Part shown: positions 1 to 64,000 of the stretch, piece after piece | Layout of the letters: each line of letters starts with the position of its first letter | Numbering within the stretch: position 1 is the first letter of the stretch | Assembly (NCBI GenBank): GCA_041399085.1 | Contig: JAWKTM010000007.1 | Coordinates: 87,822 to 151,821, forward strand | Length of the DNA: 64,000 nucleotides | DNA from: Pirellulaceae bacterium | GTDB lineage: Bacteria; Planctomycetota; Planctomycetia; Pirellulales; Pirellulaceae | Direction of reading: 5' to 3' | Made by a program: the position numbers and the translations under genes | Notes under the pieces: model-generated | What the model saw: only the letters and a program-made list of their open reading frames with translations | Databases searched by the model: none | Told to the model about the DNA's origin: nothing

Positions 1-125
1 TCTATCGCTTGAGGTCTGGGTTACTTCAAATGAGACAACTTAGGCACTAGATCACGACACAAAGTCGCCAAAGCGGCACTCTCACGCCGTAGATTACCGC
101 CGCTAAGCCATAACGCCGCGGCTGG

Positions 126-1090
126 TCACTCTGACTGGTCGTCGTCACGCGGTCGATTTGCCCAGTCAGGCAGTGGAACGGTAAACGTCACGCGTTGACC
201 TGTGGCCAGATGCATTGAAACCGATTCGCGCCAAGCATTAGCCAGACATAGAGGCGGATCGCCCACGCTTGGTCTGACGGTCACCGACTCCGCCATTGTC
301 CTGAATACATCCAGGTCGCCCACGACCGGCCAGCCGAATGCCAGAGGTGCAACCCGAATCTGATTCGTGCGGCCGGTGATCGGAGCGGGCTTCGACGAGA
401 CGCGACGCGTGCCGTCCGGCAGGCGGCTCGAGCGTGCGAAACTCGGTCAGCGATTCAAGCCGTCGTCGGCGATCGCTCATAGCCCCGACGGCTCCCCGTC
501 TGCTCGCTGATCGGGGCGTTGCAGCGGAACTCGTCCTCGCTCGGATGGCCGTGGACTCGCACCATATACGCCTTTTCCCGCTTCGCGCCGCTCGAACTGC
601 GGTTGCAGCCGACTGACCACCTGCCGCGTGCGGCTGAGCACCAGCCCGTGGTATTGGCGTCAACGATGCGGCACGCGCGCGGGCGTTCCGGGTGATACGC
701 CTCCGCGAGAATCTGAGTCAGCGTGTTGCGATTGAACTGGCCGCTCGGGTGAATCGGCAGCGGAGCGAACTATTCACCACCCAGGATCGCGCTCGTCGTA
801 CACGACGCGGATGTCGGCGTTCACATCCGGCTCGACCGTGCCGGGCATCACATGAAAGTACGTTTGCCCCGGCTGCTGCGATCTGGTCCGCCGAGACCGG
901 CCCGCGAACATCGACGATCGCGCCGGCCGCGAACAACGCCAGCCACTCGTCGCGGCGCATGCGGCAAGCAGCGCTGAGGGGAACTCGACCGCGCCGACGC
1001 CGGCAAACCGTTCGGGCACCTTGATCGGCCGGCGGTTCTCGTAAGGCGGCTGCCGGGCAGCGGCGTGGTGACTCGCCGATCGCCTCGTGC
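126..1090 (-). pseudogene. RluA-family pseudouridine synthase, spread over at least three reading frames (frameshifted)
   Basis: Minus-strand fragments carry RluA hallmarks: ADIRVVYDERD then a KP-type region; C-terminal TGRTNQIRVA (GRTHQIRVH motif), GDLDV...LATGQRVTFTVPLPD (3' ORF 126..323). No single frame is open. Confidence 0.5.
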
Positions 1091-1299
1091 CGCTCGTCGA
1101 TCGTCATCCGCAGCCGCTCGTCCGGCTCGCGATAGCAATACGGACACGACTGGCCGGGGACGTAGCGCGACGACTGTTGATCGGCCACGGTCAGCGGTTG
1201 TTGGCAGGCGACACTGCGTAGTGGTCTCTTGCAATCGCGGGTCAGAGCGCGAACGCAGCACGATCGAACCTTCAAGCAGTCGCCGTCGTAGTGCTCGCC

Positions 1300-2300
1300 G
1301 CCATGAGCTCGAAGTATTTGAGGATGCCGCCTTCCAGTTGCAGCACGTTGCGAGCCCACCGGTCGATCTGCCCCGTATCAGCGGCCCGGCCTTCTCACCG
1401 AATCCCGCCCGACGAAGGTCATTGGCCGCTCCTTGAGCGGCTCGAACAGCGCCGATCGACGGCGGCGGAAAATCGCGAAGTGATCGACGCCGATCGGCAC
1501 CGCGTTGCGGAACGTGCCGAGCTTGTTTCCGTAGTCGTTTCGCGTGTCGAGCAGCAGCCTCGCGGCCCCTTCACGTCCAGCCACTGTTTCCAGCTCGGCG
1601 GCCGACAGTTCGGCGACGTTGTTGGCCGGATCGATTCCGACGCCGAACAATGTTCCTGCTTGATCCGCGCACCAGCATCCGATTGAACGGCTGGCAAGAT
1701 CTGGCTGAAGCTCTCTTTCACATCAAATCTTCCAGCCCAGGGACCGCCCGCAGTTCGGCCCAGCGGCCGATCGATCGACAGGCGCGAGCCGGCCAGAAAC
1801 AGGTTGATGCCTTCCGTGCTGAGCAGGATCGTGCTAGCCGCCAGCGTTGCACACGCGACGCAATCGTTCGCGCGGCGGCACCAAGCTCGGGCGGCCGGAC
1901 GGGTGGCAGGCAGCGAAGTATTGACGACGGGCAACGTCGGTGCGGCAGCGAAAAGCGTTGGTCATGCGATCGGACGTCGGGCGGCAGATGGGAGAACAGC
2001 GGATGGAAGAAGCAGCGAAATCGCGTTCCGAGCGTCGAGATGGAATCGCGATCAGACGATCCGAGCGTACCGATTTCGATGCGAATGTGAAATCGGTGTA
2101 GTATCTTCCGCCGCTCGCCTTAAGAGCCGTCGGCCTCGGCGTCGGCTTCCTTCGCCGGGCCGTTGTCGTAGGACGCCTTTGTTTGGCTCGGAACTGCTTC
2201 CAATCGTCCAGTGCAACTTTGGCGAGACTCGTCGTTGGCGAATCCGACCGAGCTGACATCGAACACCGTTTGCGGCGTCGGCCAGAATGTGGTCGAACCA
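1300..2300 (-). pseudogene. Frameshifted fragments of unidentified gene(s)
   Basis: Protein-like minus-strand segments (e.g. GVGIDPANNVAELSAAELETVAGREGAARLLLDTRNDYGNKLGTFRNAVPIGVDHFAIF) are split over frames; no long ORF. Confidence 0.3.
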
Positions 2301-2329
2301 GCGTCATGGATCTTCGTCCACGAGATACC

Positions 2330-3355
2330 CTAAGGCAGCCAGAGCGACAATGTCTGACTTTGGTACTCGACGTTGTTGATCTTTTGATTGCCGCCGTAAG
2401 CCAGCTTGTCGTCCAATTGCTGTTCGAGCAGCTCGATCTGCCGCCGGTTACCCAATTTGGCAACGACCAAAATCGCGTACAGCCGCGCGTGCTGTTGAGC
2501 CAGATTCGGTTGCGAAAGCGTGCGAATCGCCGGCTGAAGTCCCTCGGGCAATTCGTAATGCACGGCCAAAATCATGCCTTGATAAGCCGTGTCGCCGTCG
2601 GCTCGTCGAATCCAGCCGCCCAGCAGCCGCCGCAATGTTTCTCGCTGCGGGCCGGCCGTGATCGCTTCGCGAAAGCCCTTTTGATACACGAACTGATACA
2701 CGTAGCTGGACGTGTTGTGGTCGATATTGATGTTCTCTTGGCCGGCGGCGAACAACAACGCGGCCACCGCGCCGACCGTCGGTTCGCGGCGATCCGTGGG
2801 GTTTTGGAGACCTTGCTGCAGGACCGCGACGCGAGCCGCCACGATTTCGGGCGTGGCGGCCGGGTTGTGCTCCAGCGTCTCCAACAACTCGGGCGTCGCC
2901 TTTTGCATCTCGACAAAAATCTGCCGCGCCTCGGGCTCTTCGCCGATCCGATCGCGATACGACTCCCAGCTCGGCAGCCCCATCCCGTCGGACTTATCCG
3001 GATTGTTCAGAAACTCGTTCAGCCGACGGCGGAAATCGACCTCCCGCACGATCGCCAAAATCCGCTCGCAGCGATAGCGAATTTCCCGGTCCGACTGATC
3101 CAGACCGCCTTCCAACGCCGGCAAGGCGGGCATGCCGATGCGGATCAGTTGCTCCGTCGCCCGCTCGCGAGCCGCAAATTCGGGATTTCCCAGTTGGGCC
3201 AGCAACGTGCCGATTCGCACGTCGTCGGCGCTGGCCGGGCCACCGCCCTTCAGTGGTTCGTCGGCCCGCAGCGATATCGGCGACAAGCACCCCCACGCCA
3301 ACCCGCAGGCCAAGCTCAATGCCGCGCCACAAACAAATGGTCGTTTGGTGTGCAT
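2330..3355 (-). CDS. Hypothetical secreted protein (N-terminal signal peptide)
   Basis: 341-aa ORF with hydrophobic N-terminus MHTKRPFVCGAALSLACGLAWG and balanced composition. The antisense 392-aa ORF is Arg-rich and looks spurious. Confidence 0.6.
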   Translation of the reverse strand: MHTKRPFVCGAALSLACGLAWGCLSPISLRADEPLKGGGPASADDVRIGTLLAQLGNPEFAARERATEQLIRIGMPALPALEGGLDQSDREIRYRCERILAIVREVDFRRRLNEFLNNPDKSDGMGLPSWESYRDRIGEEPEARQIFVEMQKATPELLETLEHNPAATPEIVAARVAVLQQGLQNPTDRREPTVGAVAALLFAAGQENINIDHNTSSYVYQFVYQKGFREAITAGPQRETLRRLLGGWIRRADGDTAYQGMILAVHYELPEGLQPAIRTLSQPNLAQQHARLYAILVVAKLGNRRQIELLEQQLDDKLAYGGNQKINNVEYQSQTLSLWLP

Positions 3356-3482
3356 CGTTGATTCTCCGGCCTCAAATGGCCGAACATCCGTGGTTGCTGG
3401 AAATTGGTTCGATTTCTATACTAGCCCGTTTCCCGTTGCCGCACATCGCCAAAACGGGAAACCCAGCCGATCAAATGGACAA

Positions 3483-3621
3483 TCAAAGCGGCAGGGCAAG
3501 CCCTCCGGCCACGCGTAACCGGACGGCTCGCGCCGTTCCGCTTCCATGAAAGCGGCAGGGCGCAAGCCCTCCGGTTCCGCATCGAAGCGGTAGGGCGCAA
3601 GCCCTCCGGTTCCGCCCAAAC
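3483..3621. repeat. Three tandem ~36-bp repeats (AAGCGGYAGGGCGCAAGCCCTCCGGTTCCGC), each with a GGGC-GCAA-GCCC hairpin-forming palindrome
   Basis: Direct reading: copies at ~3483, 3548 and 3584, in the divergent intergenic region between CDS 2330..3355(-) and 3747..3971(+). Confidence 0.6.
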
Positions 3622-3746
3622 GATCGGCCCGAACTAACCTTTGTCAAACATGTCGGGAACACGGCGAGCGGTTCACGCAGAGTGCAAGAACCACGCCGGA
3701 TACCCGAGTAAGATACCGGACGGACAGTCCTTCAGGGAGTTGAACC

Positions 3747-3971
3747 ATGACGATTGATAAAAGCTTGCGAGTGCGGGCCGGCATGATCCGCAATCGCAAC
3801 GTGCTGACTCGTGCCGAACGGATCGAGAAACTCGAACAAAACGATCGCTTCGGCGAAGGCGACGACGTACTGGGCTTGCCCAAGGTCCGCGTGCAAAAGC
3901 TGTCGCTGAAGAAGAAGAAGAAAGTGAAGAAGGAAGAGGACGGAGACGACAAGGGCAAGAAGAAGAAGTAG
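3747..3971 (+). CDS. Small lysine-rich basic protein, hypothetical
   Basis: 74-aa ORF preceded by a GGAG-like RBS; C-terminal KKKKKVKKEEDGDDKGKKKK tail. Confidence 0.5.
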   Translation: MTIDKSLRVRAGMIRNRNVLTRAERIEKLEQNDRFGEGDDVLGLPKVRVQKLSLKKKKKVKKEEDGDDKGKKKK

Positions 3972-4225
3972 TCGGCCGCTTAACCTCGCGGCGGACATGC
4001 CCAGCATCGCGTCATGAACACGAAGCCCGACTTGTCGGCAAGCTGCTACCCGCAGCGCCGACGCGTCGGGCTTTTTTCGTGTTCGCCTTTGGAGTGCTCC
4101 GCCTTGTCGGAGCTTTCTTTCCGTCAAGCGAGATCGGCCCTGCCTTGCCAACGCGGCCAGCGAGCCATCCAACTCCCTCCCGCCAATAATCCACGCCTGC
4201 AAATAACCGCGCGAGCAACCAGCCC

Positions 4226-5500
4226 ATGAAAGTGAAACTCGAATACGGACGCACGGGGCTCGAAGTCCAACTGCCCGCCCATCCGCACATGAGGCAACTC
4301 GCTTACAAAGATGCCGTGCCGCTGACTGATCCCGATGCCGAATTGCGGCAAATCTTGCAAACGCCCATCGGCTCGCCGTCACTAGCCGAACTGGCTCGCG
4401 GACGCCGCAGCGCCTGCATCCTGATCTGCGACATCACGCGGCCGGTGCCGAACGAGATGATCTTGCGGCCGATGCTCGAAACGCTCGAACAAGCCGGCAT
4501 GGCCCGCGACCAGATTCTCATCCTCGTCGCCACCGGACTGCATCGGCCCAACGTCGGCGACGAGCTGGTAGAAATGGTCGGCCAGCACATCGTCGACAAC
4601 TACCGGATCGACAACCACGACGGCCAGCAGCTCGACCAACACACGTACCTGGGCGACAGCCCGCGCGGCGTGCCGGTCTGGATCGACTCGCGTTACGTCC
4701 AAGCGGATCTGAAGATCGCCACGGGATTGATCGAACCGCATTTGATGGCCGGCTTTTCCGGCGGCCGCAAATTGATCTGTCCCGGCATCGCGGCGCTCGA
4801 AACCGTTCGAGTTTGGCACGGCCCCGATTTTCTGGAACATCCGAACGCCGACTGCGGCATCTTGATCGGCAATCCGGTGCATGAAGAGAACACCTGGATC
4901 GGTCGCCGAGCCGGCTGTGATTTTATTGTGAATGTAGTGATCGACGCCGAACGCCGGCCGCTGAAATGGGTCGCCGGCGATATGGAAGCCGCGTTCGAGG
5001 AAGGCGTGCGATTCGTGCGGTCGGTCGTCCTGGATACAGTGCCCGAACCGGTCGACATCGTGGTGACCAGCAGCGCCGGCTATCCGTTAGACACGACGTT
5101 CTATCAGTCGGTCAAAGCGATGACCGGCGCGCTGCCGATCGTCAAACAAGGCGGCACGATCATCGTCGCCGCCAGCCTGACCGAAGGCATCGGCAGTCCC
5201 CAGTTCCAGCAACTCTTTCACGAACATGCCGACCTGGACTCGTTCGTGCAATGCATCCTGGGCAAGGACTATTTCGTGATGGACCAATGGCAACTGGAAG
5301 AGTTGGCCAAGGTGCGTCGCAAGGCCCGCGTCAAGTTCTTCAGCGACGGCATGGCGAGCGAGACGCAGAACCAGTTGTTCGTCGAAGCCGCCCCCAGCGT
5401 CGAGCAAGCGTTGGCCGAATCGCTGGCGGAATACGGCCCCGAAGCTCGCGTAGCCGTGATTCCGAAAGGGCCGTATGTGCTGGCCCAAGTCGCCGGCTAA
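4226..5500 (+). CDS. LarA-family protein (nickel-pincer-dependent lactate racemase-like, DUF2088)
   Basis: N-terminus [14 protein letters not shown]; conserved VATGLHRP and [16 protein letters not shown] motifs typical of LarA. Confidence 0.8.
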
Positions 5501-5632
5501 CGAGCGTCGCCGTTCGGCCGCAAAGCTTCAAAATCTCACGGCCGCCGATTCAAGATTGGCCCAAGGATCGGCGCGGATTAAACTGGCGGCTTCCTCGATT
5601 GAACCACCCAACCTTCCGCCAGGATTCATGCC

Positions 5633-6553
5633 ATGTCCGAAACACTCGGCCGACGCGGCTTTCTTTCCGCTGGAATCGCTGCCGCTATCTCCGCACAATT
5701 AGCCGCGACGCACAACGAAGCTCGGGCGATCGAACCGATCGAGCGCAACGGCCAAGCGAAGTTCAAATACAGCTTGGCGGCCTACAGTTACCGCGGCCTG
5801 CTGCAAGGCAAGGCGGCCGAACTGACGATGCACGATTTCGTCAGCGACTGTGCGCGAATGGGGCTGGAAGGCACCGAGCTAACCTCGTACTACTTTCCGG
5901 CCGATGTCACGCCCGAGTACCTGCGCGACTTGAAGCGGCACTGTTTTCGGCTCGGACTGGACGTTTCCGGCACGGCGGTCGGCAACGACTTTGGACACGC
6001 CGATCCACAGAAGCTGCGCGAGCAAATCGAGCATGTGAAACACTGGGTCGACAACGCCGCGATCCTGGGCGCGCCGGTGATTCGGATCTTCGCCGGCCAT
6101 GTGCCGAAAGGCGGCTCGGCCGACGACACGCATCGCCAAATGGTGGCCGCGATCGACGAGTGTTGCGAATACGCGGGCCAGCACGGCGTGCATCTGGCGC
6201 TCGAGAATCACGGCGGTCCCACGGCGACGGCCGAAGGTTTGCTCCGCTTCGTCCACGATGTAAAAAGCCCTTGGTTCGGCGTCAATCTGGACGGCGGCAA
6301 TTTCCATACGGAGGACGTGTATGGCGACCTCGCCAAGGTCGCTCCCTACGCGTTGAACGTGCAGGTGAAAGTGGTCATCTCCGGCCCCGACAAGCAAAAG
6401 CAGCCCACCGATTACGCCCGCCTAGCCAAAATCCTGCGAGACGCCAACTACCGCGGCTACATCGTGCTGGAATACGAAGAATCCGGCGACCCACGCCAAG
6501 AATGCCCCAAATTCCTAGACGAAATCCGCACCGCATTCGAAGCATCGGCGTAA
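5633..6553 (+). CDS. Sugar phosphate isomerase/epimerase (xylose isomerase-like TIM barrel), Tat signal
   Basis: RRGFLSAG twin-arginine motif. TIM-barrel family signatures: HVKHWVDNAAILGAPVIRIFAG and HLALENHGG. Confidence 0.8.
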   Translation: MSETLGRRGFLSAGIAAAISAQLAATHNEARAIEPIERNGQAKFKYSLAAYSYRGLLQGKAAELTMHDFVSDCARMGLEGTELTSYYFPADVTPEYLRDLKRHCFRLGLDVSGTAVGNDFGHADPQKLREQIEHVKHWVDNAAILGAPVIRIFAGHVPKGGSADDTHRQMVAAIDECCEYAGQHGVHLALENHGGPTATAEGLLRFVHDVKSPWFGVNLDGGNFHTEDVYGDLAKVAPYALNVQVKVVISGPDKQKQPTDYARLAKILRDANYRGYIVLEYEESGDPRQECPKFLDEIRTAFEASA

Positions 6554-6801
6554 GGCCGAGATTAGCGAACGACTCCGTCCAATGATGGAAACAGGACTCG
6601 TAGGGCATGCTTCGCATGCCGCCCCTCGCGTTGGAATAAAACCCGCACGGGAGCACCAATTCACGGATTGGGTGGCACGCCCGGAATCTTCGACGGGCGT
6701 GACCCAGCCGCGATCGCCATCGCGCCAACCCCGCCGAAACGCCTGGCCCTTCGTTTCTCTCTCTGCGCTCTCCGCGGCTCCGCGTTTCCAAATCCTCGTT
6801 T

Positions 6802-6886
6802 TTTTTTGAAACGCGGAGACGCAGAGAGCGCAGAGGAAATGCTCGGATAAGAACTCTGCGTCCTCTGCGCCTCTGCGTTTCTATCT
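6802..6886. repeat. ~85-bp repeat, copy 1 (GAAACGCGGAGACGCAGAGAGCGCAGAGGAAATGCTCGGATAAGAACTCTGCGTCCTCTGCGCCTCTGCGTTTCTAT); internally an inverted repeat
   Basis: Near-identical copy at 7312..7420. Part of the unit is also found inverted at 6757..6800. Confidence 0.7.
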
Positions 6887-6902
6887 CTTACGAACCAGAT
6901 CA

Positions 6903-7295
6903 TCATCCCTCCTTGAAATTGTTGACGATCCGATGCAATCCATCGACCAATTTGACTTCGTGGAAATTAATCAGCAGACCGACCCGCAGGTTCATCAAAC
7001 GAAGGTGTGACAGAGTCTGCGCCTTATCGACGGGATGGATTGCCGACTTGGCTTTTAGTTCGACGACGACACTTCCGTTGACGAGTAAGTCAGCTCGGAA
7101 ACCGCATTCCAAATGAACTTCGTCGTAAACGACTGGGATTGGTTGTTCTTCGACGACTTCAAATCCCCGTTTGCGTAGCTCATACGCCAGACACTCTCGA
7201 TAAGCCGTTTCCAGTAGCCCCGGTCCGAGCCGCTGATGGACTTCGATCGCGGCGCCGATGATTGCCAGTGGTGCGCGTTCAGAACAGCAATTCAC
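6903..7295 (-). CDS. GxxExxY protein (PD-(D/E)XK-like small protein, TIGR04256 family)
   Basis: 130-aa ORF containing GPGLLETAY, which matches the GxxExxY motif. Flanked on both sides by the ~85-bp direct repeat. Confidence 0.8.
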   Translation of the reverse strand: MNCCSERAPLAIIGAAIEVHQRLGPGLLETAYRECLAYELRKRGFEVVEEQPIPVVYDEVHLECGFRADLLVNGSVVVELKAKSAIHPVDKAQTLSHLRLMNLRVGLLINFHEVKLVDGLHRIVNNFKEG

Positions 7296-7311
7296 CTCTG
7301 GTCGGAAGAAT

Positions 7312-7420
7312 TTGAAACGCGGAGACGCAGAGAGCCGCAGAGGAAATGCTCGTATAAGAACTCTGCGTCCTCCGCGCCTCTGCGTTTCTATGTCTTCCAG
7401 ACCCGATCATGATGCCTCCC
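7312..7420. repeat. ~85-bp repeat, copy 2 (direct repeat of 6802..6886)
   Basis: Sequence identity with copy 1 apart from a few substitutions and indels. Confidence 0.7.
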
Positions 7421-7589
7421 AACCGGAATTCTCTCGGGGAAGCCAAATGTGTGAATCGTCGGCCCTTTGCGAGCCGCGTTGTGTGCGCGGGAGATATGTT
7501 TCTTGAGGGGGCTGAGTTGTAGCCGGCGATCCACGTGCGGCGGTTAAGCTGCTTCGCTTGAAACTCGCCGTGGTTTAAGGGTTGGCCTG

Positions 7590-8225
7590 CTATTCGGCGT
7601 TTGCGGCATTTGGCTTGGTGACGTTTTCCGGAACGTCCTTGTCGCCAGAATCTTTGTTCGTTTTCCGTTCAACCAACTTGAGCGACGCCGAGTTGATGCA
7701 GTAGCGAAGGCCGGATGGTTCGGGGCCGTCGTCGAATACGTGGCCTAAGTGGGCGTCGCAGCGGTTACAGACCACCTCGGTTCGGACCATGAAATAGCCG
7801 CGGTCTTCGCGCTCGCCGACATGATCTCCGACCGGCTTCCAGAAACTCGGCCAACCGGTTCCGGAATCGAATTTGGTTTCGGAATCGAACAGAGGCGCTC
7901 CACAACATACACACTGATAGACGCCATCCTTCTTTGAATCGGCGTACTCGTTCGTAAACGGTCGCTCGGTCCCTTTCTGACGGGTCACATAGTATTGCTC
8001 GGGCGTCAGAAGCTCCTTCCACTCCGCGTCGGTCTTGGGCGTAAATTTGCTTTCCGACTTCGTGTTTCCCATCGGCTCGCCTCCCGCGTCGTCACGACTG
8101 GTCGACTCGACATCGGCCGAATTGCTGGAACGGCTCGTGGTCGCGGCCGAGTCGGTTCCGCTGTTTCGTCCACAACCAAGCGCAGTCGCGAAAACAACCG
8201 CCGACAGAATCAACCAATGCCGCAT
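7590..8225 (-). CDS. msrB: Peptide-methionine (R)-S-oxide reductase MsrB, lipoprotein-type signal
   Basis: CVCCGAPLF and [21 protein letters not shown] SelR/MsrB motifs. Likely start is [19 protein letters not shown], internal to the track ORF. Confidence 0.85.
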
Positions 8226-8349
8226 TACTAATCTCCTCGACTCGGGAAAACTCGCTGCGCGATGTGTGCCAAAGCTGCGGGAACCGGGAAAGCTTATCGA
8301 AATCCGCCCCGCTCGTCCCGCTCGAAACGGATCGAGCGGCAAGCGTGAC

Positions 8350-8784
8350 TCAGTATGTCTTCACGCGTTGCAGAAACCACCAGCGATGTCCTTCAAGATC
8401 GCGGGCTTCGTAGGTCCGATCGATCCAATAGCCGGGCCCGTAGTCTTGCGTCGCCGGCTCCATCAGAATCTCCGCTCCGGCAGCCCGCGCGGATTCGCAA
8501 TGCGCGTCGGCATCATCGACAACCACGCATAACGACTGTGTGTTCGCTCCGTCGAGCGAACGCGGCGACTGAACATGCGGTCGCTCGCTCTTGCCCGTCT
8601 GTCCCACCATAATCATGCCTTCGCCGAACGACAGTTGGCTATGCACGACTCGCCCTTGGTCGTCCTTCACCACCAATTCGGCGTGAAACCCAAACGTCTT
8701 ACACAACCACTCGATCGCCTCGGCCGCGTCATCGTAGAAGACAGCCGAAGCGATTCGTGGCCAACCGGCAGGTGGCGGATTCAT
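8350..8784 (-). CDS. VOC family protein (glyoxalase/bleomycin-resistance fold)
   Basis: 144 aa with a typical PhnB/glyoxalase-like pattern ([28 protein letters not shown]...). Confidence 0.7.
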
Positions 8785-8908
8785 TGCGTGTGACCTCGAA
8801 CTAGGTGCATTTTCGATCGTGGAAAATTTCGCGACGCCGACGCCAACGTCGTACCGAAATGTTAGCGATCGGTCTCACGCCTTGCAGGCGAGAAGCGTTC
8901 CGCGGTGA

Positions 8909-9346
8909 TTAGTTGCCAGTTGCCCGATTCTTGGCGTGATCCGATCTTTCGTGTTTCGCGGCGGCGATGGCCAGGAGCAGCCAGCCGATAATGAGGGCCG
9001 TGCCACCGATGGGGACAATGGCGCCCAGCAGTTTGACGCCGGTCAGGACCAACGCGTACAACAGGCCCGAGAAGATGGCGACGCCAAACAGAAAGCAGCA
9101 ACCGGCGGCGGGCAAGAGACGGGTTCGCGAGTTTCGCATGAGCAGTCCAGCGACGATGATTGCCAACGCGTGATACATCTGGTATCGCACGGCGGTCTCC
9201 CACACGTCCAGCAACCGCTGCTGCTCTTCGACCGTCGGGGCGAGGTCTGGCAGGGCGGAACGGAGGGCGTGAGCTCCAAACGCGCCGAGTGCGACGCCCG
9301 TCCCTCCCAAGACCGCTCCCGTGATCAGCCAAACTCGTCCGGTCAT
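8909..9346 (-). CDS. DUF423 (YgdD/TMEM256-like) membrane protein
   Basis: Four predicted TM helices; GAHALR motif; about 145 aa counted from MTGRVWLITG. Confidence 0.7.
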   Translation of the reverse strand: MTGRVWLITGAVLGGTGVALGAFGAHALRSALPDLAPTVEEQQRLLDVWETAVRYQMYHALAIIVAGLLMRNSRTRLLPAAGCCFLFGVAIFSGLLYALVLTGVKLLGAIVPIGGTALIIGWLLLAIAAAKHERSDHAKNRATGN

Positions 9347-9802
9347 TCGTTTCTCCCGGTCATTGTCTTCTAGGTTGCTTGCCGCGGACAAAGTCCTTCC
9401 GTCGCTGGCCGATTGCCCCGCTGCGTGTGTGGGAATTCTTGCGGCGGAACCGCCTCACGTCGAGCGGCAACGGCGGAAAATCCAGCGGAAGATTCAGCGG
9501 CAAGCTTGATGAACAGTTGACATTGCTAGCTTTGCCGAAGCTGCCTTGATTGCCAAGTCCCTGAGCGTCAGCACGTCGGAAACGGTGGCGAGAGCCGGGA
9601 CAGGATCTCGCGGATCGGGCAAATCTTACGGATTGGTCGGATTCGTCGAATTTTGACGACAACTTTGCCGATTAAGTGGATTGTCCTCGGAATGCAGATC
9701 GTATGGATTCTGCGCGTTGTTCCGGCCGATACAGATTGACGACTTACGGCACAGCGCCGAAAGGCTGACTTGCTAAACCTCAAGTGCCGCGGAGATTAAC
9801 CG

Positions 9803-11470
9803 ATGAAACTCGCGAAGGCGTGGATGCTCTCCTTGCTCGCTGTCGTGGCGATGGCCTACGGCGCTCCACGAACAATGGCACAATCCGACCCAGCCGCCAT
9901 GGCGAATCCGACGGTGGGCGCCGGAGCCTCGTATGATCCATTCCAAGCTGCCGCCGCGACGCCATCGCAAGGCATCGTGAAGCAGGCGGCCGCTCCTCAA
10001 ACGCCGGTCGCCTACTCGCGGTCGACGCTCGGCGGCGGCAATCCCTCGGACGCCTCGGCGAATCCTTACGCTCAGTCCGGTCCAGCCGCGATGCCAGGCA
10101 TGATGGGCTCGCCAGGTATGATGGCCGGCGCCGGCATGATGGGTCCGCCCGGAATGATGGGCTCACCGGGAATGATGGGCTCGCCGATGGGAATGCCCCC
10201 GCAAATGATGGGCGGCAGTCCCTATGGTGTGATGCCCGCCTCCTACCAAGATCCAATGGACACGAGCGCCTATTACAACGGCCCGATGATGGGGCCGGAC
10301 ATGGGAACGGCGATGGCGATGGACGGCGGCATGGGAATGTCGGGACCGCCCTGCATGAGTTGCGGCGGTCAAGGCTGTCGGCGTTGCGGGATGCTGGGTG
10401 GCATCGGCAACCGTCATCGCGGCGACTGTTACAACGACGGTTTGCTGGCTCGTCTACTTGGTTGGTTGGTGCCGTACAGCGAAGGCGGCTGCTGTGCTCA
10501 GCGGTATTTCGACGTGCATGCCGAGGCGCTTCAGCTCCGCCGCGAAGAGGTTTCCCGATTCGTGCCATTCACGGCTCAAGGCTTGGCCAATCCGCCGAAC
10601 ATCGTGCTCTCGACCAACGACCTGGATTTTGATGACGAGATCGCCCTTCGTTTTACCGGTGCTTTGCAGATCGGACCGGGCACGACATTCGAGCTCGGCT
10701 ACTTGGGCTTGGCCGAATACCAAGCCAGTGCACAAGTCACCGATCCGAACGGCTTTCTGTTCTCGGTCATCAGCGACTTTGGCACGAACCCGTTCAATGG
10801 CTTCGACGACACGGACCGTTCGCTCCTGCAAAGCCTGGATTACAGCTCGGAATTCGATAGCGTGGAAATGAACGTGCGGCATCGCTGGGTCGGCCCCAAT
10901 TGTCGCGTACAAGGTTCGTGGTTGATGGGCGTGCGATACTTCTGGTTCCGCGAGAACTTGTTGTACTCGACTCGCGGCGACGACGATAACCTGCCTCCCA
11001 TTGATCGCTTCGCCGATTTCACCGTCGGCACGCAAAACAGCTTGACCGGCTTCCAATTGGGCGGCGATGTATGGTCCTGCATCGTTCCGGGCCTGAGCGT
11101 CGGGGCTGAAATGAAGGCCGGCATCTACGGCAACTATGTGAAGCAGAATACGACGATCACCGCCAACTCGATCCCGAATGCGGTTCAAGAAACCGTGCAA
11201 AGCGGCGACGCGGCCTTGATTGCCGAAGCGGGCCTGATGGGCATCTATCGAATGTCCTACTCCTGGACGTTCCGGTTCGGTTATCAGTTCCTGTATGTCG
11301 ATGGAGTAGCTCTGGCTCCCGAGAACTTCAACACGACTCCGCCGGCCGAGTTCTTCCCGATCCCGCCGGATCCATTGTTGAACCCCGAGCTGATTCGCAC
11401 GCCGACGCTCAATCACAATGGCAACGTCTTCTATCACGGTGCCACGGCAGGCTTCGAATATATGTGGTAG
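9803..11470 (+). CDS. Putative outer-membrane beta-barrel protein with a Gly/Met/Pro-rich low-complexity segment
   Basis: Signal peptide MKLAKAWMLSLLAVVAMAYG; MMG/PGMMG repeats; C-terminal alternating beta-strand pattern ending in ...FEYMW (aromatic terminus). Confidence 0.6.
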   Translation: MKLAKAWMLSLLAVVAMAYGAPRTMAQSDPAAMANPTVGAGASYDPFQAAAATPSQGIVKQAAAPQTPVAYSRSTLGGGNPSDASANPYAQSGPAAMPGMMGSPGMMAGAGMMGPPGMMGSPGMMGSPMGMPPQMMGGSPYGVMPASYQDPMDTSAYYNGPMMGPDMGTAMAMDGGMGMSGPPCMSCGGQGCRRCGMLGGIGNRHRGDCYNDGLLARLLGWLVPYSEGGCCAQRYFDVHAEALQLRREEVSRFVPFTAQGLANPPNIVLSTNDLDFDDEIALRFTGALQIGPGTTFELGYLGLAEYQASAQVTDPNGFLFSVISDFGTNPFNGFDDTDRSLLQSLDYSSEFDSVEMNVRHRWVGPNCRVQGSWLMGVRYFWFRENLLYSTRGDDDNLPPIDRFADFTVGTQNSLTGFQLGGDVWSCIVPGLSVGAEMKAGIYGNYVKQNTTITANSIPNAVQETVQSGDAALIAEAGLMGIYRMSYSWTFRFGYQFLYVDGVALAPENFNTTPPAEFFPIPPDPLLNPELIRTPTLNHNGNVFYHGATAGFEYMW

Positions 11471-11502
11471 ACGACTCGGCTCAGGTCAACGATCACGCAC
11501 GA

Positions 11503-11536
11503 AACCCGGCTCTTTCGAGCCGGGTTTTTTCGTTTG
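11503..11536 (+). terminator. Rho-independent terminator
   Basis: GAAACCCGGCTC-TTTC-GAGCCGGGTTTTTTCGTTT directly after the stop at 11470. Confidence 0.75.
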
Positions 11537-11864
11537 CCGACGGGCGTTCGTGGACCGCTGTTACCCACATGCACTGCAAAGGTGTGAGATAAAGGCCACT
11601 CGATAGTGACACGGAACGTCGATCCCGTCCTGTGCGAACGGGAACAATTCGGATTCGGAAAGCGCGCGACTTTGCTCAGTTGGATCGAGTCGTCCATGTC
11701 AACTCCTCGCCGTGTTCAGCAATCTCCGATGTATTCGATCCCACCGTGTCGCGGTCCGAGGTTTGCAACCCATTGTTGATGCCGAATCGAGCCGCCGCGA
11801 ATCTCACGGCACGGGACGCGACGCGCAAGCGGCTCGACGGCACCGAAATCGGGAGGGCACTCCG

Positions 11865-12281
11865 ATGACCGTCAAACAGATTTTAGTGCCGACGGACTTC
11901 TCTCCATCGGCCGAAGCGGCATTGAGGTATGCCACGCTCTTGGCACACGAGACCGACGCGACGTTGGCCGTGCTTCATGTACATGCGACGCCCGCGCTAA
12001 AAGGGGCGGAAGATGACCTTCACGATTCCGAAGCGGCAAAGGCCCGCGAGCGGTTGCGAGCTGTCGAGCCGTTGGGGCATGCCGTGGCCATCGAACATCA
12101 TTTCGTGGTCGGTCAACCGTCCGAGGTGATCCATCGATTGGCCGAGCGGCTTGAGGTGGACGCGGTCGTGATGGGAGCACACGGCGAGACGGATTCGCCG
12201 CACGTGTTGTTAGGCGCAGTCGCCTCGGCGGTACTTGCCAAGGCCACAACGCCAGTGCTTACCGTGAAGTTGCCAAAGTAG
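11865..12281 (+). CDS. Universal stress protein (UspA family)
   Basis: MTVKQILVPTDFSPSAEAAL... and VVMGAHGETDSPHVLLGAVASAVLAKATTPVL. Confidence 0.85.
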   Translation: MTVKQILVPTDFSPSAEAALRYATLLAHETDATLAVLHVHATPALKGAEDDLHDSEAAKARERLRAVEPLGHAVAIEHHFVVGQPSEVIHRLAERLEVDAVVMGAHGETDSPHVLLGAVASAVLAKATTPVLTVKLPK

Positions 12282-12295
12282 ACGTCGCCAAACAA

Positions 12296-13231
12296 CTACG
12301 CATCGGCAATGACGGCGATTTCCACACGCGTGGTCAACGACTCGTTGGGCTGCCGTCTTTAGGCCCGAAGAGACGCCTCGCGATTCCAAATACAAAATGG
12401 ATCAGGTAACAAGTATAAGGCTCGACACAGATCGCTTCGCGGTGGGCGGGTGTAGACGACGCAGGCGGTGTTGAGTTCATCGAATCAGGTTTCAGTGTGC
12501 GTTTGGCCGCGGGATCCACGATCGACGATTCATATTTGGTGTCGCTCTTTCCAAACCGCTGAAGACATCGTCGAACGTGGCGTCATGAACAGAATGCTGG
12601 CAGCGAAGCGGCTAAGAATCCGACGGCACACACTGGCCCGTGGGAACCATGTTTTGCAAAGGCCAATGATCGCGGACGGGGACTTGGACCCGACATTCGC
12701 CCGCGTCGTTTCCACCCAGTGGCAAGCGGAAATAAGGATGCGCGCCGAAACCGAACGGCGGGGGATCAGCCCGGGTTTTCGAATGTGAGTGCTAGTGTGA
12801 GTCGATCGTCGCTCAGCTCATAGGTGGCCGTGATCCGAAAGTCGCTGGGCCAGCGTTCTAATGACGGGTCGTCGACGGAAGCTTGGAACTGGCCCACGAC
12901 GGCGTCTCGCTTTGCTCCGCAGTCACTAGCCGGTGACGTGATCAGTGAAACCAGATGCCATTGCCGCGACCATCGGCGGCTTCAACGGATACGTCTTATC
13001 TTGCCAAGTGAAAGACGTCCCGGGCCAACGACCAGGGAACGGGAACAACAATGGAATCCCGCTGCCCGACGGACGTTGCTCGGGATCGACGCCGAATCCC
13101 AGCGCTGACCCCAAAATGCGTCGGTCGTTTGTCCGGCGACGACGGCTTTGAATTCGTAGCAGTTGAATCCTAAATGAGCCGCGATGCGAGCCGACGCGCC
13201 CGGCGGCGGTGCGAAGTGTGATGGGGTTCAT
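12296..13231 (-). pseudogene. Aldose 1-epimerase-family gene, frameshifted
   Basis: Minus-strand frames give FGAHPYFRLPLGGN (a GxHPYF hallmark) and GIPLLFPFPGRW, but these lie in different frames with stops between. Confidence 0.5.
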
Positions 13232-14320
13232 GGTTGTGAGGTTTTCTGGAGTGATAAGTTGGGACCGCTGATGGTCGCTGAGGAATGGTGTTTGTGAAGC
13301 GTGGTTGTGAGAGTGCGGGTAACTTCGACCGCCGGTTTCTCTGGTTGTGGGTACAGCACGCGAGATGGGAGGGCATGGCTCGAGCGTTCCCGGTCATCAA
13401 TACGACGACCACGACCATCAGCGAGACGGCTCGATGAATTGAGTTGCGATCGGTGTCTCCCATTGCCACGCCAGCCAGCCGGTGCATTAGATGGAATGCC
13501 AACAACAGCGAAGCGGCGGAGCAGCACGGTCCCCACAAGATCGCCGCCCATTAATCGCCTTAATGCCGGCGAGGGCAGTTGCGTCATGAACCAGAATCCG
13601 ACGATCACTTGTAACAGCGTCGGCGCGAGCGCCCAGCGCGGCTCCCACACGGCATCGCGGTTGTCTGCCGAAGGCGACGGCCGTTCGCTCGTCGAATTGC
13701 CGGCCGTGTTATCGGGCCCTGTTTCCTGCGGCTGCGATTGGTTGGCTCGCCGCAGCGAAATCGCCATCGCCGCACCGGCCACGGCAAACGCGGCCAGAAC
13801 GAGAAGTGCAACGCTCGCGTGTAAACCGCTGGGTCGCTCATCAGACCGCGAAACGCCGCAGCGTCGATCACTTCCGGCGCGTCTCGGCCCAAGGAATCCA
13901 GATCGGAAAGCACGATGAACAGAAACGTAAAGTGATACAGCAAATTCGTGCTGGCCAGGAACGCCAGGAACATGCGAACCAACCGCAGCGCCGCGCCGGT
14001 CGCTGGCTTCCAACGCCACAACAACCAATGAGCCACCATCAGGACCAGCAGGAAAACAGCAGTTCCCAACCGCCGAAATAGACTTTCGAGTTCAGGCGGC
14101 TGGTGCTGGGCGTACTCAGGCGACCAATGCAACCAACCCAGCACCAAGCCGAGCACCATGCCCAGCAGATACAGCCCCAACGACCAGGCAGCCAGGCTTC
14201 TTCCCGAATGTCCGGCCAGCGCGTCGCGCCGCTCGCGCTTGAAAATCCAGCCACACGCAGATCATTGGCCCGGCGGAAGCGACGTTCATGCACAGCAGTG
14301 AACGGACAGCGTCGCGACAA
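13228..14320 (-). pseudogene. Polytopic membrane protein, frameshifted (possible CPBP/CAAX-protease-like)
   Basis: Overlapping minus ORFs (13228..14028, 13605..14180, 14039..14320) each encode hydrophobic helices. The family assignment is tentative. Confidence 0.3.
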
Positions 14321-14545
14321 TCAATAACACAGCAAAGTTGCACCGTCGAGTTCGAGTAAGCCTTCGCTCCATCGCCCAAATGTTATATCCATTCGACCGC
14401 CGACAAGGCGAACAGTCTACCCGCCGCGCGGCCGGATTGGCTATTAGGTGGCCGAACGACTGGTTATACTCGACCGTTTACGCCGCCGCGGCGAACGCGC
14501 CGCGGTCGTCTTTCCACCAGAAGGTACATTCCTGCCTTGGATTCG

Positions 14546-15789
14546 GAGTTCGTCGATGAAAAGCTCGTTGCTGTCGCTCGTCGCGTTGTTGCTGTTGCCG
14601 ATCTGCTCAGGCCGAAAACTGGCCTAACTGGCGCCCCGGATTGAACGGAGTCGCTCCTGGCGAAGGATATGCGACCGAGTGGAGCACGACCAAAGACGTC
14701 GATTGGCACATCGCATTGCCCGGACGCGGCTTGCCCTCGACGCCGATTGTGTGAGGCGATCGCATCTTTCTGACTTGCGGCATTGATGCCAGAACGCCGT
14801 CCTTTGTTACGACCGCTCGGGCAGCAGCTTTGGGAGCGACGGTTGGGCGACGAACGCGGCAAGCACCGAAGGCCAGCGGCAGCAATCCGTCGGCAGTGAC
14901 CGACGGCCAGCAAGTGTTCGTCTACTTCAAGAGCGGCGATTTGGCCGCGTTGAGTTTCGATGGCCAGTCGCTTGGCAAACGAATCTGCAAGATCGTTTCG
15001 GCGAAGACACGTTGTGGTGGGACCTCGGCACCTCGCCGGTGCTGACCAAAGACGCGGTGGTCGTGGCGGTGATGCAGACCGGGCAAATCACTTGGTCGCA
15101 TTTGACAAGAGCAATGGCGAACTGTTGTGGAAGAAGATCGCAACTTGGACGCGCCCGAAGAGGCAGCTCAAAGCTATTCGACGCCCGTTGTCTTGACCGG
15201 GGAAACTGGATCAAAAAGCTAATCGTGCTCGGCGCTGACCACGTGACGGCTCATGATGCGGCCACGGGCAAAGACTGTGGCGCGTGGGCGGGTTGAATCC
15301 GACCGGCCATAAGTTTTTCCGATCGATTGCCTCGCCGGTCGTGTCCGACGGCATCGTGGTCGCGCCGTATGCTCGCGCTGCTTCGCTGACGGCCATCAAG
15401 CTGGGCGAAAAGAGCGACATCACCAGTCGCAATCATTTGGGAACGCGAAAACATTTCGGCCGACGTGCCGACGCCGGCCGCCGTGAACTGGACGCGTGTA
15501 TGTCTGCACCGATAAGGCGGTCGCTTGCCTGAATATCGAATCCGGCGAAACGATTTGGACCGGCGAGTTGGAGAAGAACCGCAACGCGTACAGTTCGTCG
15601 CCGATCTTGGCCGACGGCAAAATCTACATCACCCGCGAGGACGGCGTGACGTTCGTGCTGGCACAGGGGGATGAATTCAAGGTGCTGGCTCGCAACGAAC
15701 TCGAAGGCATGATCGTGGCTACGCCCGTTTTCGTGGACGGCAAGATCTTGATCCGCACGTTCGAGAACCTCTTCTGCATCGGCAACTAG
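14546..15789 (+). pseudogene. PQQ-like beta-propeller repeat protein (BamB-like), multiply frameshifted
   Basis: Signal peptide MKSSLLSLVALLLL. Successive plus ORFs in three frames carry propeller segments (QQVFVYFKSGDLAALSFDG; VAFDKSNGELLWKK; intact C-terminus 15496..15789 ...GKIYITREDGVTFVLA...VDGKILIRT). In-frame stops are present. Confidence 0.6.
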
Positions 15790-15799
15790 GTTTGCCAAC

Positions 15800-16450
15800 A
15801 ATCTCTGCTGGGATCTGTGAGACTTGCCCTATCACAGTTCAACCAATGGCCGGAATGCATTTTGACCACGAAGGAGACAGAGGGCACGAAGGAAAGGCAG
15901 GGAAAAGAGTAGATACCCTGTCGCACTCGATGGGCGATATCGCCTGTCCAAATAAATACAACAGGCTAACCGCCATTTCCTTCGTGCTCTTCGTGTCCTT
16001 CGTGGTTTAGTATTCGAGTATCGATAAAATTCTTCGAGTGAAAACTTGATTTCTTGAACCTAACGTCACCAGCGGACATAAGGATAACGATGACTTAGCT
16101 GACTCAACTCTCTACACCGCGATTCATTATGTCTCCTAGTTCTCTGTTTAACTTAAGTATAAGATATTACTGTCGATGCCCCGCGGCCGAATTGATCCAT
16201 TGTACACGCGAGCGATGGAAAATCCGAAACGGGTGATTTTTCCGAGCCATATTGCTGACAAGCCAGTCAATTCAGGAAACAGCAAGCGACGTTATCATTT
16301 GCAAGCCAAGGACGCAAATACCGAATTAATAATGTTTCGCTATACCAATTGGAGACATCGCGGCCGAACCGCACAGAATTCTGAATCAGACAGAAGCCGA
16401 TGAAACTTGGCGTCTGATATTAATTTTTGATGGCCTTGGAATTGACTATT
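15800..16450. other. AT-rich (~45% GC) non-coding island with an imperfect inverted repeat (GCACGAAGGAAAGGCAG ... CCGCCATTTCCTTCGTGC, ~15877-15990)
   Basis: Sharp compositional contrast with the flanks; no convincing ORF. Confidence 0.5.
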
Positions 16451-17011
16451 AATTCCGCACGGTGGTCCAAGTCAGCGAATTCAGGTTGAGATTCCGAGCC
16501 ATATCCGTTCGGACGGGTTAGCGATTGACAAGACCGGCCGGGACGCGATTCGATCAAGGTGCTGGCGGACCGCGACGGCGACGGTCGAGCCGAGCAAATC
16601 ACAACGTTTCGCCGACCAGCTAAACATTCCCATCGGCCTCTATCCCTATCGTGATGGCGTGGTCGCCTACAGCATTCAACATTTGGCATTTCGCCGACAC
16701 CGATGGCGACGGCCAATGCGCGGATCGGCGCGAAATCCTGTACGGGCCGCTCGGCGAACCACGCGATGCGGCATGCAGAATGGATTTCGACGCGGCTTCG
16801 ACGGCTGGCTGTATATGAATCGGTTTTAATAATGAGACCACCATCACAGGCGGCGATGGCAGTTCCATCAAGCTGCGCAGCGGGAACTCATACCGCATTC
16901 GTCTGGATGGCTCGCGAGTGGAACAGTTCACTTGGGGGCAAGTGAATCCGTTCGGCAGTACTTTTCTTCCTGACGGAGATTTGGTGAACGCGGATTGCCA
17001 TAGCAAAACCT
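16440..17011 (+). pseudogene. Frameshifted N-terminal beta-propeller segment of the downstream dehydrogenase-HEAT-cytochrome c gene
   Basis: Translations in shifting frames read IDKTGRDAIRIKVLADRDGDGRAEQITTFADQLNIPIGLYPYRDGVVAYSIPNIWHFADTDGDGQCADRREILYGPLGEP...GSRVEQFTWGQVNPFGSTFLPDGDLVNADCHSKTFVVV. This continues into ORF 17012..19813. Confidence 0.55.
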
Positions 17012-19813
17012 TTGTCGTTGTTATTGCGAGGCGGATACTATCCCAGCTTTGGCAAGCCTGATGATGGATTGGGTTTCGTCCAACCGATCATGGACCACAG
17101 CCACGGTTCGACCGCCATCGCTGGCGCCGCGGTTTGCACGTCACCCGCTTGGCCCGCTGAGTATCACGGCCGATTGTTTGTAGGGAACGTGATGACTTGC
17201 CGAGTCCACATGGATCGTCTGGACTACACCGGCTCGACAATGCACGCGGTCGAGCAGCCTGATTTTCTGGTCTGCGATGATCCTTGGTTTCGCCCGGTCG
17301 ATCTGCGGTTCGGACCGGACGGGGCTTTGTATATTGCTGATTTTTACAATCGCATCATTGGCCACTATGAAGTGCCGCTGGATCATCCGCAGCGGGATCG
17401 GCATCGAGGCCGCATTTGGCGGGTCGTGTATGTGGGCGAAGCGGGTGATGCGAACGGCGGCGAAGCGGTCCCGGATTTGAATTTGGCGACGGCTGGCGTT
17501 GACGCGTTGATCGAAATGCTGGGTGATCCGAATTTGACGCGCCGCGAGTTGGCCGCCGACCAGTTGAGCGATCGCATTGGTTCGTCAGCTGTGGAAGCTT
17601 TGCGAAAGGCGGCCGCGGATGCGTCGAACGCGTGGCGACGAATTCATGCCGGCTGGTTGTTGCAGCGACTGGGGCAGTTAGACGAGACGCTCCTGTTGGC
17701 GGCGACTCGCGATCGAGATTGGCTAGTTCGCACGCATGCGATGCGCGTGGCCGCGGAGCGGAGCGATTGGAGCCAGCCGTTGCGCGAGGCAGCTTTCGAC
17801 TTGCTGCGCGACGAACATCCCCGCGTGCGCCGAGCGGCCGCGGACGCCTTGGGGCAACATCCGCACGCGTCGGCTGTCGCGGCTCTGTTGGCCGCGTTGG
17901 CCAAAGCGCCGACAGACGACGCCCACTTGCGGCAAATGATCCGTATTGCCTTGCGAAATCAGCTTCGTGATTCTCCAGCGTTTCCCGCGCTGGAGGCCAA
18001 CGCGGCTTCGGCCGATCTCGATGCGCTGGCCGACATCGCCGTGGCCGTACCCAACGAGCAAGCCGCCGGCTTTCTGGTCAGTTATTTGAAGAAGAAACGC
18101 GAGTCGGCCGAAACGCGGCCCGCGAATTCCGATCGCACGTTGCGGCTGCTCAGCCACGCGGCGCGCTACCTGCCGGCCGATCAGGTTTCGTCGTTGGTCC
18201 AACTAGCCCGCGAGACCACGGTAGATGATCTCGATCTGCAGAGTTCGATCATCTCGACGGTTCGCGAATCGCTGGCTCGCCGTGGGCTTGAGCCCAACGA
18301 GGATTTCCGACGCTGGGCCGCCGACGTTGCCGGCCAGCTACTCGATACCGACGCGGCTCGGCAAACTGCTTGGACCAGCGTTTCGGGCGACAATCCTTGG
18401 GATCTGGAACGTCGAAACTCGGCGGACGGCCAGACCGGCGATTGGTTTCTCAGCAGTTTGCCGGGCGGCGAGCAGAAGACGGGAGTGCTTCGATCGCCCG
18501 CGTTCGTCATTCCACCGACGCTGGAGTTCTTTCTGTGCGGACATCGCGGTTTTCCCGATCAGCCGGCCAGTGACGCAAATCGAGTCCGTTTGCGATTGGT
18601 CGACGATGGCCGCGTAATCGCCGAAGCGATGCCGCCTCGCAACGATACGGCACAACGCGTGCATTGGGATTTGGCGGAGTTCGCGGGCCAACAAGGTCAG
18701 ATCGAACTGATCGACGGCATGAACATCAACGCCTACGCGTGGCTGGCCGTCGCTCGATTCCAACCGTCGGTGGTTCGCATCCCCACCAGCTCGCCGCGTT
18801 TGGTCGACGAACGTCGGACAACGGCGCTGGATCTGGTCGACGCGTTGAAGCTGAACGAGCTGAAACCGCAAGTCCGCGAATTGATGCTCACAGCCGATCT
18901 GCCCTCGACGATCGCCGCGCGAGCCGCCAATTCGTTACTCGCCACGCGATCGTCGGCGGAGCTTAACGCGTTGACGCCGCTGTTGACGGAAAGCGGAGTC
19001 CGGCCAGAGCTGCAGGCTCGCGTCGTTCGATCGATCGAACAATGGACGGTTGCCGACCACAACTCCGTCGGTTCGCCAGATGCCGATGGGGCAGCCGCGG
19101 AAGAGCATCTGGCCTTGTTGCGCGAGGCACTGCGATCGGCTCCGACCGGACTGCAACAGACGCTGGCCGAACGACTAGCCGCATCGACTGCCGGCGCCGA
19201 CCGGTTGCTAATGATGATCGAGCAAGGCCACGCATCGGCCCGATTGCTGCAACAGCCGAACATTCAGCAGAAATTGTCGGCTTCGAGCGTGGAGCAACTG
19301 GAACAGCGAATCGCCAAACTGACCACCGGGTTGCCCGCCGTCGACGAACAACTTGCGAAGCTGCTGGTCGATCGCATCGCGGCATTCCACTCCGCTTCGC
19401 CTTCGCTCGAAAATGGCCAGCGGCTGTTTACCAAACATTGTGCCGCTTGTCATCAGATCGGCGGACAAGGAGCGATGGTCGGTCCGCAACTAGATGGGAT
19501 CGGCCTGCGAGGCGTGCCGCGGTTGGTTGAAGATGTTTTGGATCCGAATCGCAACGTCGACGCCGCCTTCCGCACCGTCGTGTTGGCGATGGAGGACGGA
19601 CGAGTGCTGACGGGCCTGCCCCGGCGCGAGGAAGGCGAATCGCTAATATTTGCCAACCAAGAAGGCAAAGAGTTCTCGGTGACTCGATCCGCGATCGACG
19701 TTCAGCGGCTTTCGCCGCTGTCGCTAATGCCCGCCAACCTCTCGACCACTTTAAGTCCCGCCGAGTTTAACGACCTGCTGGGCTATCTCTTGAGCCAGCA
19801 GAAGGCTCGTTAA
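17012..19813 (+). CDS. PVC-type membrane-bound dehydrogenase domain / HEAT-repeat / c-type cytochrome protein (C-terminal 933 aa intact)
   Basis: Propeller end (FRPVDLRFGPDGALYIADFYNRIIGHYEVPL), HEAT repeats (HPRVRRAAADALG), CxxCH haem motif TKHCAACHQIGGQG. Paralogous to 46639..50220 and 55297..59230. Confidence 0.75.
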   Translation: MSLLLRGGYYPSFGKPDDGLGFVQPIMDHSHGSTAIAGAAVCTSPAWPAEYHGRLFVGNVMTCRVHMDRLDYTGSTMHAVEQPDFLVCDDPWFRPVDLRFGPDGALYIADFYNRIIGHYEVPLDHPQRDRHRGRIWRVVYVGEAGDANGGEAVPDLNLATAGVDALIEMLGDPNLTRRELAADQLSDRIGSSAVEALRKAAADASNAWRRIHAGWLLQRLGQLDETLLLAATRDRDWLVRTHAMRVAAERSDWSQPLREAAFDLLRDEHPRVRRAAADALGQHPHASAVAALLAALAKAPTDDAHLRQMIRIALRNQLRDSPAFPALEANAASADLDALADIAVAVPNEQAAGFLVSYLKKKRESAETRPANSDRTLRLLSHAARYLPADQVSSLVQLARETTVDDLDLQSSIISTVRESLARRGLEPNEDFRRWAADVAGQLLDTDAARQTAWTSVSGDNPWDLERRNSADGQTGDWFLSSLPGGEQKTGVLRSPAFVIPPTLEFFLCGHRGFPDQPASDANRVRLRLVDDGRVIAEAMPPRNDTAQRVHWDLAEFAGQQGQIELIDGMNINAYAWLAVARFQPSVVRIPTSSPRLVDERRTTALDLVDALKLNELKPQVRELMLTADLPSTIAARAANSLLATRSSAELNALTPLLTESGVRPELQARVVRSIEQWTVADHNSVGSPDADGAAAEEHLALLREALRSAPTGLQQTLAERLAASTAGADRLLMMIEQGHASARLLQQPNIQQKLSASSVEQLEQRIAKLTTGLPAVDEQLAKLLVDRIAAFHSASPSLENGQRLFTKHCAACHQIGGQGAMVGPQLDGIGLRGVPRLVEDVLDPNRNVDAAFRTVVLAMEDGRVLTGLPRREEGESLIFANQEGKEFSVTRSAIDVQRLSPLSLMPANLSTTLSPAEFNDLLGYLLSQQKAR

Positions 19814-19873
19814 AACTCGACAACGCCGAAAGTCGACGCCGCTCAAAAACGTGGTTCATTTCAATACGGACTC

Positions 19874-21438
19874 TTAAAAGAATCCGCCGCCACCGACGGG
19901 CGCCATTGTAGCGTCCGGACCCGGAATCCCTAATGCCCCAAGGATTTCCACTACGCGGCGATGCACGATGGGGTTGCCTTTGACCACAATCGTGCCCGGA
20001 GCGAGCGGCTCGACATAGGTGGTGGTGGGCCATTGACGAAAGTAGGTTCTCAATTCGCGCTCGAGCACCGCGATCACCTGCTTTCCTTCGTGAGCTACGA
20101 GTCCTTGTTCGTCGATCAAGCGGTAGGTTTTCAATTGGTTTGACAGCCCAATTGCATTCGCGTTGTCCGCGACCGCCTCATCGCCAACCGTGTGTGCCGA
20201 TCGCAGTTCATTGATAACGGACTCCAACTCTTGATGAATCTGGCTTGTTTGGGAAACGACGAGAGCCGGCGGATACGCCCACAATGCAATCGCTCCGGGG
20301 CCGCCGACTTCATCCCAGGACTCGGGATGAACCACCATTAGCGCCGCTCTCAATTCAACAACGCCGGAACTATCTTCCAAGTCGTTAAGCAAGTCGTAAA
20401 TCGGATAAATCCGAGTCCGTAAGTTCTGCTCACATACTTCGACGGTCGTAATTTGAATGACTTCATTGTGAATGGTGTAAACCAAATCCACGGTTCGCAA
20501 CATGCGCTGCAAAATACTGCTCGCCTTCGCCTTGGCGGAAAGTGTCACGGCCACATCCGGCTCGATTCCAATGGCTTCCAGTGACACCGTGTCGATCACA
20601 ATCGGCGCGCCCACTTGTTCGGCGAGGAAGGTCGCCGCGTCGGTAAGTGGAGTTTGTACGAAATCTACCTCGATCTTGCGGTCGAGCTGACGGGCGATTT
20701 GCTGTTCGACTTCGTGATTGGTTTCCACGACTCGGGTCAAATCCACGGGCTTCTGAGGTTGTTTCGCAAAACGGTCTTTTAGTGTCCTCAACGACTTGAG
20801 TAGTGTCTCAATTTCCCGGTGTGCGGCCTGTGTTTGGCTGACCACCAGTTTACCTTGCGATCCTCTTGCTTCACCTGGTCCACCAACGCTGGCCCAAGAA
20901 TCCATGGCGATTGTTTGCTCGATTAGGTCGATCAATTGTTGAGTGTCGTAATACGCGGCATCTCCGTCGGCCGCGCGCACACCGACCAGATCCTGGACGG
21001 GATAGACGTGGACTGGCAAATTCGTTTCGGCGGTCGTGGGAGTTGTGATGACTAAGAACTCGTCCTCAATAACAAACGTCAATGCCAATGGCTTGAACAT
21101 CAGCCGCAGAGCCGACCGTAGACTTACATCCCTGATGCCGAGCGTGTGACGGGATGATCCGTGGCGATCCCTTCGTCGCTCAAGGCCAATTCGTCAATTA
21201 AGACGTTGATGTCTTGTGCGTCGAAGGGATGTACGCCGCGACATCGTTTAGCGGCGTGTCGATGAATTCAAACTTACCTTTGGCGTCTGTGCGCCTTCTC
21301 AACGACGCCCACTTTCGGCGACTTCGCGGAACTGGTTGGCGAATTGTCCGCCTCTTGGGCCAGACCGGAACTCGCGAAAAACGTGGCTGAAACACACAAC
21401 CATCCGAAGCACAAACCCCAACTAACGATCTGTCGCAT
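19874..21438 (-). CDS. Secreted protein with three tandem ~150-190-aa repeats (FxF/DTPL...WxxVGGPG...LVVSQT module); one apparent frameshift near 21100-21280
   Basis: Intact 408-aa ORF 19874..21100 has two repeats. The upstream ORFs (signal peptide MRQIVSWGLCFGWLCVSATFFASSGLAQ and KFEFIDTPLNDVAAY) form a third module in other frames. Confidence 0.6.
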
Positions 21439-21905
21439 ATCAAAAACTCCTCTCTCCGGGCGCGGCTCGCTTCCGCCAAGTTGCACGATCACCCACGCTG
21501 AAGCCAACGACTCGAAGGCTGGCGGATTGGCAAACGCCGGGCGACGTGTTTCGATCCCCAGTCATCGGTGCTGACGCGAGGCACGCGCCGTGCCGATGGA
21601 CAATCGTCACTGCCAATCCAGAACGTTAGGCGAACGCCTAGGAGCGGATATCGTGAAACCACTGAAAAGCACGCGCGCCGCCGCGCGAAAAAGAGCCTCT
21701 AGCCAGCATTAGACTCAATCAGCCGCGGAATTGCAACACGAACCCGGTTGCCGCCGAAATCGTTCTCGCACCGCTTTTTGACGACGCCGAAGTTCATCGG
21801 TTCATAGGTATACCGCGGGCTTCGGCCAGATTGGCGCGTTGCGAGCGGGCGGCGGCGTTTCTACACTTCGCCGCCCGTTGTTTCCTGCCGTCGAGGAAGG
21901 ATTCC

Positions 21906-23714
21906 ATGGCCGTTCGCGTTCGTTTTTTTCTTGCTGTTGATCTTGCTGGCGTCAGCCGTGATGCTGCCTTGGCTCGGCAGCACGCGATTTTGGGATCAGG
22001 ACGAAGGTTTCTGCCAGTACGGCGGCCGAGATGTATGGCGGGCGACTGGATCGTGCCGACGTTCAATGGGCGGATGTTCGGCCATAAGCCTCCAGGATGT
22101 ACTGGATGATGATGCTGGGTCGAAACCTTCGGAGTCAATGAGTTCGCGGCATCGCCTGCCCGGCGATTTTTGGAATCGCGACGGTGCTGCTGACCTACGA
22201 CTTCGACGGCGTTCGTTCAGCAACCGGAGCCGGTTGGTGGGCCGGCCTCGCTCTTGGCCTCATGTTGGATGTTCAACATCGTGGCCCGAGCGGCGACGCC
22301 CGATGTTTACTTGGTATCTTTGTCACGCTGTCGCTGTATCTGTTCGCCAGATGGGGCTTTCCCATTTGCCCGACCAACAGGCGGAGGGCATTGAGCCCGC
22401 AGATCCGCGGACAGAATTCCGCATTGCCCAGTCGCTGGAGCCGTCGCGCTGATCTACGCGGTGATGGGATTGGCGGTGTTGGTCAAAGGCCGCTGGGCGT
22501 GTTGTTTCCTGATGGGCTGTGATTGGCATGTTTCTGTTGTGCATGACCCGGCGGCGAGATTTGCCGAGCGACGCGATCGCCAGTGCCGCTGGCGAGAAGC
22601 ATGGCGGCCGTTTGGCATTGTCAACTTTTGCGGAACCGTTTGGCGGATGCGACTGCTGACCGCCGTTGCCTTGGTGCTGTTCGTGGCCGGTCCGTGTATG
22701 CGGCGGTCGGATGGAAGACGAATGGCGAGTTCTTAAACGAGTTCTTTGGCATCCATCATTTTCGCTGCTTTCACAACGCCGATGGACAACCATCGCGGTC
22801 CGATTTTCTATTACGTACCGGCAGTGCTCGCCGGAATGTTTCCATGGTCGATCTTCGCCGTGCCGGGGATGCTATACGTCATTCGCGGCTTCGCGATCCA
22901 GCAAGCAACGCCTGCAGTTGACCTTCCTGCTCTGCTGGGCCGGCGTTTTCATTGGTCTGTTTAGCTTAGGCCAGCGACGAAGTTGCCGAACTATGTGCTA
23001 CCAGCCTATCCGGGCGCTGGCTTTGTTGTGTGGAGCAATGGTGGATGGTTGGCTCGCGGATCGCCGGCAAGTGTCGCTGCCGTGGATCTGAGTCGGCCTG
23101 ACAGTGATGATTGGTGGTCGGCTTGGCGATCATGATCGGCTTGCCACTAGCTGCAAAACTGGCGATTCGATGGACAAACGTTGCTCGACCGAGCCGCGAG
23201 TGGTGCGTGCGGTACAAGACGACGCCGGATGGCTGGGCGTGCTGGGTGTGCCCCGCTTGGTGGCTTGCGGCGTTCGCTTGTGCCTGGCGAAACGCGGCTC
23301 GCCCCGCGGTCGTTGCGATGGGAACATCCGCGGTAGCCACTTTCTGGCTGTTATGGGGACATAGGGCGCCGCGTGTCGATCGGTTCCAATCGCCACAGGA
23401 CATGGCCCAGGTGGTTGGTGAGCAGGCCGGTGAATCCAGCTTGCGAGTCGGCCACTTCGGTTGCTTCAAACCATCACTTGGTGTTTTACTCGGGTTCCAA
23501 TCGAAGTGTGGCGACGCCGAGGAAGTCGGCCAACTCTTCCGCGCGAGGCGGAAACCTGTTTTTGTTTACGACGGACGAGCGATACGAAGAATTGCGTCGA
23601 GCGTTGCCGCCTGACGTGGTCGTTGTCGAGCGACGGCCGAACTTCCAAGACCGGCGAGCTGCTGCTTCTGGCCGTTCGCCGAGACTTGCCGGCCGCCAGG
23701 AATTGCACCGCTAG
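21906..23714 (+). pseudogene. Glycosyltransferase family 39 (ArnT/PMT-like), heavily frameshifted
   Basis: Successive short plus ORFs contain FWDQDEGF, AGDWIVPTFNGRMFGHKPP and TVLLTYDF segments typical of GT39 N-termini, with a frame change roughly every ~100-200 bp. Confidence 0.55.
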
Positions 23715-23900
23715 GCCGCACGGCACCGCCGCGCCGCGCGCGGACATCGTATTGAACTCTGGCCATCGCTCCATGTCCGGATCGACTTGCCAGTAGCGAA
23801 CCCGCACGGTACACTTCGCCACCGGAACAACGCAGTCTGCGATTCAAAGGCGAACCAGCCACTACGAGTCACCGTCTTCGTGTCCGATATCGGTCCGTTC

Positions 23901-23979
23901 GGAGGGTGTTAGCTAGCGGCCTCATTGGAAATGAGGTGCCCCGTAAGGGGGCTGGTGGGTTCGAGTCCCGTGCCCTCCG
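23901..23979 (+). tRNA. tRNA-Ser(GGA)-like, class II, degenerate D-arm
   Basis: Acceptor GGAGGGT/GCCCTCC, anticodon arm CCTCA-TTGGAAA-TGAGG, long variable hairpin GCCCC-GTAA-GGGGC, T-loop GTTCGAG, followed by a T-run. Confidence 0.45.
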
Positions 23980-24825
23980 CTTTTTCTGATCTTGGTCTCG
24001 TCTTTCGATATCGCTCTAAATCCTGTTGAATCTTCGACTTGAGGCGATATCATTCTGTTGCTGAACGAGGAGACTGCGGTTTCTCCGCCAAACGTTCGAT
24101 TATGAGGCCGATAAGGGTTCGATAAGCCCTTTCTTTTGGTTCGATAAGGGCCGGATGGCACCCTTCGCGTCGAGGTGTTTTGATGCCGACTCGATCTCGC
24201 ACCGTCTGGAAATTGCGCAGTGACGGCCAGTTTGATTGCCGCGTGGGCTGGAAAATCAATGGCCAAGGCAAGCGGGATCAGCACGGTTTCGGCTGCACCG
24301 AGCCGGCGGAAGCTAATGACGGGATCAAGTGCTGCGGCTGCGCGGAAGTGGATGGATCGGAGCATGGAGACGAACGTCAGTTGTTGTTCTTCTATTCATC
24401 GTGCGCTCAAGAACTCGCAACGCTGGAACCCAACCTAACCTTTTCACTGCATCGGCTCGGAGTCGTTGCGGGCGAATCGCGAGTCTCCTCTCGACTTTGA
24501 ATCACCGATGCGATTTTAGACTGCCCACTTGCTCGGTCAGTACCAGGGATTCGCACCCTTGCTCGGTTCATGGGAATAAGTCCGAAAGGTGGCGTCCTAC
24601 TCTCAGTCAACCACAAGCTAATTGAGTGAACCTTTCGCGAGCCTTTTCTGTCTACTATTACAGACACGCGACCGAAGTGGTCGTCAGCAGAACAAGGACA
24701 CCGACAATGATGACTTTACGATCGAGTCTCATATCCGAACAAGAATATCAAGGTAGTTTCGCCAATCAACCGGCGAATACGCCCGCGCTGTGTTTACGCT
24801 TGTGACACTCGACTGAGTATCCACG

Positions 24826-24876
24826 GGATTACCAAAACCCGGTGTCACAAGTGCAAGTGACACCGGGTTTTTTCGT
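24826..24876 (+). terminator. Rho-independent terminator-like hairpin immediately upstream of the tRNA array
   Basis: CCCGGTGTCAC-AAGTGCAA-GTGACACCGGG followed by TTTTTT. Confidence 0.6.
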
Positions 24877-24892
24877 GCCCGGACGACAACTT

Positions 24893-24964
24893 GGGCTGGT
24901 AGCTGAGACGGTATAGCGGCGGTCTGAAGAACCGCAGACGAGGGTTCGAGCACCTCCCGGCCCA
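24893..24964 (+). tRNA. tRNA-Phe(GAA)
   Basis: Acceptor GGGCTGG/CCGGCCC; anticodon loop CTGAAGA; T-arm GAGGG-TTCGAGC. Confidence 0.8.
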
Positions 24965-24992
24965 CTTTGCGCTCAAAGAGCGCGCACAACAT

Positions 24993-25065
24993 GGCCCGTT
25001 CGACTTCGGGTGAGGTCATCGGTCTTTCAAGCCGAGTAGGTTGGGTTCGACTCCCACACGGGCTG
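24993..25065 (+). tRNA. tRNA-Glu(TTC)
   Basis: Acceptor GGCCCGT/ACGGGCT; anticodon loop CTTTCAA; T-loop TTCGACT. Confidence 0.8.
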
Positions 25066-25084
25066 CTTGAAAAAACAACACGAT

Positions 25085-25159
25085 CAGAACGTGGCGAAGC
25101 CTGGTTATCGCGCGTGGTCGGGGGCCACGAGATCGCAGGTTCAAATCCTGCCGTTCTGA
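25085..25159 (+). tRNA. tRNA-Pro(GGG), non-canonical C33
   Basis: Acceptor CAGAACG/CGTTCTG; anticodon arm CGTGG-TCGGGGG-CCACG; T-arm GCAGG-TTCAAAT-CCTGC. Confidence 0.65.
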
Positions 25160-25181
25160 CTGAACGAACAAAACAATTGAT

Positions 25182-25254
25182 CGGGCAGAGGTGCAGATGG
25201 AAGCACGCCTGCTTTGGGAGCAGGAGGGTCTCGGTTCGACTCCGAGGTGCCCGA
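25182..25254 (+). tRNA. tRNA-Pro(TGG)
   Basis: D-stem GTGC/GCAC; anticodon arm CCTGC-TTTGGGA-GCAGG; T-arm CTCGG-TTCGACT-CCGAG. Confidence 0.75.
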
Positions 25255-25264
25255 CTTGAAAAAC

Positions 25265-25336
25265 GGTAGTCGAGGGCTGGTTGCCCATACTCGGCTGATA
25301 ACCGAGTCGCGCTGAGTTCGATTCCCAGGACCACCA
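25265..25336 (+). tRNA. tRNA-Ile(GAT)-like, with A.C mismatches in the acceptor and T stems
   Basis: Anticodon arm CTCGG-CTGATAA-CCGAG; T-loop TTCGATT; atypical D-arm. Confidence 0.5.
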
Positions 25337-25407
25337 CTGAACGCGTAATGAACAGGAGAACAATGATGCACGCTGTCCGCTTGAAACGCATACACCAGAC
25401 CGATCAC

Positions 25408-25480
25408 AGGGTCGTGGTGTAACAGGCAGCACAGCAGACTTTTAATCTGCACGGTGTGGGTTCGATTCCCTCCGGCCCTA
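25408..25480 (+). tRNA. tRNA-Lys(TTT)
   Basis: Acceptor AGGGTCG/CGGCCCT; anticodon arm GCAGA-CTTTTAA-TCTGC; T-loop TTCGATT. Confidence 0.8.
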
Positions 25481-25485
25481 CTCGC

Positions 25486-25558
25486 TGGCGCGTAGCTCAG
25501 CGGTGAGAGCGGCGTCCTTATAAGACGCAGGTCGTGGGTTCAACTCCCATCGCGCCGA
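25486..25558 (+). tRNA. tRNA-Ile(TAT) (UAU anticodon, unusual for bacteria)
   Basis: TAGCTCAGCGGTGAGAGC D-arm; anticodon arm GCGTC-CTTATAA-GACGC; T-arm GTGGG-TTCAACT-CCCAT. Confidence 0.7.
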
Positions 25559-25574
25559 CTGAAGACAACAACAT

Positions 25575-25665
25575 GGGACTAAGGTGTTAGCGGCAGCCGA
25601 CCCGGAAGCCGGGTACCCCGCGGCTCTTAACCGGTGAGGTCAGGGTTCGAGCCCCTGTGGTCCTA
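25575..25665 (+). tRNA. 91-nt tRNA-like gene with canonical acceptor and T-arm but no resolvable anticodon arm
   Basis: Acceptor GGGACTA/TGGTCCT; T-arm CAGGG-TTCGAGC-CCCTG; internal hairpin CCCGG-AAG-CCGGG. Confidence 0.4.
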
Positions 25666-25679
25666 CTGACAATTTGCAA

Positions 25680-25751
25680 GCACTGGTCGTCTAGCGGCGA
25701 AGACTCCGCACCCGTAATGCGGCGACGTCGGTTCGAGTCCGGCCCGGTGCT
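25680..25751 (+). tRNA. tRNA-Thr(CGT), C33
   Basis: Acceptor GCACTGG/CCGGTGC; anticodon arm CCGCA-CCCGTAA-TGCGG; T-loop TTCGAGT. Confidence 0.75.
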
Positions 25752-25783
25752 CTGATGATCTTTGACAATTTGAAACGCAACAA

Positions 25784-25855
25784 GCGCCCATGATGTAAAG
25801 GCCAGCCTACTGCCTTGCCATGGCGGAAGTGCGGGTTCGATTCCCGCTGGGCGCT
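25784..25855 (+). tRNA. tRNA-Gly(GCC), weak D-arm
   Basis: Acceptor GCGCCCA/TGGGCGC; anticodon loop TTGCCAT; T-arm GCGGG-TTCGATT-CCCGC. Confidence 0.65.
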
Positions 25856-25863
25856 CTCAATAT

Positions 25864-25937
25864 CAGGGTGTGGGAAAGCCTGGCATTCCGCGTGCTTCGG
25901 GAGCACGAGATCGTTGGTTCAAATCCAACCATCCTGA
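25864..25937 (+). tRNA. tRNA-Pro(CGG)
   Basis: D-stem GGAA/TTCC; anticodon arm CGTGC-TTCGGGA-GCACG; T-arm GTTGG-TTCAAAT-CCAAC. Confidence 0.85.
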
Positions 25938-25946
25938 CTTAATGAT

Positions 25947-26021
25947 TGCGGTGGGTTCCGTGTTGGTACGGGTAGGCGGCTGTTAACCGCCCTGACGCAG
26001 GTTCGATTCCTGCCGCCGCAG
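25947..26021 (+). tRNA. tRNA-Asn(GTT)
   Basis: Anticodon arm GGCGG-CTGTTAA-CCGCC; T-arm GCAGG-TTCGATT-CCTGC; acceptor TGCGGTG/CGCCGCA. Confidence 0.75.
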
Positions 26022-26038
26022 CTTGTGAACATGAAAAC

Positions 26039-26122
26039 GGAAGGGCAAGCCAATTGGCGATGGCAGCCGCTTCGAAAGCGGTCGAGCGATGAGCCTTGAG
26101 GGTTCGACTCCCTCTCCTTCCG
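26039..26122 (+). tRNA. tRNA-Ser(CGA), class II
   Basis: Acceptor GGAAGGG/TCCTTCC; anticodon loop TTCGAAA; long variable arm; T-arm GAGGG-TTCGACT-CCCTC. Confidence 0.8.
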
Positions 26123-26138
26123 CTGAACGACAAACAAC

Positions 26139-26210
26139 GTGCTCTTGGCCGAGCGGCAAAGGCTCCAGGCTTCCAACCTGGCGAGGCGGGTTCGATTCCC
26201 GCAGAGCACT
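26139..26210 (+). tRNA. tRNA-Gly(TCC)
   Basis: Acceptor GTGCTCT/AGAGCAC; anticodon arm CCAGG-CTTCCAA-CCTGG; T-arm GCGGG-TTCGATT-CCCGC. Confidence 0.85.
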
Positions 26211-26222
26211 CTTCAGATTGAT

Positions 26223-26294
26223 GGGTCGGTAGCTCAGCGGCAGAGCAGGTGCCTGTTAAGTACCAGCGCGCGGGTTCGAGTCCCGCCCGTCCCT
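26223..26294 (+). tRNA. tRNA-Asn(GTT), second copy with a different sequence
   Basis: Anticodon arm GGTGC-CTGTTAA-GTACC; T-arm GCGGG-TTCGAGT-CCCGC; one acceptor mismatch. Confidence 0.7.
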
Positions 26295-26305
26295 CTGTGA
26301 AACGA

Positions 26306-26379
26306 TGCGGGGTAGTCGCTGCTGGTAGTGATGCCTGACTTTGAACCAGGAGGCGTAGGTTCGATTCCTACCCCCGCAG
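26306..26379 (+). tRNA. tRNA-Gln(TTG)
   Basis: Acceptor TGCGGGG/CCCCGCA; anticodon loop CTTTGAA; T-arm GTAGG-TTCGATT-CCTAC. Confidence 0.7.
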
Positions 26380-26433
26380 CTCGAGGCGAACCATGCACGA
26401 ACATGCGTGTCGTTTGAAACACACAACAACCAT

Positions 26434-26536
26434 TGCGGGACAGTCGCTGTTGGTAGTGACGCCTGGCTCCGGGCACCGATCGGCCATAAGGCCGGATTGG
26501 TCGTGGAGGCCGTTGGTTCGATTCCAACTCCCGCAG
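26434..26536 (+). tRNA. 103-nt tRNA-like gene: a paralogue of the Gln tRNA whose anticodon stem-loop is replaced by a ~50-nt insert containing a CGGCC-ATAA-GGCCG hairpin
   Basis: Acceptor TGCGGGA/TCCCGCA; D-arm nearly identical to 26306..26379; T-arm GTTGG-TTCGATT-CCAAC. No 5-bp/7-nt anticodon arm can be drawn. Confidence 0.4.
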
Positions 26537-26546
26537 CTCAAAGGAC

Positions 26547-26631
26547 GGAAGTCATCCGGCTGGATGAGGAGCCTGTTTTGAAAACAGGTGGCGACGCGAG
26601 TCGCTTGTGAGTTCGAGTCTCACGACTTCCG
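26547..26631 (+). tRNA. tRNA-Ser(TGA), class II
   Basis: Acceptor GGAAGTC/GACTTCC; anticodon arm CCTGT-TTTGAAA-ACAGG; variable hairpin GGCGAC-GCGA-GTCGCT; T-arm GTGAG-TTCGAGT-CTCAC. Confidence 0.85.
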
Positions 26632-26642
26632 CTCCGAAAGAT

Positions 26643-26713
26643 GGGCTCATCGTCCAACAGGAAGATGCTGGCGTCGCATGCCAGAGATTCGGGTGCAATT
26701 CCCGATGGGTCCA
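26643..26713 (+). tRNA. tRNA-Ala(CGC)-like (G3.U70 present), reduced D-arm, T-loop TGCAATT
   Basis: Acceptor GGGCTCA/TGGGTCC; anticodon arm CTGGC-GTCGCAT-GCCAG. Confidence 0.55.
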
Positions 26714-26722
26714 CTCAACAAC

Positions 26723-26795
26723 AGTCCTGTGGCCTAGCGGCGAAGGCAGCTCTCTTACAAGGAGCGGATCGGGGGTTCGAGTCCCTCCAGGACTA
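26723..26795 (+). tRNA. tRNA-Val(TAC)
   Basis: Acceptor AGTCCTG/CAGGACT; anticodon arm GCTCT-CTTACAA-GGAGC; T-loop TTCGAGT. Confidence 0.8.
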
Positions 26796-26810
26796 CTTCA
26801 GCAACACGAT

Positions 26811-26903
26811 GCCCAGATACGCCAATCGGCAGAGCGGTCCGGCTCGGGCACCGACCGAAGGTTGGTCGCCGGACGTTTGCAGGTTCGAGTCCTGCTCTGG
26901 GTA
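26811..26903 (+). tRNA. 93-nt tRNA-like gene whose central domain is a 7-bp stem (GTCCGGC/GCCGGAC) enclosing a 24-nt loop
   Basis: Acceptor GCCCAGA/TCTGGGT; T-arm GCAGG-TTCGAGT-CCTGC; no canonical anticodon arm. Confidence 0.4.
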
Positions 26904-26917
26904 CTGACAACACGCAT

Positions 26918-26991
26918 GGCTCGGTAGGCAATTGGCAGACCACTTTGGCTTAGAACCAGAGATGCTGCGGGTTCGAATCCCGCCTGAGCTA
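26918..26991 (+). tRNA. tRNA with Leu anticodon TAG on a short-variable-arm (class I) scaffold
   Basis: Anticodon arm TTTGG-CTTAGAA-CCAGA; T-arm GCGGG-TTCGAAT-CCCGC; discriminator A. Confidence 0.55.
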
Positions 26992-27000
26992 CTTTCATAC

Positions 27001-27073
27001 GTCCTCGTGGAGCAGCGGAGTGCTCGCCTGCCTGTCACGCAGGAGATCGTGGGTTCAAATCCCATCGGGGACG
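27001..27073 (+). tRNA. tRNA-Asp(GTC)
   Basis: D-stem GAGC/GCTC; anticodon arm CCTGC-CTGTCAC-GCAGG; T-arm GTGGG-TTCAAAT-CCCAT; discriminator G. Confidence 0.85.
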
Positions 27074-27079
27074 CTGAGA

Positions 27080-27131
27080 GTCGCCTTTCGCTCCGCGAAA
27101 GCAGCGCTACTTTCGCGGAGCGAAAGGCGAC
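27080..27131. repeat. Perfect 22-bp inverted repeat (GTCGCCTTTCGCTCCGCGAAAG / CTTTCGCGGAGCGAAAGGCGAC) with an 8-nt loop, lying between tRNAs
   Basis: Direct reading of the sequence. Confidence 0.8.
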
Positions 27132-27135
27132 AAAC

Positions 27136-27213
27136 GGCGCGGTACGCAAACCGGTAAAGCGGCGAAGCTCAAAACTTCGTGATCGTCTGTGAGTTCGACT
27201 CCCACCCGTGCTA
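27136..27213 (+). tRNA. tRNA with Leu anticodon CAA, class II-type D-arm but only a 9-nt variable region
   Basis: D-arm CGC-AAACCGGTAAA-GCG; anticodon arm CGAAG-CTCAAAA-CTTCG; T-loop TTCGACT; discriminator A. Confidence 0.6.
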
Positions 27214-27221
27214 CTGAGAGT

Positions 27222-27311
27222 CGTGAGGCGTGAGACTTGGGCATTGGCAGGCCCAAGTGGCTGTAACCCACCCGCTTTCGAGCTTTGCAGGTTCAACTCC
27301 TGCTCGGGCGC
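27222..27311 (+). tRNA. tRNA-Tyr(GTA)-like, class II, with unpaired acceptor stem (probable pseudo-tRNA)
   Basis: D-arm GGGC-ATTGGCAG-GCCC; anticodon GTGG-CTGTAAC-CCAC; 15-nt variable region; T-arm GCAGG-TTCAACT-CCTGC. Confidence 0.4.
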
Positions 27312-27403
27312 ACTGAAAGCATGGCCCTGTTCTTCCTACGGCAGGTGATGCGAGCCTCAAGCCTCCGCGATACGGGTTCAACTCTGTACGGGCTGGCCGA
27401 TAT

Positions 27404-27487
27404 GGCGAGGTGGCGGAACAGGTATACGCGCGCGACGTCAGAACGTCGTCCGCCGGGACATGCGAGTTCGAATCTCGCCTTCGCTAC
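27404..27487 (+). tRNA. tRNA-Leu(CAG), class II with long variable arm; anticodon loop only 6 nt (TCAGAA)
   Basis: Acceptor GGCGAGG/CTTCGCT; D-arm GCG-GAACAGGTATA-CGC (close to E. coli Leu); T-arm GCGAG-TTCGAAT-CTCGC; discriminator A. Confidence 0.7.
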
Positions 27488-27639
27488 TCGAAACACTGCA
27501 GGTGCGACAGGTGTCCAACTGACTTTCATACGGTCGGCGCTCGGCTCGATACCGAGACTCCGCAACTGCGGGTGGGCCAGTGCTCATCGGAGCCTCATGA
27601 GCCTGACTGCCGGGTGCGACCCCCGGACCCGCCACTTAC

Positions 27640-27716
27640 GGCCGAGTACGCAAACAGGCAAAGCGGTCACGTCGAGAGCGTGGCGATTTTGTGGGTTCGA
27701 TGCCCACCTTCGGCCT
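27640..27716 (+). tRNA. tRNA with Leu anticodon GAG, C33, short (8-nt) variable region
   Basis: Acceptor GGCCGAG/TTCGGCC; D-arm CGC-AAACAGGCAAA-GCG; anticodon arm CACG-TCGAGAG-CGTG; T-arm GTGGG-TTCGATG-CCCAC. Confidence 0.55.
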
Positions 27717-27725
27717 TCCACTGAC

Positions 27726-27794
27726 GATCTTGTCCAGCGCAGAAGACGCTCTGGGTGAACCAGGAGATCGATGGTTCGATTCCATCCGCGATCA
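27726..27794 (+). tRNA. Degenerate tRNA-like element (intact T-arm and acceptor, 5-nt anticodon loop)
   Basis: T-arm GATGG-TTCGATT-CCATC; acceptor GATCTTG/CGCGATC with one mismatch. Confidence 0.3.
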
Positions 27795-27892
27795 CTTATG
27801 AATTAATATTCGTAGGTGTTCCGGTAGCACGCGTCCGTGGTAAGGGACGGGAGATTGGGTTCGACTCCCGAACGGACCTCCTCTCAATGAAT

Positions 27893-27964
27893 GGGCTCAT
27901 GCTGATGGAGGCGACTGACCCTTGCAAGGTCGGTGCAGACTGGTTCGACCTGGATCAGGTCCAC
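27893..27964 (+). tRNA. tRNA-Ala(TGC)-like paralogue of 26643..26713, with degenerate T-arm
   Basis: Acceptor GGGCTCA; G3.U70; anticodon arm GACC-CTTGCAA-GGTC. Confidence 0.4.
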
Positions 27965-27979
27965 TTGATTCTGGGCTGA

Positions 27980-28046
27980 TGGTCCAACGGGGAAGACACC
28001 GCCCTGGCGTGGCGGAAATCCGGGCCCGAATTCCCGGTCGGTCCAC
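27980..28046 (+). tRNA. Degenerate tRNA-like element with Ala(GGC)-type anticodon arm
   Basis: CCGCC-CTGGCGT-GGCGG stem-loop plus a CCGGG...CCCGG T-arm-like hairpin; the acceptor cannot be paired. Confidence 0.3.
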
Positions 28047-28063
28047 TGACATTGAAAACATAC

Positions 28064-28147
28064 GGAAGGCAGTTGATATACCCGCCGGGCCGGTTTGCTA
28101 AACCGTGTGACTCCACAAGGTCATGTGGGTCAACCTGATGCCTTCCG
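28064..28147 (+). tRNA. tRNA-Ser(GCT)-like, class II, degenerate T-arm
   Basis: Acceptor GGAAGGC/GCCTTCC; anticodon arm CGGT-TTGCTAA-ACCG; variable hairpin TGAC...GTCA. Confidence 0.45.
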
Positions 28148-28159
28148 GGCTGATGGCCT

Positions 28160-28226
28160 GATGGTGAAATGGAAATCATATCTCGCTTCTAACGAGATGG
28201 TCCAGGTTCAACTCCTGGTCGAGCTT
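28160..28226 (+). tRNA. tRNA-Arg(TCT)-like with an unpaired acceptor
   Basis: Anticodon arm TCTCG-CTTCTAA-CGAGA; T-arm CCAGG-TTCAACT-CCTGG. Confidence 0.4.
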
Positions 28227-28248
28227 CTGATTGAAAACGGAAGGGCAA

Positions 28249-28326
28249 CCCGATTGGCGACGGGACCCGGTTGGAAGCCGGTCGAGCATTTTCTAAACGC
28301 CTTGCGAGTTCGACTCGCTCCGCTGA
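28249..28326 (+). tRNA. Pseudo-tRNA-Ser(GGA), a paralogue of 26039..26122 with a degenerate 3' acceptor and shortened T-loop
   Basis: Shares 5' GAAAACGGAAGGGCAA... with the Ser(CGA) gene; anticodon loop TTGGAAG. Confidence 0.35.
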
Positions 28327-28370
28327 GCAAATGCGTGACGTAACGCGTGAACGGAAAGGACAAGACAATG

Positions 28371-29170
28371 AGCACACTAATTCAAGACGCATTCAAGGCG
28401 ATCGCTATGAAGCTCGTCGAGATTTGCAGGTAACGCTTTCGAGATTGACGTTCGACAAAACGGCGATCGCGAAGTGTACCAGCTCAAGTACCCAACCGGG
28501 GATAACGTCTTGGCTGAGGCGTTCGATGCTTCAAGTCGAAGCAGCGTCACCTGGTGTTGATGTCTCAGGCTGGCGTTTGCCAATTGGTGGACGCTTACTT
28601 GTGCGGCCACGACGAACAACATTTGAAGTCTGTTGCTTCGCTGCCTTCGATCGACAGACAACAACCGTTCGCGCGCGATGGAGGCGTTGAAGCCTGGAGA
28701 CGCAGCGAGAGCAGAAGCGAAAGGGTGTGAAGCACCGACGTCATCGCCGAAAGACAGCGGCGGCGTGCGACAAGGCGAGTGGTTCTTCCTGCCACGACCC
28801 AAGATGCACGCAGGTGAAGCATGACCCGCAACGGCCGATTGGTCCGTGGTGCCGGCAAGCCGCATCGCGTTGAGTGGTTGTATCGTCCTGCGGATCGGGA
28901 CGAGACGTTTGTTCGGGGAGCGGTTTCTGCACCCCGATCACAAGACGATTTACCTGCAAGTATGGCATCGCGTAGTGCAGAACAACGAAGCTGCCAACTC
29001 CTGAGGCACGCCAGTTCACTGCATGTTGTACCTCGATTAAACCTGGGCCGTCGCGCTTCGGTGACGGCGGCCCACATTTATGGTGTCCGTGGTGTACGCG
29101 GTGTAGCACGTCTGCTCGTGAAGCAGAATGTACGGTCCCCTGTCGGTCACCCTTCGGAACAGAGAAAGGA
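28371..29170 (+). pseudogene. Hypothetical gene(s) split across frames (MSTLIQDAFKAIAMKLVEIC... / FEIDVRQNGDREVYQLKYPTGDNVLAEAFD...)
   Basis: Protein-like segments in shifting plus frames; no recognisable family. Confidence 0.25.
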
Positions 29171-29720
29171 ATGGATCATGGTAGCGAAGATGCTCCAGTG
29201 CCCGGGCGCTGGTGCTGGAACCGCAACTGGCAGCCAGTGAACGTGGCCACGGTGTTGCGGGGCTGGTGCTGTTGTGGAACGAGTCCGCGCGGGTCGTCGA
29301 TCCAACGGACTACCAGCTTTACACCTGGGAGGATTGGTCGAAGTTGCGTCCGCGCGACGACGAGCGGTTCATCCAGGCGGTGAAGTTTCGCTGCGTGTGC
29401 CGGAAGTGATTACGCTCGCCGACTACGACCGGGTTGCCATCGGCGGCCGTCTCGTTCAGCCGTCGGAACATTTTCAAGCGTGACCATTACACGTGCCAGT
29501 ACTGCGGTCGGCAGCCCGGCAGCGAGGAACTGACGATCGACCACGTTGTGCCTGTGCTCAGGGCGAGTCGCGGTGGGATCAACTGCGTGCTGGATGGTTT
29601 GACGTGCAACCACCGCAAGGCCGACCGCACGCCACAGCAAGCCAAGCTGCGACTCCGCAACGAGCCAGCACAGCCGAAGTGGAACCTGCTTACACCGCGG
29701 CACGAAGTGCGAATGGAAAG
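29171..29720 (+). pseudogene. HNH endonuclease (classic ~170-aa HNH family) with at least three frameshifts
   Basis: MDHGSEDAPVPGRW.WNRNWQPVNVATV (frame A); LLWNESARVVDPTDYQLYTWEDWSKLRPR...AVKF (frame B); RVPEVITLADYDRVAIGGRLVQPS (frame C); then RRNIFKRDHYTCQYCGR...TIDHVVP...GLTCNHRKADRTP (CxxC...H-N-H motifs). Confidence 0.65.
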
Positions 29721-29823
29721 CTTCATCGAAGTTCGTCAGCGAGGCGTACTGGAACGTCGAGCTGGCGAAGTAATTGACAACGATCGCTCCCTGGTTCCAG
29801 TCGCCGGGAGTTTCTCACTCCAC

Positions 29824-29889
29824 GAGCGTGCTCCTGGGAGAAGCAGCCAGCCTCCAAAACTGGCGGACAGGGTTCGACTCTCGCGCTCT
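29824..29889 (+). other. tRNA-like remnant (acceptor GAGCGTG/CGCGCTC, TTCGACT loop, no proper T-stem)
   Basis: Direct reading; low confidence. Confidence 0.25.
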
Positions 29890-29899
29890 CATGCTTTGC

Positions 29900-30265
29900 G
29901 AGGCTTGAGGTGTGAGGCTTGAGGCTTGAGGGGCGTGTTTTCCTCGGTTTCCTCAGGTCTCAGGACTCAAGCCTCACTTACGCCCTGCGAGTGTGTGATT
30001 TTTTGGACGGCATGGCAGACTCTGGAATCTGCCGGACGAGGTTCGATTCCTCGATAAAGCGTGCTAGGCTTGAGGCGCGAGGCTTGAGACTTGAGGGAAG
30101 AACAGAGAACGATCCTTCCTCGAGCCTCAGGTCTTAAGTCTCAGGACTCATGAGTCGCCGGAGTGTGCCGGATTCGCACGCGAGCCCGCGAAGCTCGAAG
30201 ATCAGGTTCGATTCCTGGCGGCGACACTGAAGAGGCTTGAGGTGTGAGGCTTGAGACTTGAGGGA
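29900..30265. repeat. GAGGCTTGAG repeat family: three ~34-bp forward units (29900-29933, 30065-30097, 30232-30265) alternating with inverted units (29951-29976, 30115-30150), flanking a tRNA half-like module (30014-30052) and a tRNA-like gene
   Basis: Direct reading. The related motif GAGCCTCAAGCCTC also occurs inside the array at ~27345-27365. Confidence 0.7.
30154..30226 (+). tRNA. tRNA-Arg(GCG)-like, C33, embedded in GAGGCTTGAG repeats
   Basis: Perfect acceptor GTCGCCG/CGGCGAC; D-stem GTGT/GCAC; anticodon arm CGAGC-CCGCGAA-GCTCG; T-arm TCAGG-TTCGATT-CCTGG. Confidence 0.55.
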
Positions 30266-30267
30266 GG

Positions 30268-30828
30268 TTAGTTGTCGGGGCGTAACGACCGGATTAGGCC
30301 AACGAGGACGCGAGCGGTCTCGTCGGCCTGGCGGCTGAGATCGGTGGCGACATCGTCCGGCAGATAGCCGAGACGATGGGCGACGGATAGCTGGTACTCG
30401 ACTTCGCGGGCCGAGCCCAATGCTAGGTCGAGAAACCGAACGTAGTCTGCCTGCGTGCTACGAGCGCAGCCTTCGACGATGTTCGAGGCGATGGAAAGAG
30501 CGGCACGGTGCATCTGGGATGTAAGCCCGAACAGCTCTTCTTTCGGGAAGGACTTCGTCGCGGCGTAAACGGCCAGGACCAGCGCGTCAGCAAGCTCGAA
30601 CGCCCGGAGTTTTCGATGATCTCTCATGACGACATTTTCTTCCCGTCTCGTGGTCCTGGGCTTCACGACTCGGAACAATGACGCCAGAGCCAGACGGTGC
30701 AAGGCTGCCTCGGGCGAAGCCAGCGGTTCGACCTCGCCGGCGTCTCTTCCAAGCAAGGTTTCGATGTCGTCTGGACCAGCGGCGCCTCGATCCATCCATT
30801 CGGATTCGGGTCGGTGTGTTCCGGACAT
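30268..30828 (-). CDS. Four-helix-bundle protein (TIGR02436; 23S rRNA IVS-associated family)
   Basis: ELFGLTSQMHRAALSIASNIVEGCAR...DYVRFLDLALGSAREVEYQLSVAHRLGYL. Confidence 0.8.
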   Translation of the reverse strand: MSGTHRPESEWMDRGAAGPDDIETLLGRDAGEVEPLASPEAALHRLALASLFRVVKPRTTRREENVVMRDHRKLRAFELADALVLAVYAATKSFPKEELFGLTSQMHRAALSIASNIVEGCARSTQADYVRFLDLALGSAREVEYQLSVAHRLGYLPDDVATDLSRQADETARVLVGLIRSLRPDN

Positions 30829-30857
30829 GGATTATGACAATGACGATGTCACTACCG

Positions 30858-30930
30858 ACAAGGTTAGCTCAGAGGGTAGAGCACCAGACTATGAATCTGG
30901 AAGTCACGGGTTCGACTCCCGTACCAACAC
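30858..30930 (+). tRNA. tRNA-like gene with intact D-, anticodon- and T-arms but unpaired acceptor stem (possible integration-site remnant or pseudo-tRNA)
   Basis: TAGCTCAGAGGGTAGAGC D-arm; anticodon arm CCAGA-CTATGAA-TCTGG; T-arm ACGGG-TTCGACT-CCCGT; 5' ACAAGGT does not pair with 3' ACCAACA. Confidence 0.4.
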
Positions 30931-31439
30931 CACCAACAGGCTGTATCATGGCAATCGATGCCCGAACCGCCAGGACATCGGCGTTACCCAAGAGCCTGAG
31001 GGAGGCGGGCGTACGTAGGATCGGCTGCCAGTTGGTCGCCATGTAGGCGAGTCTCGAAGAGACTGGCTTACAGAAGTGATCGGCCGGTGGCAGCATGAAC
31101 GAACACCATGTAGTGCGCGGATACCGCCTTTGCCCGCTGTCGGTGGAAGGTTGCCGGTGCTGGTGAGCGACGCCACGGGCTGCGGCCCGACGCGAACTCA
31201 TCAGCCGACGCAGTCGAAAACCGTCAGCGGTGACCGCTCAAGCAGCACTCCGTGCCAGTTCATGTGATCCGCGAACGTTCCGCCTTCCAACGGCGTCTCT
31301 TTCGTTTAACCGCAACGCCAACGGCGTGCGTGTGGAGCGCGGTTGGACGATCGATTGCAGCACACGCGCAGCCCGTTGGGCTTGCGGTTAAACGATGATG
31401 ACACACCACGCCCTTGATAACAGAAAGGAGGGCAATCCA

Positions 31440-32561
31440 ATGATGCTGTTCAAGCGAATTAAGATCCGTAGTTATGAGATGGGATTGTACTTCCGTGACG
31501 GCGAGTTCAAGGGACTCTTGAGCGAAGGTCGGCACTGGCTGTTCGATCCGCTGATGAAGGTCCGCGTCGACGTGGCCAACATGCGCGACGCGTGGCTGGC
31601 TCACGACAAGCTCGACATGATCGTCAAGTCGGGTGTGCTGAAGGACCGCGCGGTTGTGATGGACCTGAAGGACCACCAGCGTGGTCTGGTCTGGATCGAC
31701 GGCCGGTTCACGCACTTGCTCGCCGCCGGCCTGTACGCCTACTGGCACGGTGTCCGCGACGTGCGTGTCGAGGTGATCGACGTTCGCCAGGTGCGGTTCG
31801 AGCACGAGGACCTGAAGGTCATCGCGAAGACGCACATGGCGAAGCAGTTGCTCGACATCTGCACGGTCGACCGCGACCGCGTGGGTGTACTGTTCATCGA
31901 CGGACGGTACGTCGACACGCTGCGGCCGGGTCTGTACGCGTTCTGGAAGGGCGCGGCGGACGCCCGGGTTGTCGAGATCGACATGCGCGAGACCACGATC
32001 GACGTCAGCGGTCAGGAGATCATGACGTCGGACAAGGTCAGCCTGCGCATGAACGCACTGGTCACGTACCGCATCGCCGACGCGCGGAAGGCGGTCAGCT
32101 CGACGGACGATGTCCGCCAGGCTCTGTACCGCGAGACGCAGTTGGCATTGCGGGCCATCGTCGGCGCACGCGAGCTCGACGCATTCCTGACGGACAAGGA
32201 CGCCGTGGCTCAGGAGATCGAGCAGGCGGTACGCCGCCGCGCGGGCGAGCTGGGTCTGGAGATCGTATCGGTCGGTATCCGGGACGTGATCCTGCCGGGC
32301 GACATGAAGGACCTGATGAACAAGGTCACGGAGGCCAAGAAGGCCGCCGAGGCCAACCTCATCTCGCGCCGCGAGGAGACGGCCGCCATGCGCAGCCAAG
32401 CCAACACCGCCAAGCTGCTGGCCGACAACCCAACGCTGATGCGACTGCGTGAACTGGAAGTCCTGGAAAAGATCGCATCGGCCGGGCAACCTGAACGTCG
32501 TCCTTGGCGAAAAGGACTTGCCGAGCGCGGTCAACCTGTTGTAACCCTCTGCCCCGTTTGA
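31440..32561 (+). CDS. SPFH/band-7 domain protein (stomatin/HflKC-like)
   Basis: AGGAGGG RBS before ATGATG; SPFH core (SLRMNALVTYRIADARKAV...AIVGARELDAFLTDKDAVAQEI); C-terminal coiled-coil. Confidence 0.8.
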   Translation: MMLFKRIKIRSYEMGLYFRDGEFKGLLSEGRHWLFDPLMKVRVDVANMRDAWLAHDKLDMIVKSGVLKDRAVVMDLKDHQRGLVWIDGRFTHLLAAGLYAYWHGVRDVRVEVIDVRQVRFEHEDLKVIAKTHMAKQLLDICTVDRDRVGVLFIDGRYVDTLRPGLYAFWKGAADARVVEIDMRETTIDVSGQEIMTSDKVSLRMNALVTYRIADARKAVSSTDDVRQALYRETQLALRAIVGARELDAFLTDKDAVAQEIEQAVRRRAGELGLEIVSVGIRDVILPGDMKDLMNKVTEAKKAAEANLISRREETAAMRSQANTAKLLADNPTLMRLRELEVLEKIASAGQPERRPWRKGLAERGQPVVTLCPV

Positions 32562-33149
32562 GTCATTGAGCCCGGGGCCTTTCCACTTTGAAGAGCCGCA
32601 ACCAACTGGCCTCGGTCGGTGTGACTATGGCGGGTTCCTTCAACCAGTGTGGCGTCGGTGGCTCATTGCCACATGAAGAGCTGAACGAGCCCAAATCACA
32701 CTGCCGAGGACCATACCGCCGGCCCGCTTCTCAACTCCTAGACGAATTGCCTGAACCCCTCAGCAGTCAGCGGACTCGGACGGCTTACTCCTTGGAACTG
32801 AATCCAAAAACGATGAACGTCGTCATCCCCAACAGTACAATCGTAAGACCGATCAAATCGAGGACCGTAAATCGGCAGCAGCGGCATTACTATGAGCATC
32901 TCGACAGCCTAGCCGCTAATCGTTGGACGTTTCACGAATGAGTTTCGACGCTGTGGGGAACGGAGTTTCGATTCGGAACAACGACGGATTTTTGCGATAG
33001 CCCAACATTGGCATATACCGTGGTTAAGCCACGATCCAACTTGGGGAATCCGTGCAACTGGCCTAAGCGTGGTTTGCGATATATGCAATCCATGTAGGAA
33101 GCGAAATGCGTTCGTCGAGCCGCGTTGGAATCCAACGCGTTCTTTTTCG

Positions 33150-34562
33150 TTACTGGCCCGAGATGCCGTATTGGTCCAGTTTCTTTTTTAGCGTGGTGCG
33201 GTGCAGGCCCAGCGTGCGGGCGGCGGCGGCGTATTGGTCTCGGTTGTTTTGCATCGCCACCTCGAACAGCGGCGGCTCGATCACTCGCAGCAGTTGTTCA
33301 TACAGATCCGTGACGTCCTCCGACTCGCGATAGTGCGACTCGGCCCAACGACGGACCAACTCGACCAACAACGATTCGGGATCCGCGTTTTCAGCGGCCG
33401 AATTCACGACGCTCGGTTCCACCGGGGCCGGCAAATGCTCGGGCAGGATCGCGCCGCCGCGAGCCAGGATCAACGCATGCTCGACGGCGTTTCGCAATTC
33501 GCGAACGTTGCCATACCACGGCCGGCGCTCGAGCGCCTGGGCCGTCGCATCGCTGATCGTCGGCCGCCCCTGGGTCGAACGTTGTTTGGATCGCTCCAAA
33601 AAATGTTGAGCCAATTCGCGAACGTCGTCGCGGCGTTCGCGCAGCGGCGGCATCTCGATCTGAAACGCACACAGGCGAAAATACAGATCATGTCGGAACT
33701 CGCCCTGTTGCACACGATGCAGCAGGTTTTGGTGCGTGGCCGAGATCACGCGAAAATTCGTGCGTTGCGGCTGGGTCGCGCCGACCGGCGTTACTTCACC
33801 CTGTTCGAGTGCTCGCAACAATTTCACTTGTACTGGCATCGGAATGTCGGCAACTTCGTCCAAGAACAACGTGCCGCCATCGGCGTGAACCAGCAGACCC
33901 ACGCGAGCTTGATCCGCGCCGGTGAAGGCGCCGCGCACATGTCCGAACAGCTCGCTCTCGGCCAACGTCGGGCTGAGCGACGCCACGTTCACCGCCACGA
34001 ACGGCCGTTCGGCTCGCGGGCTAAAGCGATGAATGGCTCGCGCGGCCAACTCCTTTCCCGTGCCGCTCTCGCCGGAGATTAGCACGCAGGCGTCTGACGC
34101 CGCGGCCAACGCGATGCGTTTGAATGCCTCTTGCATCGCGGGCGTGTTGCCGACCAGTCCGCCGATATAGCTGCGCTGCTGATCCTCGGGTGGCGACTCG
34201 CCGCCTCGTTCAAAGGCCCGCGTCAGCACGCGTTCGACATGGTCCAGCGGGAATGGCTTAATAAGGTATTCAAAAGCTCCGCCGCGAATCGCTTCGACCG
34301 CCGTCCCCAGATCGCCGTAGGCCGTAATCACGATGATCGGGATCGGACCCAATCGGCGGCGAAAATGTTCGATGGCTTCCAAGCCGCTCATGCCGGGCAG
34401 TCGCACGTCCATCACCATCACGTCGGGCTGGAATTGGTCGAGCGCCTCCAGTCCGGATTCGGCCGTCGACGCCGTTGTGACTTCGTGCCCGAGGCTTTCG
34501 GCCAGCCGCCGCAACGCCCAACAGATTGCCTGCTCGTCATCAACCACCAACAATTTCGGCAC
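33150..34562 (-). CDS. Sigma-54-dependent response regulator (NtrC family)
   Basis: Receiver domain LLVVDDE...D; AAA+ GESGTGKE; GAFTGA motif; C-terminal HTH. Confidence 0.9.
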   Translation of the reverse strand: MPKLLVVDDEQAICWALRRLAESLGHEVTTASTAESGLEALDQFQPDVMVMDVRLPGMSGLEAIEHFRRRLGPIPIIVITAYGDLGTAVEAIRGGAFEYLIKPFPLDHVERVLTRAFERGGESPPEDQQRSYIGGLVGNTPAMQEAFKRIALAAASDACVLISGESGTGKELAARAIHRFSPRAERPFVAVNVASLSPTLAESELFGHVRGAFTGADQARVGLLVHADGGTLFLDEVADIPMPVQVKLLRALEQGEVTPVGATQPQRTNFRVISATHQNLLHRVQQGEFRHDLYFRLCAFQIEMPPLRERRDDVRELAQHFLERSKQRSTQGRPTISDATAQALERRPWYGNVRELRNAVEHALILARGGAILPEHLPAPVEPSVVNSAAENADPESLLVELVRRWAESHYRESEDVTDLYEQLLRVIEPPLFEVAMQNNRDQYAAAARTLGLHRTTLKKKLDQYGISGQ

Positions 34563-36000
34563 GCTCGGGCTCCGCTGCTAACAAAGGGAATTCAACGTAG
34601 AAACAAGTCGTCGCTCCGTCGCGCCGCCAGCCGATCTGGCCTCGATGCTGCTCGACGATGCGTTTGGCCACCGATAACCCCAGCCCGGTCCCGTCCGGCT
34701 TTCCGGTAACCAGCGGTTCGAACAACCGATCGCCCACTTCCGCCGCCGGACCGGGACCTGAGTCGATCACTTCGAGCCGCACGGACTTGTCGCCCGAGGC
34801 GGCCGCACGCAGAATCACGCTGCCCTGATCGGTCGCTTGCACGGCTTCGTCGGCCGCCGCTTCGATGGCGTTCATCAACAGGTTGATTAGAAGCTGTTCG
34901 AGCGAATCGGCATCGCCGCTGATCCAGAGCGGCCGGGCGGGAGGTTGCCACCCGAGCGACACGTGAACATGACGAGCCATCGGTTCGATCAGTGGCAACG
35001 CTCCGTCGACCACCGCACGCAGCTCCAACGGCTGGTGCGTGGCCGCGGGTTGGTTGTGAGGCGTGAGAAAGCGACGCAGGAATCGCTCCATCAATCGAAG
35101 TTGCCGCACGGCGACGTCCAGGCTTTCGCCCTCGCCCTGCCGCGGACATTCGCGGCGATGCAGCTCGAGAGCCAAGCAACAGCCGGTCACCGCATTTCGC
35201 ATCTGATGGGCGATGCCGCCGCCGAGCTGGCCGAGCGTGCGGAGTTGTTCGTTTCGCCGGACTTCGTCTTCGTAGTGGCTGAGCATGTCGGACATGCGAT
35301 TGATCGCTTGGCCCAGTTCGAGCACTTCGTCGTGACGACGATTCAGCGTGACGGGCTGGAACTCGCCCTCGGCGATGCGATCCACTTGTACTCGAAGACG
35401 ATCCAACGGCCGAGTCACATGGGCGGCGATCCCCGCGCTCAACAAGGCCGACAGCGCCAAGCCGACGCCACCGACGCACAATGGCGGATAGATGGCGTTC
35501 CACCACGCGACGCGGTAAGTTTCGACCGGATAGAGAATATGCAGCTCGACAGCGCGGGCCGCGCCGGCTCGCGACAACCGAACCTGATTGTGAAAGTAAC
35601 GGACGCCACCCACGGCGATGGAACTGTCGAGCGTCAGTCGCTGCGGCGTGCGAGGCACAACGGTGTCGGGCAACGAGCTCATGTCGATCGACTCCAAGCT
35701 GGACGCCGTGATCTGCCCGGTTGCATCCACCGCGACGAACTCGGCCCCCGAAAGCCCACGCGTTTGGCGCAGCACGGCGTCGGTCAGCGGGAAGTTCGAG
35801 TCGCTGAGCGTGCCGGCCAAGTCACGCAACTGGCTCTCGATTCGCGTCGCGGCCGCTCGAACCGAAACATAGGCATTCAGCACGCTGACGCCGGCCAGCG
35901 TTACGGCCATCAGACCGACCGTGGGCAACAGAATCTGATTACGAACGGGCCACCGCATCAAACGCCTCGGAGCTCGAATTGTGAATGACGAAACATTCAT
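34540..36000 (-). CDS. Sensor histidine kinase (partner of the NtrC-type regulator)
   Basis: TM N-terminus; H-box AHQMRNAV; HATPase_c G-boxes (DSGPGP, GTGLGLS). Overlaps the regulator gene by 23 nt. Confidence 0.85.
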   Translation of the reverse strand: MNVSSFTIRAPRRLMRWPVRNQILLPTVGLMAVTLAGVSVLNAYVSVRAAATRIESQLRDLAGTLSDSNFPLTDAVLRQTRGLSGAEFVAVDATGQITASSLESIDMSSLPDTVVPRTPQRLTLDSSIAVGGVRYFHNQVRLSRAGAARAVELHILYPVETYRVAWWNAIYPPLCVGGVGLALSALLSAGIAAHVTRPLDRLRVQVDRIAEGEFQPVTLNRRHDEVLELGQAINRMSDMLSHYEDEVRRNEQLRTLGQLGGGIAHQMRNAVTGCCLALELHRRECPRQGEGESLDVAVRQLRLMERFLRRFLTPHNQPAATHQPLELRAVVDGALPLIEPMARHVHVSLGWQPPARPLWISGDADSLEQLLINLLMNAIEAAADEAVQATDQGSVILRAAASGDKSVRLEVIDSGPGPAAEVGDRLFEPLVTGKPDGTGLGLSVAKRIVEQHRGQIGWRRDGATTCFYVEFPLLAAEPERAEIVGG

Positions 36001-36284
36001 CCTATTGTGGCTCCGCGGGACAACTGGCGGAACGGACCGAAAATTCGTGTCGTGGTCGAGTGGAAGTTATGCTCGAACATGTCGAACCAATCGACATGTT
36101 TGTCGTTTCAATCGACATGGACGAGTGGCGTCGTAGTCGGTGAACCCCGTGTTTTGCTGGCATTTTACGACGCCGACGGCGTAACGCCTGGTTTAATACA
36201 TACGGCGCGCCGTTTGCCTAGAATGTCGCGACTTCTGTTGGCCCAATGTGGATTCGCCTGACCCAGTAGCGAGGAAATTTCGAG

Positions 36285-37403
36285 ATGTTACATCGCATTG
36301 TCGTAGGTCTGCTGTTGACCTTGTTTCTGATTCCCGTCACCACGATCCGGGCGGCCGACGAAGCCGACTCGCGAGCGATCGAGCAAGCGGTCGCCAAGGG
36401 CATCAACTTTCTGAAGGTGAAGGGCCAAGCCGACGATGGCTCGTACAGCAGCTTTGCCGGAATTGGCCCGACGGCGTTGGTCGCAACGGCGTTGCTGCGC
36501 AGCGGCGTATCGCCCGACGATCCGGCCGTCGCGAAGAGCTTGAAGTATTTGGAGAAGACCGTGCGCGAGGACGGCGGCTTCTACGGCGAAGGTTCGACGC
36601 ACCGCAATTACGAGACGTGCCTAACGATGTTGGCCCTTGCGGAAGCGAACCGCGATGGCCGATACGATTCGCTGTTGAAGAAGGCCGAGTCGTTCGTCAA
36701 GGAATTGCAGTGGGATAAGGGCGAAGACCAGGACCCGTCGGATGTGGCTTACGGCGGGGCGGGCTATGGCCGCAGCAAGCGTCCGGACTTGTCGAACACC
36801 AGCTTTATGATCGACGCACTGAAGGCGACCGGCAACGACTATAACGATGAAGCGATTCAGCGGGCGATCATCTTCATTTCGCGCTGCCAGAACCTGGAAA
36901 CCGAGCACAACACGACGGAGTTCGCGGCAAAGAACCCGGACGGCGGTTTCTACTATACGCCGGCGGCGGGCGGTTCCAGCCAAGCGGGCGAGACCGACGC
37001 CGGCGGCTTGCGTAGCTACGGTTCGATGACTTACGCCGGTTTGAAGAGCATGATCTACGCGGGCGTCAAGCCGGACGATCCTCGTGTGAAGGCGGCCGTG
37101 GAATGGGTGCAAAAGCATTACAGCTTGGAAGAGAATCCCGGCATGGGCGATTCCGGCTTGTACTACTATTACCACTTGTTCGGCAAAGCGCTGGATGCCA
37201 TCGGCCAAGAGCAGTTCACGGACGCTTCAGGCAAGACGCATCATTGGCGAGCCGAGTTGGCCAAGGAGCTCATCTCGCGTCAACAAGCCGACGGTTCGTG
37301 GGTGAACGAGAACTCTCGCTGGCTCGAGGGCGATGCGAATCTGGTGACCGGATACGCGTTGTTGGCCTTGACATATTGCCAACCGAAGGCAGAAGAGAAG
37401 TAA
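36285..37403 (+). CDS. Prenyltransferase/squalene-oxidase repeat protein (alpha/alpha-toroid), secreted
   Basis: Signal peptide; repeated DGGF/DGSW...Y.T..A..AL terpenoid-cyclase-like repeats. Confidence 0.7.
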   Translation: MLHRIVVGLLLTLFLIPVTTIRAADEADSRAIEQAVAKGINFLKVKGQADDGSYSSFAGIGPTALVATALLRSGVSPDDPAVAKSLKYLEKTVREDGGFYGEGSTHRNYETCLTMLALAEANRDGRYDSLLKKAESFVKELQWDKGEDQDPSDVAYGGAGYGRSKRPDLSNTSFMIDALKATGNDYNDEAIQRAIIFISRCQNLETEHNTTEFAAKNPDGGFYYTPAAGGSSQAGETDAGGLRSYGSMTYAGLKSMIYAGVKPDDPRVKAAVEWVQKHYSLEENPGMGDSGLYYYYHLFGKALDAIGQEQFTDASGKTHHWRAELAKELISRQQADGSWVNENSRWLEGDANLVTGYALLALTYCQPKAEEK

Positions 37404-37595
37404 ACATCACCGCAACACGACACGAATCCCGCCAAGAGCCGCGCATCGTCGCGGCTCTTGGTGTTTGTGGCGATCAACCGCTCTTGTCGATTGTCCGAGA
37501 GGTTCGTTAAATATCGGTAGAGTTTCGCGGGCCACGCCGTCGGTTGGCAAGCGATTTACCCGCATCGCATTGAATTTCTCTCGGAGCCGAATCGA

Positions 37596-37832
37596 ATGCC
37601 CCTGTACGAGTACACGTGTGAAGGTTGCCACGGCGATTTTGAGCTATTGGTTCGGGATCGCGAACAGCCGGCTTGCCCAGAATGCGGCGGCGTGCGGTTG
37701 CAGAAACGGTTAAGCGTACCAGCCGCTCCGGCGATTTCGGGCGCCAGTCTGCCGATGTGCGAACCACGGCCCAGCAGCGGCGGCTGTGGCCTGCCCCAAT
37801 GCGGCAGCGGCGGCTGCATGGGAATGATGTAG
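37596..37832 (+). CDS. FmdB-family zinc-ribbon protein
   Basis: MPLYEYTCEGCHGDFELL...CPECGG CxxC...CxxC signature. Confidence 0.8.
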   Translation: MPLYEYTCEGCHGDFELLVRDREQPACPECGGVRLQKRLSVPAAPAISGASLPMCEPRPSSGGCGLPQCGSGGCMGMM

Positions 37833-37842
37833 CCAACGGGAG

Positions 37843-37925
37843 CTCGAGGCTCGGGAGAGCGAGGCTCGGGAGATCGAGGCTCCTGCCGAGTAATTCCCGC
37901 CGGTGATCGAGGCTCCTGCCGCGCC
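37843..37925. repeat. Short tandem repeats (CGAGGCTCGGGAGA x3; GATCGAGGCTCCTGCCG x2)
   Basis: Direct reading; intergenic. Confidence 0.5.
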
Positions 37926-38007
37926 ATCTTCACTTGAGCTTGCGGCTCTTCCCAGATGATTCGCTGTTCGAGTATCGAGGCTACCGTCGAGATATCCGCT
38001 GCCAAAT

Positions 38008-41000
38008 CTATTCCCCTGCGGGCTTCCCTGTCGGCAACGGTTCGTTCTGGAAACGCTCGAGCTGCTGTTTGAGTTCCGTCGAACCGGGCGACAAGTCCAC
38101 CGCCCGCATGGCATGCGTCACTGCTTGCTCACGATCGCCGCGTTGGAAATGAACCTCGGCCAGCGTGTCGACATAACCGCCGCTCTTCGGCTCCAGTTCG
38201 ACCGCTTGCTCGGCGTGCCGCAGCGCTTCGTCCAGATGCCGATGGCTGCGAGCGTTGGCCCAAGCCAGATTGTTATGAGCATAAGCACACCGAGGATGTT
38301 GCTCGCAAATCGTCGTGTAATGCCTTCGGACACTTTCCAGAATTCGGTCCGTCCGATCGCGTTCTCCGGCCGCATCGAACAACGGAGCCAACTCCTCCAG
38401 CACCTTCGCATCGCCGGGAACCAGTTCGAGCGCCGCCATCGCCTCTCGCTCGGCCGTTGCCGCGTCGCCGGAATCGAGCGCCGCGCGAGCCGCCAAACGA
38501 TGCGTTTGAGCTGGCAAGCGAATGTAATAGCGATCATCCAACAAACGGAAGCTCGTGTGGAGATCAACCAACAAGTAATGTTCCCACAAATCGACACGCT
38601 CGGCCGCCGAGAGGGCTTTGTCATTTTCGGCCAGCCAACGATTGGCGTCGTGCCATTGAAAGCTGCCCATCGGAGCCGTGCGAAGCTGCGAGCGGAACAT
38701 GTCGAGCGCCGTGTCGTGCAAACCGGCCTGGTATAAGGCCACCGCCAAGTTGTGCATTGCCACCGCGTCGGCCGCCAGTGCCGTCGCGCGTCGCTTCAGC
38801 TCCGCGGCTCGCTCCGTTTCGCCGGCTCGCTCGCGCGCTTCGCCCGCCAAATACAGCCAGCCGAGTTGATCCCAGTTGGCTTGCCAGCCGGCCTCGTATC
38901 GCTCGGCGGCCTCGATCCAATCGCCTTCGTCGAATGCTCGTTTCGCCAGATCGATGGTCAGTTCTTCGAGCGATTGATTCGCGTGGTTGAATTCGTAGTG
39001 AGTGAACAACTCCGCGACCAAATCATGGCGCGATCGCTTCGCACACGTCTCCGACAATCCGAGCACGGTGGCGTTGCGTGTATACGGATGCATCGTCGCC
39101 AGTTCGTTCATCGACGCTCGGATCAGAGATTCAAATTGTTCGGGCGAATCCGAATCGTGCGGACTAAACAGACGCTCGATCAATTGAGCGATCACGGCCT
39201 CGGGCGCGGGAGTCACTCCGTCGCGAACCGCTTCGATTTGCCGCATCTCTTCCGGGAAGAATTGCCACCGGGCGTCGCCGAGCTGACGGAGAACGTGATA
39301 CCAGCCGCCCGCCTCTCGACTGCGTTGGGAAAACAGTTGCATGATGCCGAACGGTGGAACACTGTTGCCGAGATTCGATTTTCCAATCGCCCGCCAGCCA
39401 CGATCGCGTTCGCCCAGTCGAAACGCTTCTTGCGCGAGCTTCAACCAATACTGATGTTGGCCGTATTGGTAATGATTGTTCGCGGTGGTGTCGGACGGAG
39501 CGGCTTCGGCAATCGTCTCCAGCCAGTCCAACATCTTGAGCGCCTCGTCGCGATAACCGAGCAGATTTCGGAGCCGCACCACGCGCAAGGCGAACTCGAA
39601 ACGCCACAACGCCGCTTGCGCCTCGTCGTCCGCGCCGACCGGCAACGCGTCCAACCAAGCCTTGTCGATCTCGTTGCTTTCCGGCCAGTCGACCATTGCC
39701 AGCGCTTCGGCAAACTCCTTACGCTCGACCAACACATCGAACGCCCGCGCGGGCAGGGCTTTCTTCATCACGCGGAGCGCGGCTTGCGGACGGTCTTCCA
39801 GGAACAAAGCTTCGATGGCGTTGAACGCGCGGTCGCGGCCTTGCGGTTCAAGCATCGCCAGCCGCTCGATCTCGTCCAACGTCTTGCCCAATGCTTCCCG
39901 TTGACCAGCCAAACGCTCGTAGGCGGATCGAATTCCTAACGCCGGAATTTTGGCTTGATCCGGATGGCCCGCGGTACCGCGCGTCGGCAAAGCGATCGGA
40001 GCCGAAACGAAATCCGGCTCACTCATCAAATGCAAAGTTCCGGCCCAATCACGTTGTTCGATCAGCAGTCCGCTCCACAAGGTGAATTGCTTGTGTTGCT
40101 TGGCCAACGCCAGAGCTCCCGCCAAATCCCCCTTCGCGCGGCGAGCGATAATGAGCAGATTCACGTCGAGAGCCGGCAATTCTGGCTTCACTTCGTCGTC
40201 GCTAGAAGTCTTTCCATCGGGCTCACTGCCATCCGAATCCCCGTCTTCGGGAGCCTCGGCCGCTTGCTTCTCAAGCTGCTCGACACGTTCGTCGAACACT
40301 CCCGTGGCCAACCAGAACCTGACCAACGCATATCGTCCGTTGTCGTCGGTCGCTGCCGATTTCAGAATCGCTTCGGCCCGATCCCACTGGCTGTCGATCA
40401 CTTCCCGTCCGAACTGGCCACTAATCGCTCGTTGGATCAACGATTTATAGTTCTGCCGATTCTGTTCGTTCGGACTCAGCTCGGCCAACGCCAAGAGCGC
40501 ATCGGCATGACCCTGACTCAGCCACGCTTGGCGGAATCGCGCGTCACTCACGCGCGACGCGGCCTGCGTCGTCGTGTTGTCGTCGCCGATCGACTTGACG
40601 AACGATACTAGCCAATCGCAATGGTCGTGCTTCGCCAGCAATTCGGGTCCGGCACGGTACAACATCGGCTGAGTGATTGTCTGAAGCACCATCTGACGTT
40701 CGTTGTCGGGCGTGTCCTTGACGAGCTGTTCCAGCTCGTCCCACAGCTTGCCGGACTCCGCCAGGGACGTGAAAACCGGCACTGAACCGAGAAATCGAGA
40801 GCGCGGATACGTCCCAATTTTGCGCGACATTTCGAGCAGCATATCCTGGTGGCCCTGCTGCAAGAGATACATCAGCGCGGTTTCGTTTTGCGAGAGATTT
40901 TGGAAGAACTGATCTCGATTCGCGCCCGACACATCTCGCAGCGAAGCGACCAGTCGATCCAGGCCGCCATTGGCCTTCATCTGTTCGTGCAACTTGGGCA

Positions 41001-44000
41001 ACGACACCAGTTTGATGACCACCTGGGACTGCGCCGGCTCCTGACCACGCACGGCGTTCAGCAGGTCGTCGACGCGGTCGTGTTTTACCAGCCAATCCAA
41101 AACCTCCGCGTTGTTGGCGATGGCCTGAACGCGCTGCGCCCGCTGGCCTGCGTCCGGCTCGCTCAGCGCCGCGTCGAAGCACGCTCCGACGTGATTCTTC
41201 TCCACTAGGAAATTCAAAGCGGTCGACTTGTATAGCAACGCGGACAAGAGCTGCCGTCGGAAGTTGGCGTCTCCCTGCACTTGGCACAAGGCGTAGTAGT
41301 CATCCATGAGCTGGTGTTCGATCATCCGCTCAAGCGACCGCGGTTCCTGCAACGCCTGCAGATAATTCATTCGCGATTGATCGTGATCGATTTCCTTGGC
41401 CCAATCCAAAAGCTTGGGCAACTCCTTATCTCGCTCGAGCCGCTTCAGCACCATCTCCGATCGCACGAACTGCGACAACATCTGAGACCGCTGCCGTGCG
41501 TCCGATTCGTGGCTGATCCAATCGAGCAGCGGCTTGTACATGTCGTGCTTCATCAACGCGTCGATGCCATCCGAGCCGTTGAACAGATGCGTGCGGTAGC
41601 TCTGCCGTAGATTCGGGTCGTCGAACGATTCGCTCAGCTCAAACAGCAACGTCAACCTTTTCTTCTTCGCCAAGTATTCAATCACGGATGGCGTGGCGAC
41701 GAAGCGGCCCAAATACTGCGCCCGATTCGACGGTTGTTCGTTGTCTTGGATCAGCTTGAGCAAGCCATCAAAATGACCGGCGTCCAACAGGATCTGAACC
41801 ACGTTCGGTCGACCGCTGCCAAACGATTGAAACAGAACTTGCATGCCATAGCCGGCTTGGTCGGCGGCCAGCAACGCCATGAGTTGGTCCAATTGCTGTT
41901 TGTCGCGTAACCGTTCGATCGCCTTGCCGTTGTAGACCAAGCGTTGCACGGCCATGCCCGCCGAGTAGCGATCCTTCGTTTCGAGCAACGGTTGGCAGAT
42001 CTCCTTGAACTTGTCCTTGTCGATGATCGCTTCCATCAGCGGTTCGATGCCGAACGCCTGCTGATAGAAGTTGCGTTGATTCCCGGCGTCCAGCTTCCCC
42101 GGCAAGCTCACGATCAGCTCCAATTTGCCGTCCTTGAGCAAACGCTCGATGGCCTTCGGATTCACGGCGAAGCTGGCGAACAAGCGGGGGCGTTGGCTCT
42201 CATCCGGAAACTGCTCGGCCACACGGAAAAGCTGCTCGTACCGTCCATCCTCGATCAAGGCGTCGACGGCGGCCGACGATGAAAACAGCGATTGCAGATA
42301 CTGGCCGCGCGTGGCAACGTCCTGTTCCTGTTCGGCGAAAGCAAACAGATCCTCCAGACGCTTCTTCTGCTTGAGCACATTCACGAAGTCGGCGACGCGG
42401 ACCAGCATGCCCCAGCGGCGACCGCGATCCGCTTCGTCGCTGGCCTGGACGGCTTCGATCAACGCGTCGGCCTTGTCCTGCTTAATCAACAGGCTTACCG
42501 CCGCGAATTGAGACAGCAGCATGTCCATCAGCGGTTGTCGCTGGCCCGTGAACGGATCAGGCTTTTCCTCCGTGTCGTCCGCCTCGCGCTGTCGAGCGAC
42601 CTCGAACGCGTCGAGTATCGCTTGGTCGAAGTCCTTCAATTCCGTTCGATTGCCGTAGGCCGCTAACCGCAAGGCGGCGTACGCTCGCCAGCGCCGATCG
42701 GGATCGCTGACGATATGCTCCCACAATGCCACATAGGATTTGTCGTTGACGAAATACCGGTAGAACCCGCCGCCGGCCAACATCGAACCGATGTATTCGC
42801 GGCGCGTCGGCGCATCGAGATCGGCGAGCAGACTTCTCGCGAGCCCCTTGATCTTTTCGTCATTGCGATTCGACAGCAAATGCGACATGAACAGCCGGGC
42901 CACCAACCGGCCGCGCTGCGTCGGATTCTCTTCTTCCCGAAGAAATTCAACCAGCTTTTCCAACCCCGGATCGCGCATCACCGCGTCGATAAAGCCACTG
43001 TTTTGGAACAGCATCATGGCCAAGCGCAACTGGCCGTCGTCGTCCAATTTGTCCTGGCCGTATTTCCACAATTCGCGCCATTGCTTGTTCGACACGACGA
43101 TCGTCAACACTTGCTGGTTGCCGATCAGCCGCAACAGATTCTGCTCGCGTATGTTGGCCTGCGAGTGCTGTTCGGCCACGGCCAACAAGAACGGCAACTG
43201 CTTCTGCTGGACCAAAGCCGTGACCGTTTCGTTGGACGACAACAGAGCCATGGTTAATTGGTATCGCTGGTTGTCGTCCTTTTCGTTCTCCAGCACCTTG
43301 AGAATCTGATCCAGCTCCTTTCGCTCGGCTAACCGCAATATCATTTTCGGCGCGAACAACAGTTGCGTGGTCATCTGGCGACGCCAGTTTGCATCCTGAT
43401 CCGCGCCGACCGCATCGACCAACGCGGCAATGTTTTCCGACTCGATAAACTTGTCGACGACCATCGGATTGTTGATGACCGACGTCAGCAGCGCTCGGCG
43501 CGTGTTCGCGTCCGGTTCCTTCCGCAACAATCGCGCGGCCGCCGCCAATCGCTCGCGCTGCAGCAGTTGTTGCACGACGTCGACCCGAGTCTGAGCGTCG
43601 CCCGACCGATATTGAGCGATCAGTCCGATCACGTCGCGTGGCGTACCGGGTAGGATGCCGTAGCTGAAGTCTTCAAGAATTTGCCGAGCCCGCGAACGGA
43701 CTTCAGCGTCGCGCCGCGTGGCGGCTTCCTGCAAAGCGGGCTCGGCCGCCAAGCCGAATTTCCACAGCGCTCGCGAAGCGATTTCGCGCGTGGTGAATCG
43801 AGGATCGCCGAGCTGCTCGATCGCTTTGGCAATCGCCGCCGCCTTTGCTTCGTCGACCTCCGAAGCGGCCGGCGTTTGCGTCGCGTTCACTCTCGCATTG
43901 CCGTCGCCCGCTCCCGCTTCGCCCGCCGTTTGGCCGACGGAACCCCCGGCCAACAGCACCGCGACTACCCAAGTTGTAAGCATGTGATCGTCCTCGATTA

Positions 44001-44034
44001 GCACCCCACCGACTCTCTGGATCAATATACCCAA
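38008..44034 (-). CDS. Giant (2008-aa) secreted repeat protein: N-terminal HEAT-like region, ~13 tandem ~75-80-aa alpha-helical modules (QR..YL..LF.....DAL), C-terminal TPR-like repeats
   Basis: Signal peptide MLTTWVVAVLLAGGSVG; visibly periodic motif (RxxYLQSLFSS.AAVDALI..GRYE.LF); uninterrupted 6-kb ORF. Confidence 0.8.
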   Translation of the reverse strand: MGILIQRVGGVLIEDDHMLTTWVVAVLLAGGSVGQTAGEAGAGDGNARVNATQTPAASEVDEAKAAAIAKAIEQLGDPRFTTREIASRALWKFGLAAEPALQEAATRRDAEVRSRARQILEDFSYGILPGTPRDVIGLIAQYRSGDAQTRVDVVQQLLQRERLAAAARLLRKEPDANTRRALLTSVINNPMVVDKFIESENIAALVDAVGADQDANWRRQMTTQLLFAPKMILRLAERKELDQILKVLENEKDDNQRYQLTMALLSSNETVTALVQQKQLPFLLAVAEQHSQANIREQNLLRLIGNQQVLTIVVSNKQWRELWKYGQDKLDDDGQLRLAMMLFQNSGFIDAVMRDPGLEKLVEFLREEENPTQRGRLVARLFMSHLLSNRNDEKIKGLARSLLADLDAPTRREYIGSMLAGGGFYRYFVNDKSYVALWEHIVSDPDRRWRAYAALRLAAYGNRTELKDFDQAILDAFEVARQREADDTEEKPDPFTGQRQPLMDMLLSQFAAVSLLIKQDKADALIEAVQASDEADRGRRWGMLVRVADFVNVLKQKKRLEDLFAFAEQEQDVATRGQYLQSLFSSSAAVDALIEDGRYEQLFRVAEQFPDESQRPRLFASFAVNPKAIERLLKDGKLELIVSLPGKLDAGNQRNFYQQAFGIEPLMEAIIDKDKFKEICQPLLETKDRYSAGMAVQRLVYNGKAIERLRDKQQLDQLMALLAADQAGYGMQVLFQSFGSGRPNVVQILLDAGHFDGLLKLIQDNEQPSNRAQYLGRFVATPSVIEYLAKKKRLTLLFELSESFDDPNLRQSYRTHLFNGSDGIDALMKHDMYKPLLDWISHESDARQRSQMLSQFVRSEMVLKRLERDKELPKLLDWAKEIDHDQSRMNYLQALQEPRSLERMIEHQLMDDYYALCQVQGDANFRRQLLSALLYKSTALNFLVEKNHVGACFDAALSEPDAGQRAQRVQAIANNAEVLDWLVKHDRVDDLLNAVRGQEPAQSQVVIKLVSLPKLHEQMKANGGLDRLVASLRDVSGANRDQFFQNLSQNETALMYLLQQGHQDMLLEMSRKIGTYPRSRFLGSVPVFTSLAESGKLWDELEQLVKDTPDNERQMVLQTITQPMLYRAGPELLAKHDHCDWLVSFVKSIGDDNTTTQAASRVSDARFRQAWLSQGHADALLALAELSPNEQNRQNYKSLIQRAISGQFGREVIDSQWDRAEAILKSAATDDNGRYALVRFWLATGVFDERVEQLEKQAAEAPEDGDSDGSEPDGKTSSDDEVKPELPALDVNLLIIARRAKGDLAGALALAKQHKQFTLWSGLLIEQRDWAGTLHLMSEPDFVSAPIALPTRGTAGHPDQAKIPALGIRSAYERLAGQREALGKTLDEIERLAMLEPQGRDRAFNAIEALFLEDRPQAALRVMKKALPARAFDVLVERKEFAEALAMVDWPESNEIDKAWLDALPVGADDEAQAALWRFEFALRVVRLRNLLGYRDEALKMLDWLETIAEAAPSDTTANNHYQYGQHQYWLKLAQEAFRLGERDRGWRAIGKSNLGNSVPPFGIMQLFSQRSREAGGWYHVLRQLGDARWQFFPEEMRQIEAVRDGVTPAPEAVIAQLIERLFSPHDSDSPEQFESLIRASMNELATMHPYTRNATVLGLSETCAKRSRHDLVAELFTHYEFNHANQSLEELTIDLAKRAFDEGDWIEAAERYEAGWQANWDQLGWLYLAGEARERAGETERAAELKRRATALAADAVAMHNLAVALYQAGLHDTALDMFRSQLRTAPMGSFQWHDANRWLAENDKALSAAERVDLWEHYLLVDLHTSFRLLDDRYYIRLPAQTHRLAARAALDSGDAATAEREAMAALELVPGDAKVLEELAPLFDAAGERDRTDRILESVRRHYTTICEQHPRCAYAHNNLAWANARSHRHLDEALRHAEQAVELEPKSGGYVDTLAEVHFQRGDREQAVTHAMRAVDLSPGSTELKQQLERFQNEPLPTGKPAGE

Positions 44035-44064
44035 ACTTGAGGTGGATGGGGCAAGTCTCTTCCG

Positions 44065-46584
44065 CTAGTGATTCACCAAAAACTCTTTGGTGTTCAACAG
44101 CGCCCACATCAAGTCACGGAGTCCGGCCTTCGACGTGGCGGCTTCGCTCAGATACTTTCGAGCCGCCGCGATTTCTCGGTCGTTTGCCGGACGGCTGACC
44201 GTGCGTAGATAAGCGTCTTGAATGAGTGAATCGACGTCGGCGAGCGGGGCGTCGGTTTTCTTGTTCGCGAAGTTTTCAGCCAGCCAGCCGTCGCGGCGTT
44301 CAATCAATTTCGCCACCGCGTCGTCATTGCGAAAGTACAACGTCTGTTGCAGATTCGGGCTGTTTGACCGCTCGCAATCGCAATTCAGCTCGCGCTCGGG
44401 CTGCCCAAACAGGTTCGTGGCATAAGCCATTTCCTCGCGAGTGCCAGCGAACCCGCTGCTAGGGCCAATCGCTCGCTTCAACAGTTCGCTCCGCTCGTTG
44501 TTCAAAGCCAGTTGCGAAGCGTTGCTGGCCGTAGCCAGTGTCGCTGCGTCGTAGAGAACTTCGGCCGGCAAGCGACGCACGACGAAGCGGCTGTGGTTGC
44601 GTTCGTCGCGTTGGTTCGTGTCGTTCGGCCGCCAACTGCGTTGATAGGCGTCGCTGTTGACGATCTCGCGATGCAGCCAGCGAAGGTCGAACCCGCGCGA
44701 TACGAACTCGGAAGACAGATAGTCCAACAGCGGCGCGTTGCTCGGCGGATTGGCCAAGTTCATGTCGTCCGGCGGCTCGACCAATCCGGTTCCGAAATAG
44801 CTGGCCCAGACGCGATTAACAAGCGCACGAGCGAAGTACGGATTATCCGCTTCCCGCAGCCAATCCATCAGCGGCTGGCGCGGGTCGCCGTAGTCGTCGG
44901 TCAGCACTTCTTCATCACCCAACAAGCGCGGCGTGATTACGCGGCCCAAGCGCTTATTCGGTCGCCGCTTGGCCGACGACCGATTCGGCGAAGGACTCGG
45001 CACGCTGACTTCCTTGAACGGCGCGACTTCGCCGCGCTCGACCATCGCCACGAATCGGCGTTTGTAATTGCCAGAGTCTTCGTCCAGGCCCTTCAGCTCG
45101 GTCGACTCTTTCATCTCCAAGTAAGCCGACCGATCACGTGGGCCGTAACGCACGCCGACAAAGAACTCGGCGAACTGGTCGAAATCGTCTTTCGTCCATT
45201 GGTCGAACGGATGCTTATGACACTGAGCACATTCCAGCCTCACGCCCAGAAACGAGTAGGCAAAGGCCCGAGCCTTCTCGACCTCCGGGCCGAGCGAGCG
45301 GCGACTCCAGAAATGAGGCATCGTGGCTCGCGCGGCGAAATCGCTCGGCTGTTCCGCTCGAAAATACGAACTCATCTCGGCACAGAACTGGTCGAACGAC
45401 TGGTCGGGCTCGCGGCTCGTGGCGAGCACGATGCCGGCGACGATCTGGTCGTAGGGAACGTTATCGGCCAAGCGGCGTTCCAGCCACGCATGCCATTGTT
45501 CTGAGTAGCGTCGTCGCAAACCTTGTTCGCTCCCAACCGGCCCGTTCGACTCGGCGTTGCCAGTCCAGTCGCTCAGACGCGTGGCCCACCAAGCCGCATA
45601 CGTCGGTCGCTCCAGCAACTCGTCGATCTTCCGGCTCCGCTTGTTCGGCGAAGTGTCGGCCAGAAACTCGCGCACCTCCGCCGGCGTCGGCAGCGTGCCC
45701 GTGATGTCCAAACTCGCTCGACGCAAGAATTCGTGATCTTCGCAAATCGGCGACGGAACCACGCCGAGCTTACGAAGCTTCTCCACTACGAGTTCGTCCA
45801 CTCGCGTGTGCGCAGGCACGTCGGGATAAGCGTCACCCGTTTGATTGCTAAACGGTTGCAGCACCGGAACGGCCGCGACGCCGTTGTCGTAGAACGCGAC
45901 CACATGCGTATCGCCCGGGCCGACCGCGACCACGCGTCCATCGGCGTCGACCGTGGCGATGGAATCATCGTTGGTCTGAAATCGGCACAGCGGCGTCACG
46001 TCCTCGCGCGTGCCGTCCGACCAGACGGCGACGGCTCGCAACGATTCCGATTCGCCAGCGCGGCGAAACAACAACTCGGCGGGTTCGATTTCCAGCCGCA
46101 CGAGCTCCGCCGCTTGCTCGGCGATCGGCTGCGCGCCGTCTTCGATCCAGCGCGTGACGAGCCGCTGTTGCCAACCGGTGGAGGGCAATCGAAGTCCGCC
46201 TTCGTGGTCGGTCTCCAACGTCGGTTTTTGCAGCAGCAAACTCTTCCGAGGCCGGTGCCGGTCTATCCGCGAATAGTCGGCGTCGCCCACGATCGCTTGA
46301 TGATCGGAGGCGAAGTCGTATCCAAATAACGAGAGCGCGAAACCACCTTGTCCTTGAAACGAACCGTGACACGCTCGGCCGTTACAGCCGAGCCGCCCCA
46401 GCAGCGGAACGACGTGCCGCTGGAAATCCGGCGTTTCCGTCACATCGTCGGCCGCGAATCGCTCGGAAACCGGCGGCAACGTTTCGGCCGCCGAGGCGAA
46501 GGTTTTTGCACTGCCGATGGCGCCGCCACCGACAAAGACAAACAGCATCCACCCAATCGTTCGCAACCGAGGCAAGCGCGTCAT
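44065..46584 (-). CDS. PSCyt1/DUF1549/DUF1553 domain protein (planctomycete cytochrome-C-domain family)
   Basis: Signal peptide; CNGRACHG (PSCyt1); DUF1553 signature ECAQCHKHPFDQWTKDDF. Confidence 0.85.
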   Translation of the reverse strand: MTRLPRLRTIGWMLFVFVGGGAIGSAKTFASAAETLPPVSERFAADDVTETPDFQRHVVPLLGRLGCNGRACHGSFQGQGGFALSLFGYDFASDHQAIVGDADYSRIDRHRPRKSLLLQKPTLETDHEGGLRLPSTGWQQRLVTRWIEDGAQPIAEQAAELVRLEIEPAELLFRRAGESESLRAVAVWSDGTREDVTPLCRFQTNDDSIATVDADGRVVAVGPGDTHVVAFYDNGVAAVPVLQPFSNQTGDAYPDVPAHTRVDELVVEKLRKLGVVPSPICEDHEFLRRASLDITGTLPTPAEVREFLADTSPNKRSRKIDELLERPTYAAWWATRLSDWTGNAESNGPVGSEQGLRRRYSEQWHAWLERRLADNVPYDQIVAGIVLATSREPDQSFDQFCAEMSSYFRAEQPSDFAARATMPHFWSRRSLGPEVEKARAFAYSFLGVRLECAQCHKHPFDQWTKDDFDQFAEFFVGVRYGPRDRSAYLEMKESTELKGLDEDSGNYKRRFVAMVERGEVAPFKEVSVPSPSPNRSSAKRRPNKRLGRVITPRLLGDEEVLTDDYGDPRQPLMDWLREADNPYFARALVNRVWASYFGTGLVEPPDDMNLANPPSNAPLLDYLSSEFVSRGFDLRWLHREIVNSDAYQRSWRPNDTNQRDERNHSRFVVRRLPAEVLYDAATLATASNASQLALNNERSELLKRAIGPSSGFAGTREEMAYATNLFGQPERELNCDCERSNSPNLQQTLYFRNDDAVAKLIERRDGWLAENFANKKTDAPLADVDSLIQDAYLRTVSRPANDREIAAARKYLSEAATSKAGLRDLMWALLNTKEFLVNH

Positions 46585-46638
46585 TCGTTGGCTCCTTTGC
46601 GAACAGAATAGCGAATTCGCTGACTCGAAGTCGACTCG

Positions 46639-49600
46639 CTACTTGCCGGTCACAAACTGCGAGGAGCCGGCGCCGCCCGGCAACAACTCGACGCGCAGCG
46701 GCTGGCGGCGTTCGTTCTGATCCACGGCCAGCGTGAATGAATGCACGGCCTGGTCCAACGTCAGTCGCAACTCGGGCGTGATCGGTTGTGGCTTGCCGTC
46801 CACCCACAGCGAAAGTCCCGACGCCTCACCAAACTGCAACGCCACTTCGCCCGCGGTAGTCACGTCCAATTCGAATCGCACGAACGTCGTCGGCGCCAGT
46901 TGACGATGCGGTTGGAACGTAGGGAGATTATCGAGCGGCAAATCGCCGAAGACGCGACTGTACACCGGCTCCCAAACCAGCGCCGGGTCGTTCGTGGCGG
47001 CCGTGTCGAAGCTGGTTCGATTCAGCCGTCGATGCGCCTCTTCGGTCCAAGTCAACACTTGCCAGCGACGCACGACGGGCGTGTTGCTAATCGAATACGC
47101 GCCGACCTTACCTAACTCGGAAAGGAATCGCGTCAGATCAACCAACTCGTCGCGCGTGAGCGGATCGACTAGACCGTCGGGCATCAGCGAGCGTCCGTCG
47201 CGAATCTCGTCGATCTGGTTTTCCGGAATCGAAACCTCGCGATCTTCGGCGTCGCGCAGCACCAGTACGCCGCCGGCCTGCCGCACGGGAATTCCGTTGA
47301 AGATGCGGCCGTTGTCGTCCAGCACCATCTTGGAATGGAAGTTCTCTTTGACTTTGGCCGCGGGCGCGATCAGCGATTCGATCAGATAGTCGACCTGAGC
47401 GCTGCCGCCGATACTGGTCAAGTCCGGGCCGACTCGACCGCCCGCGCCGCCGATCGCGTGGCACTTCAAACACTGCTGCGACTTGCTTCGAAAGACGGCT
47501 TCGCCCCGAGCCGCGTCGCCGCGCTCGGCCACTTCCGCAACCAATTGAGCCGACAGTTCCGGCGTCAGCTTCCAACCGGCATCGGCCAAACCGCCGGCAG
47601 CTCGAACGGCTTCAACCAATTCGGGCGAAGGCCGCAGCGAACCTTGCACGGCCCGAACCGTTAGCTTCGCCACATCGGCTGGCAGCTTGTCTTGCGATTC
47701 GCCGAACGCCTTAACGAGAGCCGCCGGCCCGTCTTTACGCGCCATCAAGTTGGCCAGCAGCGGACTTGGGTCCGCGCCCTCGGGCAACTCGCGCAGCATC
47801 GCCACGGCTCGTTTTGCCGCCGCCTGCGGAGCGATGTTTGCCAAATTGTTGACCGCATGTTGCCGCTCGGAAAAGTCCGCTTGGGAATTGGCGACTGCCA
47901 ACAACGACTTGACGCTCTCCGGGCCGCCGAACGCCGCGATGCCATCCAAAGCCGCTCGACGCACATTGGCGGTGGCGTCGCTGGCCTGCGCGAGTTCGCT
48001 GACCGCCGCTCGCAACGATTCCACTTTCCAAGCTCCGGCCGCTCGCGCCGCGGCAGCCTGCACGCGCTCGTCATCGTGTTTCAAAAGTTGGCCAATGCGA
48101 GCCAAATCGCCGGCCGGTGTGACTTGCCGCAACCGCGTGGTTTCGACCAGCGCGTCTAGCAGCGACGCTTTCACCTCGGGCGAAAGCTGATTACCCGTGT
48201 CGACAACCATGTTCAAGACTTCGCCCAATTCGTTCGCGCCGCCTAGCGCCGCGATAACGGACAGAATTCCTGGAACACGATCGGCCGTGACTTTGCTTTC
48301 GCGAATCAACGCCAACAGTGGCGGCACAACGCCCGGCGCATCGACGGCCTTTAGCGCGAACGTGAGCCGGTCGACATCGCCATCAAAGTTCAGCCGCCCT
48401 TCGCGAACCGCCGGAAGCCAGTTCGCTTGCAAGTCGCGCATCGTTTGCCATAAGGCGAAATCGAGAAAGCGGTCCATCGGTTGATCGAGCGCGACCAGAG
48501 CCTGCGCGGCTGATTCGGCCGACGGCACTTCGGCCAACGCCCGCACGCCTTCCAAGCGAACACGCGGATGTTCGTCGCGCACGGCCGCGGCAAAGTACTC
48601 GTTGACGACGGGCGACTTCATCCTTGTTCGCCAATGCGAAGCCGTGCGGATCGCTGCCGCGCGAACTCGATGATCGGCCGACTTGACTAACTCGGCCAAC
48701 AACTCGGCGTTCGGCGAATCCAAGCATTCGTATAGCCACAACGCTTCCAGCCGCTGATGTTCGTAGTTCGGATCGGCCGCGTCGAGCGAACCCAACCAGG
48801 CAGCCAATCGCGGCAGCACCGCCTCCGCGCCGTGCTGTTTCAGCAACAGCTTGGCGTTCAACCGCGTCCAATCCTCCGACGCTTTCAACAGATTCAGCAG
48901 TTCGTCGATCGTGGCGTTCTCAGCGATCGCCGTTCGCAATGTCGGGCGGCCCTTTGCCGTCACTCGCCACACTCGGCCGTGTACGTGGTCGCGTCGTTCA
49001 TCACGAAAGTCAACTTCGCCGTGTTGAATGATCGGGTTGTACCAATCGGCAATGTAGATCGCGCCGTCGGTTCCCATCTTCACGTCGATCGGACGAAAGG
49101 CGACGTGCGACGACTTGATGACTTCTACCTCTTGCCGCGAAGCGTATCCCGAGCTGTCTTCGGTCACCACAAATCGGCAGACGCGATGCGCTCGGAAGTC
49201 GTTCGTAATCATGCTGCCTTGCCAATCGTCGGGCAGATGTCCGCCGCCGACAATTTCCAGCCCACAATGTTTCGGGCTGCCCGGATTCAAACCCGACATG
49301 ATCCGCGTCGCGCCGGGTGAAGTGACGAACACCGAACCGGGAAACACATAGTTGATGCCTTCGCCGTACGCTCCGTCGGTGGCGAACGATTGGCCCCAGC
49401 GATCGAAGTGATGGCCCCACGGATTCACGAACCCCTTGCAAACGATCTCCAACTCCAGCGTTTCGGGACGGAACCGCCAAATGCCGCCGCCGTTCAAACG
49501 CTTGACGCCCTGCGGCGTCTCGACATGGCTGTGAATGTAGATCGACTGATTCATGTAGATACAGCCGTCCGGTCCCCATCGCAGCGTGTGCAGCAAGTGA

Positions 49601-50220
49601 TGCGTGTCTTCGGTGCCGAAGCCGGAGAGCACGATGCGGCGCGAGTCGGCCTTGCCATCGCCATCGTCGTCGTGCAGGTAAATCAGCTCGGTGCTGTTCG
49701 CCACATAACAGCCCCGCCCATCCGCGTCGGGCAGCACGCCAGTCGGAATCAGCAATCCGCCCGCAAACACGGTGCTCTTGTCGACGCTGCCATCATGGTC
49801 GGTGTCTTCCAGCACCAGAATCTTGTCGGTCGCCGGCTGGCCCGGTTTAATGTGCGGATACACTTCGCTGCTGGCGATCCACAACCGACCGCGGGCGTCG
49901 AAGTTCATCTGGATCGGCTTGGCCATTTGCGGATCGCCGGCGAACAGATTCACCTCCATCCCATCGGCCACGATGAACGAAGCCCGCTCGATCTCGGGAT
50001 CGGGATCCGGGATGTTTTTCAGATCGCGTTGAGCCAGAGAACTGGAAACGGGCATCGCCAGCAGGGCGACCAGCGACCAAAGCGACAAACGACTAGCGGT
50101 GCGAAATCGGCGGGACATGAACAAACTCGTAGCGGAGAGAGTGATTTCCGCGTCCGCCGCATGGCGGAGCGGGTGGCGTATTGAAGAACTTGCGGCCGTT
50201 GGAACGAGAAGAGCAATCAA
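46639..50220 (-). CDS. PVC-type membrane-bound dehydrogenase domain / HEAT-repeat / c-type cytochrome protein (1193 aa)
   Basis: Beta-propeller (GRLWIASSEVYPH...DGAIYIADWYNP); HEAT repeats; CxxCH (QQCLKCHAIGGAGG); paralogue of 17012..19813. Confidence 0.85.
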   Translation of the reverse strand: MIALLVPTAASSSIRHPLRHAADAEITLSATSLFMSRRFRTASRLSLWSLVALLAMPVSSSLAQRDLKNIPDPDPEIERASFIVADGMEVNLFAGDPQMAKPIQMNFDARGRLWIASSEVYPHIKPGQPATDKILVLEDTDHDGSVDKSTVFAGGLLIPTGVLPDADGRGCYVANSTELIYLHDDDGDGKADSRRIVLSGFGTEDTHHLLHTLRWGPDGCIYMNQSIYIHSHVETPQGVKRLNGGGIWRFRPETLELEIVCKGFVNPWGHHFDRWGQSFATDGAYGEGINYVFPGSVFVTSPGATRIMSGLNPGSPKHCGLEIVGGGHLPDDWQGSMITNDFRAHRVCRFVVTEDSSGYASRQEVEVIKSSHVAFRPIDVKMGTDGAIYIADWYNPIIQHGEVDFRDERRDHVHGRVWRVTAKGRPTLRTAIAENATIDELLNLLKASEDWTRLNAKLLLKQHGAEAVLPRLAAWLGSLDAADPNYEHQRLEALWLYECLDSPNAELLAELVKSADHRVRAAAIRTASHWRTRMKSPVVNEYFAAAVRDEHPRVRLEGVRALAEVPSAESAAQALVALDQPMDRFLDFALWQTMRDLQANWLPAVREGRLNFDGDVDRLTFALKAVDAPGVVPPLLALIRESKVTADRVPGILSVIAALGGANELGEVLNMVVDTGNQLSPEVKASLLDALVETTRLRQVTPAGDLARIGQLLKHDDERVQAAAARAAGAWKVESLRAAVSELAQASDATANVRRAALDGIAAFGGPESVKSLLAVANSQADFSERQHAVNNLANIAPQAAAKRAVAMLRELPEGADPSPLLANLMARKDGPAALVKAFGESQDKLPADVAKLTVRAVQGSLRPSPELVEAVRAAGGLADAGWKLTPELSAQLVAEVAERGDAARGEAVFRSKSQQCLKCHAIGGAGGRVGPDLTSIGGSAQVDYLIESLIAPAAKVKENFHSKMVLDDNGRIFNGIPVRQAGGVLVLRDAEDREVSIPENQIDEIRDGRSLMPDGLVDPLTRDELVDLTRFLSELGKVGAYSISNTPVVRRWQVLTWTEEAHRRLNRTSFDTAATNDPALVWEPVYSRVFGDLPLDNLPTFQPHRQLAPTTFVRFELDVTTAGEVALQFGEASGLSLWVDGKPQPITPELRLTLDQAVHSFTLAVDQNERRQPLRVELLPGGAGSSQFVTGK

Positions 50221-51134
50221 GAACCGGTGGTCAACGATTCGCGGAACTCGGCGATCCGATCTTCTTGTTCTTGCACGAGTGGATCGAACTGAGGAATCTC
50301 GACGGCGTTGTTACCCTGTTCGTGTTTGCGGAACAGGAACAAGTAAGTTTCGTTTTGCGGTCGGTAGCGGTGAAAGTACAGCTCGTTCTTCTTCTGAATC
50401 GCTTGCCGCATCGGCTCCAGTCGAGCGAAGTCGCTGATCGGAGTTGCACCTAACGCCGCCGCCAATCGCGGCGCCAACGTCTTATAACCGTCCGGCGTAA
50501 GATGTACGCCGTTGTTCGTCAGCCGCTCGTCGACGGGCGAAAGCTGTTGTAAGTCGACCGTCGGCAATTCGCGTTGCTTGGCGACTTCCGCCAAACGAGC
50601 CCGATAAAGTTGCAGCTTGGCATTGTATTCCGTGGGCGAAGGCAGCGGCTCGTCCGCCTGCTCGTAGCCGCGCGGCAGCAACAGAATCATGCGGGCGTCG
50701 GTCTTGGCCAATTCGTTCAGCAGTCGATTCAACCCCTGCGTAAAGTGCTCCAAACCGGCCTCGCCAGCGTGCGCTTCATTCGCGCCGTAAGCGATCAACA
50801 GCACGGTCGGCTTGGCTTCCGTCGTGTCTTTCAGCAATCGTCGAAAGCCATCTTCGGCCGAACCGAATACAGCCCGCGCTTCGCCAAACACCGTGTCGCC
50901 GCTCCAGCCGAGATTGCGAAACGTTATCCGCCGGTTGGGATAACCAGCCGTAATCGCCGTCTCGACAAACTCGCTGGCTTGCATCCGCTCGACAAATGCG
51001 CCGCCCAGCCACACGACTCGGTCGCCGTCCTTTAGCTCGATCGATTCGCCCCAAGCCGACCCAGCTCCTGCGAACCACAACGCACTACATGTCAAAATCA
51101 AACCCAGATGTCGCATATCGCGTTCGATCTCCAA
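50217..51134 (-). CDS. SGNH/GDSL-family hydrolase, secreted
   Basis: Signal peptide; blocks VVWLGGAF, LIAYGANE, DGVHLT. Its start overlaps the stop of the upstream dehydrogenase gene by 4 nt. Confidence 0.75.
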   Translation of the reverse strand: MEIERDMRHLGLILTCSALWFAGAGSAWGESIELKDGDRVVWLGGAFVERMQASEFVETAITAGYPNRRITFRNLGWSGDTVFGEARAVFGSAEDGFRRLLKDTTEAKPTVLLIAYGANEAHAGEAGLEHFTQGLNRLLNELAKTDARMILLLPRGYEQADEPLPSPTEYNAKLQLYRARLAEVAKQRELPTVDLQQLSPVDERLTNNGVHLTPDGYKTLAPRLAAALGATPISDFARLEPMRQAIQKKNELYFHRYRPQNETYLFLFRKHEQGNNAVEIPQFDPLVQEQEDRIAEFRESLTTGS

Positions 51135-51325
51135 AAACTTAGGCCATTCATTCTCGCCGCCATCGTGCTACCAGTAACCGCTGGCGACGACTGGCTCGCG
51201 AGCCTCGATGATCGGCGTTGCCAACGGGCTTCAAGTTTAATTCAATCACGGCGAAATGCTCGCCCGATTTCCGCCTGCTCGCCAACCGGCTGAACGAACC
51301 AGCCGCCGCCTAATCCTTCGCCGGC

Positions 51326-52258
51326 TTAATCTTTCGCCGGCTTCTGGCCCGGCTCGATCGGCGTCGCCTCTTCGTTTCCCCATTCGCTCCAACCGCGATA
51401 GTAATTCTGAATCTGGCTGGCTCCCATCAATTCGAAGCCGAACACCATCACCGACGCTCGGCCGCCCGATTGGCAATGCGTCGCCGTCGGTCGATTCAAG
51501 TCGATCCCGGCGTTGTTGAAAATCTGACGCAATTCGACAGCGGATTTGAAGCGGTGCGTCTCGGCGTCGACCAAATCGCTCCACTCCAGATGCTTCGCAC
51601 TCGGAATCGCGCCGGCTCGCTTGTTACTCAAGCCAGCCGTGCCGCAAAACTCACCTTCGGATCGCGAATCGACAATCTGCAATTTTCGACTTCCGTTCAG
51701 AGCGCCCAAGATATCCGACTTCGTGGCCAGCCAATCGCGCCGCTTTTCGGGCTCGAACTTCACGGCCGTCACTTCCGTTGGCTGACCATCGGCCGTGGGA
51801 AGTTCGGCAGTCTGCCAAGCTTTCCAGCCGCCGTTCAACAACCGCGCGTCGCTGACGCCCCAATACCGCAGGATCCACCAAATCCGAGCGGCATTCTTCA
51901 TCTGGCTATCGTCGTACAACACGACTCTCGAGCCGTTGCCGATCCCCAGTTCCCCGATCCGTTGGCCCCATTGCTCGGCATCGTCGCCATCGCCAAACGC
52001 TTTGGCCCACAGTCCGTGATCGACCCACCGAGCTCCCGGAATTCGCTGTTCGGCAAACGCCTCCTCGGACCGGACATCCAAAATCGTGTACCGCCCGGCG
52101 ACGTCTGGCTTGGCCAGTTCCGCTGGCTCCAACAGCAATTGCGGCCGCGAATAACTTGCATCCGCCCCGCTCGCCACCGACGCCGCGGCGTCCGCGATCG
52201 ATAGTCCAACCAATAGCAACGTCCAAACTTTGATACTCGCAACATTCAACCGCAACAT
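51326..52258 (-). CDS. Thiosulfate/3-mercaptopyruvate sulfurtransferase (tandem rhodanese domains), secreted
   Basis: Two rhodanese modules; active-site CQSGGRAS. Confidence 0.85.
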   Translation of the reverse strand: MLRLNVASIKVWTLLLVGLSIADAAASVASGADASYSRPQLLLEPAELAKPDVAGRYTILDVRSEEAFAEQRIPGARWVDHGLWAKAFGDGDDAEQWGQRIGELGIGNGSRVVLYDDSQMKNAARIWWILRYWGVSDARLLNGGWKAWQTAELPTADGQPTEVTAVKFEPEKRRDWLATKSDILGALNGSRKLQIVDSRSEGEFCGTAGLSNKRAGAIPSAKHLEWSDLVDAETHRFKSAVELRQIFNNAGIDLNRPTATHCQSGGRASVMVFGFELMGASQIQNYYRGWSEWGNEEATPIEPGQKPAKD

Positions 52259-52522
52259 GGGCGTTCTCCGAGCGACCTAGCCGAGCGAATGGCATCGCTG
52301 CCATGAGTTTTTCGATGGCTGGAATTGTATCGAGTGTAGTTGGCCCTGGAAGCTCGCACAGCCATTTTGGTCTTGCGCCACGTGAAGAACGACGAATGCT
52401 CCCAGCACATGGCGAAGCCAAACAGAAAAAAACGGCTCCGTTCTCGTGGAACGGAGCCGTCTTCCGGTTGTTCTCGACAGAGCCTCTCAAGTGGCTCTGC
52501 ATCGTTCGTGTCGATTTATCGA

Positions 52523-53467
52523 CTAGCGACCGCCAATCGCGCCACCGATGCCAGCGCCAATAGCCGCGCCCGAGCGACCGCCGATCGCGCCGCCGATGTT
52601 GGCGCCGATGTTCGATCCCGCTTGGTAACCACGGTTCCCATAACCGTATCCGCCATAGCCACCGTAGCCACCATAGCCGTAGCCCGGATTGTAATAGTTG
52701 TTGCCCCAACCATTATTGTAGTAGCCATTGTTGTAATAGCCGCTACGGAATCCGGGGCGATAGTAAGAGTTGTTATAACCGCGGTTATTGTTGTAATACT
52801 GGCCGCCGTCGTTGTAGTACATGCCCGAGTTGTTATTAGTGCCGCGATAGCCTACCGACTGACGAGGACTATATGCCTGCCAGTTGCCGCCATCGTGCCA
52901 CATCCAAGTGTTATTGGGAGTCCAATACCACCACTGGCCATTATGGCGGACGAAACGCCAGCGAGCGTTGCGGCCATTGTCACGCATATTTTGAGCATTC
53001 ATGTCGGCATTCGCGCCGGCGTTGCCTTGATTGTCGAACTGACCTTGAGCATTCAATTGCCCTTGTGAGTTCGCGCGAGTTTGTCCGCCTAGATTGGCGT
53101 CGGAACCGAGATTCGCATTACCGCCGATATTGGCGTTAGGGTCGAGCTGCGGCGAAGTATCCGCGGCGTTCAAACCACCTTGAGCGTTCGCTCCAACATT
53201 AGCGCCCGCACCCGTATTCGGCCCGAGGTTCGCCCCCACATCCGTATTCGCGCCAACGCCCGTGTTCGCACCGACTCCGGTGTTAGCTCCGACGCCCGTA
53301 TTCGCTCCGACGCCCGCGTTACCGCCGACGTTTGGCTCGGTCAACTGCTTGGCGGCATTCACCGCGCCGAGGTCGCCGGTGGCGCCGACATCGACTTGGG
53401 CGATGGCTTGGGACGCGGTCCAACCGAGGACGGCGGTCAAGGCAACGGATAACATTGTGATTCGCAT
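52523..53467 (-). CDS. Secreted low-complexity protein: GANTGV hexapeptide repeats, a Trp-rich core (WRFVRHNGQWWYWTPNNTWMWHDGGNWQAY) and a Gly/Asn/Tyr-rich tail
   Basis: Signal peptide MRITMLSVALTAVLGWTASQAIAQ; compositional reading. Confidence 0.6.
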   Translation of the reverse strand: MRITMLSVALTAVLGWTASQAIAQVDVGATGDLGAVNAAKQLTEPNVGGNAGVGANTGVGANTGVGANTGVGANTDVGANLGPNTGAGANVGANAQGGLNAADTSPQLDPNANIGGNANLGSDANLGGQTRANSQGQLNAQGQFDNQGNAGANADMNAQNMRDNGRNARWRFVRHNGQWWYWTPNNTWMWHDGGNWQAYSPRQSVGYRGTNNNSGMYYNDGGQYYNNNRGYNNSYYRPGFRSGYYNNGYYNNGWGNNYYNPGYGYGGYGGYGGYGYGNRGYQAGSNIGANIGGAIGGRSGAAIGAGIGGAIGGR

Positions 53468-53962
53468 AGCCTAATCTCCTTGAAGTAGTGTGGTGAGCAC
53501 GACTGGTGGGTTACTCACGCGGTTGGCGGCTCACCCAATGCCTCTTGCGATCCGCATGATTTCTAAGCGGCGCCAACGCGCGAAGGCAATGATTCGCCCC
53601 CCGCACGCGACGCCTTGTATTCAACTAGCAGGCGCCGACGCGTCCATTCGATCGGCCGCTCGAACATTCAGCGACGGCGACTGCATGGGACAAGCTTTTT
53701 TGCAACCAGTGTGCCGCTCCGCTCCGGATTGCGGTAATCCTGGGCGAATTGAGACGCATGGCGTCGGTTCGACCTGCGCGTCAGCGACCGAATGGCCGAA
53801 CCTTGTCTTACAAACGCCGATGGGCGGCGGGAAAACGACCGGGCTGCTCGCTGGGACGCTTGTTGACGCAGCCGCTCGGCATGGGAAATAATCATCGCTG
53901 CTGGCGGGTCGCCGCGATCCGTTCGTTCCACGCTTCCGTCACATCAGCAGGAGTTATCTCAC

Positions 53963-55277
53963 ATGTACCGACGAACGTTTCTCACCGGCGGCGCGATGGC
54001 GGCGGCTGCGGTTCCGGCGTCGCGGATGGCTCGCGCGGCGAAGGCCAACGACCGAATTCGCGTCGGCCTAATCGGTTGTGGCGGGCGCGGGCGAGGCGTA
54101 GCGGCTGGCTTCGCGGGCTTGAAGGAAGTGGAGGTCGCGGCCGTTTGCGATCCCGATTCCGGACATGCCGCCAGCACGTCTCAGTTGTTGCCGAACAAGC
54201 CGCCGGTTCAAGCCGACATGCGGCGGTTGCTGGACGACAAGTCGATCGACGCGGTGATCGTGGCGACGCCGGATCATTGGCACGCTCCGGCCGCGATTCT
54301 GGCCGCCGAGGCGGGCAAGCATGTCTATGTCGAAAAGCCTTGTTCGCACAACGTGCGCGAAGGTCGATTGTTGGTCGACGCGGCTCGGCGGAACAAACGG
54401 TTGATCCAACACGGTACTCAGAGCCGCTCGATGTCGCTGATCGCGCACGCCGTGCAACTGCTTCGCGACGGCATCATTGGCGACGTGTTGACCGCGAAGG
54501 CTTGGAACGTGCAGAAACGCGGGCCGATCGGCAAAGCCCAACCGAGCAAGCCGCCGTCGGGAGTCGACTACGATTTATGGGTTGGGCCGGCGAGTTGGCT
54601 GCCGTACCAGTCGAATCGTTTCCACTACACCTGGCATTGGTGGCATAATTTCGGCACCGGCGACATGGGGAACGATGGCGTCCATGAGCTGGATATTGCT
54701 CGCTGGGGGTTGGGTGTGACCGAACATCCGTCGACCGTGGCGGCGATCGGCGGCAAGCTGGCTTATGACGACGATCAGCAGTTTCCCGACACTCAGTATG
54801 TCCAGTTCGACTATCCGGGCGATGGTCGGCCGGGGTCGCGACGGCAATTGATCTTCGAGATGCGATTGTGGTCGCGCTACGGCCTGCAGGGCTTCGACAA
54901 TGGCAATGCGTTCTACGGAACGAGCGGCTGGATGTTGCTGAGCAAGCGGGCGCTTGAAGGTTTACGACGAGCGCAACCGCGAGCTGGAGCTGAAGCCTTC
55001 GGATCTGAACTTGCCGGCTCACGATCAGAATTTCATCAACGCGATCCGTGGCGAGCAGCCGTTGACGGCCGAGATCGAAATAGGCCATTTGTCGGCGACA
55101 CTATGCCACCTGGGCAACATCGCGACTCGCTTGGGACGATCGCTCGCGTTCGATCCCCGAACAGAAACCGTGGCGGACGATGCCGAAGCCAATCGGATGC
55201 TCGGCCGCGAGTATCGCGACGGCGGCCATTGGGCGATCCGGCGGCTGCGGATAAACGAAACAGCGGCTGCGGGTTAA
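53963..55277 (+). CDS. Gfo/Idh/MocA-family oxidoreductase with Tat signal; one apparent frameshift near 54950
   Basis: RRTFLTGG; Rossmann motif VGLIGCGGRG; C-terminal part continues in ORF 54954..55277 (KVYDERNRELELKPSDL...). Confidence 0.7.
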
Positions 55278-55296
55278 ACGATCGTGCGACCTGCTT

Positions 55297-56934
55297 TTAC
55301 GGGCGGCGAGCGACGCTTTGCTTGGGGATGACGCCCAGATAGGCGAAGAGGTCGGAGATCTCTTCCAGCGTGAGCGTGTCGAGCAATGCGGAGGGCATGG
55401 CGGACGTCTTGCTGGGCGTGATCTCATCCACGTCGTCGCTGGGGATCGTTACCTTCGTGCCGTCTGACTTGAGCACCAACACTTCGCCCGTCGGCGTTTG
55501 GCTGATGATGCCGCTGTGTACTATCCCATCGGCGGTGACCACCGTCTTGGCCGCGTATTGATCGCTAATCACATGGCTGGGGAACACGATCGATTCCAGA
55601 ATCTCACGCTTCGTAAACCGGCGGCTGACGGTCGTCAGGTCCGGGCCCATTGACTCGCCGCGATCGCCGAACCGATGGCACTTGGCGCATTGGGCTTTGG
55701 CAAACACTTGCTCGCCGCCATCGGTCGAACCGGTCGAGCCGTCGTCGCTGGCCAAGTGTTCCAGCAGCTCGTCGAACTGCCATTTCGTTCCTTCGGCCGC
55801 TACCGGCAATTCGGCGGCCGGATGATCGGGATACCGATCGGCGAACCAAACTTGCCACCGCTCGATCGCCACGTCCCAAGTTTCGCTGTCATCGTGCGGC
55901 TCGCCGGTCCAATGTTCCAGCAACGTAATGGCCTGCGCCGCGCCGCCTTCCTTGAGCTCCAATCCGCGTAGGATCACTTGGCGATAAAGCTCGGGATCTT
56001 CCGGCGCTTCGTCGACCGTTGCCAAACGCGAGAGCACTTCGCGAGCCGCCGCGCCTTCCAGAACGGGCAGGCTGCGGACCAAGAAGCTCCAGTTCTCGCC
56101 TTCTGGCTGCTGGGCCAAACCCATCGCCACCGTGTGACGGCGTTCCGGCGCTCGGTCCCAAATCTCGCGCAAGTAGCTCATCGAATGCTCGTCGCCGCTG
56201 CGAGCCAGCACGGCGACCAAGCCCACCTTGAGCGGCTCGTAATCTTCGTTCCACTCGTCGCCCAAACGGGCATCCAGCACACGCAGATCCGCCAGGGTCG
56301 CGATGTCCAGTTCCTTGGGCAATCGGTACAGTGCGCCCACGGCCGCATCGGGCCAGAGGTCGCCGCGAGCCAGAACATTGCGGCTCTCTTCGGGCGACAG
56401 CGAACGTCCGACATCTCGCAACACGTTGATGATGTAGTGTTCGTAGCTGCCGCCGCCTTCATTGGCTTTGGCTGTCTGCAAATAGTCGATCAATTCCAGC
56501 TTTTGGCCAGCCTGCCAGCCGTCGTTCACGAAACGCAGGTGCAGGGCCAAGTGCAATTTTTCCTCGGGCGGCGCATCGGATTTCAAATACTGCATCGCTC
56601 GCGGCAACACCGACGAAGCTTGCAGATACGTCATCAGCCGCACGATTTCGCGATTCATCGTGACGTCGCCGGCCGGGAACTCTTCGGCGATTTGCGTTTG
56701 CAGTCCCGGCACATCGGCCGCTTGAATCCGGCCGCGATGCAGGGCGACTTCGGACACGCGCAGCATGTCGATAAAATCGCGGTCGCTGGTGAATCCGGTA
56801 ATGAGCGTGCTGAACTGGGCGATCACTGCCAGCGCGTGATCGCGAGTCGGCGCGGCGGTCAACAGCGCCAGCGAACCCTGAATGAAAACCCGCTTGTTGT
56901 CGCTGGCCAGCACGGCGTCGCGCCACGTTTCCAC
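55297..56934 (-). CDS. C-terminal part (HEAT repeats plus CxxCH cytochrome c) of a dehydrogenase-HEAT-cytochrome c gene split from 56972..59230
   Basis: CAKCHRFGDRGESMGPDL haem motif. Upstream ORF ends ...KLLGSDDR*, and the next frame continues ...PLVALLERQPVETWRDAVLASD. Confidence 0.7.
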   Translation of the reverse strand: METWRDAVLASDNKRVFIQGSLALLTAAPTRDHALAVIAQFSTLITGFTSDRDFIDMLRVSEVALHRGRIQAADVPGLQTQIAEEFPAGDVTMNREIVRLMTYLQASSVLPRAMQYLKSDAPPEEKLHLALHLRFVNDGWQAGQKLELIDYLQTAKANEGGGSYEHYIINVLRDVGRSLSPEESRNVLARGDLWPDAAVGALYRLPKELDIATLADLRVLDARLGDEWNEDYEPLKVGLVAVLARSGDEHSMSYLREIWDRAPERRHTVAMGLAQQPEGENWSFLVRSLPVLEGAAAREVLSRLATVDEAPEDPELYRQVILRGLELKEGGAAQAITLLEHWTGEPHDDSETWDVAIERWQVWFADRYPDHPAAELPVAAEGTKWQFDELLEHLASDDGSTGSTDGGEQVFAKAQCAKCHRFGDRGESMGPDLTTVSRRFTKREILESIVFPSHVISDQYAAKTVVTADGIVHSGIISQTPTGEVLVLKSDGTKVTIPSDDVDEITPSKTSAMPSALLDTLTLEEISDLFAYLGVIPKQSVARRP

Positions 56935-56971
56935 CGGCTGACGTTCCAGCAGTGCGACGAGCGGCGAAGGC

Positions 56972-59230
56972 TCAGCGATCGTCGGACCCCAGCAACTTTG
57001 ATACGGCTTTGAACGGCACGGGTTGTTCGCCGCGAGTCAACGCTTCGCACGCTTTTCGCGCGACGAACCGATCCGAGTCGTCCAGCATTTCGATTAGTCG
57101 CTGGCTGGCCTGTTCGTCCGTTTGCTGCCCCAGCAGTTCCGCCGCGGTGGCTCGCAACAGCTCGTTCGGTTCCTGCGACATGTCCAGCAGCAAATCGAGC
57201 GACGGCGAAGGTCCGAACCATTGCATCACTTGCAATGCACGCGTGCGATAGTGCGGCGGATTCTCGGAACTGCGAGCGACACCTTCCAGCAGCTTGCCCC
57301 AATCCGAGCCCAGCTCGCGCTGCAGCTTGGCCAACTCCTGGCGGCTCCAGGCGGCGTGCAATTGCGGTTGGCGAATGACGGCCGAGATGCCGGTGCCCAG
57401 GTTAGTCACCGCCTCGGGAACTTGGCCGTTCCAACTCACTCGGTACAGACCGCCAGCCGTGCCTCGACCGCCGGTCACGAAATACAGACTGCCGTCCGGG
57501 CCGACGTCCAAATCCGTCACGTTCAACGGTCGCCCAGCAAGAAACACTTCGCTGTTGGCGGTCACGCCGCTGCCGTTGCGTTTCGTGTGGACGGCCAAGA
57601 TGCGGCCTTCGGACCAGTCCGCCAAGAACACGGCGTCGTGATACTTGGCCGGAAACATGTGATGGTTGTAGACCACACTGCCGGTCGGCGATCCGCGGCC
57701 CGTGTCGAGCACTTGCGGCACGCCGTCCACGTAATAGTCGGGCCACTTGGACCAACCGCTGCGCCAACCAAATTCGGCGCCCGGCGTGACAAAGCAAACG
57801 CGTGTCGGGCGATACCAAGTCGTGCCCAGGTCCGATTCCATATCGGAATCGTGCGTGTAGAGATCGCCGTCGCGGCTGAAGCAAAGGTCGTAGGCGTTTC
57901 GCAATCCGCCGGCGACCACCTCGACCTTCGAGCCTTCGAGATCGGTGCGAATGATCGTGCCGCCGGGCGCCTTGATGCCAGCCGCATGGCCGGTCGGATC
58001 TTCGTAACGCGGGAACAGATCGCCTTCGTATCCATTGCGATAGGGACTGGAATCGGCGTATCCATCCGCGGCAGCCGTGTGATTGCCGATTATCACGTAG
58101 ATCATTCCGTCGGGACCGAACGCGATTCCGTGCGCTCCGTGCTCGCCTCCTTCGCGGTTGAATTTGACCAGCGGCGTGACTTGTTCCAGGCGACCATCGC
58201 GGTCCGTATCGGTCAGGCGGTACAGCGCGTTGCCATCCGGTCCGTCGGCCGTGACGTAGACCTCGCCGTTCAATGCCAAGATGCCTTGGCAATTCTTTAC
58301 CGCTTCGCAGTAGGGCCGGACCTTGTCGACCAATCCATCGTCGTCGCTGTCGTACATCAGCAACAACGGGCCGCCTTCTTGGCCGGCCAACACATGCCCA
58401 AATTCGTTGAAGGTCATGGTGATTAGCGAGCCGACCGTTTCGCTGTCGATCAGGCGTTCCACTTGGAATTGATCGACGATGTCAAAGCGATCGTTTTGCG
58501 GTTCGGTTTTCGGCGCTTCCGTCGGGACTTCCTCGACCGCCACTTGTTCGCGCACATCCCAAGGCGCCGTTTCGCCGAGCGGCCCGAAGGCTTGCGCGAC
58601 GGACCAGCGGGCGTCGTTGTAAATCGGCGCGGACCACAGCGGCAACGGATTGAGGTTCGTCTTCCAACTCTTGTCGGTCGAGAACGAACGCCAGCGTCCG
58701 TCGCCTTCTTGCACCATGACACGCGCCGCGACGGCCGCTGTCGAGCCGCGCGTGTTCGTGACCTTGATCGCAATCAGATTCGTGCCGCGACGAATGTGGG
58801 GCGAGATGTTGTGTTCGTCCAGTTTCTGCGAGCCGCCGTTGCCGCGAGCGATCATGCGACCGTTGACATACAATTCGTATTCGTCATCGGCGGTGATCGA
58901 AACCTGCGCTTGCCGAGGCTGGGAGGTCGGGAACGTGTGGCGGAAGTAGCACGAGGTTCGTGGAACTTGGCCGCGCTGGTGCGACGGCGACCAAATCCAT
59001 TGAGCTTCATTGGCTGCTTGGCCGACGGCGGACGTCATCATCGCCACGGCGAAGGCCGCGACGACAATGAACTTTTGCCAGCGTGGGCTGCCGACGTGAT
59101 TCAGCAATGAGGCCGTACGATTACAGCGGATCGCGGATTCCGTCATCCTGACTTCTCCGGAGATAAGATCGGGCGTGTTCCGTGGGCGCGGCGGAGCGGT
59201 CTTCGCTCGTTTCTCGTGTCGCGTAGGCAA
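56972..59230 (-). CDS. N-terminal part (DUF1080-like lectin domain plus beta-propeller dehydrogenase domain plus first HEAT repeats) of the same split gene
   Basis: Signal/TM; propeller segments (GMIYVIIGNHT..., GSLYFVTGGRG); separated from 55297..56934 by one frame change. Confidence 0.7.
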   Translation of the reverse strand: MPTRHEKRAKTAPPRPRNTPDLISGEVRMTESAIRCNRTASLLNHVGSPRWQKFIVVAAFAVAMMTSAVGQAANEAQWIWSPSHQRGQVPRTSCYFRHTFPTSQPRQAQVSITADDEYELYVNGRMIARGNGGSQKLDEHNISPHIRRGTNLIAIKVTNTRGSTAAVAARVMVQEGDGRWRSFSTDKSWKTNLNPLPLWSAPIYNDARWSVAQAFGPLGETAPWDVREQVAVEEVPTEAPKTEPQNDRFDIVDQFQVERLIDSETVGSLITMTFNEFGHVLAGQEGGPLLLMYDSDDDGLVDKVRPYCEAVKNCQGILALNGEVYVTADGPDGNALYRLTDTDRDGRLEQVTPLVKFNREGGEHGAHGIAFGPDGMIYVIIGNHTAAADGYADSSPYRNGYEGDLFPRYEDPTGHAAGIKAPGGTIIRTDLEGSKVEVVAGGLRNAYDLCFSRDGDLYTHDSDMESDLGTTWYRPTRVCFVTPGAEFGWRSGWSKWPDYYVDGVPQVLDTGRGSPTGSVVYNHHMFPAKYHDAVFLADWSEGRILAVHTKRNGSGVTANSEVFLAGRPLNVTDLDVGPDGSLYFVTGGRGTAGGLYRVSWNGQVPEAVTNLGTGISAVIRQPQLHAAWSRQELAKLQRELGSDWGKLLEGVARSSENPPHYRTRALQVMQWFGPSPSLDLLLDMSQEPNELLRATAAELLGQQTDEQASQRLIEMLDDSDRFVARKACEALTRGEQPVPFKAVSKLLGSDDR

Positions 59231-59450
59231 ACGCTACCGATCGAGACGCGCTAATGGGGCGGGAAAATACACAGAATGCAGGTTTCAAAGCAACAGGGAT
59301 TTTTGACAAATCGCAGGCAATTGCCAATCATTTTTGTTTCCGTCGCGAGTCCATGTTTTCGTCTTGGCGATCCCGAAAAGCTGTGATACTCTTCCGCCCG
59401 CACTTGGATGCTCAAGGAAGACATCTCACGTCCACGGGAGGGATTTAGGC

Positions 59451-59969
59451 ATGCAAGCCTCGAATAAGCAGGATGTTTGCGTTCATATTCGTTGGATGAT
59501 TCGGCGCGACATGCCCGAAGTATTGGAGATCGAAGAACGCAGCTTCGAGTTCCCTTGGACCGAAGAAGACTTCATCCGCTGCCTGCGTCAACGCAACTGC
59601 ATCGGCATGGTCGCCGAGCACGACGAGCACGTTGTCGGCTTCATGATTTACGAACTGCACAAGACGCGATTGCACATTCTCAACTTCGCGGTGAACCCGG
59701 CCTTTCGCCGCCGGGGCGTGGGCGAAGCGATGGTGGGCAAGCTGATTAGCAAGCTGTCGCCGCAACGCCGCAATCACATTCGCTTGGAAGTTCGCGAGAC
59801 GAACTTGCCCGCGCAGTTGTTCTTCAAGAACAGCGGCTTCGTGGCGACTTCGGTTCTGAAGGATTTTTACGACGACACGACCGAAGACGCCTATGTGATG
59901 ATCTTGCGTCATCAGAACTCGGAAAGCGAGTTCATGCCGATCAATCGCATCTCGCGGTTGGCGGGCTGA
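59451..59969 (+). CDS. GNAT N-acetyltransferase (RimI-like)
   Basis: HILNFAVNPAFRRRGVGEAMV acetyl-CoA binding motif; GGGAGGG RBS. Confidence 0.8.
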   Translation: MQASNKQDVCVHIRWMIRRDMPEVLEIEERSFEFPWTEEDFIRCLRQRNCIGMVAEHDEHVVGFMIYELHKTRLHILNFAVNPAFRRRGVGEAMVGKLISKLSPQRRNHIRLEVRETNLPAQLFFKNSGFVATSVLKDFYDDTTEDAYVMILRHQNSESEFMPINRISRLAG

Positions 59970-59990
59970 AGCGAACGCGAGGCCGCTGCC

Positions 59991-60785
59991 TCAATCGCAG
60001 ACAATGATCCAGCCGTTGGCTCGCAACGATTGCAGCAGCCACGGCCGCGGCAACAGACGATCGCGCCGCGTATCCAGCGGGATCAATTCTCTCAATCGAA
60101 AGCCGGACGCGCGCAGCAGGCGTTTGATCTCGCCGCGCGTGAATACGTGCAGAAACATGTTCGGCACGCCGCGATACTCGAAATAGCGATCGCCCGCCTC
60201 CACTTCGCGGCTGAACCAAGATTGCAGCCAGTTGCTGATGACCCACCACGGGCCGCCGGGGTCGTACAAGTTGTACCAATAGTTGTGTAGGTGCAGCACG
60301 AATACGCCGCCTGGCTTCAAAATGCGGCGCGTCTCGCGCATCGCTTGCACGCGATTTCGCCATCCGCGAATCATGCCGAGCGTGCTAAACAGCGACATCG
60401 CATAGTCGAGCGAGGCGTCCGGCAAACAATCCAGCTCGACCAAGTTGGCTCGAACACACACGATCGGCAAGTCGCCTTGATGCGCTTTTTCCTCGACGAT
60501 TTCCAACATTCGCTGCGAGAGATCGACGGCCAGGCCGTGAAAACCGCGCTCGACCAACGGCACCAGCGCTCGGCCCGTGCCGCAACCAAGATCGGCCACC
60601 CAAGTCGGGCCGTCGTCGCGCAAATGAAAGTGTCGCGCGAGCACTTGGCCATCCAGCTCAAACAGCCGATTGAAGGCGAAGTAATCATCGTAGCCGTCCG
60701 CGATGTGGTCGGCTGTCGCGTATTCCCACAGCCCGCGAGACACGCCGATGGGCAATTGCCAAGCGGCTCGATGCGATCGGTTCAT
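59991..60785 (-). CDS. Class I SAM-dependent methyltransferase
   Basis: VADLGCGTGR motif I; likely start MNRSHRAAW, internal to the track ORF. Confidence 0.75.
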   Translation of the reverse strand: MNRSHRAAWQLPIGVSRGLWEYATADHIADGYDDYFAFNRLFELDGQVLARHFHLRDDGPTWVADLGCGTGRALVPLVERGFHGLAVDLSQRMLEIVEEKAHQGDLPIVCVRANLVELDCLPDASLDYAMSLFSTLGMIRGWRNRVQAMRETRRILKPGGVFVLHLHNYWYNLYDPGGPWWVISNWLQSWFSREVEAGDRYFEYRGVPNMFLHVFTRGEIKRLLRASGFRLRELIPLDTRRDRLLPRPWLLQSLRANGWIIVCD

Positions 60786-60921
60786 GGATGGCGGGCAGCT
60801 CGTGGAAACAAGGAAAAAGGCCGATTCTACGTCTGACCGACAAGCCGCAACATCGGGCATCGGCGGTGAAAACGATCGACGATCGCGGATTCACTTGGAG
60901 CGACTCTCGTGCGGGACTAAG

Positions 60922-63804
60922 ATGGCGAGCTATTTTCTGGGGCAACCGCCGTCGGACGATGGCGCGACTTGCAAAAGCCGTTCGTTTTCCGTTCCGATCG
61001 CGTATCGCATGCAAACCTTGGCCAAATTCGTCAGTCGCCGCTGGTGGGCCGTGATGCTGTTTTGGGCAGTCGCGGTGGCGCTGCTGCGAGGATTCGCGCC
61101 GGCTTGGGATGACGTGACTCACGACGGCAATTTAGCCTTTCTGCCCGCTGACCGTCCCAGTGTCATCGGCGAACAGTGGCTTGAAGAAGCCTTTCCGTAT
61201 GATCGCGCGAAGAGTCAGATCGTGATCGTTGTGGCTCGCGAGGATCGGCCGCTGGAGATGGGCGATTTTGCCGTCGGCTACGATCTCGCTAGGCGATTTC
61301 GCAATCTGCAAGGCGCCGCGGCAATGGGCCGAGCCGCCGAGCTAGACGCGTCGGCGAATGCGGCCCGCGAAAAACACGATCAAGTCGCCGCGAACAAGTG
61401 GGCCGAACGGGCCGATCGAACTCGGCAAACGGCGCTCGCGGCTTTCGATGAAGCCGTGTTGTTCGACGAATTGCTGTACGAGCACGCCGACGAGCTGCGC
61501 GACGCGAACGCGGAAGGCGACGATTCGCTGGCCATCGAAAGGTTGGCCGAAGCCTATTGGAATCGAGCGCTCGTACGCGAAAGCCTGGGCGAAAAAGACG
61601 CCGCGGCCGAAGACCGTCGCATCGCGATGCTGCTTGATCCCGAATCGGTGAATGCGGACGACGAACCTCTGCCCCACAACGCCAAGAATTGGCCGCTATT
61701 GGACGTGTGGACTTGGCGAGATGGATTGTTGGGAAAGAAATTGGGGGACGGCAATCGGCACGCGCGCCTGATCATCCTGCAACTTTCCAACGAGTTCATG
61801 GATACGGGAAATATGCAGTTGATCGAGGACGTGGAACGCGTGGTCGACGACGTGCGGCGAACAGCTCCGCGTCTGACCGATGCCGGACTGCGTATCGGTT
61901 TATCCGGCTCGGCGGCGATTGGCGGGGATATGCGGCGAGCGGCGGCGGCCGGTATTAAGAACACGGAGCTTTTCACGCTACTCTTAGTATTGGTGATTCT
62001 CACAGTCGTTTATCGTTCGCCATTATTGGTGGCCGTACCATTGATTTCGATCGCCGTGGCTTTCCTGGCTTCGACCAGCTTGGTCGCTCTGCTGACACAA
62101 TTGGATCAACTGCCCGGATTTTCATGGTGGTCGCTGAAGATTTTCACCACGTCACGGATCTTTATCGTGGCGATCCTGTTCGGTGCGGGAACGGACTACT
62201 GTTTATTCTTGATCGCCCGCTATCGAGAAGAACTTGCTCATTGCGGTTCGGCGGAATTGGCCGTGCAACGCGCGCTTTCGGGTGTGGGCGACGCACTTGC
62301 CGCCAGCGCGCTCACAACCATTTTGGGTTTGGCCATGATGTGGTTCGCCGATTTTGGCAAGTTCCATTACACCGGTCCGATGATCGGATTGTGTTTGGTC
62401 ATCACGCTCTTGACATGTGTGACACTGACGCCCGCGCTGTTGCGAGTGGCCGGAAAACGGGTCTTCTGGCCGACGCGATTGGAATCTTATGGGCATCCAA
62501 AATCCACCAGCACGGCCCAGCGAGTTTGGCAGTGGATGGCTCGGGCCATCGTAACGCGTCCGGGATTGGTGTTGTGTGTCAGCTTGGTTTTGCTCGCGCC
62601 ACTTGCTGGTTTCGGATATTCGCAATCCGATCATGTAACTTATGATTTCGCCGCGGATCTATCATCGGATTGGCCCAGCCGACAAGGGACGGAACTGTTA
62701 GAACAGTATTTCCCCGTGGGTGAAAGTGGTCCGTTAACGGTCCTCGTGCGACGGCCGGAAGGTCGTTTCGATGACGAGGCTGGACGCCAGCAGTTGACGA
62801 CATTGACCGAGGCGATGTATGTGGACGGAGTGAAGGCGGTTCGCAGTCTAACGGACCCATTGGGCGAGTTTCGCCCTGGTCAGCGAACCGGCGCTTCGGC
62901 GTCGCGAGCTTGGCGACGGTGGATGTTGGCTCATCGAGACCGCACGAACGAGCTGTTCGTGGCCCAAAACGGCGAGAATGCGGGCAAGATTGCTCGATTC
63001 GACATTATCCTGCGCGACGATCCGTTTTCGGTCGCGGCGGCCGAAACGTTGGCTCGCGTTGACGATCGTTTGCATCAACTGGCGACCGAAACTCCGATGT
63101 GGCGAGGCGTTCGCTTCGCCTACGCCGGAACGACGGCCGGTATTCGCGATCTGCGCGCGGTCACTCGCACCGACAACGCTCGCATACAGATTCTGGTCGT
63201 CGCGGCGGTATTCCTCGTGCTGTTAGTGATTCTGCGTCGCCCGGTTATTTGTGTATATATGATGGCGACCGTGTTGCTCAGCTATTACGTCACCATGGGT
63301 TTGACTCATCTATATTTCGGTTGGGTCTATGGCGACTCGTATCAAGGGCTAGACTGGAAGGCCCCGCTATTCTTGTTTGTGATTTTGGTCGCCGTGGGGC
63401 AAGACTACAACGTCTATCTCGCCACGCGGGTGTTTGAGGAACAGGGCTCGTTCGGCTTGTTCGCCGGACTGCGACGGGCGATTGTGAGCACCGGCGGCAT
63501 TATTACCAGTTGCGGTGTGATTATGGCGGGAACGTTTGTCTCGATGACCAGCGGCAGTTGGGCCGCGTATCTACCGGATTGGCTGCCTGGCAAGGGTTGG
63601 TTGTTTGTCCAAGCCGGCACGTTGCGAGGCATCGCGGAGCTGGGGTTCGCCCTTGCGTTGGGCGTGCTCTTGGACACGTTCGTGGTGCGTCCGGTGCTAG
63701 TGCCCGCGTTCATGGCTTTACAGGCTCGGTGGATGGCTGGGCGCGAGCAACGTCTGTCGGCCGCCGCCTACGCCTATGAAAACTCCACACGAATAAGTTC
63801 GTGA
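60922..63804 (+). CDS. MMPL/RND-superfamily transporter
   Basis: Two 6-TM bundles separated by periplasmic domains; MMPL-type motifs (GTDYCLFLIARYREE; GQDYNVYLATRVFEE). The start is uncertain (60922 or ~61010). Confidence 0.8.
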   Translation: MASYFLGQPPSDDGATCKSRSFSVPIAYRMQTLAKFVSRRWWAVMLFWAVAVALLRGFAPAWDDVTHDGNLAFLPADRPSVIGEQWLEEAFPYDRAKSQIVIVVAREDRPLEMGDFAVGYDLARRFRNLQGAAAMGRAAELDASANAAREKHDQVAANKWAERADRTRQTALAAFDEAVLFDELLYEHADELRDANAEGDDSLAIERLAEAYWNRALVRESLGEKDAAAEDRRIAMLLDPESVNADDEPLPHNAKNWPLLDVWTWRDGLLGKKLGDGNRHARLIILQLSNEFMDTGNMQLIEDVERVVDDVRRTAPRLTDAGLRIGLSGSAAIGGDMRRAAAAGIKNTELFTLLLVLVILTVVYRSPLLVAVPLISIAVAFLASTSLVALLTQLDQLPGFSWWSLKIFTTSRIFIVAILFGAGTDYCLFLIARYREELAHCGSAELAVQRALSGVGDALAASALTTILGLAMMWFADFGKFHYTGPMIGLCLVITLLTCVTLTPALLRVAGKRVFWPTRLESYGHPKSTSTAQRVWQWMARAIVTRPGLVLCVSLVLLAPLAGFGYSQSDHVTYDFAADLSSDWPSRQGTELLEQYFPVGESGPLTVLVRRPEGRFDDEAGRQQLTTLTEAMYVDGVKAVRSLTDPLGEFRPGQRTGASASRAWRRWMLAHRDRTNELFVAQNGENAGKIARFDIILRDDPFSVAAAETLARVDDRLHQLATETPMWRGVRFAYAGTTAGIRDLRAVTRTDNARIQILVVAAVFLVLLVILRRPVICVYMMATVLLSYYVTMGLTHLYFGWVYGDSYQGLDWKAPLFLFVILVAVGQDYNVYLATRVFEEQGSFGLFAGLRRAIVSTGGIITSCGVIMAGTFVSMTSGSWAAYLPDWLPGKGWLFVQAGTLRGIAELGFALALGVLLDTFVVRPVLVPAFMALQARWMAGREQRLSAAAYAYENSTRISS

Positions 63805-63849
63805 CGCGCGACTCGCTTCCTTCTCACAACTTCGTGGTGATCGCTCCGC

Positions 63850-64000
63850 ATGGCTCGCATTCTCATAACTTCTGGACCGACACGTCAATACATCGATCCA
63901 GTGCGATATCTCACGAACGCTTCCAGCGGACGCATGGGGAGCGCGCTTGCCGCCGCGGCGTTGGCCGACGGTCATGAAGTGATCGTGGTATCCGGGCCGG
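63850..64000 (+). CDS. coaB: Phosphopantothenate--cysteine ligase (CoaB domain), 5' partial, runs off the window
   Basis: [50 protein letters not shown] matches the CoaB signature (ITSGPTRE..D.VRF.SN.SSGKMG). Confidence 0.7.

Follow-up and report, generated by a model that had tools for sequence, protein, structure and literature searches.

Frameshift-interrupted genes in a Pirellulaceae contig fall in sharply bounded, indel-dense patches absent from conspecific assemblies

The window analysed here, a 64,000-nt stretch of a Pirellulaceae genome assembly, is very probably a mosaic of accurate and error-dense sequence, whose broken genes stem from the production of the sequence and not from the organism. 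The lesions belong to this sequence alone, are missing from independent conspecific assemblies, are indifferent to gene boundaries and have an error-like spectrum. An earlier note on this DNA had offered localised assembly indels, pseudogenisation and programmed frameshifting as causes of the interruptions without choosing between them; the first of these is upheld by our analysis and the other two are not. The chief value of this finding is as a warning. About one-quarter of the window (roughly 16 kb) is untrustworthy at base level, and gene calls, pseudogene counts, tRNA inventories and inferences of unusual tRNAs or recoding that draw on 1-2330, 12353-17005 and 21142-29764 are best disregarded until these stretches have been re-polished. 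For several affected genes, GCA_020426765.1, GCA_020426785.1 and GCA_020426975.1 supply intact sequences.

Noisy zones and interrupted genes

Frame changes were counted in frameshift-tolerant dynamic-programming alignments of homologous proteins with the DNA. This gave 80 frame changes over six genes (7.8 kb), with a density that was alike across these unrelated genes (6.6-13.3 per kb). The error-dense sequence forms three zones (1 to ~2330, 12353-17005 and 21142 to at least 29764), and more than 40 kb between and after them consists of open genes. In the noisy zones small indel events occur at about 1.8 per 100 nt, together with about 1% of extra substitutions, the latter measurable in the glycosyltransferase gene (GT39). 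Distant protein homologues were the basis of comparison for zone 1, for the interior of zone 2 and for the HNH gene. GC3 frame plots and codon-usage scores gave a weak signal in the affected regions, from which the shifts could not be placed. The zones, none of which has a strand, are as follows.

1-2330: noisy zone 1; left end is the window start, lesions documented at 132-1884, right edge within 1885-2332
2333-12352: clean zone; HEAT, LarA, xylose-isomerase-like, PDDEXK_3, MsrB, glyoxalase, DUF423, BBP7 and Usp genes, all open
12353-17005: noisy zone 2; both edges intragenic, last frameshift at 17005
17006-21141: clean zone of ~4.1 kb; free of gaps and indels against sister contigs over 17352-19828 and 19594-21120
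21142-29764: noisy zone 3; lesions documented at 21142-24057 and 29178-29764, with the tRNA array in between
30271-64000: clean zone of ~34 kb; large genes all open, three isolated lesion sites

Pfam matches are full length in the clean zone at 2333-12352, and the first gene after zone 1 (2333-3415) is intact. The right edge of zone 3 lies within 29765-30270, with an intact gene at 30271-30831; the product of this gene matches Pfam's 23S rRNA intervening-sequence protein family. The multi-kilobase neighbours that had been described as open are indeed so, encoding 2008, 1193, 1033, 933 and 839 aa. The genes affected by the noisy zones are listed below.

132-1940, minus strand: RluA-like gene of ~600 aa, a UPF0176_N, rhodanese and PseudoU_synth_2 fusion; 19-22 frameshifts
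12296-14298, minus strand: membrane domain and aldose 1-epimerase in one P0162-like fusion (655 aa); 13 frameshifts, 1 in-frame stop
14556-15789, plus strand: PQQ-like beta-propeller; 10 frameshifts between 14789 and 15489, stop at 14752, homologue alignment 14611-15786
16490-19813, plus strand: heme-binding dehydrogenase with DUF7133, HEAT and cytochrome c; 5 frameshifts up to 17005
19877 to ~21438, minus strand: secreted protein (519 aa in sister contig L161); N-terminal ~100 codons inside noisy zone 3
21906-23714, plus strand: GT39 (glycosyltransferase family 39); at the protein level, 24 frame changes with 1 stop
29030-29919, plus strand: HNH endonuclease; 6 frameshifts, within 29178-29764

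All ten genes named in the earlier note as interrupted proved to be so by frameshift-tolerant alignment, most of them more heavily than stated; for GT39 the interruption stands but the count of about ten shifts does not, as 24 were found. At the DNA level GT39 has 34 indel events, and its corrected product shows 89% identity to the intact homologue P0001. The RluA/TrhO-like fusion aligns from 1884 down to 132 and reaches 61% identity to P0003/P0008 once frameshifts are corrected, and the homologues (P0003-P0120) share its UPF0176_N/rhodanese/PseudoU_synth_2 architecture. In Pfam searches of the broken genes, for which ORF fragments were joined by X linkers, the PseudoU_synth_2 match of this gene crosses two fragments. 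The alignment of the P0162-like fusion runs from 14298 to 12317, with the 'membrane protein' and the aldose epimerase aligning as one gene.

Three zone edges (12353, 17005 and 21142) are intragenic, and the portions of those genes beyond the zones are undamaged. The dehydrogenase at 16490-19813 is shifted at 16607, ~16678, 16769, 16821 and 17005 and nowhere from there to 19810; this amounts to five shifts in the first 0.5 kb against none in the next 2.8 kb, and the probability of no event in 17006-19810 at the zone rate is 9e-23. Similarly, the secreted protein has indels at 21142 (+2), 21224 (+2) and 21290 (+1), that is three in the first 0.3 kb against none in the other 1.26 kb (P = 1e-10). 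Dehydrogenases of the DUF7133, HEAT and cytochrome c type are widespread among Planctomycetota and their relatives. No counterpart of the homologues' first ~100 residues was found upstream of the gene at 16490-19813, and a search of genome and metagenome contigs with the 933-aa dehydrogenase returned relatives of at most 47% identity, which were used as distant homologues.

Comparison with sister assemblies

Contigs of conspecific short-read MAGs, ~99% identical to the window and covering four zone or clean stretches, served as references; L161, L163 and L164/L167 were located through protein look-ups. Window-specific indels numbered 55 in 3042 nt of noisy sequence and 2 in 9099 nt of clean sequence, an 82-fold difference (p = 8e-31) that places the clustering remarked on earlier beyond chance. 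None of these 55 + 2 indels occurs in L161, L163, L164 or L167, which have 98.2-99.1% identity to the window outside the noisy stretches. GT39, the secreted protein and the 1283-aa dehydrogenase at 55.3-59.2 kb are intact and single-frame in the sister MAGs that cover them, so the orthologue comparison proposed in the earlier note shows that the breaks are not shared.

The zone edges are as sharp at the DNA level. Against L163, no indel was found in 10199-12352, the first lesion is at 12353 and four indels lie within the following 126 nt. Between 19594 and 21120 the window and L161 are separated by 18 mismatches and no indels, with 11 of the 17 in-gene mismatches at codon position 3, and 17352-19828 aligns to L162 without gaps. 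In zone 3 the comparison with L161 yielded 51 indel events, all of them window-specific when polarised with L162, by which 80/80 gap columns in 21142-24057 fall on the window branch.

These 51 events comprise 25 insertions and 26 deletions of 1-5 nt, with a random-like spacing (mean 56 nt, sd 43 nt). Spacers are also affected, as 14 events are intergenic. No event is 3 nt long, which is odd under any simple error model. Just 5 of the 51 lie in homopolymer runs of 3 or more, and the suggestion that homopolymer errors are an example of the cause therefore fails for the noisy zones. This spectrum is unlike the homopolymer-dominated pattern usual in polished nanopore assemblies; the scarcity of homopolymer events argues against that nanopore/454/Ion Torrent type of error, not against an artefact as such.

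Substitutions carry a weaker imprint. The sister branch of GT39 has 15 synonymous and 4 nonsynonymous changes, indicating purifying selection, and the window branch has 16 and 19, respectively. This nonsynonymous excess at an equal synonymous count implies ~20 extra random substitutions, as against 34 indel events. We rejected the notion that all excess mismatches in zone 3 are errors because the sister branch was also faster there on polarisation; judging from these alignments, the mismatches are probably for the most part real divergence, with only ~1% extra. The window-specific substitutions have an evolutionary-looking transition:transversion ratio of ~2.2.

Exact-protein look-ups with the 839-aa protein, LarA, HEAT, the 30271-30831 protein and Band 7 (two starts each for the last two) gave no match, and hence neither the tRNA array nor the edges near 2330 and 30000 have a DNA-level reference. 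A homologue search with a mixed clean-zone query returned nothing useful. An orthologous tRNA array was not found in scans of genome, metagenome and viral contigs, the viral contigs having been scanned with a tRNA-Ile(TAT) pattern that gave no match. Two tRNA genes in zone 3 are irregular.

23901-23980, plus strand: tRNA-Ser(GGA), wrecked; 5 nt deleted, 2 nt inserted and several substitutions
27404-27487, plus strand: tRNA-Leu(CAG), anticodon arm foldable as 6 bp and a 6-nt loop or as 5 bp and an 8-nt loop

The tRNA-Ser(GGA) gene is identical in L161 and L162, two species that are only 80% alike, and is damaged in the window, where both ARAGORN and the Rfam tRNA model missed it. For tRNA-Leu(CAG), the 6-nt anticodon loop that had been pointed out (TCAGAA, 27438-27443) is present as described, closed by the stem GCGACG/CGTCGT, and an alternative fold also exists: ARAGORN gives the arm a 5-bp stem and an 8-nt loop (anticodon 'caga') and calls it tRNA-???. 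A second irregularity is that the D stem and the anticodon stem are separated by two nucleotides, not one. The Rfam score of this gene is 36.8 bits and ~10 tRNAs of the array score 55-65 bits; the noise may be lower or patchy across the array. Frameshift-suppressor tRNAs, with loops of 8 nt, are an example of anticodon loops that depart from 7 nt, and tRNA-Leu(CAG) resembles them in being foldable with such a loop. It differs in that the arm folds equally as 6 bp and a 6-nt loop, in its extra nucleotide before the stem and in its setting, flanked by error-dense stretches with a corrupted tRNA-Ser nearby. The irregularity would most simply be a consequence of falling in noisy zone 3.

Isolated lesions in clean sequence

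Three further sites lie within the clean sequence after zone 3.

32484-32486, plus strand: Band 7 gene tail; a GGG run with a probable +1 lesion that shifts the last ~20 codons
54945-54980, plus strand: single +1 frameshift in the Gfo/Idh/MocA gene (53963-55274); GGG run at 54948-54950
56953-56975, minus strand: two lesions in the gene of the 1283-aa dehydrogenase (55297 to ~59150); 1 nt inserted at 56953, 3 nt deleted at 56973

In the Band 7 gene, the alternative-frame tail GNLNVVLGEKDLPSAVNLL, which ends at a stop, has a codon score of +11.0 compared with -9.8 for the annotated frame. Homologues gave no confirmation of this lesion, corrected variants had no exact match and NCBIfam was uninformative on the C-terminus. 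In the 1283-aa dehydrogenase the deletion at 56973 yields a TGA stop; neither lesion is present in L164, L165 or L167, where the 1283-aa protein is encoded intact. For the shift at 57.0 kb, slippage at GGGG was considered as the cause and discarded, as sister DNA shows a 3-nt deletion and a 1-nt insertion elsewhere.

Homopolymer error may fit the two isolated G-run lesions (32484-86 and 54948-50). Alternatively, the lesions at 32484, ~54950 and 56953/56973 could be real strain-specific mutations, either young pseudogenes or homopolymer slips, a reading that we regard as possible but doubtful. Their surroundings are otherwise clean, and between 55263 and 60659 the two dehydrogenase indels are the only window-specific ones relative to L164/L167, among 42-51 mismatches in 5.2-5.4 kb. 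Two of the sites are at G runs, where real slippage occurs, and the Gfo/Idh/MocA gene lies in a region that varies between strains, as the loss of synteny with the sister contigs at 55263 shows. Set against this, about one indel per 10 kb is also typical of partly polished long-read assemblies, the dehydrogenase pair is lacking in three sister sequences and its two independent indels, within 20 nt of each other, look more like a local failure of the consensus than like separate mutations.

Origin of the noisy zones

For the noisy zones themselves, we infer a technical cause, either in the platform or in an assembly step. Sharp-edged patches of several kilobases with balanced, non-homopolymer indels point to unpolished or gap-filled stretches rather than to a uniformly unpolished assembly. 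The source would be a long-read or hybrid (meta)genome assembly that was corrected in part only, for example one in which gaps between short-read contigs were bridged by raw or low-coverage long-read sequence, or one in which short-read polishing was unsuccessful in places. All genes and RNA genes within such a stretch would then read as frameshifted, including tRNA-Ser(GGA) and, most simply, tRNA-Leu(CAG).

Indel errors that fragment genes have been described in long-read and hybrid assemblies (Kastor; PMC12007338), and homopolymer indels in R10.4 nanopore data require polishing (PMC9262707). The window resembles such assemblies in that its conserved genes are split by small indels into adjoining ORF fragments, in that its breaks are missing from accurate conspecific assemblies and in that non-coding DNA and RNA genes are equally affected. 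It differs from the usual long-read errors in that those seen here are confined to sharp-edged multi-kilobase patches instead of being evenly spread, seldom fall in homopolymers and comprise insertions and deletions in balanced numbers. The consequences of long-read assembly errors for protein prediction can be critical, as Watson & Warr reportedly argued in Nat Biotechnol in 2019.

Real, recent and clustered pseudogenisation, in which three patches decay neutrally and the remaining genome stays under selection, would account for lesions confined to the window branch, for a few in-frame stops alongside the shifts, for the natural-looking transition bias of the substitutions and, through relaxed selection, for the nonsynonymous excess in GT39. 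We nevertheless consider it very unlikely. Decay by gene units would be expected, yet the edges cut three genes and leave 2.8 kb and 1.26 kb of two of them perfect, and six unrelated genes share the same lesion density. In GT39 the indels exceed the ~20 excess substitutions, and the indels show no deletion bias and avoid homopolymers; the mutation spectrum of neutral decay in bacteria is the opposite of this pattern. Moreover, a tRNA-Ser(GGA) that is invariant across species has been destroyed, and the genes are intact in the covering sister contigs at ~99% flanking identity. Pseudogene-rich genomes, such as those of Mycobacterium leprae and recently host-restricted symbionts, decay by gene units, are dominated by substitutions and larger deletions, and share lesions among related strains. 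The window is like them in having many frameshifted or stopped genes beside intact neighbours and unlike them in all three of these respects.

The patches might also be real products of an indel-rich burst of local hypermutation, for example error-prone repair synthesis over multi-kilobase tracts in a planctomycete strain, which would have inactivated ~10 genes and part of the tRNA array and spared the flanking DNA. We find this barely credible; sharply bounded indel-rich tracts would, if true, constitute a new mutational phenomenon, which we judge unlikely.

Programmed ribosomal frameshifting or other recoding, suggested by nothing beyond the bare fact of frame changes, is refuted by the DNA-level comparison with sister genomes, relative to which the shifts are DNA indels in genes whose proteins, where sister contigs cover them, are single-frame there, and it would have to operate at least 20 times per gene, in both directions and at no common site, and extend to spacers and tRNA genes.

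Interrupted genes and their distribution

The window has a G+C content of about 60%, and its proteins (BBP7, PSCyt2/PSD1, DUF7133 heme dehydrogenases, together with the best hits) assign it to the Planctomycetota, close to the Pirellulales. The long open genes described in an earlier note are present (2008, 1193, 1033, 933 and 839 aa), as are the frameshift-interrupted genes, whose damage that note had understated. When ORF fragments were linked with X and scanned against Pfam, single domains (PseudoU_synth_2, Aldose_epim, PQQ_2, DUF7133, HNH and GFO_IDH_MocA_C2) spanned fragments in differing frames. Frame changes were counted by aligning homologous proteins to the DNA with our own dynamic-programming protein-to-DNA alignment permitting frameshifts. 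Six genes together carry 80 shifts in 7.8 kb, with individual rates of 6.6–13.3 per kb.

Table. Frame changes per gene from the frameshift-permitting alignment
1884 to 132 (minus strand), UPF0176_N + rhodanese + RluA fusion, about 600 aa: 19–22 shifts
PQQ propeller: 10 shifts, 1 stop
14298 to 12317 (minus strand), membrane + aldose-epimerase fusion: 13 shifts, 1 stop
16.5–19.8 kb, dehydrogenase N-terminus: 5 shifts (16607, ~16678, 16769, 16821, 17005), none after
21906–23711, glycosyltransferase family 39 (GT39) gene: 24 shifts, 1 stop
HNH gene: 6 shifts
Gfo/Idh/MocA gene: 1 shift
55.3–59.2 kb, dehydrogenase: 1 shift, 1 stop

The 'RluA-like' gene (132–1940, minus strand) joins a TrhO-like UPF0176_N domain and a rhodanese module to an RluA pseudouridine synthase, an arrangement shared by over 100 homologues (~600 aa) that their sources assign to Planctomycetota, Verrucomicrobiota and others. 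At 12296–14298 (minus strand), the membrane protein and aldose 1-epimerase align as a single protein with a 655-aa homologue (P0162), which suggests a membrane-anchored epimerase fusion.

The lesions fall into three zones, from 1 to ~2330, from 12353 to 17005 and from 21142 to at least 29764. Three zone edges are intragenic, lying within the final codons of the epimerase (12353), ~270 codons into the dehydrogenase (17005) and ~100 codons into a secreted protein (21142), and the genes that span them are free of any lesion in their out-of-zone parts. At the zone rate, the probability of observing no events is 9e-23 for 17006–19810 and 1e-10 for 19877–21141. Frame-state segmentation of the whole window placed same-strand frame switches in clean sequence, between or after the zones, only at 54952 and 56977. 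Five window-specific substitutions occur within 160 nt (20852–21009) just ahead of the first indel of the third zone, whose left edge may be slightly fuzzy.

Comparison with sister contigs

An intact GT39 protein (P0001), 89% identical to the frameshift-corrected product of the window, is encoded by L161, a contig of the same species from MAG GCA_020426765.1 whose alignment covers 19594–24057. The first part of this alignment (19594–21120) contains 18 mismatches and no indels in 1527 nt, with 11 of the 17 in-gene mismatches at codon position 3; the 2.9 kb from 21142 on contain 51 indel events along with 153 mismatches. Differences were polarised with L162, a contig of a species only 80% identical, and all 80 gap columns proved to be changes on the window branch. 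Further same-species contigs (L163, L164 and L167) were located by exact-protein look-ups. Against L163 there are no indels in 10199–12352 and then four within the following 126 nt. Against L164 and L167, in both of which the 1283-aa dehydrogenase is intact, window-specific indels in 5.4 kb are limited to two (56953 and 56973). Overall, the noisy sequence holds 55 indel events in 3042 nt and the clean sequence 2 in 9099 nt (82-fold difference, p = 8e-31). Wherever this orthologue comparison, proposed in the earlier note, was run, the sisters were without the breaks of the window, and GT39, the secreted protein and the 1283-aa dehydrogenase read there in one frame.

Of the 51 events relative to L161, 25 are insertions and 26 deletions, with sizes of 1 nt (31 events), 2 nt (16), 4 nt (three) and 5 nt (one). 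Spacing is near random (mean 56 nt, sd 43 nt), and genes and spacers are struck equally often. A location of the shifts in homopolymers was not borne out, as only 5 of the 51 events lie in runs of at least 3. None of the events in 21142–24057 is of 3 nt, an absence that is unexpected under sequencing error or neutral evolution alike; a 3-nt deletion does exist at 56973.

For GT39, the sister branch carries 15 synonymous and 4 nonsynonymous changes, indicative of purifying selection, and the window branch carries 16 and 19. True divergence is therefore similar on both branches, and the window adds some 20 random substitutions (~1%) beside 34 indel events. The tRNA-Ser(GGA) copies of L161 and L162 are identical at every base; the window copy (23901–23980) lacks its D loop through a 5-nt deletion, carries a 2-nt insertion as well as several substitutions, and was missed by ARAGORN and the Rfam tRNA model.

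Origin of the lesions

The cause of the zone lesions is most likely technical, a reading that we hold with high confidence. Localised assembly indels, one of the causes offered earlier, are favoured by both the sister-contig comparison and the geometry of the zones. The window would then be a mosaic of sequence quality, with some parts of short-read-like accuracy and others at the level of a raw or low-coverage long-read consensus (~3% error, mostly indels); such patches could derive from gap filling in a hybrid assembly or from failed polishing. Long-read assemblies are known to carry indels of this gene-fragmenting kind (PMC12007338, PMC9262707). Two features depart from a textbook error model, namely the location of the events outside homopolymers and the lack of a 3-nt size class among the 51.

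Real clustered pseudogenisation, also raised in the note, is very improbable. Neutral decay of pseudogenes would affect whole genes, produce more substitutions than indels and be biased towards deletions. Decay would not leave 2.8 kb perfect in a gene with five shifts in its first 0.5 kb, and a tRNA-Ser conserved without change between species could hardly be lost, so that the intragenic edges and the wrecked tRNA contradict this explanation. Programmed frameshifting is excluded by the occurrence of at least 20 shifts per gene, in both directions, that fall at DNA indels in comparison with genomes reading the same proteins in one frame. On these comparisons the interrupted genes would represent no biological feature, and their value is mainly as a caution on the base-level quality of the three stretches.

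Clean sequence holds three isolated lesion sites. The dehydrogenase carries a 1-nt insertion (56953) and a 3-nt deletion creating a TGA stop (56973), neither of which occurs in any of three sister sequences. A +1 shift interrupts the Gfo/Idh/MocA gene close to a GGG run (54948–50), for which the sister contigs are unusable because synteny breaks at 55263. A +1 lesion in a GGG run (32484–86) probably affects the Band 7 gene, whose tail scores +11.0 in the alternative frame versus -9.8 as annotated; homologue comparison gave no confirmation of this lesion. That these sites are true strain-specific mutations rather than residual assembly errors is possible but rather unlikely. The Gfo region itself appears strain-variable, since homology with three sister-genome contigs ends exactly at 55263, a position 12 nt short of the stop codon of Gfo/Idh/MocA; beyond this point L164 (compared over 1–316) runs into 21-nt tandem repeats.

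The tRNA array and other loci

Some 28–30 tRNA genes lie on one strand at 23901–28227 together with 30154–30227 and 30858–30935. The short loop reported for tRNA-Leu(CAG) is present (TCAGAA, 27438–27443, 6 nt, closed by the 6 bp GCGACG/CGTCGT); ARAGORN folds this gene with 5 bp and an 8-nt loop, two nucleotides rather than one precede the anticodon stem, and the Rfam score is 36.8 bits. The gene sits between documented noisy stretches (to 24057; 29178–29764). About two-thirds of ~28 array tRNAs are structurally irregular in some way; ~10 nonetheless score 55–65 bits, and noise across the array may therefore be patchy. A search of genome, metagenome and viral contigs found no reference for the array, so for tRNA-Leu(CAG) we infer the cause from the noisy surroundings, the irregular neighbours and the tRNA-Ser precedent, one or two small indels being the simplest explanation.

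Unusual array members include tRNA-Leu genes whose variable arms are short, a tRNA-Ile(TAT), a 'Pro(CGG)' of 94 nt and one tRNA-Ala with the T-loop CCCGAATT. Gaps of 90–255 nt in the second half could accommodate further wrecked tRNAs. As the array lies in or beside an error-dense zone, such oddities are untrustworthy for now. The tRNA-like sequence at 30858–30935 lies just 3' of an intact gene (30271–30831) that matches the Pfam 23S rRNA intervening-sequence protein family. It scores 54 bits with Rfam (model positions 5–66), carries the anticodon ATG and encodes its CCA end. Its first four 5' nucleotides, however, are unpaired with the 3' acceptor strand, and ARAGORN misses it; a truncated tRNA copy, such as an attachment-site remnant, or damage could account for it.

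A secreted protein at 52526–53470 (minus strand) has long low-complexity Gly/Asn/Tyr-rich runs and no Pfam match. An intact PD-(D/E)XK nuclease family gene (PDDEXK_3, 6906–7406) lies within 6805–7419 between direct repeats of ~110 nt (6805–6912 and 7311–7419; 89–100% identity), with an inverted repeat at 6761–6835.

What the first reader, a model, noticed from the sequence alone, without database searches (positions are those of the whole stretch)
23901..30265. Dense one-strand array of ~35 tRNA and tRNA-like genes with repeats and an HNH endonuclease
About 4.4 kb (24.9-28.3 kb) holds back-to-back tRNA genes in one orientation with 5-60-nt spacers. Isoacceptors are redundant (three Pro, two Asn, four Leu-anticodon genes, several Ser and Ala variants). 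tRNA-like paralogues decay progressively toward the 3' end of the array. The block is preceded by a terminator hairpin and a Ser-like tRNA. It is followed by a frameshifted HNH endonuclease and GAGGCTTGAG repeat modules. Arrays of this size are rare in bacterial chromosomes and are usually linked to phage or mobile-element DNA. The mix of canonical and strongly non-canonical members suggests an acquired tRNA cassette that is decaying.
Basis: seen in the sequence. Interest (0 to 1): 0.85.

Follow-up and report, generated by a model that had tools for sequence, protein, structure and literature searches.

The report
Conserved planctomycete tRNA array, partly decayed
The window holds a real one-strand array of about 40 tRNA and tRNA-like genes; such arrays are already described in Planctomycetes, and this one is a half-decayed copy of an old operon kept beside the same gene in many relatives, apparently switched by a small leader-peptide attenuator.

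Summary
ARAGORN tRNA genes on the + strand in 24893-28227 (7.8 per kb) and one at 30154. Mapping onto the closest relative gives about 42 tRNA-derived units, 14-15 of them disrupted or degenerate, mostly in the 3' half. The HNH gene (29171-29770) is a frameshifted pseudogene.

The kind is known: tRNA array unit / L-array. 'Degenerate tRNA gene clusters' carrying one canonical tRNA-Ile(UAU) were reported for Planctomycetes (Kim 2016).

The 'recently acquired cassette' reading is not supported. The same array, in the same gene order, with an HNH gene between His and Trp and the same downstream SPFH gene, occurs in 26 of 49 informative Planctomycetota species genomes. The others keep remnants. 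The deep origin may still be horizontal: the HNH is homologous to the one beside the Anabaena L-array and to HNH genes on other plasmids and in many phages.

New here:
- A conserved leader: a 32-58-codon ORF whose stop codon lies in an anti-terminator, followed by a strong terminator 20 nt before tRNA-Phe. This predicts induction when translation stalls.
- A ~24-nt hairpin nano-element inserted into tRNA loops.
- A tRNA-like structure and a ~225-nt structured RNA upstream of SPFH.

The parts
24622..24700 (+). Conserved upstream block; candidate promoter of the array (inferred)
   Evidence: Homology with L002, L003 and L004 begins sharply here. GTGAAC...GTCTAnnnT-like motifs recur in the leader alignment of 21 loci. 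The sigma-70 scan found no strong match.
24707..24805 (+). Leader ORF, 32 codons (MMTLRSSLISEQEYQGSFANQPANTPALCLRL*), SD AAGGA at 24694-24698, stop TGA at 24803-24805
   Evidence: In 20 of 21 array loci an ATG-started ORF ends at the same TGA. Lengths are 32-58 codons, with at least 8 distinct lengths, all in frame.
24799..24808 (+). Anti-terminator segment CTTGTGACAC; contains the leader stop codon and is complementary to 24842-24851
   Evidence: Duplex dG is -18 to -29 kcal/mol in 21 loci, mean z = -2.8 against shuffles. The core 8 bp pair in >=20 of 23 sequences: 80% of cells paired versus <=42% when slid.
24834..24873 (+). Intrinsic-terminator hairpin (15-bp stem, 8-nt loop, T6), 20 nt before tRNA-Phe
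   Evidence: dG -26.6, z = -5.5. Present in all 23 leaders: 97% of cells paired, 3 pairs with double changes, 0 of 500 shuffles reach the score.
24893..24965 (+). tRNA-Phe(GAA)
   Evidence: ARAGORN; Rfam 56.7 bits.
24993..25066 (+). tRNA-Glu(UUC)
   Evidence: 39.1 bits; 74/74 identical to L002.
25085..25160 (+). tRNA-Pro(GGG)
   Evidence: 55.9 bits; 76/76 identical to L002.
25182..25255 (+). tRNA-Pro(UGG)
   Evidence: 50.8 bits.
25265..25337 (+). tRNA-Ile(GAU), low-scoring
   Evidence: ARAGORN only; no Rfam hit.
25408..25481 (+). tRNA-Lys(UUU)
   Evidence: 61.7 bits.
25486..25559 (+). tRNA-Ile(UAU), the most canonical member
   Evidence: Highest Rfam score in the window, 64.7 bits. Matches Kim 2016 (PMC4807772, S2 Text).
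25575..25666 (+). Lys(CUU) orthologue disrupted by an 18-nt hairpin insert (~25598-25620)
   Evidence: Alignment to the intact 74-nt L002 gene; not called by default ARAGORN.
25680..25752 (+). tRNA-Thr(CGU)
   Evidence: 51.1 bits.
25784..25856 (+). tRNA-Gly(GCC)
   Evidence: 53.2 bits.
25864..25938 (+). tRNA-Pro(CGG)
   Evidence: 56.0 bits.
25947..26022 (+). tRNA-Asn(GUU) copy 1
   Evidence: ARAGORN; only a sub-threshold Rfam hit.
26039..26123 (+). tRNA-Ser(CGA)
   Evidence: 37.8 bits.
26139..26211 (+). tRNA-Gly(UCC)
   Evidence: 61.6 bits.
26223..26295 (+). tRNA-Asn(GUU) copy 2
   Evidence: 60.8 bits.
26306..26380 (+). tRNA-Gln(UUG)
   Evidence: 39.5 bits.
26435..26537 (+). Gln(CUG)-position tRNA disrupted by the hairpin nano-element (26470-26503)
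   Evidence: Position in the consensus gene order.
26541..26630 (+). tRNA-Ser(UGA)
   Evidence: ARAGORN.
26643..26714 (+). tRNA-Ala(CGC), with G3:U70
   Evidence: Rfam 44.5 bits; relaxed ARAGORN.
26723..26796 (+). tRNA-Val(UAC)
   Evidence: 63.5 bits.
26811..26904 (+). Leu(UAA)-position tRNA; anticodon loop replaced by the nano-element CGGGCACCGACCGAAGGTTGGTCG (26845-26868). ARAGORN miscalls it Pro(CGG).
26918..26992 (+). tRNA-Leu(UAG), short (75 nt)
   Evidence: 44.4 bits.
27001..27074 (+). tRNA-Asp(GUC)
   Evidence: 59.3 bits.
27080..27131 (.). Perfect 22-bp inverted repeat with an 8-nt loop, inserted between Asp and Leu(CAA); absent in L002
   Evidence: Sequence. Spacer is 61 nt here and 11 nt in L002.
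27136..27214 (+). tRNA-Leu(CAA), short (79 nt)
   Evidence: 44.5 bits.
27228..27313 (+). tRNA-Tyr(GUA)
   Evidence: ARAGORN.
27325..27397 (+). Glu(CUC) remnant
   Evidence: 48/74 identity to the L002 gene; no tRNA call.
27404..27487 (+). Leu(CAG) orthologue with an aberrant anticodon loop (called '???' caga)
   Evidence: Rfam 36.8 bits in E-value mode.
27497..27564 (+). Met(CAU) remnant
   Evidence: 50/71 identity to L002.
27640..27716 (+). tRNA-Leu(GAG), short, low-scoring
   Evidence: ARAGORN only; 63/77 identity to L002.
27723..27795 (+). Val(GAC) remnant
   Evidence: 51/74 identity to L002.
27807..27883 (+). Thr(GGU) orthologue with an 8-nt anticodon loop
27893..27964 (+). Ala(UGC) remnant
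27973..28046 (+). tRNA-Ala(GGC)
   Evidence: 42.8 bits.
28064..28150 (+). Ser(GCU) remnant
28155..28227 (+). tRNA-Arg(UCU)
   Evidence: 54.8 bits.
28239..28324 (+). Ser(GGA) remnant
28545..28800 (+). Remnant, in two frames, of an unknown ~220-aa ORF that lies between Ser(GGA) and His in L002, L028, L046 and L074
   Evidence: tblastn; ORF cluster c20; no Pfam, NCBIfam or PADLOC hit.
29083..29152 (+). His(GUG) remnant
29171..29770 (+). HNH endonuclease pseudogene with several frameshifts
   Evidence: Pfam HNH/HNH_5 on one fragment; three-frame reading. Intact single-HSP homologues at the same array position, between His (or Arg(UCU)) and Trp, in about two dozen loci, 22 of them near full length.
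29822..29894 (+). Trp(CCA) remnant
29900..30264 (.). Three heptamer-repeat (GAGGCTT)n hairpin modules (29900-29975, 30065-30150, 30232-30264) interleaved with tRNA units
29971..30061 (+). Degenerate tRNA-like unit at the position of Thr(UGU)
   Evidence: Relaxed ARAGORN; consensus gene order.
30154..30227 (+). tRNA-Arg(GCG), low-scoring
   Evidence: ARAGORN; Rfam 23.7 bits.
30268..30624 (-). Four-helix-bundle protein (23S rRNA IVS protein / Avd-like), inserted between Arg(GCG) and the Cys remnant
   Evidence: Pfam PF05635, 1.2e-32; TIGR02436. Also found in L003, L004, L006, L007 and L079.
30667..30746 (+). tRNA-Cys(GCA) remnant
   Evidence: Aligns to L002 Cys, 41/80 identity.
30858..30929 (+). 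Terminal tRNA-like structure (not a decoding tRNA)
   Evidence: Rfam 54.2 bits, covering model positions 5-66 only. 60 copies; acceptor stem 3-5 bp; 27 different 'anticodons'.
31073..31299 (+). Conserved ~225-nt structured-RNA candidate between the tRNA-like structure and SPFH
   Evidence: nhmmer finds it in at least 65 of 80 loci. Long-range helix with compensatory changes. No Rfam hit.
31437..32561 (+). SPFH/Band-7 gene always linked downstream; C-terminal ~25 codons frameshifted in the window
   Evidence: Pfam Band_7, 3e-34; found in 80 loci; C-terminus comparison.
32562..32600 (+). Conserved terminator hairpin that ends the shared module
   Evidence: Boundary alignment.

Best explanation
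The region is this genome's copy of an old accessory tRNA operon, of the 'tRNA array unit' / 'L-array' type, found widely in Planctomycetota.

The module runs from about 24622 to 32600. In order it contains: an upstream block, a leader ORF, an attenuator terminator, about 40 co-oriented tRNA genes in a conserved order (Phe-Glu-Pro-Pro-Ile-Lys-Ile(UAU)-Lys-Thr-Gly-Pro-Asn-Ser-Gly-...-His-[HNH]-Trp-Thr-Arg-Arg-Cys), a tRNA-like structure, a structured RNA and an SPFH gene.

Shown:
- The array and its gene order.
- Its conservation at the same locus in about half of the related species.
- The embedded HNH gene and its homology to the HNH beside the Anabaena L-array.
- The divergence of array tRNAs from stand-alone tRNAs.
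- The lineage-specific decay of the 3' half in this window.

Inferred:
- The array supplies supernumerary tRNAs, including tRNA-Ile(UAU) for AUA codons, and is dispensable.
- It is normally held silent by the terminator 20 nt before tRNA-Phe.
- When ribosomes translate the 32-codon leader smoothly to its stop codon, which lies inside the anti-terminator, they mask the anti-terminator and transcription stops.
- When ribosomes stall in the leader (tRNA shortage, translation inhibitors), the anti-terminator pairs with the terminator's 5' arm and RNA polymerase reads into the array.

In this lineage selection has relaxed. About 14-15 tRNA units, an unknown ORF, the HNH gene, tRNA-Cys and the SPFH C-terminus carry disabling changes. 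Three of the tRNA units were hit by a small hairpin insert.
For: - Array reality and density.
- Same locus and gene order in relatives. Of 49 loci with at least 6 kb upstream, 21 have >=20 tRNAs and 5 have 10-19. They include Adhaeretor mobilis HG15A2, Bythopirellula polymerisocia Pla144 and Lacipirellula limnantheis I41.
- HNH intact at the same array position in about two dozen loci. It is 33% identical to the Anabaena delta-plasmid HNH, which sits directly before that plasmid's 24-tRNA trn operon.
- Prior descriptions of the kind: PMC4807772, PMC8421152, PMC4758250.
- Ile(UAU) is the top-scoring tRNA.
- Array tRNAs versus stand-alone tRNAs with the same anticodon in the same locus: 51-70% identity.
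- Decay in the window: per-gene mapping, HNH frames, ORF remnant, SPFH C-terminus.
- Attenuator: terminator, anti-terminator, leader ORF frame conservation. The leader is retained even where the array is deleted, in L003, L004 and L010.
Against: - No expression data exist: transcription, CCA addition, charging and attenuation are all untested.
- The anti-terminator helix is mostly invariant, so covariation support is weak.
- The leader's excess of A/T-ending codons (0.42 versus 0.16 in SPFH) equals what non-coding sequence would show. There is no run of one regulatory codon as in the trp and his leaders. The link between an ATA codon in the leader and the presence of Ile(UAU) in the array is weak.
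- The rest of this genome was not available, so redundancy is inferred from the decay and from relatives that lack the array.
- HNH and SPFH similarities are only moderately congruent (r = 0.66; L011 versus L021/L025 are 91% in HNH but 76-77% in SPFH). The window's flanks differ from those of its nearest relatives. Inheritance is therefore not purely vertical.
Confidence: 0.72

Rival explanations
1. Recently acquired phage or mobile-element tRNA cassette that is now decaying.
For: - HNH homologues are common in tRNA-rich phages and on plasmids carrying arrays.
- Homology to the nearest relatives ends sharply at 24622 and 32585, and the flanks differ.
- One IMG/VR 'viral' contig (L083) carries the same array.
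- L-arrays are held to spread by horizontal transfer (PMC8421152).
Against: - The same array, order, HNH position, leader and SPFH neighbour occur across dozens of species-level genomes from several families.
- No integrase, phage structural or conjugation genes lie within +/-10 kb.
- GC content is not deviant: 0.54-0.60 against 0.51-0.65 across the window.
- The right edge of the module is simply the SPFH terminator.
Confidence: 0.1
2. Selfish module kept at one locus by HNH homing. The endonuclease cuts array-less alleles, for example in the conserved tRNA-Cys / tRNA-like / SPFH region. Repair then copies the array in from a donor, which would give a patchy but locus-fixed distribution.
For: - Presence and absence alternate at the same locus.
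- The HNH is conserved inside the arrays.
- Some pairs show HNH more similar than SPFH.
- Precedent: T4 SegB promotes inheritance of its tRNA region (cited in PMC8421152; PMC13096335).
Against: - Arrays persist without the HNH in L050, L061 and L062.
- Relatives with few tRNAs keep the leader and scattered array genes, which indicates internal deletions rather than empty sites.
- No target site was identified.
- The HNH domain is generic.
Confidence: 0.15
3. Decoy or back-up tRNA set against tRNA-cleaving toxins and anticodon nucleases from phage-defence or competitor systems. The array would be useful because its isodecoders differ in sequence from the housekeeping tRNAs. This concerns benefit and is compatible with the main explanation.
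For: - Array tRNAs are 51-70% identical to stand-alone tRNAs with the same anticodon.
- Literature on phage tRNAs evading tRNA-targeting defences, and on mycobacterial arrays as putative anti-defence (PMC11555353, PMC12803027).
- RtcB RNA ligase lies next to the module in 4 loci.
Against: - No toxin or defence gene is consistently linked.
- PADLOC gives only generic HNH hits.
- There is no experimental support in Planctomycetes.
Confidence: 0.15
4. It is the main housekeeping tRNA operon of the organism.
For: It covers most amino acids. Its 5' genes are almost identical between the window and L002, while the spacers differ.
Against: - About a third of the units are damaged here. This includes the only Trp, His, Cys and Met candidates in the array.
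- About half of the relatives lack the array.
- Kim 2016 locates the canonical Trp gene in a different conserved cluster.
Confidence: 0.03

Closest known systems
Degenerate tRNA gene clusters of Planctomycetes (Kim et al. 2016, PLoS One, PMC4807772, S2 Text)
   Same: Same phylum. Large clusters with many partially degraded, low-scoring tRNAs. A single, highly canonical tRNA-Ile(UAU) inside the cluster. Segmental duplicates occur, as with L079/L080 here.
   Different: [quoted passage not shown] Here the gene order, the embedded HNH, the leader and the SPFH neighbour are conserved across families. The leader attenuator and the hairpin insert were not described there, as far as the held text shows.
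L-arrays, e.g. the Anabaena sp. PCC 7120 trn operon (Santamaria-Gomez et al. 2021, PMC8421152)
   Same: - A long, non-periodic, co-oriented array of supernumerary tRNAs.
- A homologous HNH gene adjacent (33% identity).
- Short Leu tRNAs without the long extra arm in both.
- RtcB in the neighbourhood of some loci.
- Predicted induction by impaired translation.
   Different: The gene order differs. The Anabaena array is plasmid-borne with the HNH upstream; here the array is chromosomal with the HNH embedded. Anabaena regulation works through 9-nt promoter repeats; here a leader-ORF plus terminator/anti-terminator is predicted. The distribution here looks largely vertical within the phylum.
tRNA array units (Tran et al. 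2016, PMC4758250; Morgado and Vicente 2018, PMC5966550)
   Same: It meets the formal definition of at least 20 tRNA genes at a density of at least 2 per kb. Planctomycetes are listed among the phyla with arrays.
   Different: Those surveys are descriptive. They report no regulatory leader and no locus conservation in Planctomycetes.
Leader-peptide transcription attenuators (trp, his, leu and pheA operons)
   Same: A short SD-preceded ORF, an intrinsic terminator, and an alternative anti-terminator that overlaps the end of the ORF.
   Different: It controls tRNA genes rather than biosynthetic enzymes. There is no run of one cognate codon and no obvious 1:2 pause hairpin. It is untested.
Phage tRNA clusters with homing endonucleases (T4 SegB region; mycobacteriophage and cyanophage arrays)
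   Same: Dense tRNA genes interspersed with an HNH-type nuclease; HNH homologues occur in such phages.
   Different: No phage genes are present here. The locus is chromosomal and conserved across species.

Membership tests
tRNA array unit (Tran 2016) | At least 20 tRNA genes in one region | tested here: met
   26 ARAGORN genes in 24893-28227; about 42 units including degenerate ones.
tRNA array unit (Tran 2016) | Density of at least 2 tRNA genes per kb | tested here: met
   26 genes in 3.33 kb, or 7.8 per kb.
L-array (Santamaria-Gomez 2021) | Long array of same-direction genes with short intergenic distances, compatible with one operon | tested here: met
   All genes are on the + strand. Spacers are mostly 5-130 nt. 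A single leader and terminator lie upstream.
L-array (Santamaria-Gomez 2021) | Non-periodic composition | tested here: met
   The gene order shows no repeating unit.
L-array (Santamaria-Gomez 2021) | Contributes supernumerary, redundant tRNAs to the host | tested here: inconclusive
   The whole genome is not available. Redundancy is inferred from the decayed Trp, His, Cys and Met units, from relatives without an array and from divergent stand-alone copies in 4 loci.
L-array (Santamaria-Gomez 2021) | Dissemination by horizontal transfer, with patchy distribution among close relatives | tested here: inconclusive
   Presence is patchy (26 of 49), but always at the same locus with the same order. 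HNH/SPFH congruence is partial.
L-array (Santamaria-Gomez 2021) | Linked HNH homing-endonuclease gene, as seen in most cyanobacterial L-arrays | tested here: met
   HNH pseudogene at 29171-29770. Homologue of the Anabaena plasmid HNH, E = 1e-20.
L-array (Santamaria-Gomez 2021) | Cryptic expression, induced by translational stress | not testable with these tools
   Only predicted, from the attenuator architecture.
Planctomycete degenerate tRNA cluster (Kim 2016) | Many members score lower than canonical tRNAs | tested here: met
   Only 21 of about 42 units reach the Rfam gathering score. The 3' units are sub-threshold or undetected.
Planctomycete degenerate tRNA cluster (Kim 2016) | A single canonical tRNA-Ile(UAU) within the cluster | tested here: met
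   25486-25559; 64.7 bits, the best score in the window.
Phage or prophage tRNA cluster | Embedded among phage genes, or bounded by an integrase and att repeats | tested here: not met
   Flanking ORFs are planctomycete chromosomal types (DUF7133/cytochrome c, BBP7, NtrC, histidine kinase), with no integrase.
Leader-peptide transcription attenuator | Short translated ORF with a ribosome-binding site upstream of the regulated genes | tested here: met
   The ORF and SD-like motif are present in 20 of 21 loci, and the frame is kept through at least 8 length variants. Translation itself was not tested.
Leader-peptide transcription attenuator | Intrinsic terminator plus a mutually exclusive anti-terminator overlapping the ORF end | tested here: met
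Leader-peptide transcription attenuator | Regulatory codons whose decoding rate is sensed | tested here: inconclusive
   No codon run. ATA occurs in 14 of 20 leaders, and A/T-ending codons are common but match non-coding composition.
HNH homing endonuclease | Intact HNH catalytic motif | tested here: not met
   The window copy is frameshifted. Intact in relatives: Pfam HNH 1e-15 for L002.
HNH homing endonuclease | Site-specific DNA cleavage that promotes its own inheritance | not testable with these tools
   No target site could be inferred.

The most novel reading that the evidence does not exclude
The planctomycete tRNA arrays are self-regulating reserve tRNA operons. A conserved leader peptide, rich in A/U-ending codons and often containing AUA, is read by the translating ribosome as a gauge of decoding capacity. 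Stalling frees an anti-terminator that contains the leader's stop codon, and about 40 tRNA genes switch on; these often include tRNA-Ile(UAU), which Kim 2016 reports as occurring only in these clusters. This would be a ribosome-mediated attenuator controlling tRNA genes. It would also give a mechanistic basis for the 'cryptic array induced by translational stress' phenotype. The module is ancient and locus-fixed across Pirellulales and Planctomycetales.
Probability: 0.45. Interest if true: 0.75.

Novelty: new member of a known kind. Interest (0 to 1): 0.5.

Why it matters
What long tRNA arrays are for, and how they are kept silent yet inducible, is still open. So far it has been studied experimentally in very few organisms, mainly Anabaena and Acidithiobacillus.

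This locus shows that in Planctomycetota the array is not a sporadic import. It is a conserved operon with a fixed gene order, an embedded HNH gene and a conserved leader. The leader has the anatomy of a ribosome-sensing attenuator.

Three cultured strains carry it: Adhaeretor mobilis, Bythopirellula polymerisocia and Lacipirellula limnantheis. The model can therefore be tested directly.

The hairpin nano-element matters for annotation. It inflates or corrupts tRNA calls, producing 88-95-nt 'tRNAs', false Pro(CGG) genes and four-base anticodons. It may also be an example of a very small mobile element that targets hairpin tips.

Tried and rejected
- **Exact-protein look-up.** A look-up of the NtrC-like neighbour to find the source genome returned nothing on record.
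- **Suppressor or frameshift tRNA at 27404.** I considered that '???(CAGA)' is a frameshift-suppressor or Sec-like tRNA. Rejected: it is the damaged orthologue of an ordinary Leu(CAG) gene in L002.
- **Bacterial tRNA introns.** I considered that the 88-95-nt tRNAs carry introns of the archaeal BHB type. Rejected: the insert lies in the D-loop, the anticodon loop or the variable/T region, in either orientation, and replaces neighbouring bases. The fold shows no 3-4-3 bulge-helix-bulge. The same element occurs far from any tRNA.
- **Array-specific hairpin element.** I first noted the element as array-specific. I withdrew this after the metagenome scan, where most copies lie in contigs without tRNAs.
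- **Rare-codon selection in the leader.** The A/T-ending codon excess equals non-coding composition, so it is not used as evidence.
- **SPFH or HNH as a known defence system.** PADLOC gives only generic HNH matches and nothing for SPFH.
- **Sigma-70 promoter scan.** It found no convincing promoter for the array, so the promoter assignment stays inferred.
- **Elhai 2008 paper.** This paper on small dispersed repeats could not be read. The comparison rests on my memory of it and on its citation in PMC3116915.

Full report

Yes. ARAGORN with default settings finds 27 tRNA genes in the 64-kb window, all on the + strand. 26 lie in 24893-28227 and one at 30154-30227. Rfam at gathering score gives 21 tRNA matches. 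These add an Ala(CGC) gene at 26643-26713 and a truncated tRNA-like element at 30862-30925. E-value-mode Rfam and relaxed ARAGORN reveal about ten weaker tRNA-like units.

The T-loop motif GGTTCRANNC occurs about 30 times on the + strand between 23958 and 30909. It occurs six times on the - strand of the entire window.

Aligning 24600-31450 to the nearest related array (L002, 36 genes) assigns every stretch to an orthologous gene. This gives about 42 tRNA-derived units.
- In the undisrupted 5' genes, identity to L002 is 92-100% and many genes score 50-65 bits in Rfam.
- After 27313 most units are 65-85% identical and score <=45 bits or escape detection; Arg(UCU) still scores 54.8 bits.

The HNH gene (29171-29770) can only be read by switching frames several times. 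The GAGGCTTGAG modules are heptamer-repeat hairpins confined to 29900-30264.

**2. What the surroundings say**

The flanking ORFs are ordinary planctomycete chromosomal genes: DUF7133/HEAT/cytochrome c, BBP7, universal stress protein, NtrC-type regulator and histidine kinase. There is no integrase and no phage gene. GC content is unremarkable.

Immediately downstream of the array lie:
- a four-helix-bundle '23S IVS protein' gene on the - strand (30268-30624);
- an SPFH/Band-7 gene (31437-32561).

**3. Relatives**

I used the SPFH protein as an anchor in one genome per species of GTDB. This returned 80 Planctomycetota loci at 69-97% amino-acid identity. tRNA scans of these loci gave the key result. 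The same array lies directly upstream of SPFH, on the same strand and in the same order, in many of them.

The consensus order is: Phe-Glu(UUC)-Pro-Pro-Ile(GAU)-Lys(UUU)-Ile(UAU)-Lys(CUU)-Thr(CGU)-Gly(GCC)-Pro-Asn-Ser(CGA)-Gly(UCC)-Gln-Gln-Ser-Val(UAC)-Leu-Leu-Asp-Leu(CAA)-Tyr-Glu(CUC)-Leu(CAG)-Met-Leu(GAG)-Val(GAC)-Thr(GGU)-Ala-Ala-Ser(GCU)-Arg(UCU)-Ser(GGA)-His-[~700 bp]-Trp-Thr(UGU)-Arg...Arg(GCG)-Cys.

Of 49 loci with at least 6 kb of upstream sequence:
- 21 carry at least 20 tRNAs;
- 5 carry 10-19;
- 23 carry fewer than 10, usually tRNA-Cys and/or the terminal tRNA-like element, sometimes with a few array genes.

Array-bearing genomes include the cultured strains Adhaeretor mobilis HG15A2, Bythopirellula polymerisocia Pla144 and Lacipirellula limnantheis I41. 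One contig carries two copies of array plus SPFH about 50 kb apart (L079/L080).

The ~700-bp gap holds an intact HNH gene in about two dozen loci, 58-82% identical to the reconstructed window protein. Where His abuts Trp (L050, L061, L062) the HNH gene is absent.

All-against-all clustering of flanking ORFs shows that only SPFH and HNH are widely shared. Other neighbours are shared only between close relatives. This is compatible with the generally low synteny of these genomes.

**4. Acquired or ancestral?**

The array was not recently imported into this chromosome. Relatives with few tRNAs keep the leader and scattered array genes (L003, L004, L010), which points to internal deletions in place.

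Three observations keep some horizontal component alive:
1. DNA homology between the window and its nearest relatives (SPFH 93% nt) is confined to 24622-32585. The left edge is sharp in three comparisons, and the right edge coincides with the SPFH terminator.
2. HNH and SPFH pairwise identities correlate only moderately (Pearson 0.66). There are outliers such as L011 versus L021/L025, at 91% in HNH but 76-77% in SPFH.
3. The HNH family is shared with arrays elsewhere. It is 33% identical (E = 1e-20) to the HNH on the Anabaena PCC 7120 delta plasmid, which lies directly before that plasmid's tRNA operon of 24 ARAGORN genes. Homologous HNH genes also occur on Nostoc, Acaryochloris, Mycobacterium and Tsukamurella plasmids and in many phages; whether tRNA genes lie next to them was not checked.

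Both the Anabaena array and these arrays have unusually short Leu tRNAs (74-79 nt) that lack the long extra arm. An ancient horizontal origin, followed by long residence and occasional homologous replacement, fits best.

**5. Prior knowledge**

Three sources already describe the kind:
- Tran et al. 2016 define tRNA array units and list Planctomycetes among the phyla that have them.
- Santamaria-Gomez et al. 2021 define L-arrays, list Planctomycetes, note the conserved HNH neighbour and RtcB, and show induction of the Anabaena array by translation inhibitors.
- Kim et al. [quoted passage not shown]

The window fits this exactly: Ile(UAU) at 25486-25559 has the best Rfam score (64.7 bits). The kind is therefore known.

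**6. How it probably works: the leader**

The 270 nt before tRNA-Phe are conserved in all 21 arrays that begin with Phe. They contain three elements.

- **(a) A strong terminator.** A hairpin with a T-tract ends about 20 nt before tRNA-Phe in the window (24834-24873; dG -26.6, z = -5.5); in other arrays the spacing to tRNA-Phe varies. In 23 sequences, 97% of cells pair, three pairs show double changes, and no shuffle out of 500 reaches the score.
- **(b) An anti-terminator.** An upstream motif, GCGCTTGTGACAC, is complementary to the terminator's 5' arm. Duplex energies are -18 to -29 kcal/mol, with mean z = -2.8. The core 8 bp pair in at least 20 of 23 sequences: 80% of cells pair, against at most 42% when the partner is slid. 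There is little covariation because the helix hardly varies.
- **(c) A leader ORF.** It is preceded by a Shine-Dalgarno-like motif and starts at a conserved ATG. It ends at the TGA inside that motif in 20 of 21 loci. Its length ranges from 32 to 58 codons, with at least eight different lengths, all in frame. Eight independent in-frame length changes would occur by chance with a probability of roughly (1/3)^8.

This is the anatomy of a ribosome-mediated attenuator:
- A ribosome that reaches the stop codon covers the anti-terminator. The terminator forms and the array stays silent.
- A ribosome stalled earlier leaves the anti-terminator free, and transcription reads through.

That would yield induction under translational stress, the phenotype shown experimentally for the Anabaena L-array, but by a different mechanism.

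Caveats:
- The leader's A/T-ending codon fraction (0.42, against 0.16 in SPFH) is what non-coding DNA would give.
- There is no run of a single codon.
- ATA occurs in 14 of 20 leaders, but this correlates only weakly with the presence of the Ile(UAU) gene.
- Nothing has been tested experimentally.
- I found no paper describing such a leader before a tRNA array. The searchable library is incomplete.

**7. Decay in this lineage**

Compared with L002, the window has lost or damaged:
- the tRNA units for Lys(CUU), Gln(CUG), Leu(UAA), Glu(CUC), Leu(CAG), Met, Val(GAC), Thr(GGU), Ala(UGC), Ser(GCU), Ser(GGA), His, Trp, the Thr(UGU)-position unit and Cys;
- an unknown ~220-aa ORF (remnant at 28545-28800);
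- the HNH gene;
- the last ~25 codons of SPFH.

The 2008-aa and 1193-aa ORFs elsewhere in the window are intact, so these changes are unlikely to be assembly errors.

L002 has its own damage: four 5' genes carry the hairpin insert. The array therefore appears dispensable and is eroding independently in each lineage. Array tRNAs are only 51-70% identical to stand-alone tRNAs with the same anticodon in the same loci (n = 4).

**8. Things found on the way**

- **(i) A ~24-nt hairpin element.** Its consensus is CGGGCACCGAC-(GNA-type loop)-GTTGGTCG, and the inner stem shows compensatory changes. It sits inside tRNA genes in either orientation, in the D-loop, the anticodon loop or the variable/T region. 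The set of affected genes differs between the window and L002. It explains the 88-95-nt 'tRNAs', the false Pro(CGG) call and the four-base anticodons. A scan of metagenomes found at least 86 true copies. Most lie in contigs without tRNAs, typically at the apex of pre-existing inverted repeats, and some are nested or tandem. The element therefore targets hairpin tips in general. From memory, it resembles the cyanobacterial small dispersed repeats of Elhai et al. 2008, which are also associated with heptamer repeats.
- **(ii) A terminal tRNA-like structure.** It lies at 30858-30929 and is conserved 420-600 nt upstream of SPFH in 60 sequences (59 loci plus the window), with or without an array. 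The D-arm, anticodon stem and T-arm are nearly invariant. The acceptor stem is only 3-5 bp. There are 27 different 'anticodons', and U33 is present in only 31 of 51 copies. It is not a decoding tRNA. It may be a processing or structural signal.
- **(iii) A ~225-nt conserved RNA.** It lies at 31073-31299, between that element and SPFH, in at least 65 loci. A long-range helix is supported by compensatory changes, and there is no Rfam match.
- **(iv) RtcB** lies next to the module in four loci.

**9. Verdict**

The finding is real. It is a good example of a known kind of locus, and in this genome it is partly a relic. The 'acquired, decaying cassette' reading is right about the decay and wrong about recent acquisition. 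The interest lies in the conserved architecture, above all the predicted leader-peptide attenuator, which makes the regulation of cryptic tRNA arrays testable in cultured Planctomycetes.

Noticed in passing
window 26845-26868, 26470-26503, ~25598-25620; L002 2404-2428, 2740-2764, 3800-3826, 4630-4654; many metagenome loci (L127-L246): A ~24-nt hairpin nano-element, CGGGCACCGAC-(GNA loop)-GTTGGTCG, is inserted in either orientation into tRNA D-, anticodon- and variable/T-loops. The affected genes differ between the window and its 96%-identical relative. In metagenomes it mostly sits at the tips of other inverted repeats in contigs without tRNAs, sometimes nested or tandem. It looks like a very small mobile element that targets hairpin apices, and it corrupts tRNA annotation.
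   Followed up: partly
window 30858-30929; 59 of 80 related loci, 420-600 nt upstream of SPFH: A conserved tRNA-like structure. The D-arm, anticodon stem and T-arm are invariant, the acceptor stem is only 3-5 bp, and the anticodon loop is hypervariable (27 different triplets). It is present whether or not the array is present. It is not a decoding tRNA and may be an RNase P/Z processing or structural signal for the SPFH transcript.
   Followed up: partly
window 31073-31299; at least 65 of 80 related loci: A ~225-nt conserved non-coding block between the tRNA-like structure and the SPFH start. A long-range helix (5' GCAGCAyG..ACrCC with 3' CCGyG..CrTGTGAT) is supported by compensatory changes. 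No Rfam family matches. It is a candidate new structured leader or small RNA.
   Followed up: partly
window 29900-29975, 30065-30150, 30232-30264 (also 27355); L158, L072, L145: Tandem heptamer repeats (GAGGCTT/GAGGTGT)n form long imperfect hairpins between the last tRNA units. The same heptamers occur next to the nano-hairpin element in an unrelated metagenome contig.
   Followed up: partly
window 27080-27131: A perfect 22-bp inverted repeat with an 8-nt loop is inserted between tRNA-Asp and tRNA-Leu(CAA). It is absent in L002, where the spacer is 11 nt. Most decayed genes lie downstream of it, so it might act as a transcriptional block. There is no T-tract.
   Followed up: no
window 32470-32561: The C-terminal ~25 codons of the SPFH gene are out of frame relative to L001, L002 and L003 (…AGQPERRPWRKGLAERGQPVVTLCPV* versus …AGHLNVVLGEKGLAERVVNLL*). 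This suggests the whole module is under relaxed selection in this genome.
   Followed up: partly
window 23901-23980: A class-II Ser(GGA)-like tRNA with a 7-bp acceptor stem and a long variable arm but an aberrant D-arm. Default ARAGORN does not call it, and Rfam is sub-threshold. It lies about 640 nt outside the module shared with relatives.
   Followed up: partly
window, 3' side of most array tRNAs (e.g. 24966, 25067, 25161, 25560): No CCA is encoded. The bases after the discriminator are most often CTG/CTT/CTC followed by A-rich sequence (CTGA, CTTGAAAA). This is a recurrent trailer motif of unknown meaning.
   Followed up: no
L021 11174-12343, L025, L050, L056: An RtcB RNA ligase gene lies within 1-6 kb of the SPFH gene in four loci. 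This echoes the RtcB linkage reported for cyanobacterial L-arrays.
   Followed up: no
L079 and L080 (same contig, ~50 kb apart); L004 11970-12707: The whole module (array + HNH + SPFH) is duplicated in one genome. In another, a partial second copy of the tRNA-like region plus the SPFH start lies downstream of SPFH.
   Followed up: no
L083 (IMGVR_UViG_3300007072_000340, 94 kb): A contig classified as viral in IMG/VR carries the same planctomycete array in the same gene order. It is either a misclassified chromosomal fragment or a prophage-adjacent region. The rest of the contig was not examined.
   Followed up: no
window 26918-26992, 27136-27214, 27640-27716; L081 (Anabaena) 4326-4862: The array tRNA-Leu genes are 74-79 nt and lack the long extra arm typical of bacterial tRNA-Leu, both here and in the Anabaena array. 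A stand-alone Leu(GAG) in L047 is 87 nt.
   Followed up: no

Follow-up and report, generated by a model that had tools for sequence, protein, structure and literature searches.

The window, that is, the whole stretch of 64,000 nucleotides analysed here, contains a long tRNA gene array (L-array) at 24893-30227 on the plus strand, in which ARAGORN predicted 27 tRNAs and about 12 further tRNA-like units were degenerate. All of the array tRNA genes lie on the plus strand without an encoded CCA. Twenty-six of them were located within 24893-28227, a span of 3.3 kb with about 8 genes per kb, and the count reached 27 at 30227. L-arrays are characterized by 20 or more tRNA genes with a minimum density of 2 per kb (PMC4758250), by co-orientation with a spacing that permits co-transcription (PMC8421152), and by association with homing endonucleases. 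Here, the number and density lay above these limits, most spacers were 5-30 nt long behind a single leader and terminator upstream, and an HNH homing-endonuclease pseudogene was found at 29157-29772 (plus strand).

For comparison, 15 syntenic arrays from independent assemblies, comprising 396 tRNAs, were used; related arrays are designated by L numbers below. The HNH pseudogene is interrupted by an in-frame stop after the residues CVCRK; its catalytic region is scrambled, and the frame shifts near 29725. Homologs of this HNH were found inside related arrays as called ORFs or tblastn matches. A second pseudogene, detected by tblastn at 28426-29037 (plus strand), is what remains of an ORF of about 225 amino acids (orf225) embedded in the array and was 43% identical to the query, L001:2586-3263. 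Homologous stretches were present in L026, L030, L029, and L007, and in two pieces in L006; searches of orf225 against Pfam and PDB gave no match. Downstream of the array, a 23S_rRNA_IVP-family gene at 30268-30828 on the minus strand has its start adjoining a tRNA-like remnant at 30862-30934 (plus strand; 54.2 bits, model positions 5-66). This remnant has a CCA-like end and the loop CTATGAA (anticodon ATG), has no 5' acceptor strand to match, and shared 98% identity with its counterpart in L006. The two pseudogenes and the degenerate units showed that the window array is decaying. No phage genes were seen near it, and this copy is chromosomal. Overall, an L-array in partial decay, which includes the HNH pseudogene, occupies this locus of a Pirellulaceae-like chromosome.

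A predicted attenuator upstream of the array

An ORF of 32 codons (MMTLRSSLISEQEYQGSFANQPANTPALCLRL, followed by a stop) was observed at 24707-24805 on the plus strand. This leader ORF was conserved in all ten arrays compared, each of which has, 5' of tRNA-Phe, a reading frame 30-33 codons long whose stop lies in the same context. It was rich in rare codons, with a CAI-like value of 0.51 against 0.73 ± 0.09 for the long ORFs of the window, corresponding approximately to the first percentile. An intrinsic terminator was predicted at 24838-24873 (plus strand), with a stem formed by 24838-24848 and 24857-24867 and a T-run at 24868-24873, and it ends 20 nt 5' of the first tRNA. The 5' half of this terminator can alternatively pair with the antiterminator strand CTTGTGACAC (24799-24808), within which the TGA stop of the leader ORF (24803-24805) falls. 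Across the arrays, 100% of the terminator cells were paired, with compensatory changes at two pairs; the antiterminator was paired in 93.9% of the cells compared with 17-59% in slid registers, and two pairs were changed on both sides. The shared leader ORF and terminator/antiterminator suggest a model in which the array would be induced upon ribosome stalling.

C33 in the anticodon loops of the window array

Four plus-strand genes predicted by ARAGORN carried C at position 33, and consequently lacked the U33 of canonical elongators: tRNA-Pro(GGG) at 25085-25160 (loop TCGGGGG, C33 at 25119), tRNA-Thr(CGT) at 25680-25752 (CCCGTAA, 25712), tRNA-Leu(GAG) at 27640-27716 (TCGAGAG, 27673), and tRNA-Arg(GCG) at 30154-30227 (CCGCGAA, 30187). 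In the ARAGORN cloverleaves, all four had a 7-nt anticodon loop closed by a stem of 5-6 bp. With the Rfam model RF00005, whose gathering score is 29, Pro-GGG (55.9 bits) and Thr-CGT (51.1 bits) exceeded the threshold, Arg-GCG (23.7 bits) did not reach it, and Leu-GAG gave no match; in the alignments of Pro-GGG and Thr-CGT to this model, C was the second loop column. When the loop was slid by one base by hand, the closing pair was lost in every case tried and U33 was restored in none. The frequency of 4 in 27 tRNAs far exceeds a background of 1%, with a binomial p of 1.5e-4. The window tRNA-Leu(GAG) also has U73 and an additional T in the 3' acceptor strand, and this copy may be impaired locally through these changes.

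The sequence-only reading had counted at least five C33 members. Four of these were borne out by the ARAGORN loops and, for Pro and Thr, by Rfam, whereas the fifth, at 26811-26904 (plus strand), had been misread. Alignment with Leu-TAA of L001, L009, L026, and L030 identified it as a tRNA-Leu(TAA) ortholog in which C32-T33 is kept and TAAAC, including the anticodon, is replaced by a 24-nt hairpin insert, CGGGCACCGACCGAAGGTTGGTCG, at 26845-26868 (predicted fold, -8.5 kcal/mol). The same type of insertion was found in L012. Similarly, the anticodon loop of a tRNA-Gln(CTG) ortholog at 26436-26534 (plus strand) is broken at 26470-26503 by a 34-nt variant of this hairpin element (-16.4 kcal/mol, z = -3.1).

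C33 in related arrays and in viral clusters

The gene order of the window array was syntenic with L001, L004, L006, L009-L012, L014, L016, L026, L030, and L091. Position 33 of the 396 tRNAs was T in 326, C in 69 (17%), and G in one, the only purine. C33 was found in 10 of 11 Leu-GAG, 8 of 10 Thr-CGT, and 8 of 9 Glu-CTC genes, and in all five true orthologs of Pro-GGG; the Pro-GGG copy of the viral-contig array L091 also carried it. The window Pro-GGG was 100% identical to the copy in L006. The Arg-GCG loop CCGCGAA recurred in L007 and L014, with CTGCGAA or GTGCGAA in the remaining arrays. In contrast, C33 was absent from 27 isoacceptor families (about 270 tRNAs).

The stems of the C33 tRNAs showed compensatory changes with the loop held constant. 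Leu-GAG orthologs were 68-79% identical and varied in 33 of the 72 columns outside the loop, and C33 was present in 11 of 12 copies when L091 was included; it was constant although the anticodon stem was GTCACG/CGTGGC or GCGAGG/CCTCGT depending on the array. For Thr-CGT, four pair types were observed at one T-stem position among the arrays. The D-loop invariants were intact, as were those of the T-loop: in the same 396 tRNAs, T54 (99.7%), C56 (100%), A58 (99.7%), and G53-C61 (98%) were conserved, values that are inflated for the T-loop positions by the preference of ARAGORN for intact T-loops; T54 and T55 were changed to C in 1 and 4 of 393, respectively. U8 was conserved in only 69%, indicating that constraints are relaxed in some respects. 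The C33 tRNAs had 1.01 mismatches and the U33 tRNAs 1.22 (p = 0.36).

The array family was found in planctomycete MAGs (Pirellulaceae, Thermoguttaceae, and other Planctomycetia), in a single MAG with the label Gammaproteobacteria, and in one viral contig, where L091 adjoins serine recombinases. An SPFH gene neighbours the array also in distant relatives. C33 had been proposed to be a lineage-specific peculiarity; it does travel with the syntenic arrays, and these distributions point to the mobile array family, and not the host, as the lineage concerned.

With the same pipeline, C33 was found in only 1 of 135 tRNAs of ordinary metagenomic clusters (Fisher p = 1e-8 against 69 of 396 in the arrays) and in 46 of 795 tRNAs of clusters on viral contigs (about 6%, or 1 in 17). 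In the viral clusters, the frequency was 16 of 504 below 50% G+C and 30 of 291 above (p = 6e-5). The independent viral sample and the planctomycete arrays tended to bear C33 in the same amino-acid families, with a rho of 0.49 (p = 0.03); its frequency was high for Val, Ala, Glu, Thr, and Pro, and zero for Gln, Asp, His, Trp, and Phe. Some C33-bearing arrays adjoin major-head (capsid) and terminase genes. None of the 44 tRNAs of two named phages sampled carried C33.

Discussion

The window array and its relatives resemble known L-arrays (PMC4758250, PMC8421152) in having dozens of tightly packed, co-oriented tRNA genes that serve most amino acids, a nearby HNH homing endonuclease, some pseudogene members, a patchy distribution suggestive of horizontal transfer, and a proposed role in translational stress; arrays of Planctomycetes were already listed in these reports. 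One L-array has been shown to be induced by translational stress, with its tRNAs aminoacylated and found on polysomes (PMC8421152). However, C33 in 15-25% of the planctomycete array members is mentioned in neither report, and the array-specific hairpin inserts in place of tRNA loops are a further difference. The conserved leader-ORF attenuator directly upstream also has no counterpart described for the Anabaena array. Phage tRNA clusters likewise comprise about 20-40 tRNAs with non-canonical loop positions outside the anticodon (PMC10264068), and it has been proposed that changes in their anticodon loops let them escape the tRNA nucleases of the host (PMC10264068; also PMC11555353). The C33 arrays beside capsid and terminase genes, and the array of the same family in a viral contig, are in line with this kinship, whereas position 33 is not mentioned in PMC10264068 and the array is stably chromosomal beside the SPFH gene in several relatives.

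Functional exceptions to U33 are known. In Streptomyces, a bacterial C33 elongator, tRNA-Asp-AUC, is expressed from a putative former integrative element and was reported to decode efficiently in vivo; its authors suggested that C33 keeps a loop-directed enzyme, an adenosine deaminase, from recognizing the tRNA (PMC9262613). That case differs from the planctomycete arrays in being a single gene for another isoacceptor in another host phylum. The C33 initiator tRNA-Met of multicellular eukaryotes and the G33 tRNA-Ser(CAG) of Candida (PMC5041475, PMC8887486) are eukaryotic, one of them a P-site initiator, and each is one species, whereas the arrays carry C33 in many elongator isoacceptors. C33 is also an anti-determinant for the bacterial and yeast t6A enzymes (PMC5041475, PMC8887486). 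In the literature, we found no earlier description of C33 in tRNA arrays.

An assembly error and another stem register, the two ways in which the sequence-only reading allowed that its C33 calls might fail, are both excluded. At least 10 independent assemblies share identical C33 loops, so that the comparative data already refute an error of assembly, in favour of which we found nothing; as for the register, slid loops break the closing pair, and the Rfam covariance-model alignment agrees with ARAGORN. Since the long ORFs elsewhere in the window are also intact, a sequencing error or a mis-drawn stem seems to us vanishingly unlikely. As judged by these comparisons, C33 in the window array is a real and apparently undescribed trait, neither error nor local decay. 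Restoration of U33 in the mature tRNA by C-to-U editing is very improbable. CDAT8 performs C-to-U editing at tRNA position 8 in Methanopyrus, and some arrays embed an ORF of unassigned role, but this ORF has no deaminase signature and is missing from C33-rich arrays such as L009, L012, and L016, and we know of no case of editing at position 33. Several points favour the proposal that the C33 genes are dead or impaired in decoding, or were recruited as regulatory or mimic RNAs with no role in translation: U33 is described as almost invariant and required for the U-turn (PMC5041475), U33C and U33A in yeast tRNA-Gln had a phenotype that its authors took as a preliminary sign of lower translational efficiency (PMC3664417), 3 of 26 Anabaena array genes are pseudogenes (PMC8421152), and Leu-GAG and Arg-GCG of the window fall below the Rfam gathering score. 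Against it, the cloverleaves are intact and evolve by compensation, Pro-GGG and Thr-CGT reach 51-56 bits, and the C33 tRNAs are no more degenerate than the U33 tRNAs. Inspection by hand found C1-G72 and A73 in tRNA-Pro and G1-C72 and C2-G71 in tRNA-Thr, which are known identity elements of these tRNAs in E. coli. Given also the decoding by the Streptomyces C33 tRNA (PMC9262613), impairment need not be invoked; no regulatory-RNA features were found for the C33 array tRNAs, leaving nothing to support the regulatory or mimic proposal, and we consider either fate improbable.

A serious rival to selection is near-neutral tolerance, by which the U-to-C transition, the change that does least harm at position 33, would drift into redundant, seldom expressed tRNAs under GC mutation pressure and persist by descent without function. 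The rise of C33 with G+C in the viral clusters is what mutation pressure and tolerance would give; U and C are mixed within some families (Glu-TTC 5:4, Thr-TGT 5:5, Val-TAC 3:5, Arg-GCG 3:8), U8 is poorly conserved, and the window array is visibly decaying. However, C33 is near-fixed in four families and never found in 27 others, it is kept while half of the remaining columns vary, the same amino-acid families carry it in arrays of unrelated gene order, and T54 and T55 have not been pushed to C. We therefore regard neutral tolerance as possible but rather doubtful. Taken together, C33 in the arrays and the viral clusters shows signs of purifying selection, and the C33 array tRNAs are probably selectively maintained, usable backups. 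We lean, with confidence only slightly beyond even, towards the reading that the locus is a chromosomal, partly decayed copy of a mobile, phage-related planctomycete L-array in which C33 is inherited, member-specific, and under purifying selection.

Under this selected-backup reading, the array would normally be silent; stalling of ribosomes in the rare-codon leader, for instance when translation is stressed or tRNAs are depleted, would allow it to be read through. The C33 tRNAs would still be chargeable and able to decode, and C33 would alter how proteins that read U33 see them. A U33C tRNA is left unmodified by E. coli TsaBCDE, t6A formation being blocked (PMC8887486); other enzymes that bind the loop, anticodon nucleases among them, may by analogy fail on C33 as well, and the C33 tRNAs could serve as backup or evasive versions of housekeeping tRNAs. 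A stronger version, in which C33 is a positively selected mark of stress-induced backup tRNAs of phage origin, the rare-codon leader peptide senses stalling or tRNA depletion and turns the array on, and C33 evades U33-dependent nucleases or modifiers, is tentative and in our estimate rather unlikely. In it, the Leu-GAG, Thr, Glu, Pro, Val, and Ala isoacceptors would carry C33 with decoding retained. The K. lactis gamma-toxin cleaves a C33 substrate equally well as U33 (PMC2275089), which counts against nuclease evasion. If evasion were true, the approximately 6% of C33 in viral clusters would represent a widespread, unrecognised counter-defence strategy.

U33 makes the U-turn and is held almost invariant in elongators, yet about one in six tRNAs of this array family has C33. 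If these tRNAs work, they would provide a natural test set for what decoding needs of U33, would show which loop enzymes need it (those for t6A and queuosine, deaminases, and anticodon nucleases), and would bear on the reason for whole tRNA sets in phages and mobile elements. The predicted leader-ORF attenuator offers a concrete and testable route by which the arrays may sense translation stress, and thus makes the long-standing question of the purpose of L-arrays directly approachable.

C33 loops in the window array

ARAGORN detected 27 tRNA genes at 24893-30227, plus strand throughout, of which 21 exceeded the Rfam threshold. As long tRNA arrays have been defined (PMC4758250, PMC8421152), the cluster is one of them, and no tRNA was found outside it within the window. 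In the drawn cloverleaves, C instead of the near-universal U was the second base of the 7-nt anticodon loop (C33) in four plus-strand genes: tRNA-Pro-GGG (25085-25160, loop TCGGGGG, C33 at 25119), tRNA-Thr-CGT (25680-25752, CCCGTAA, 25712), tRNA-Leu-GAG (27640-27716, TCGAGAG, 27673), and tRNA-Arg-GCG (30154-30227, CCGCGAA, 30187). Chance is an unlikely source of 4 in 27 against a 1% background (p = 1.5e-4). The C33 counts are those of ARAGORN folds, and the Rfam cross-check covers two genes, Pro-GGG (55.9 bits) and Thr-CGT (51.1 bits), for which the independent covariance-model alignment also placed C in the U33 column. Window Leu-GAG had no Rfam match, and Arg-GCG scored 23.7 bits, below the gathering score of 29.

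By hand, Pro-GGG showed C1-G72 and A73, and Thr-CGT showed G1-C72 and C2-G71, which are known identity elements of the E. coli tRNAs. Window Leu-GAG may be locally damaged, because U73 replaces the A73 of its orthologs.

The sequence-only reading had listed five C33 loops. The cloverleaves bore out the four genes described here, whereas the fifth, listed there as Pro-like (26811-26904), keeps T33. This element aligned over its full length with tRNA-Leu(TAA) of arrays on four contigs from other assemblies (L001, L009, L026, and L030). C32 and T33 were retained, and the following five bases, TAAAC, were swapped for CGGGCACCGACCGAAGGTTGGTCG (insert 26845-26868). With T33 kept and the anticodon bases replaced by the insert, 26811-26904 is, judged from this alignment, a disrupted gene and not a C33 tRNA.

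The Leu-CAG ortholog of the window array (27404-27487) has lost one loop base, leaving TCAGAA between CGACG and CGTCG where its orthologs have TTCAGAA or CTCAGAA, and ARAGORN calls it with an 8-nt loop and a 4-base anticodon. The Leu tRNAs at 26918-26992, 27136-27214, and 27640-27716 have a variable region of 5-8 nt, in contrast to the usual long arm of bacterial tRNA-Leu. The array also encodes tRNA-Ile(TAT) at 25486-25559 and tRNA-Arg(GCG) at 30154-30227; both anticodons are unusual for bacteria.

Related arrays in Planctomycetota

The proteins flanking the window array (PSCyt2/PSD1, BBP7, and DUF7133-HEAT-cytochrome c) are typical of Planctomycetota, and the closest source-named relatives of the neighbouring SPFH protein were from MAGs labelled Pirellulaceae (87-95% identity). 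In contigs with close SPFH homologs, the same array was found upstream (L001, L004, and L005), and L002 keeps a remnant of it. Further arrays were fetched by one scan of species-representative genomes using the array-embedded HNH homing endonuclease as the anchor (alignment A1), which gave L006, L009/L010, L011, L012, L014, L016, L026, L029, and L030, together with a shorter stretch of 10 tRNAs, L007. The sources were Pirellulales, Thermoguttaceae, and other Planctomycetia MAGs and one MAG labelled Gammaproteobacteria; no array adjoined HNH homologs from outside Planctomycetota. The common gene order was Phe-Glu-Pro-Pro-Ile-Lys-Ile(TAT)-Lys-Thr(CGT)-Gly-Pro-Asn-Ser-Gly-Gln-Gln-Ser-Val-Leu-Leu-Asp-Leu-Tyr-Glu-Leu-Met, followed by Leu(GAG)-Val-Thr-Ala-Ala-Ser-Arg-Ser-[ORF]-His-HNH-Trp-Thr-Arg x4-Cys.

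As for the surroundings, the L016 array neighbours a sigma-54 activator and a Ro60/TROVE protein (4360-6300 and 11793-13424), that of L001 a BREX defence system (7137-16367), and the distant L009 array has the same SPFH gene downstream (11943-13049). Downstream of the window array, a tRNA-like sequence at 30862-30934 (loop CTATGAA, anticodon ATG, CCA-like end) lacks a matching 5' acceptor strand, is 98% conserved in L006 (8103-8178), and borders the minus-strand 23S_rRNA_IVP/bAvd-like gene 30268-30828 at that gene's start.

C33 was carried by 4 of 27 tRNAs in the window, 3/36 in L001, 4/36 in L006, 10/39 in L009, 8/34 in L010, 6/33 in L011, 6/34 in L012, 4/16 in L014, 7/27 in L016, 6/31 in L026, and 5/37 in L030. 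It occurred in Leu-GAG (TCGAGAG) in 10 of 11 arrays, Thr-CGT (CCCGTAA) in 8 of 10, Glu-CTC (CCCTCAA/C) in 8 of 9, Pro-GGG (TCGGGG[GA]) in 5 of 5, Glu-TTC (CCTTCAA) in 5 of 9, Thr-TGT (CCTGTAA or TCTGTAA) in 5 of 10, and Arg-GCG (CCGCGAA) in 3 of 12. It was absent from 27 isoacceptor families, including Ile, Lys, Asn, Gln, Asp, His, Trp, Cys, most Arg, and four Leu families. From these counts, C33 characterizes the array family and is specific to particular members.

Among 396 pooled array tRNAs, position 33 was T in 326, C in 69, and G in 1; it is still constrained to pyrimidines, since a purine occurs only once. Three of the 69 C33 calls were ARAGORN artefacts in hairpin-disrupted genes, namely Phe-GAA (92 nt; L009 and L010) and Val-AAC (L010). 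In the same tRNAs, T54, C56, A58, and G53-C61 were 98-100% conserved, a figure somewhat inflated because ARAGORN detection favours intact T-loops. C33 was retained although orthologs were down to 68-79% identity and about half of the non-loop columns were variable. The Leu-GAG anticodon stem was GTCACG/CGTGGC or GCGAGG/CCTCGT depending on the array while its loop, TCGAGAG, remained constant, and four pair types were seen at one T-stem pair of Thr-CGT. We read these patterns as signs of selection.

U8 was only 69% conserved in the pooled arrays (W, L001-L030), with G in 59, A in 43, and C in 20 of the 396 tRNAs, a second departure from canonical tRNA invariants. No array tRNA encodes CCA. The discriminator base was followed by CT in about 85% (CTGA in 95 and CTTG in 66 of 386; e.g., CTGA at window 25161-25164), which is a conserved trailer and possibly acts as a 3'-processing signal.

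Hairpin element and decay of the window copy

The insert at 26845-26868 is one copy of a hairpin element, GGGCACCG...GGTC, which measures 24-34 nt, is laid out as GGGC, a 7-8 bp hairpin, and C, and occurs in both orientations. It replaces or interrupts D-loops, anticodon loops, and sequences before or in the T-arms of array tRNAs; a longer variant (26470-26503) interrupts the Gln-CTG ortholog at 26436-26534. Besides the window, at least nine fetched arrays contain it (L002, L006, L007, L009, L010, L012, L014, L016, and L091, a viral contig). Array intervals (93 kb in total) held 28 copies versus one in 270 kb outside, and both copies in the window lay within the array. A viral scan with the pattern CGGGCACCGN{8,20}TGGTCG gave 120 chance matches. 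A hairpin filter found the element only in the planctomycete array family.

The HNH gene of the window array has an in-frame stop as well as a frameshift and is a pseudogene. The array-embedded ORF of approximately 225 aa is likewise pseudogenised (window 28426-29037; L001 2586-3263, between Ser-GGA and His); homologous stretches occur in L026, L030, L029, and L007, and it is broken in L006. Pfam and PDB searches with this ORF, and Pfam searches with the ORFs upstream of the window array, gave no match. C33-rich arrays without the 225-aa ORF were also found. About a dozen degenerate tRNA-like units in the window array each map to an intact tRNA of related arrays. From the two pseudogenised reading frames and these units, the window copy is evidently partly decayed. 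Separately, a GAGGCTTGAGG-rich inverted repeat is present in copies (29896-29985, 30066-30150, and 30232-30265) that flank the array's final tRNA units, namely a degenerate Arg-TCG-like one and Arg-GCG.

Predicted attenuator upstream of the array

We compared ten arrays (window, L006, L009-L012, L016, L026, L030, and L091) over the 260 nt preceding tRNA-Phe. An ORF of 30-33 codons lay directly upstream of tRNA-Phe in 10/10 arrays with an available start. In the window it spans 24707-24805, and its TGA stop lies inside CTTGTGACAC (24799-24808), the antiterminator strand; this strand complements the 5' half of the intrinsic terminator at 24838-24873. The distance from the terminator's end to tRNA-Phe varied among the arrays (4-23 nt). 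The terminator helix was paired in 100% of cells with two compensatory pairs, and the antiterminator helix was paired in 93.9% versus 17-59% in slid registers. Rare codons are abundant in the window leader, which falls near the first percentile when compared with 32-codon stretches of the window's own long ORFs.

The leader ORF and the alternative helices are arranged like a ribosome-mediated transcription attenuator, which would control the whole array. A ribosome reaching the leader stop would cover the antiterminator strand, so that the terminator forms; if it stalled earlier, the strand would stay unoccupied and read-through would follow. This reading fits a published report (PMC8421152) that translation inhibitors induce the Anabaena L-array; no attenuator is described there.

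C33 in control samples and phages

Control samples from metagenomes and viruses were collected by one rule, two GGTTCGA T-loops 62-90 nt apart; both samples are modest, and the counts are uncorrected for relatedness. In metagenome loci with fewer than 8 tRNAs, 1/135 was non-U33. All metagenome loci gave C33 in 5/223 and a purine in 3 more, and 7 of these 8 non-U33 cases were in array-like loci. Viral contigs gave C33 in 46/795 (5.8%), and those with GC of at least 60% gave 20/166 (12%). At least one C33 was present in 14 of 28 viral loci with 10 or more tRNAs.

C33-bearing arrays adjoined a major head protein gene in L092 and a large terminase gene in L100. The 94-kb viral contig L091 carries the array family of the window, C33 falls in the same tRNAs there, and two serine recombinases lie next to the array; a viral scan with a 15-mer of the Leu-GAG arm, GAGGTCGAGAGCCTC, mostly gave chance matches outside tRNAs, and L091 alone was informative. 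The C33 amino-acid families of the planctomycete arrays and the viral sample agreed (rho = 0.49, p = 0.03). Some phage arrays had no C33: Streptomyces phage JustBecause (0/10), a 595-kb megaphage (0/34), L088 (0/26), and L116 (0/40). Against named phages, blastn of the window array gave single-tRNA matches only.

Interpretation of C33

Error or mis-register has a negligible chance. The same C33 loops are present in independent assemblies, which excludes the assembly error raised by the sequence-only reading. Nor did a different stem register restore U33: a one-base loop shift disrupted the closing pair in every hand-checked case, and 8- or 9-nt loops, other registers, and a U32-centred turn for the TC-type loops were rejected because each breaks closing base pairs. 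Editing of C33 back to U in the RNA is very improbable. That the C33 genes are pseudogenes or encode mimic RNAs is unlikely; their stems carried 1.01 mismatches versus 1.22 in U33 tRNAs (p = 0.36), so the C33 set is no worse. C33 is scattered across some 20 different genes at a distance from the HNH gene, and DNA-level selection for C33 by the HNH enzyme of the array was therefore discarded.

The main rival is near-neutral tolerance of C33 under GC pressure, which we regard as possible if somewhat doubtful. In its favour, C33 rises with GC in the viral sample (p = 6e-5), several families mix U and C at position 33, and U8 is weakly conserved.

Planctomycete L-arrays, and the association of such arrays with homing endonucleases, have been described before. 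Our full-text literature searches turned up no account of C33 in either tRNA arrays or the tRNAs of phages, and the key papers (PMC4758250, PMC8421152, PMC10264068) do not mention position 33. On balance, we lean towards selective maintenance of C33 in usable backup tRNAs, with a presumed effect on proteins that read U33. E. coli TsaBCDE forms no t6A on a U33C tRNA (PMC8887486), C33 in Streptomyces tRNA-Asp-AUC was suggested by its authors to prevent deamination (PMC9262613), and loop changes in phage tRNAs have been proposed to evade anticodon nucleases (PMC10264068). By carrying C33, the backup tRNAs of the array would be recognized differently by such U33-reading proteins.
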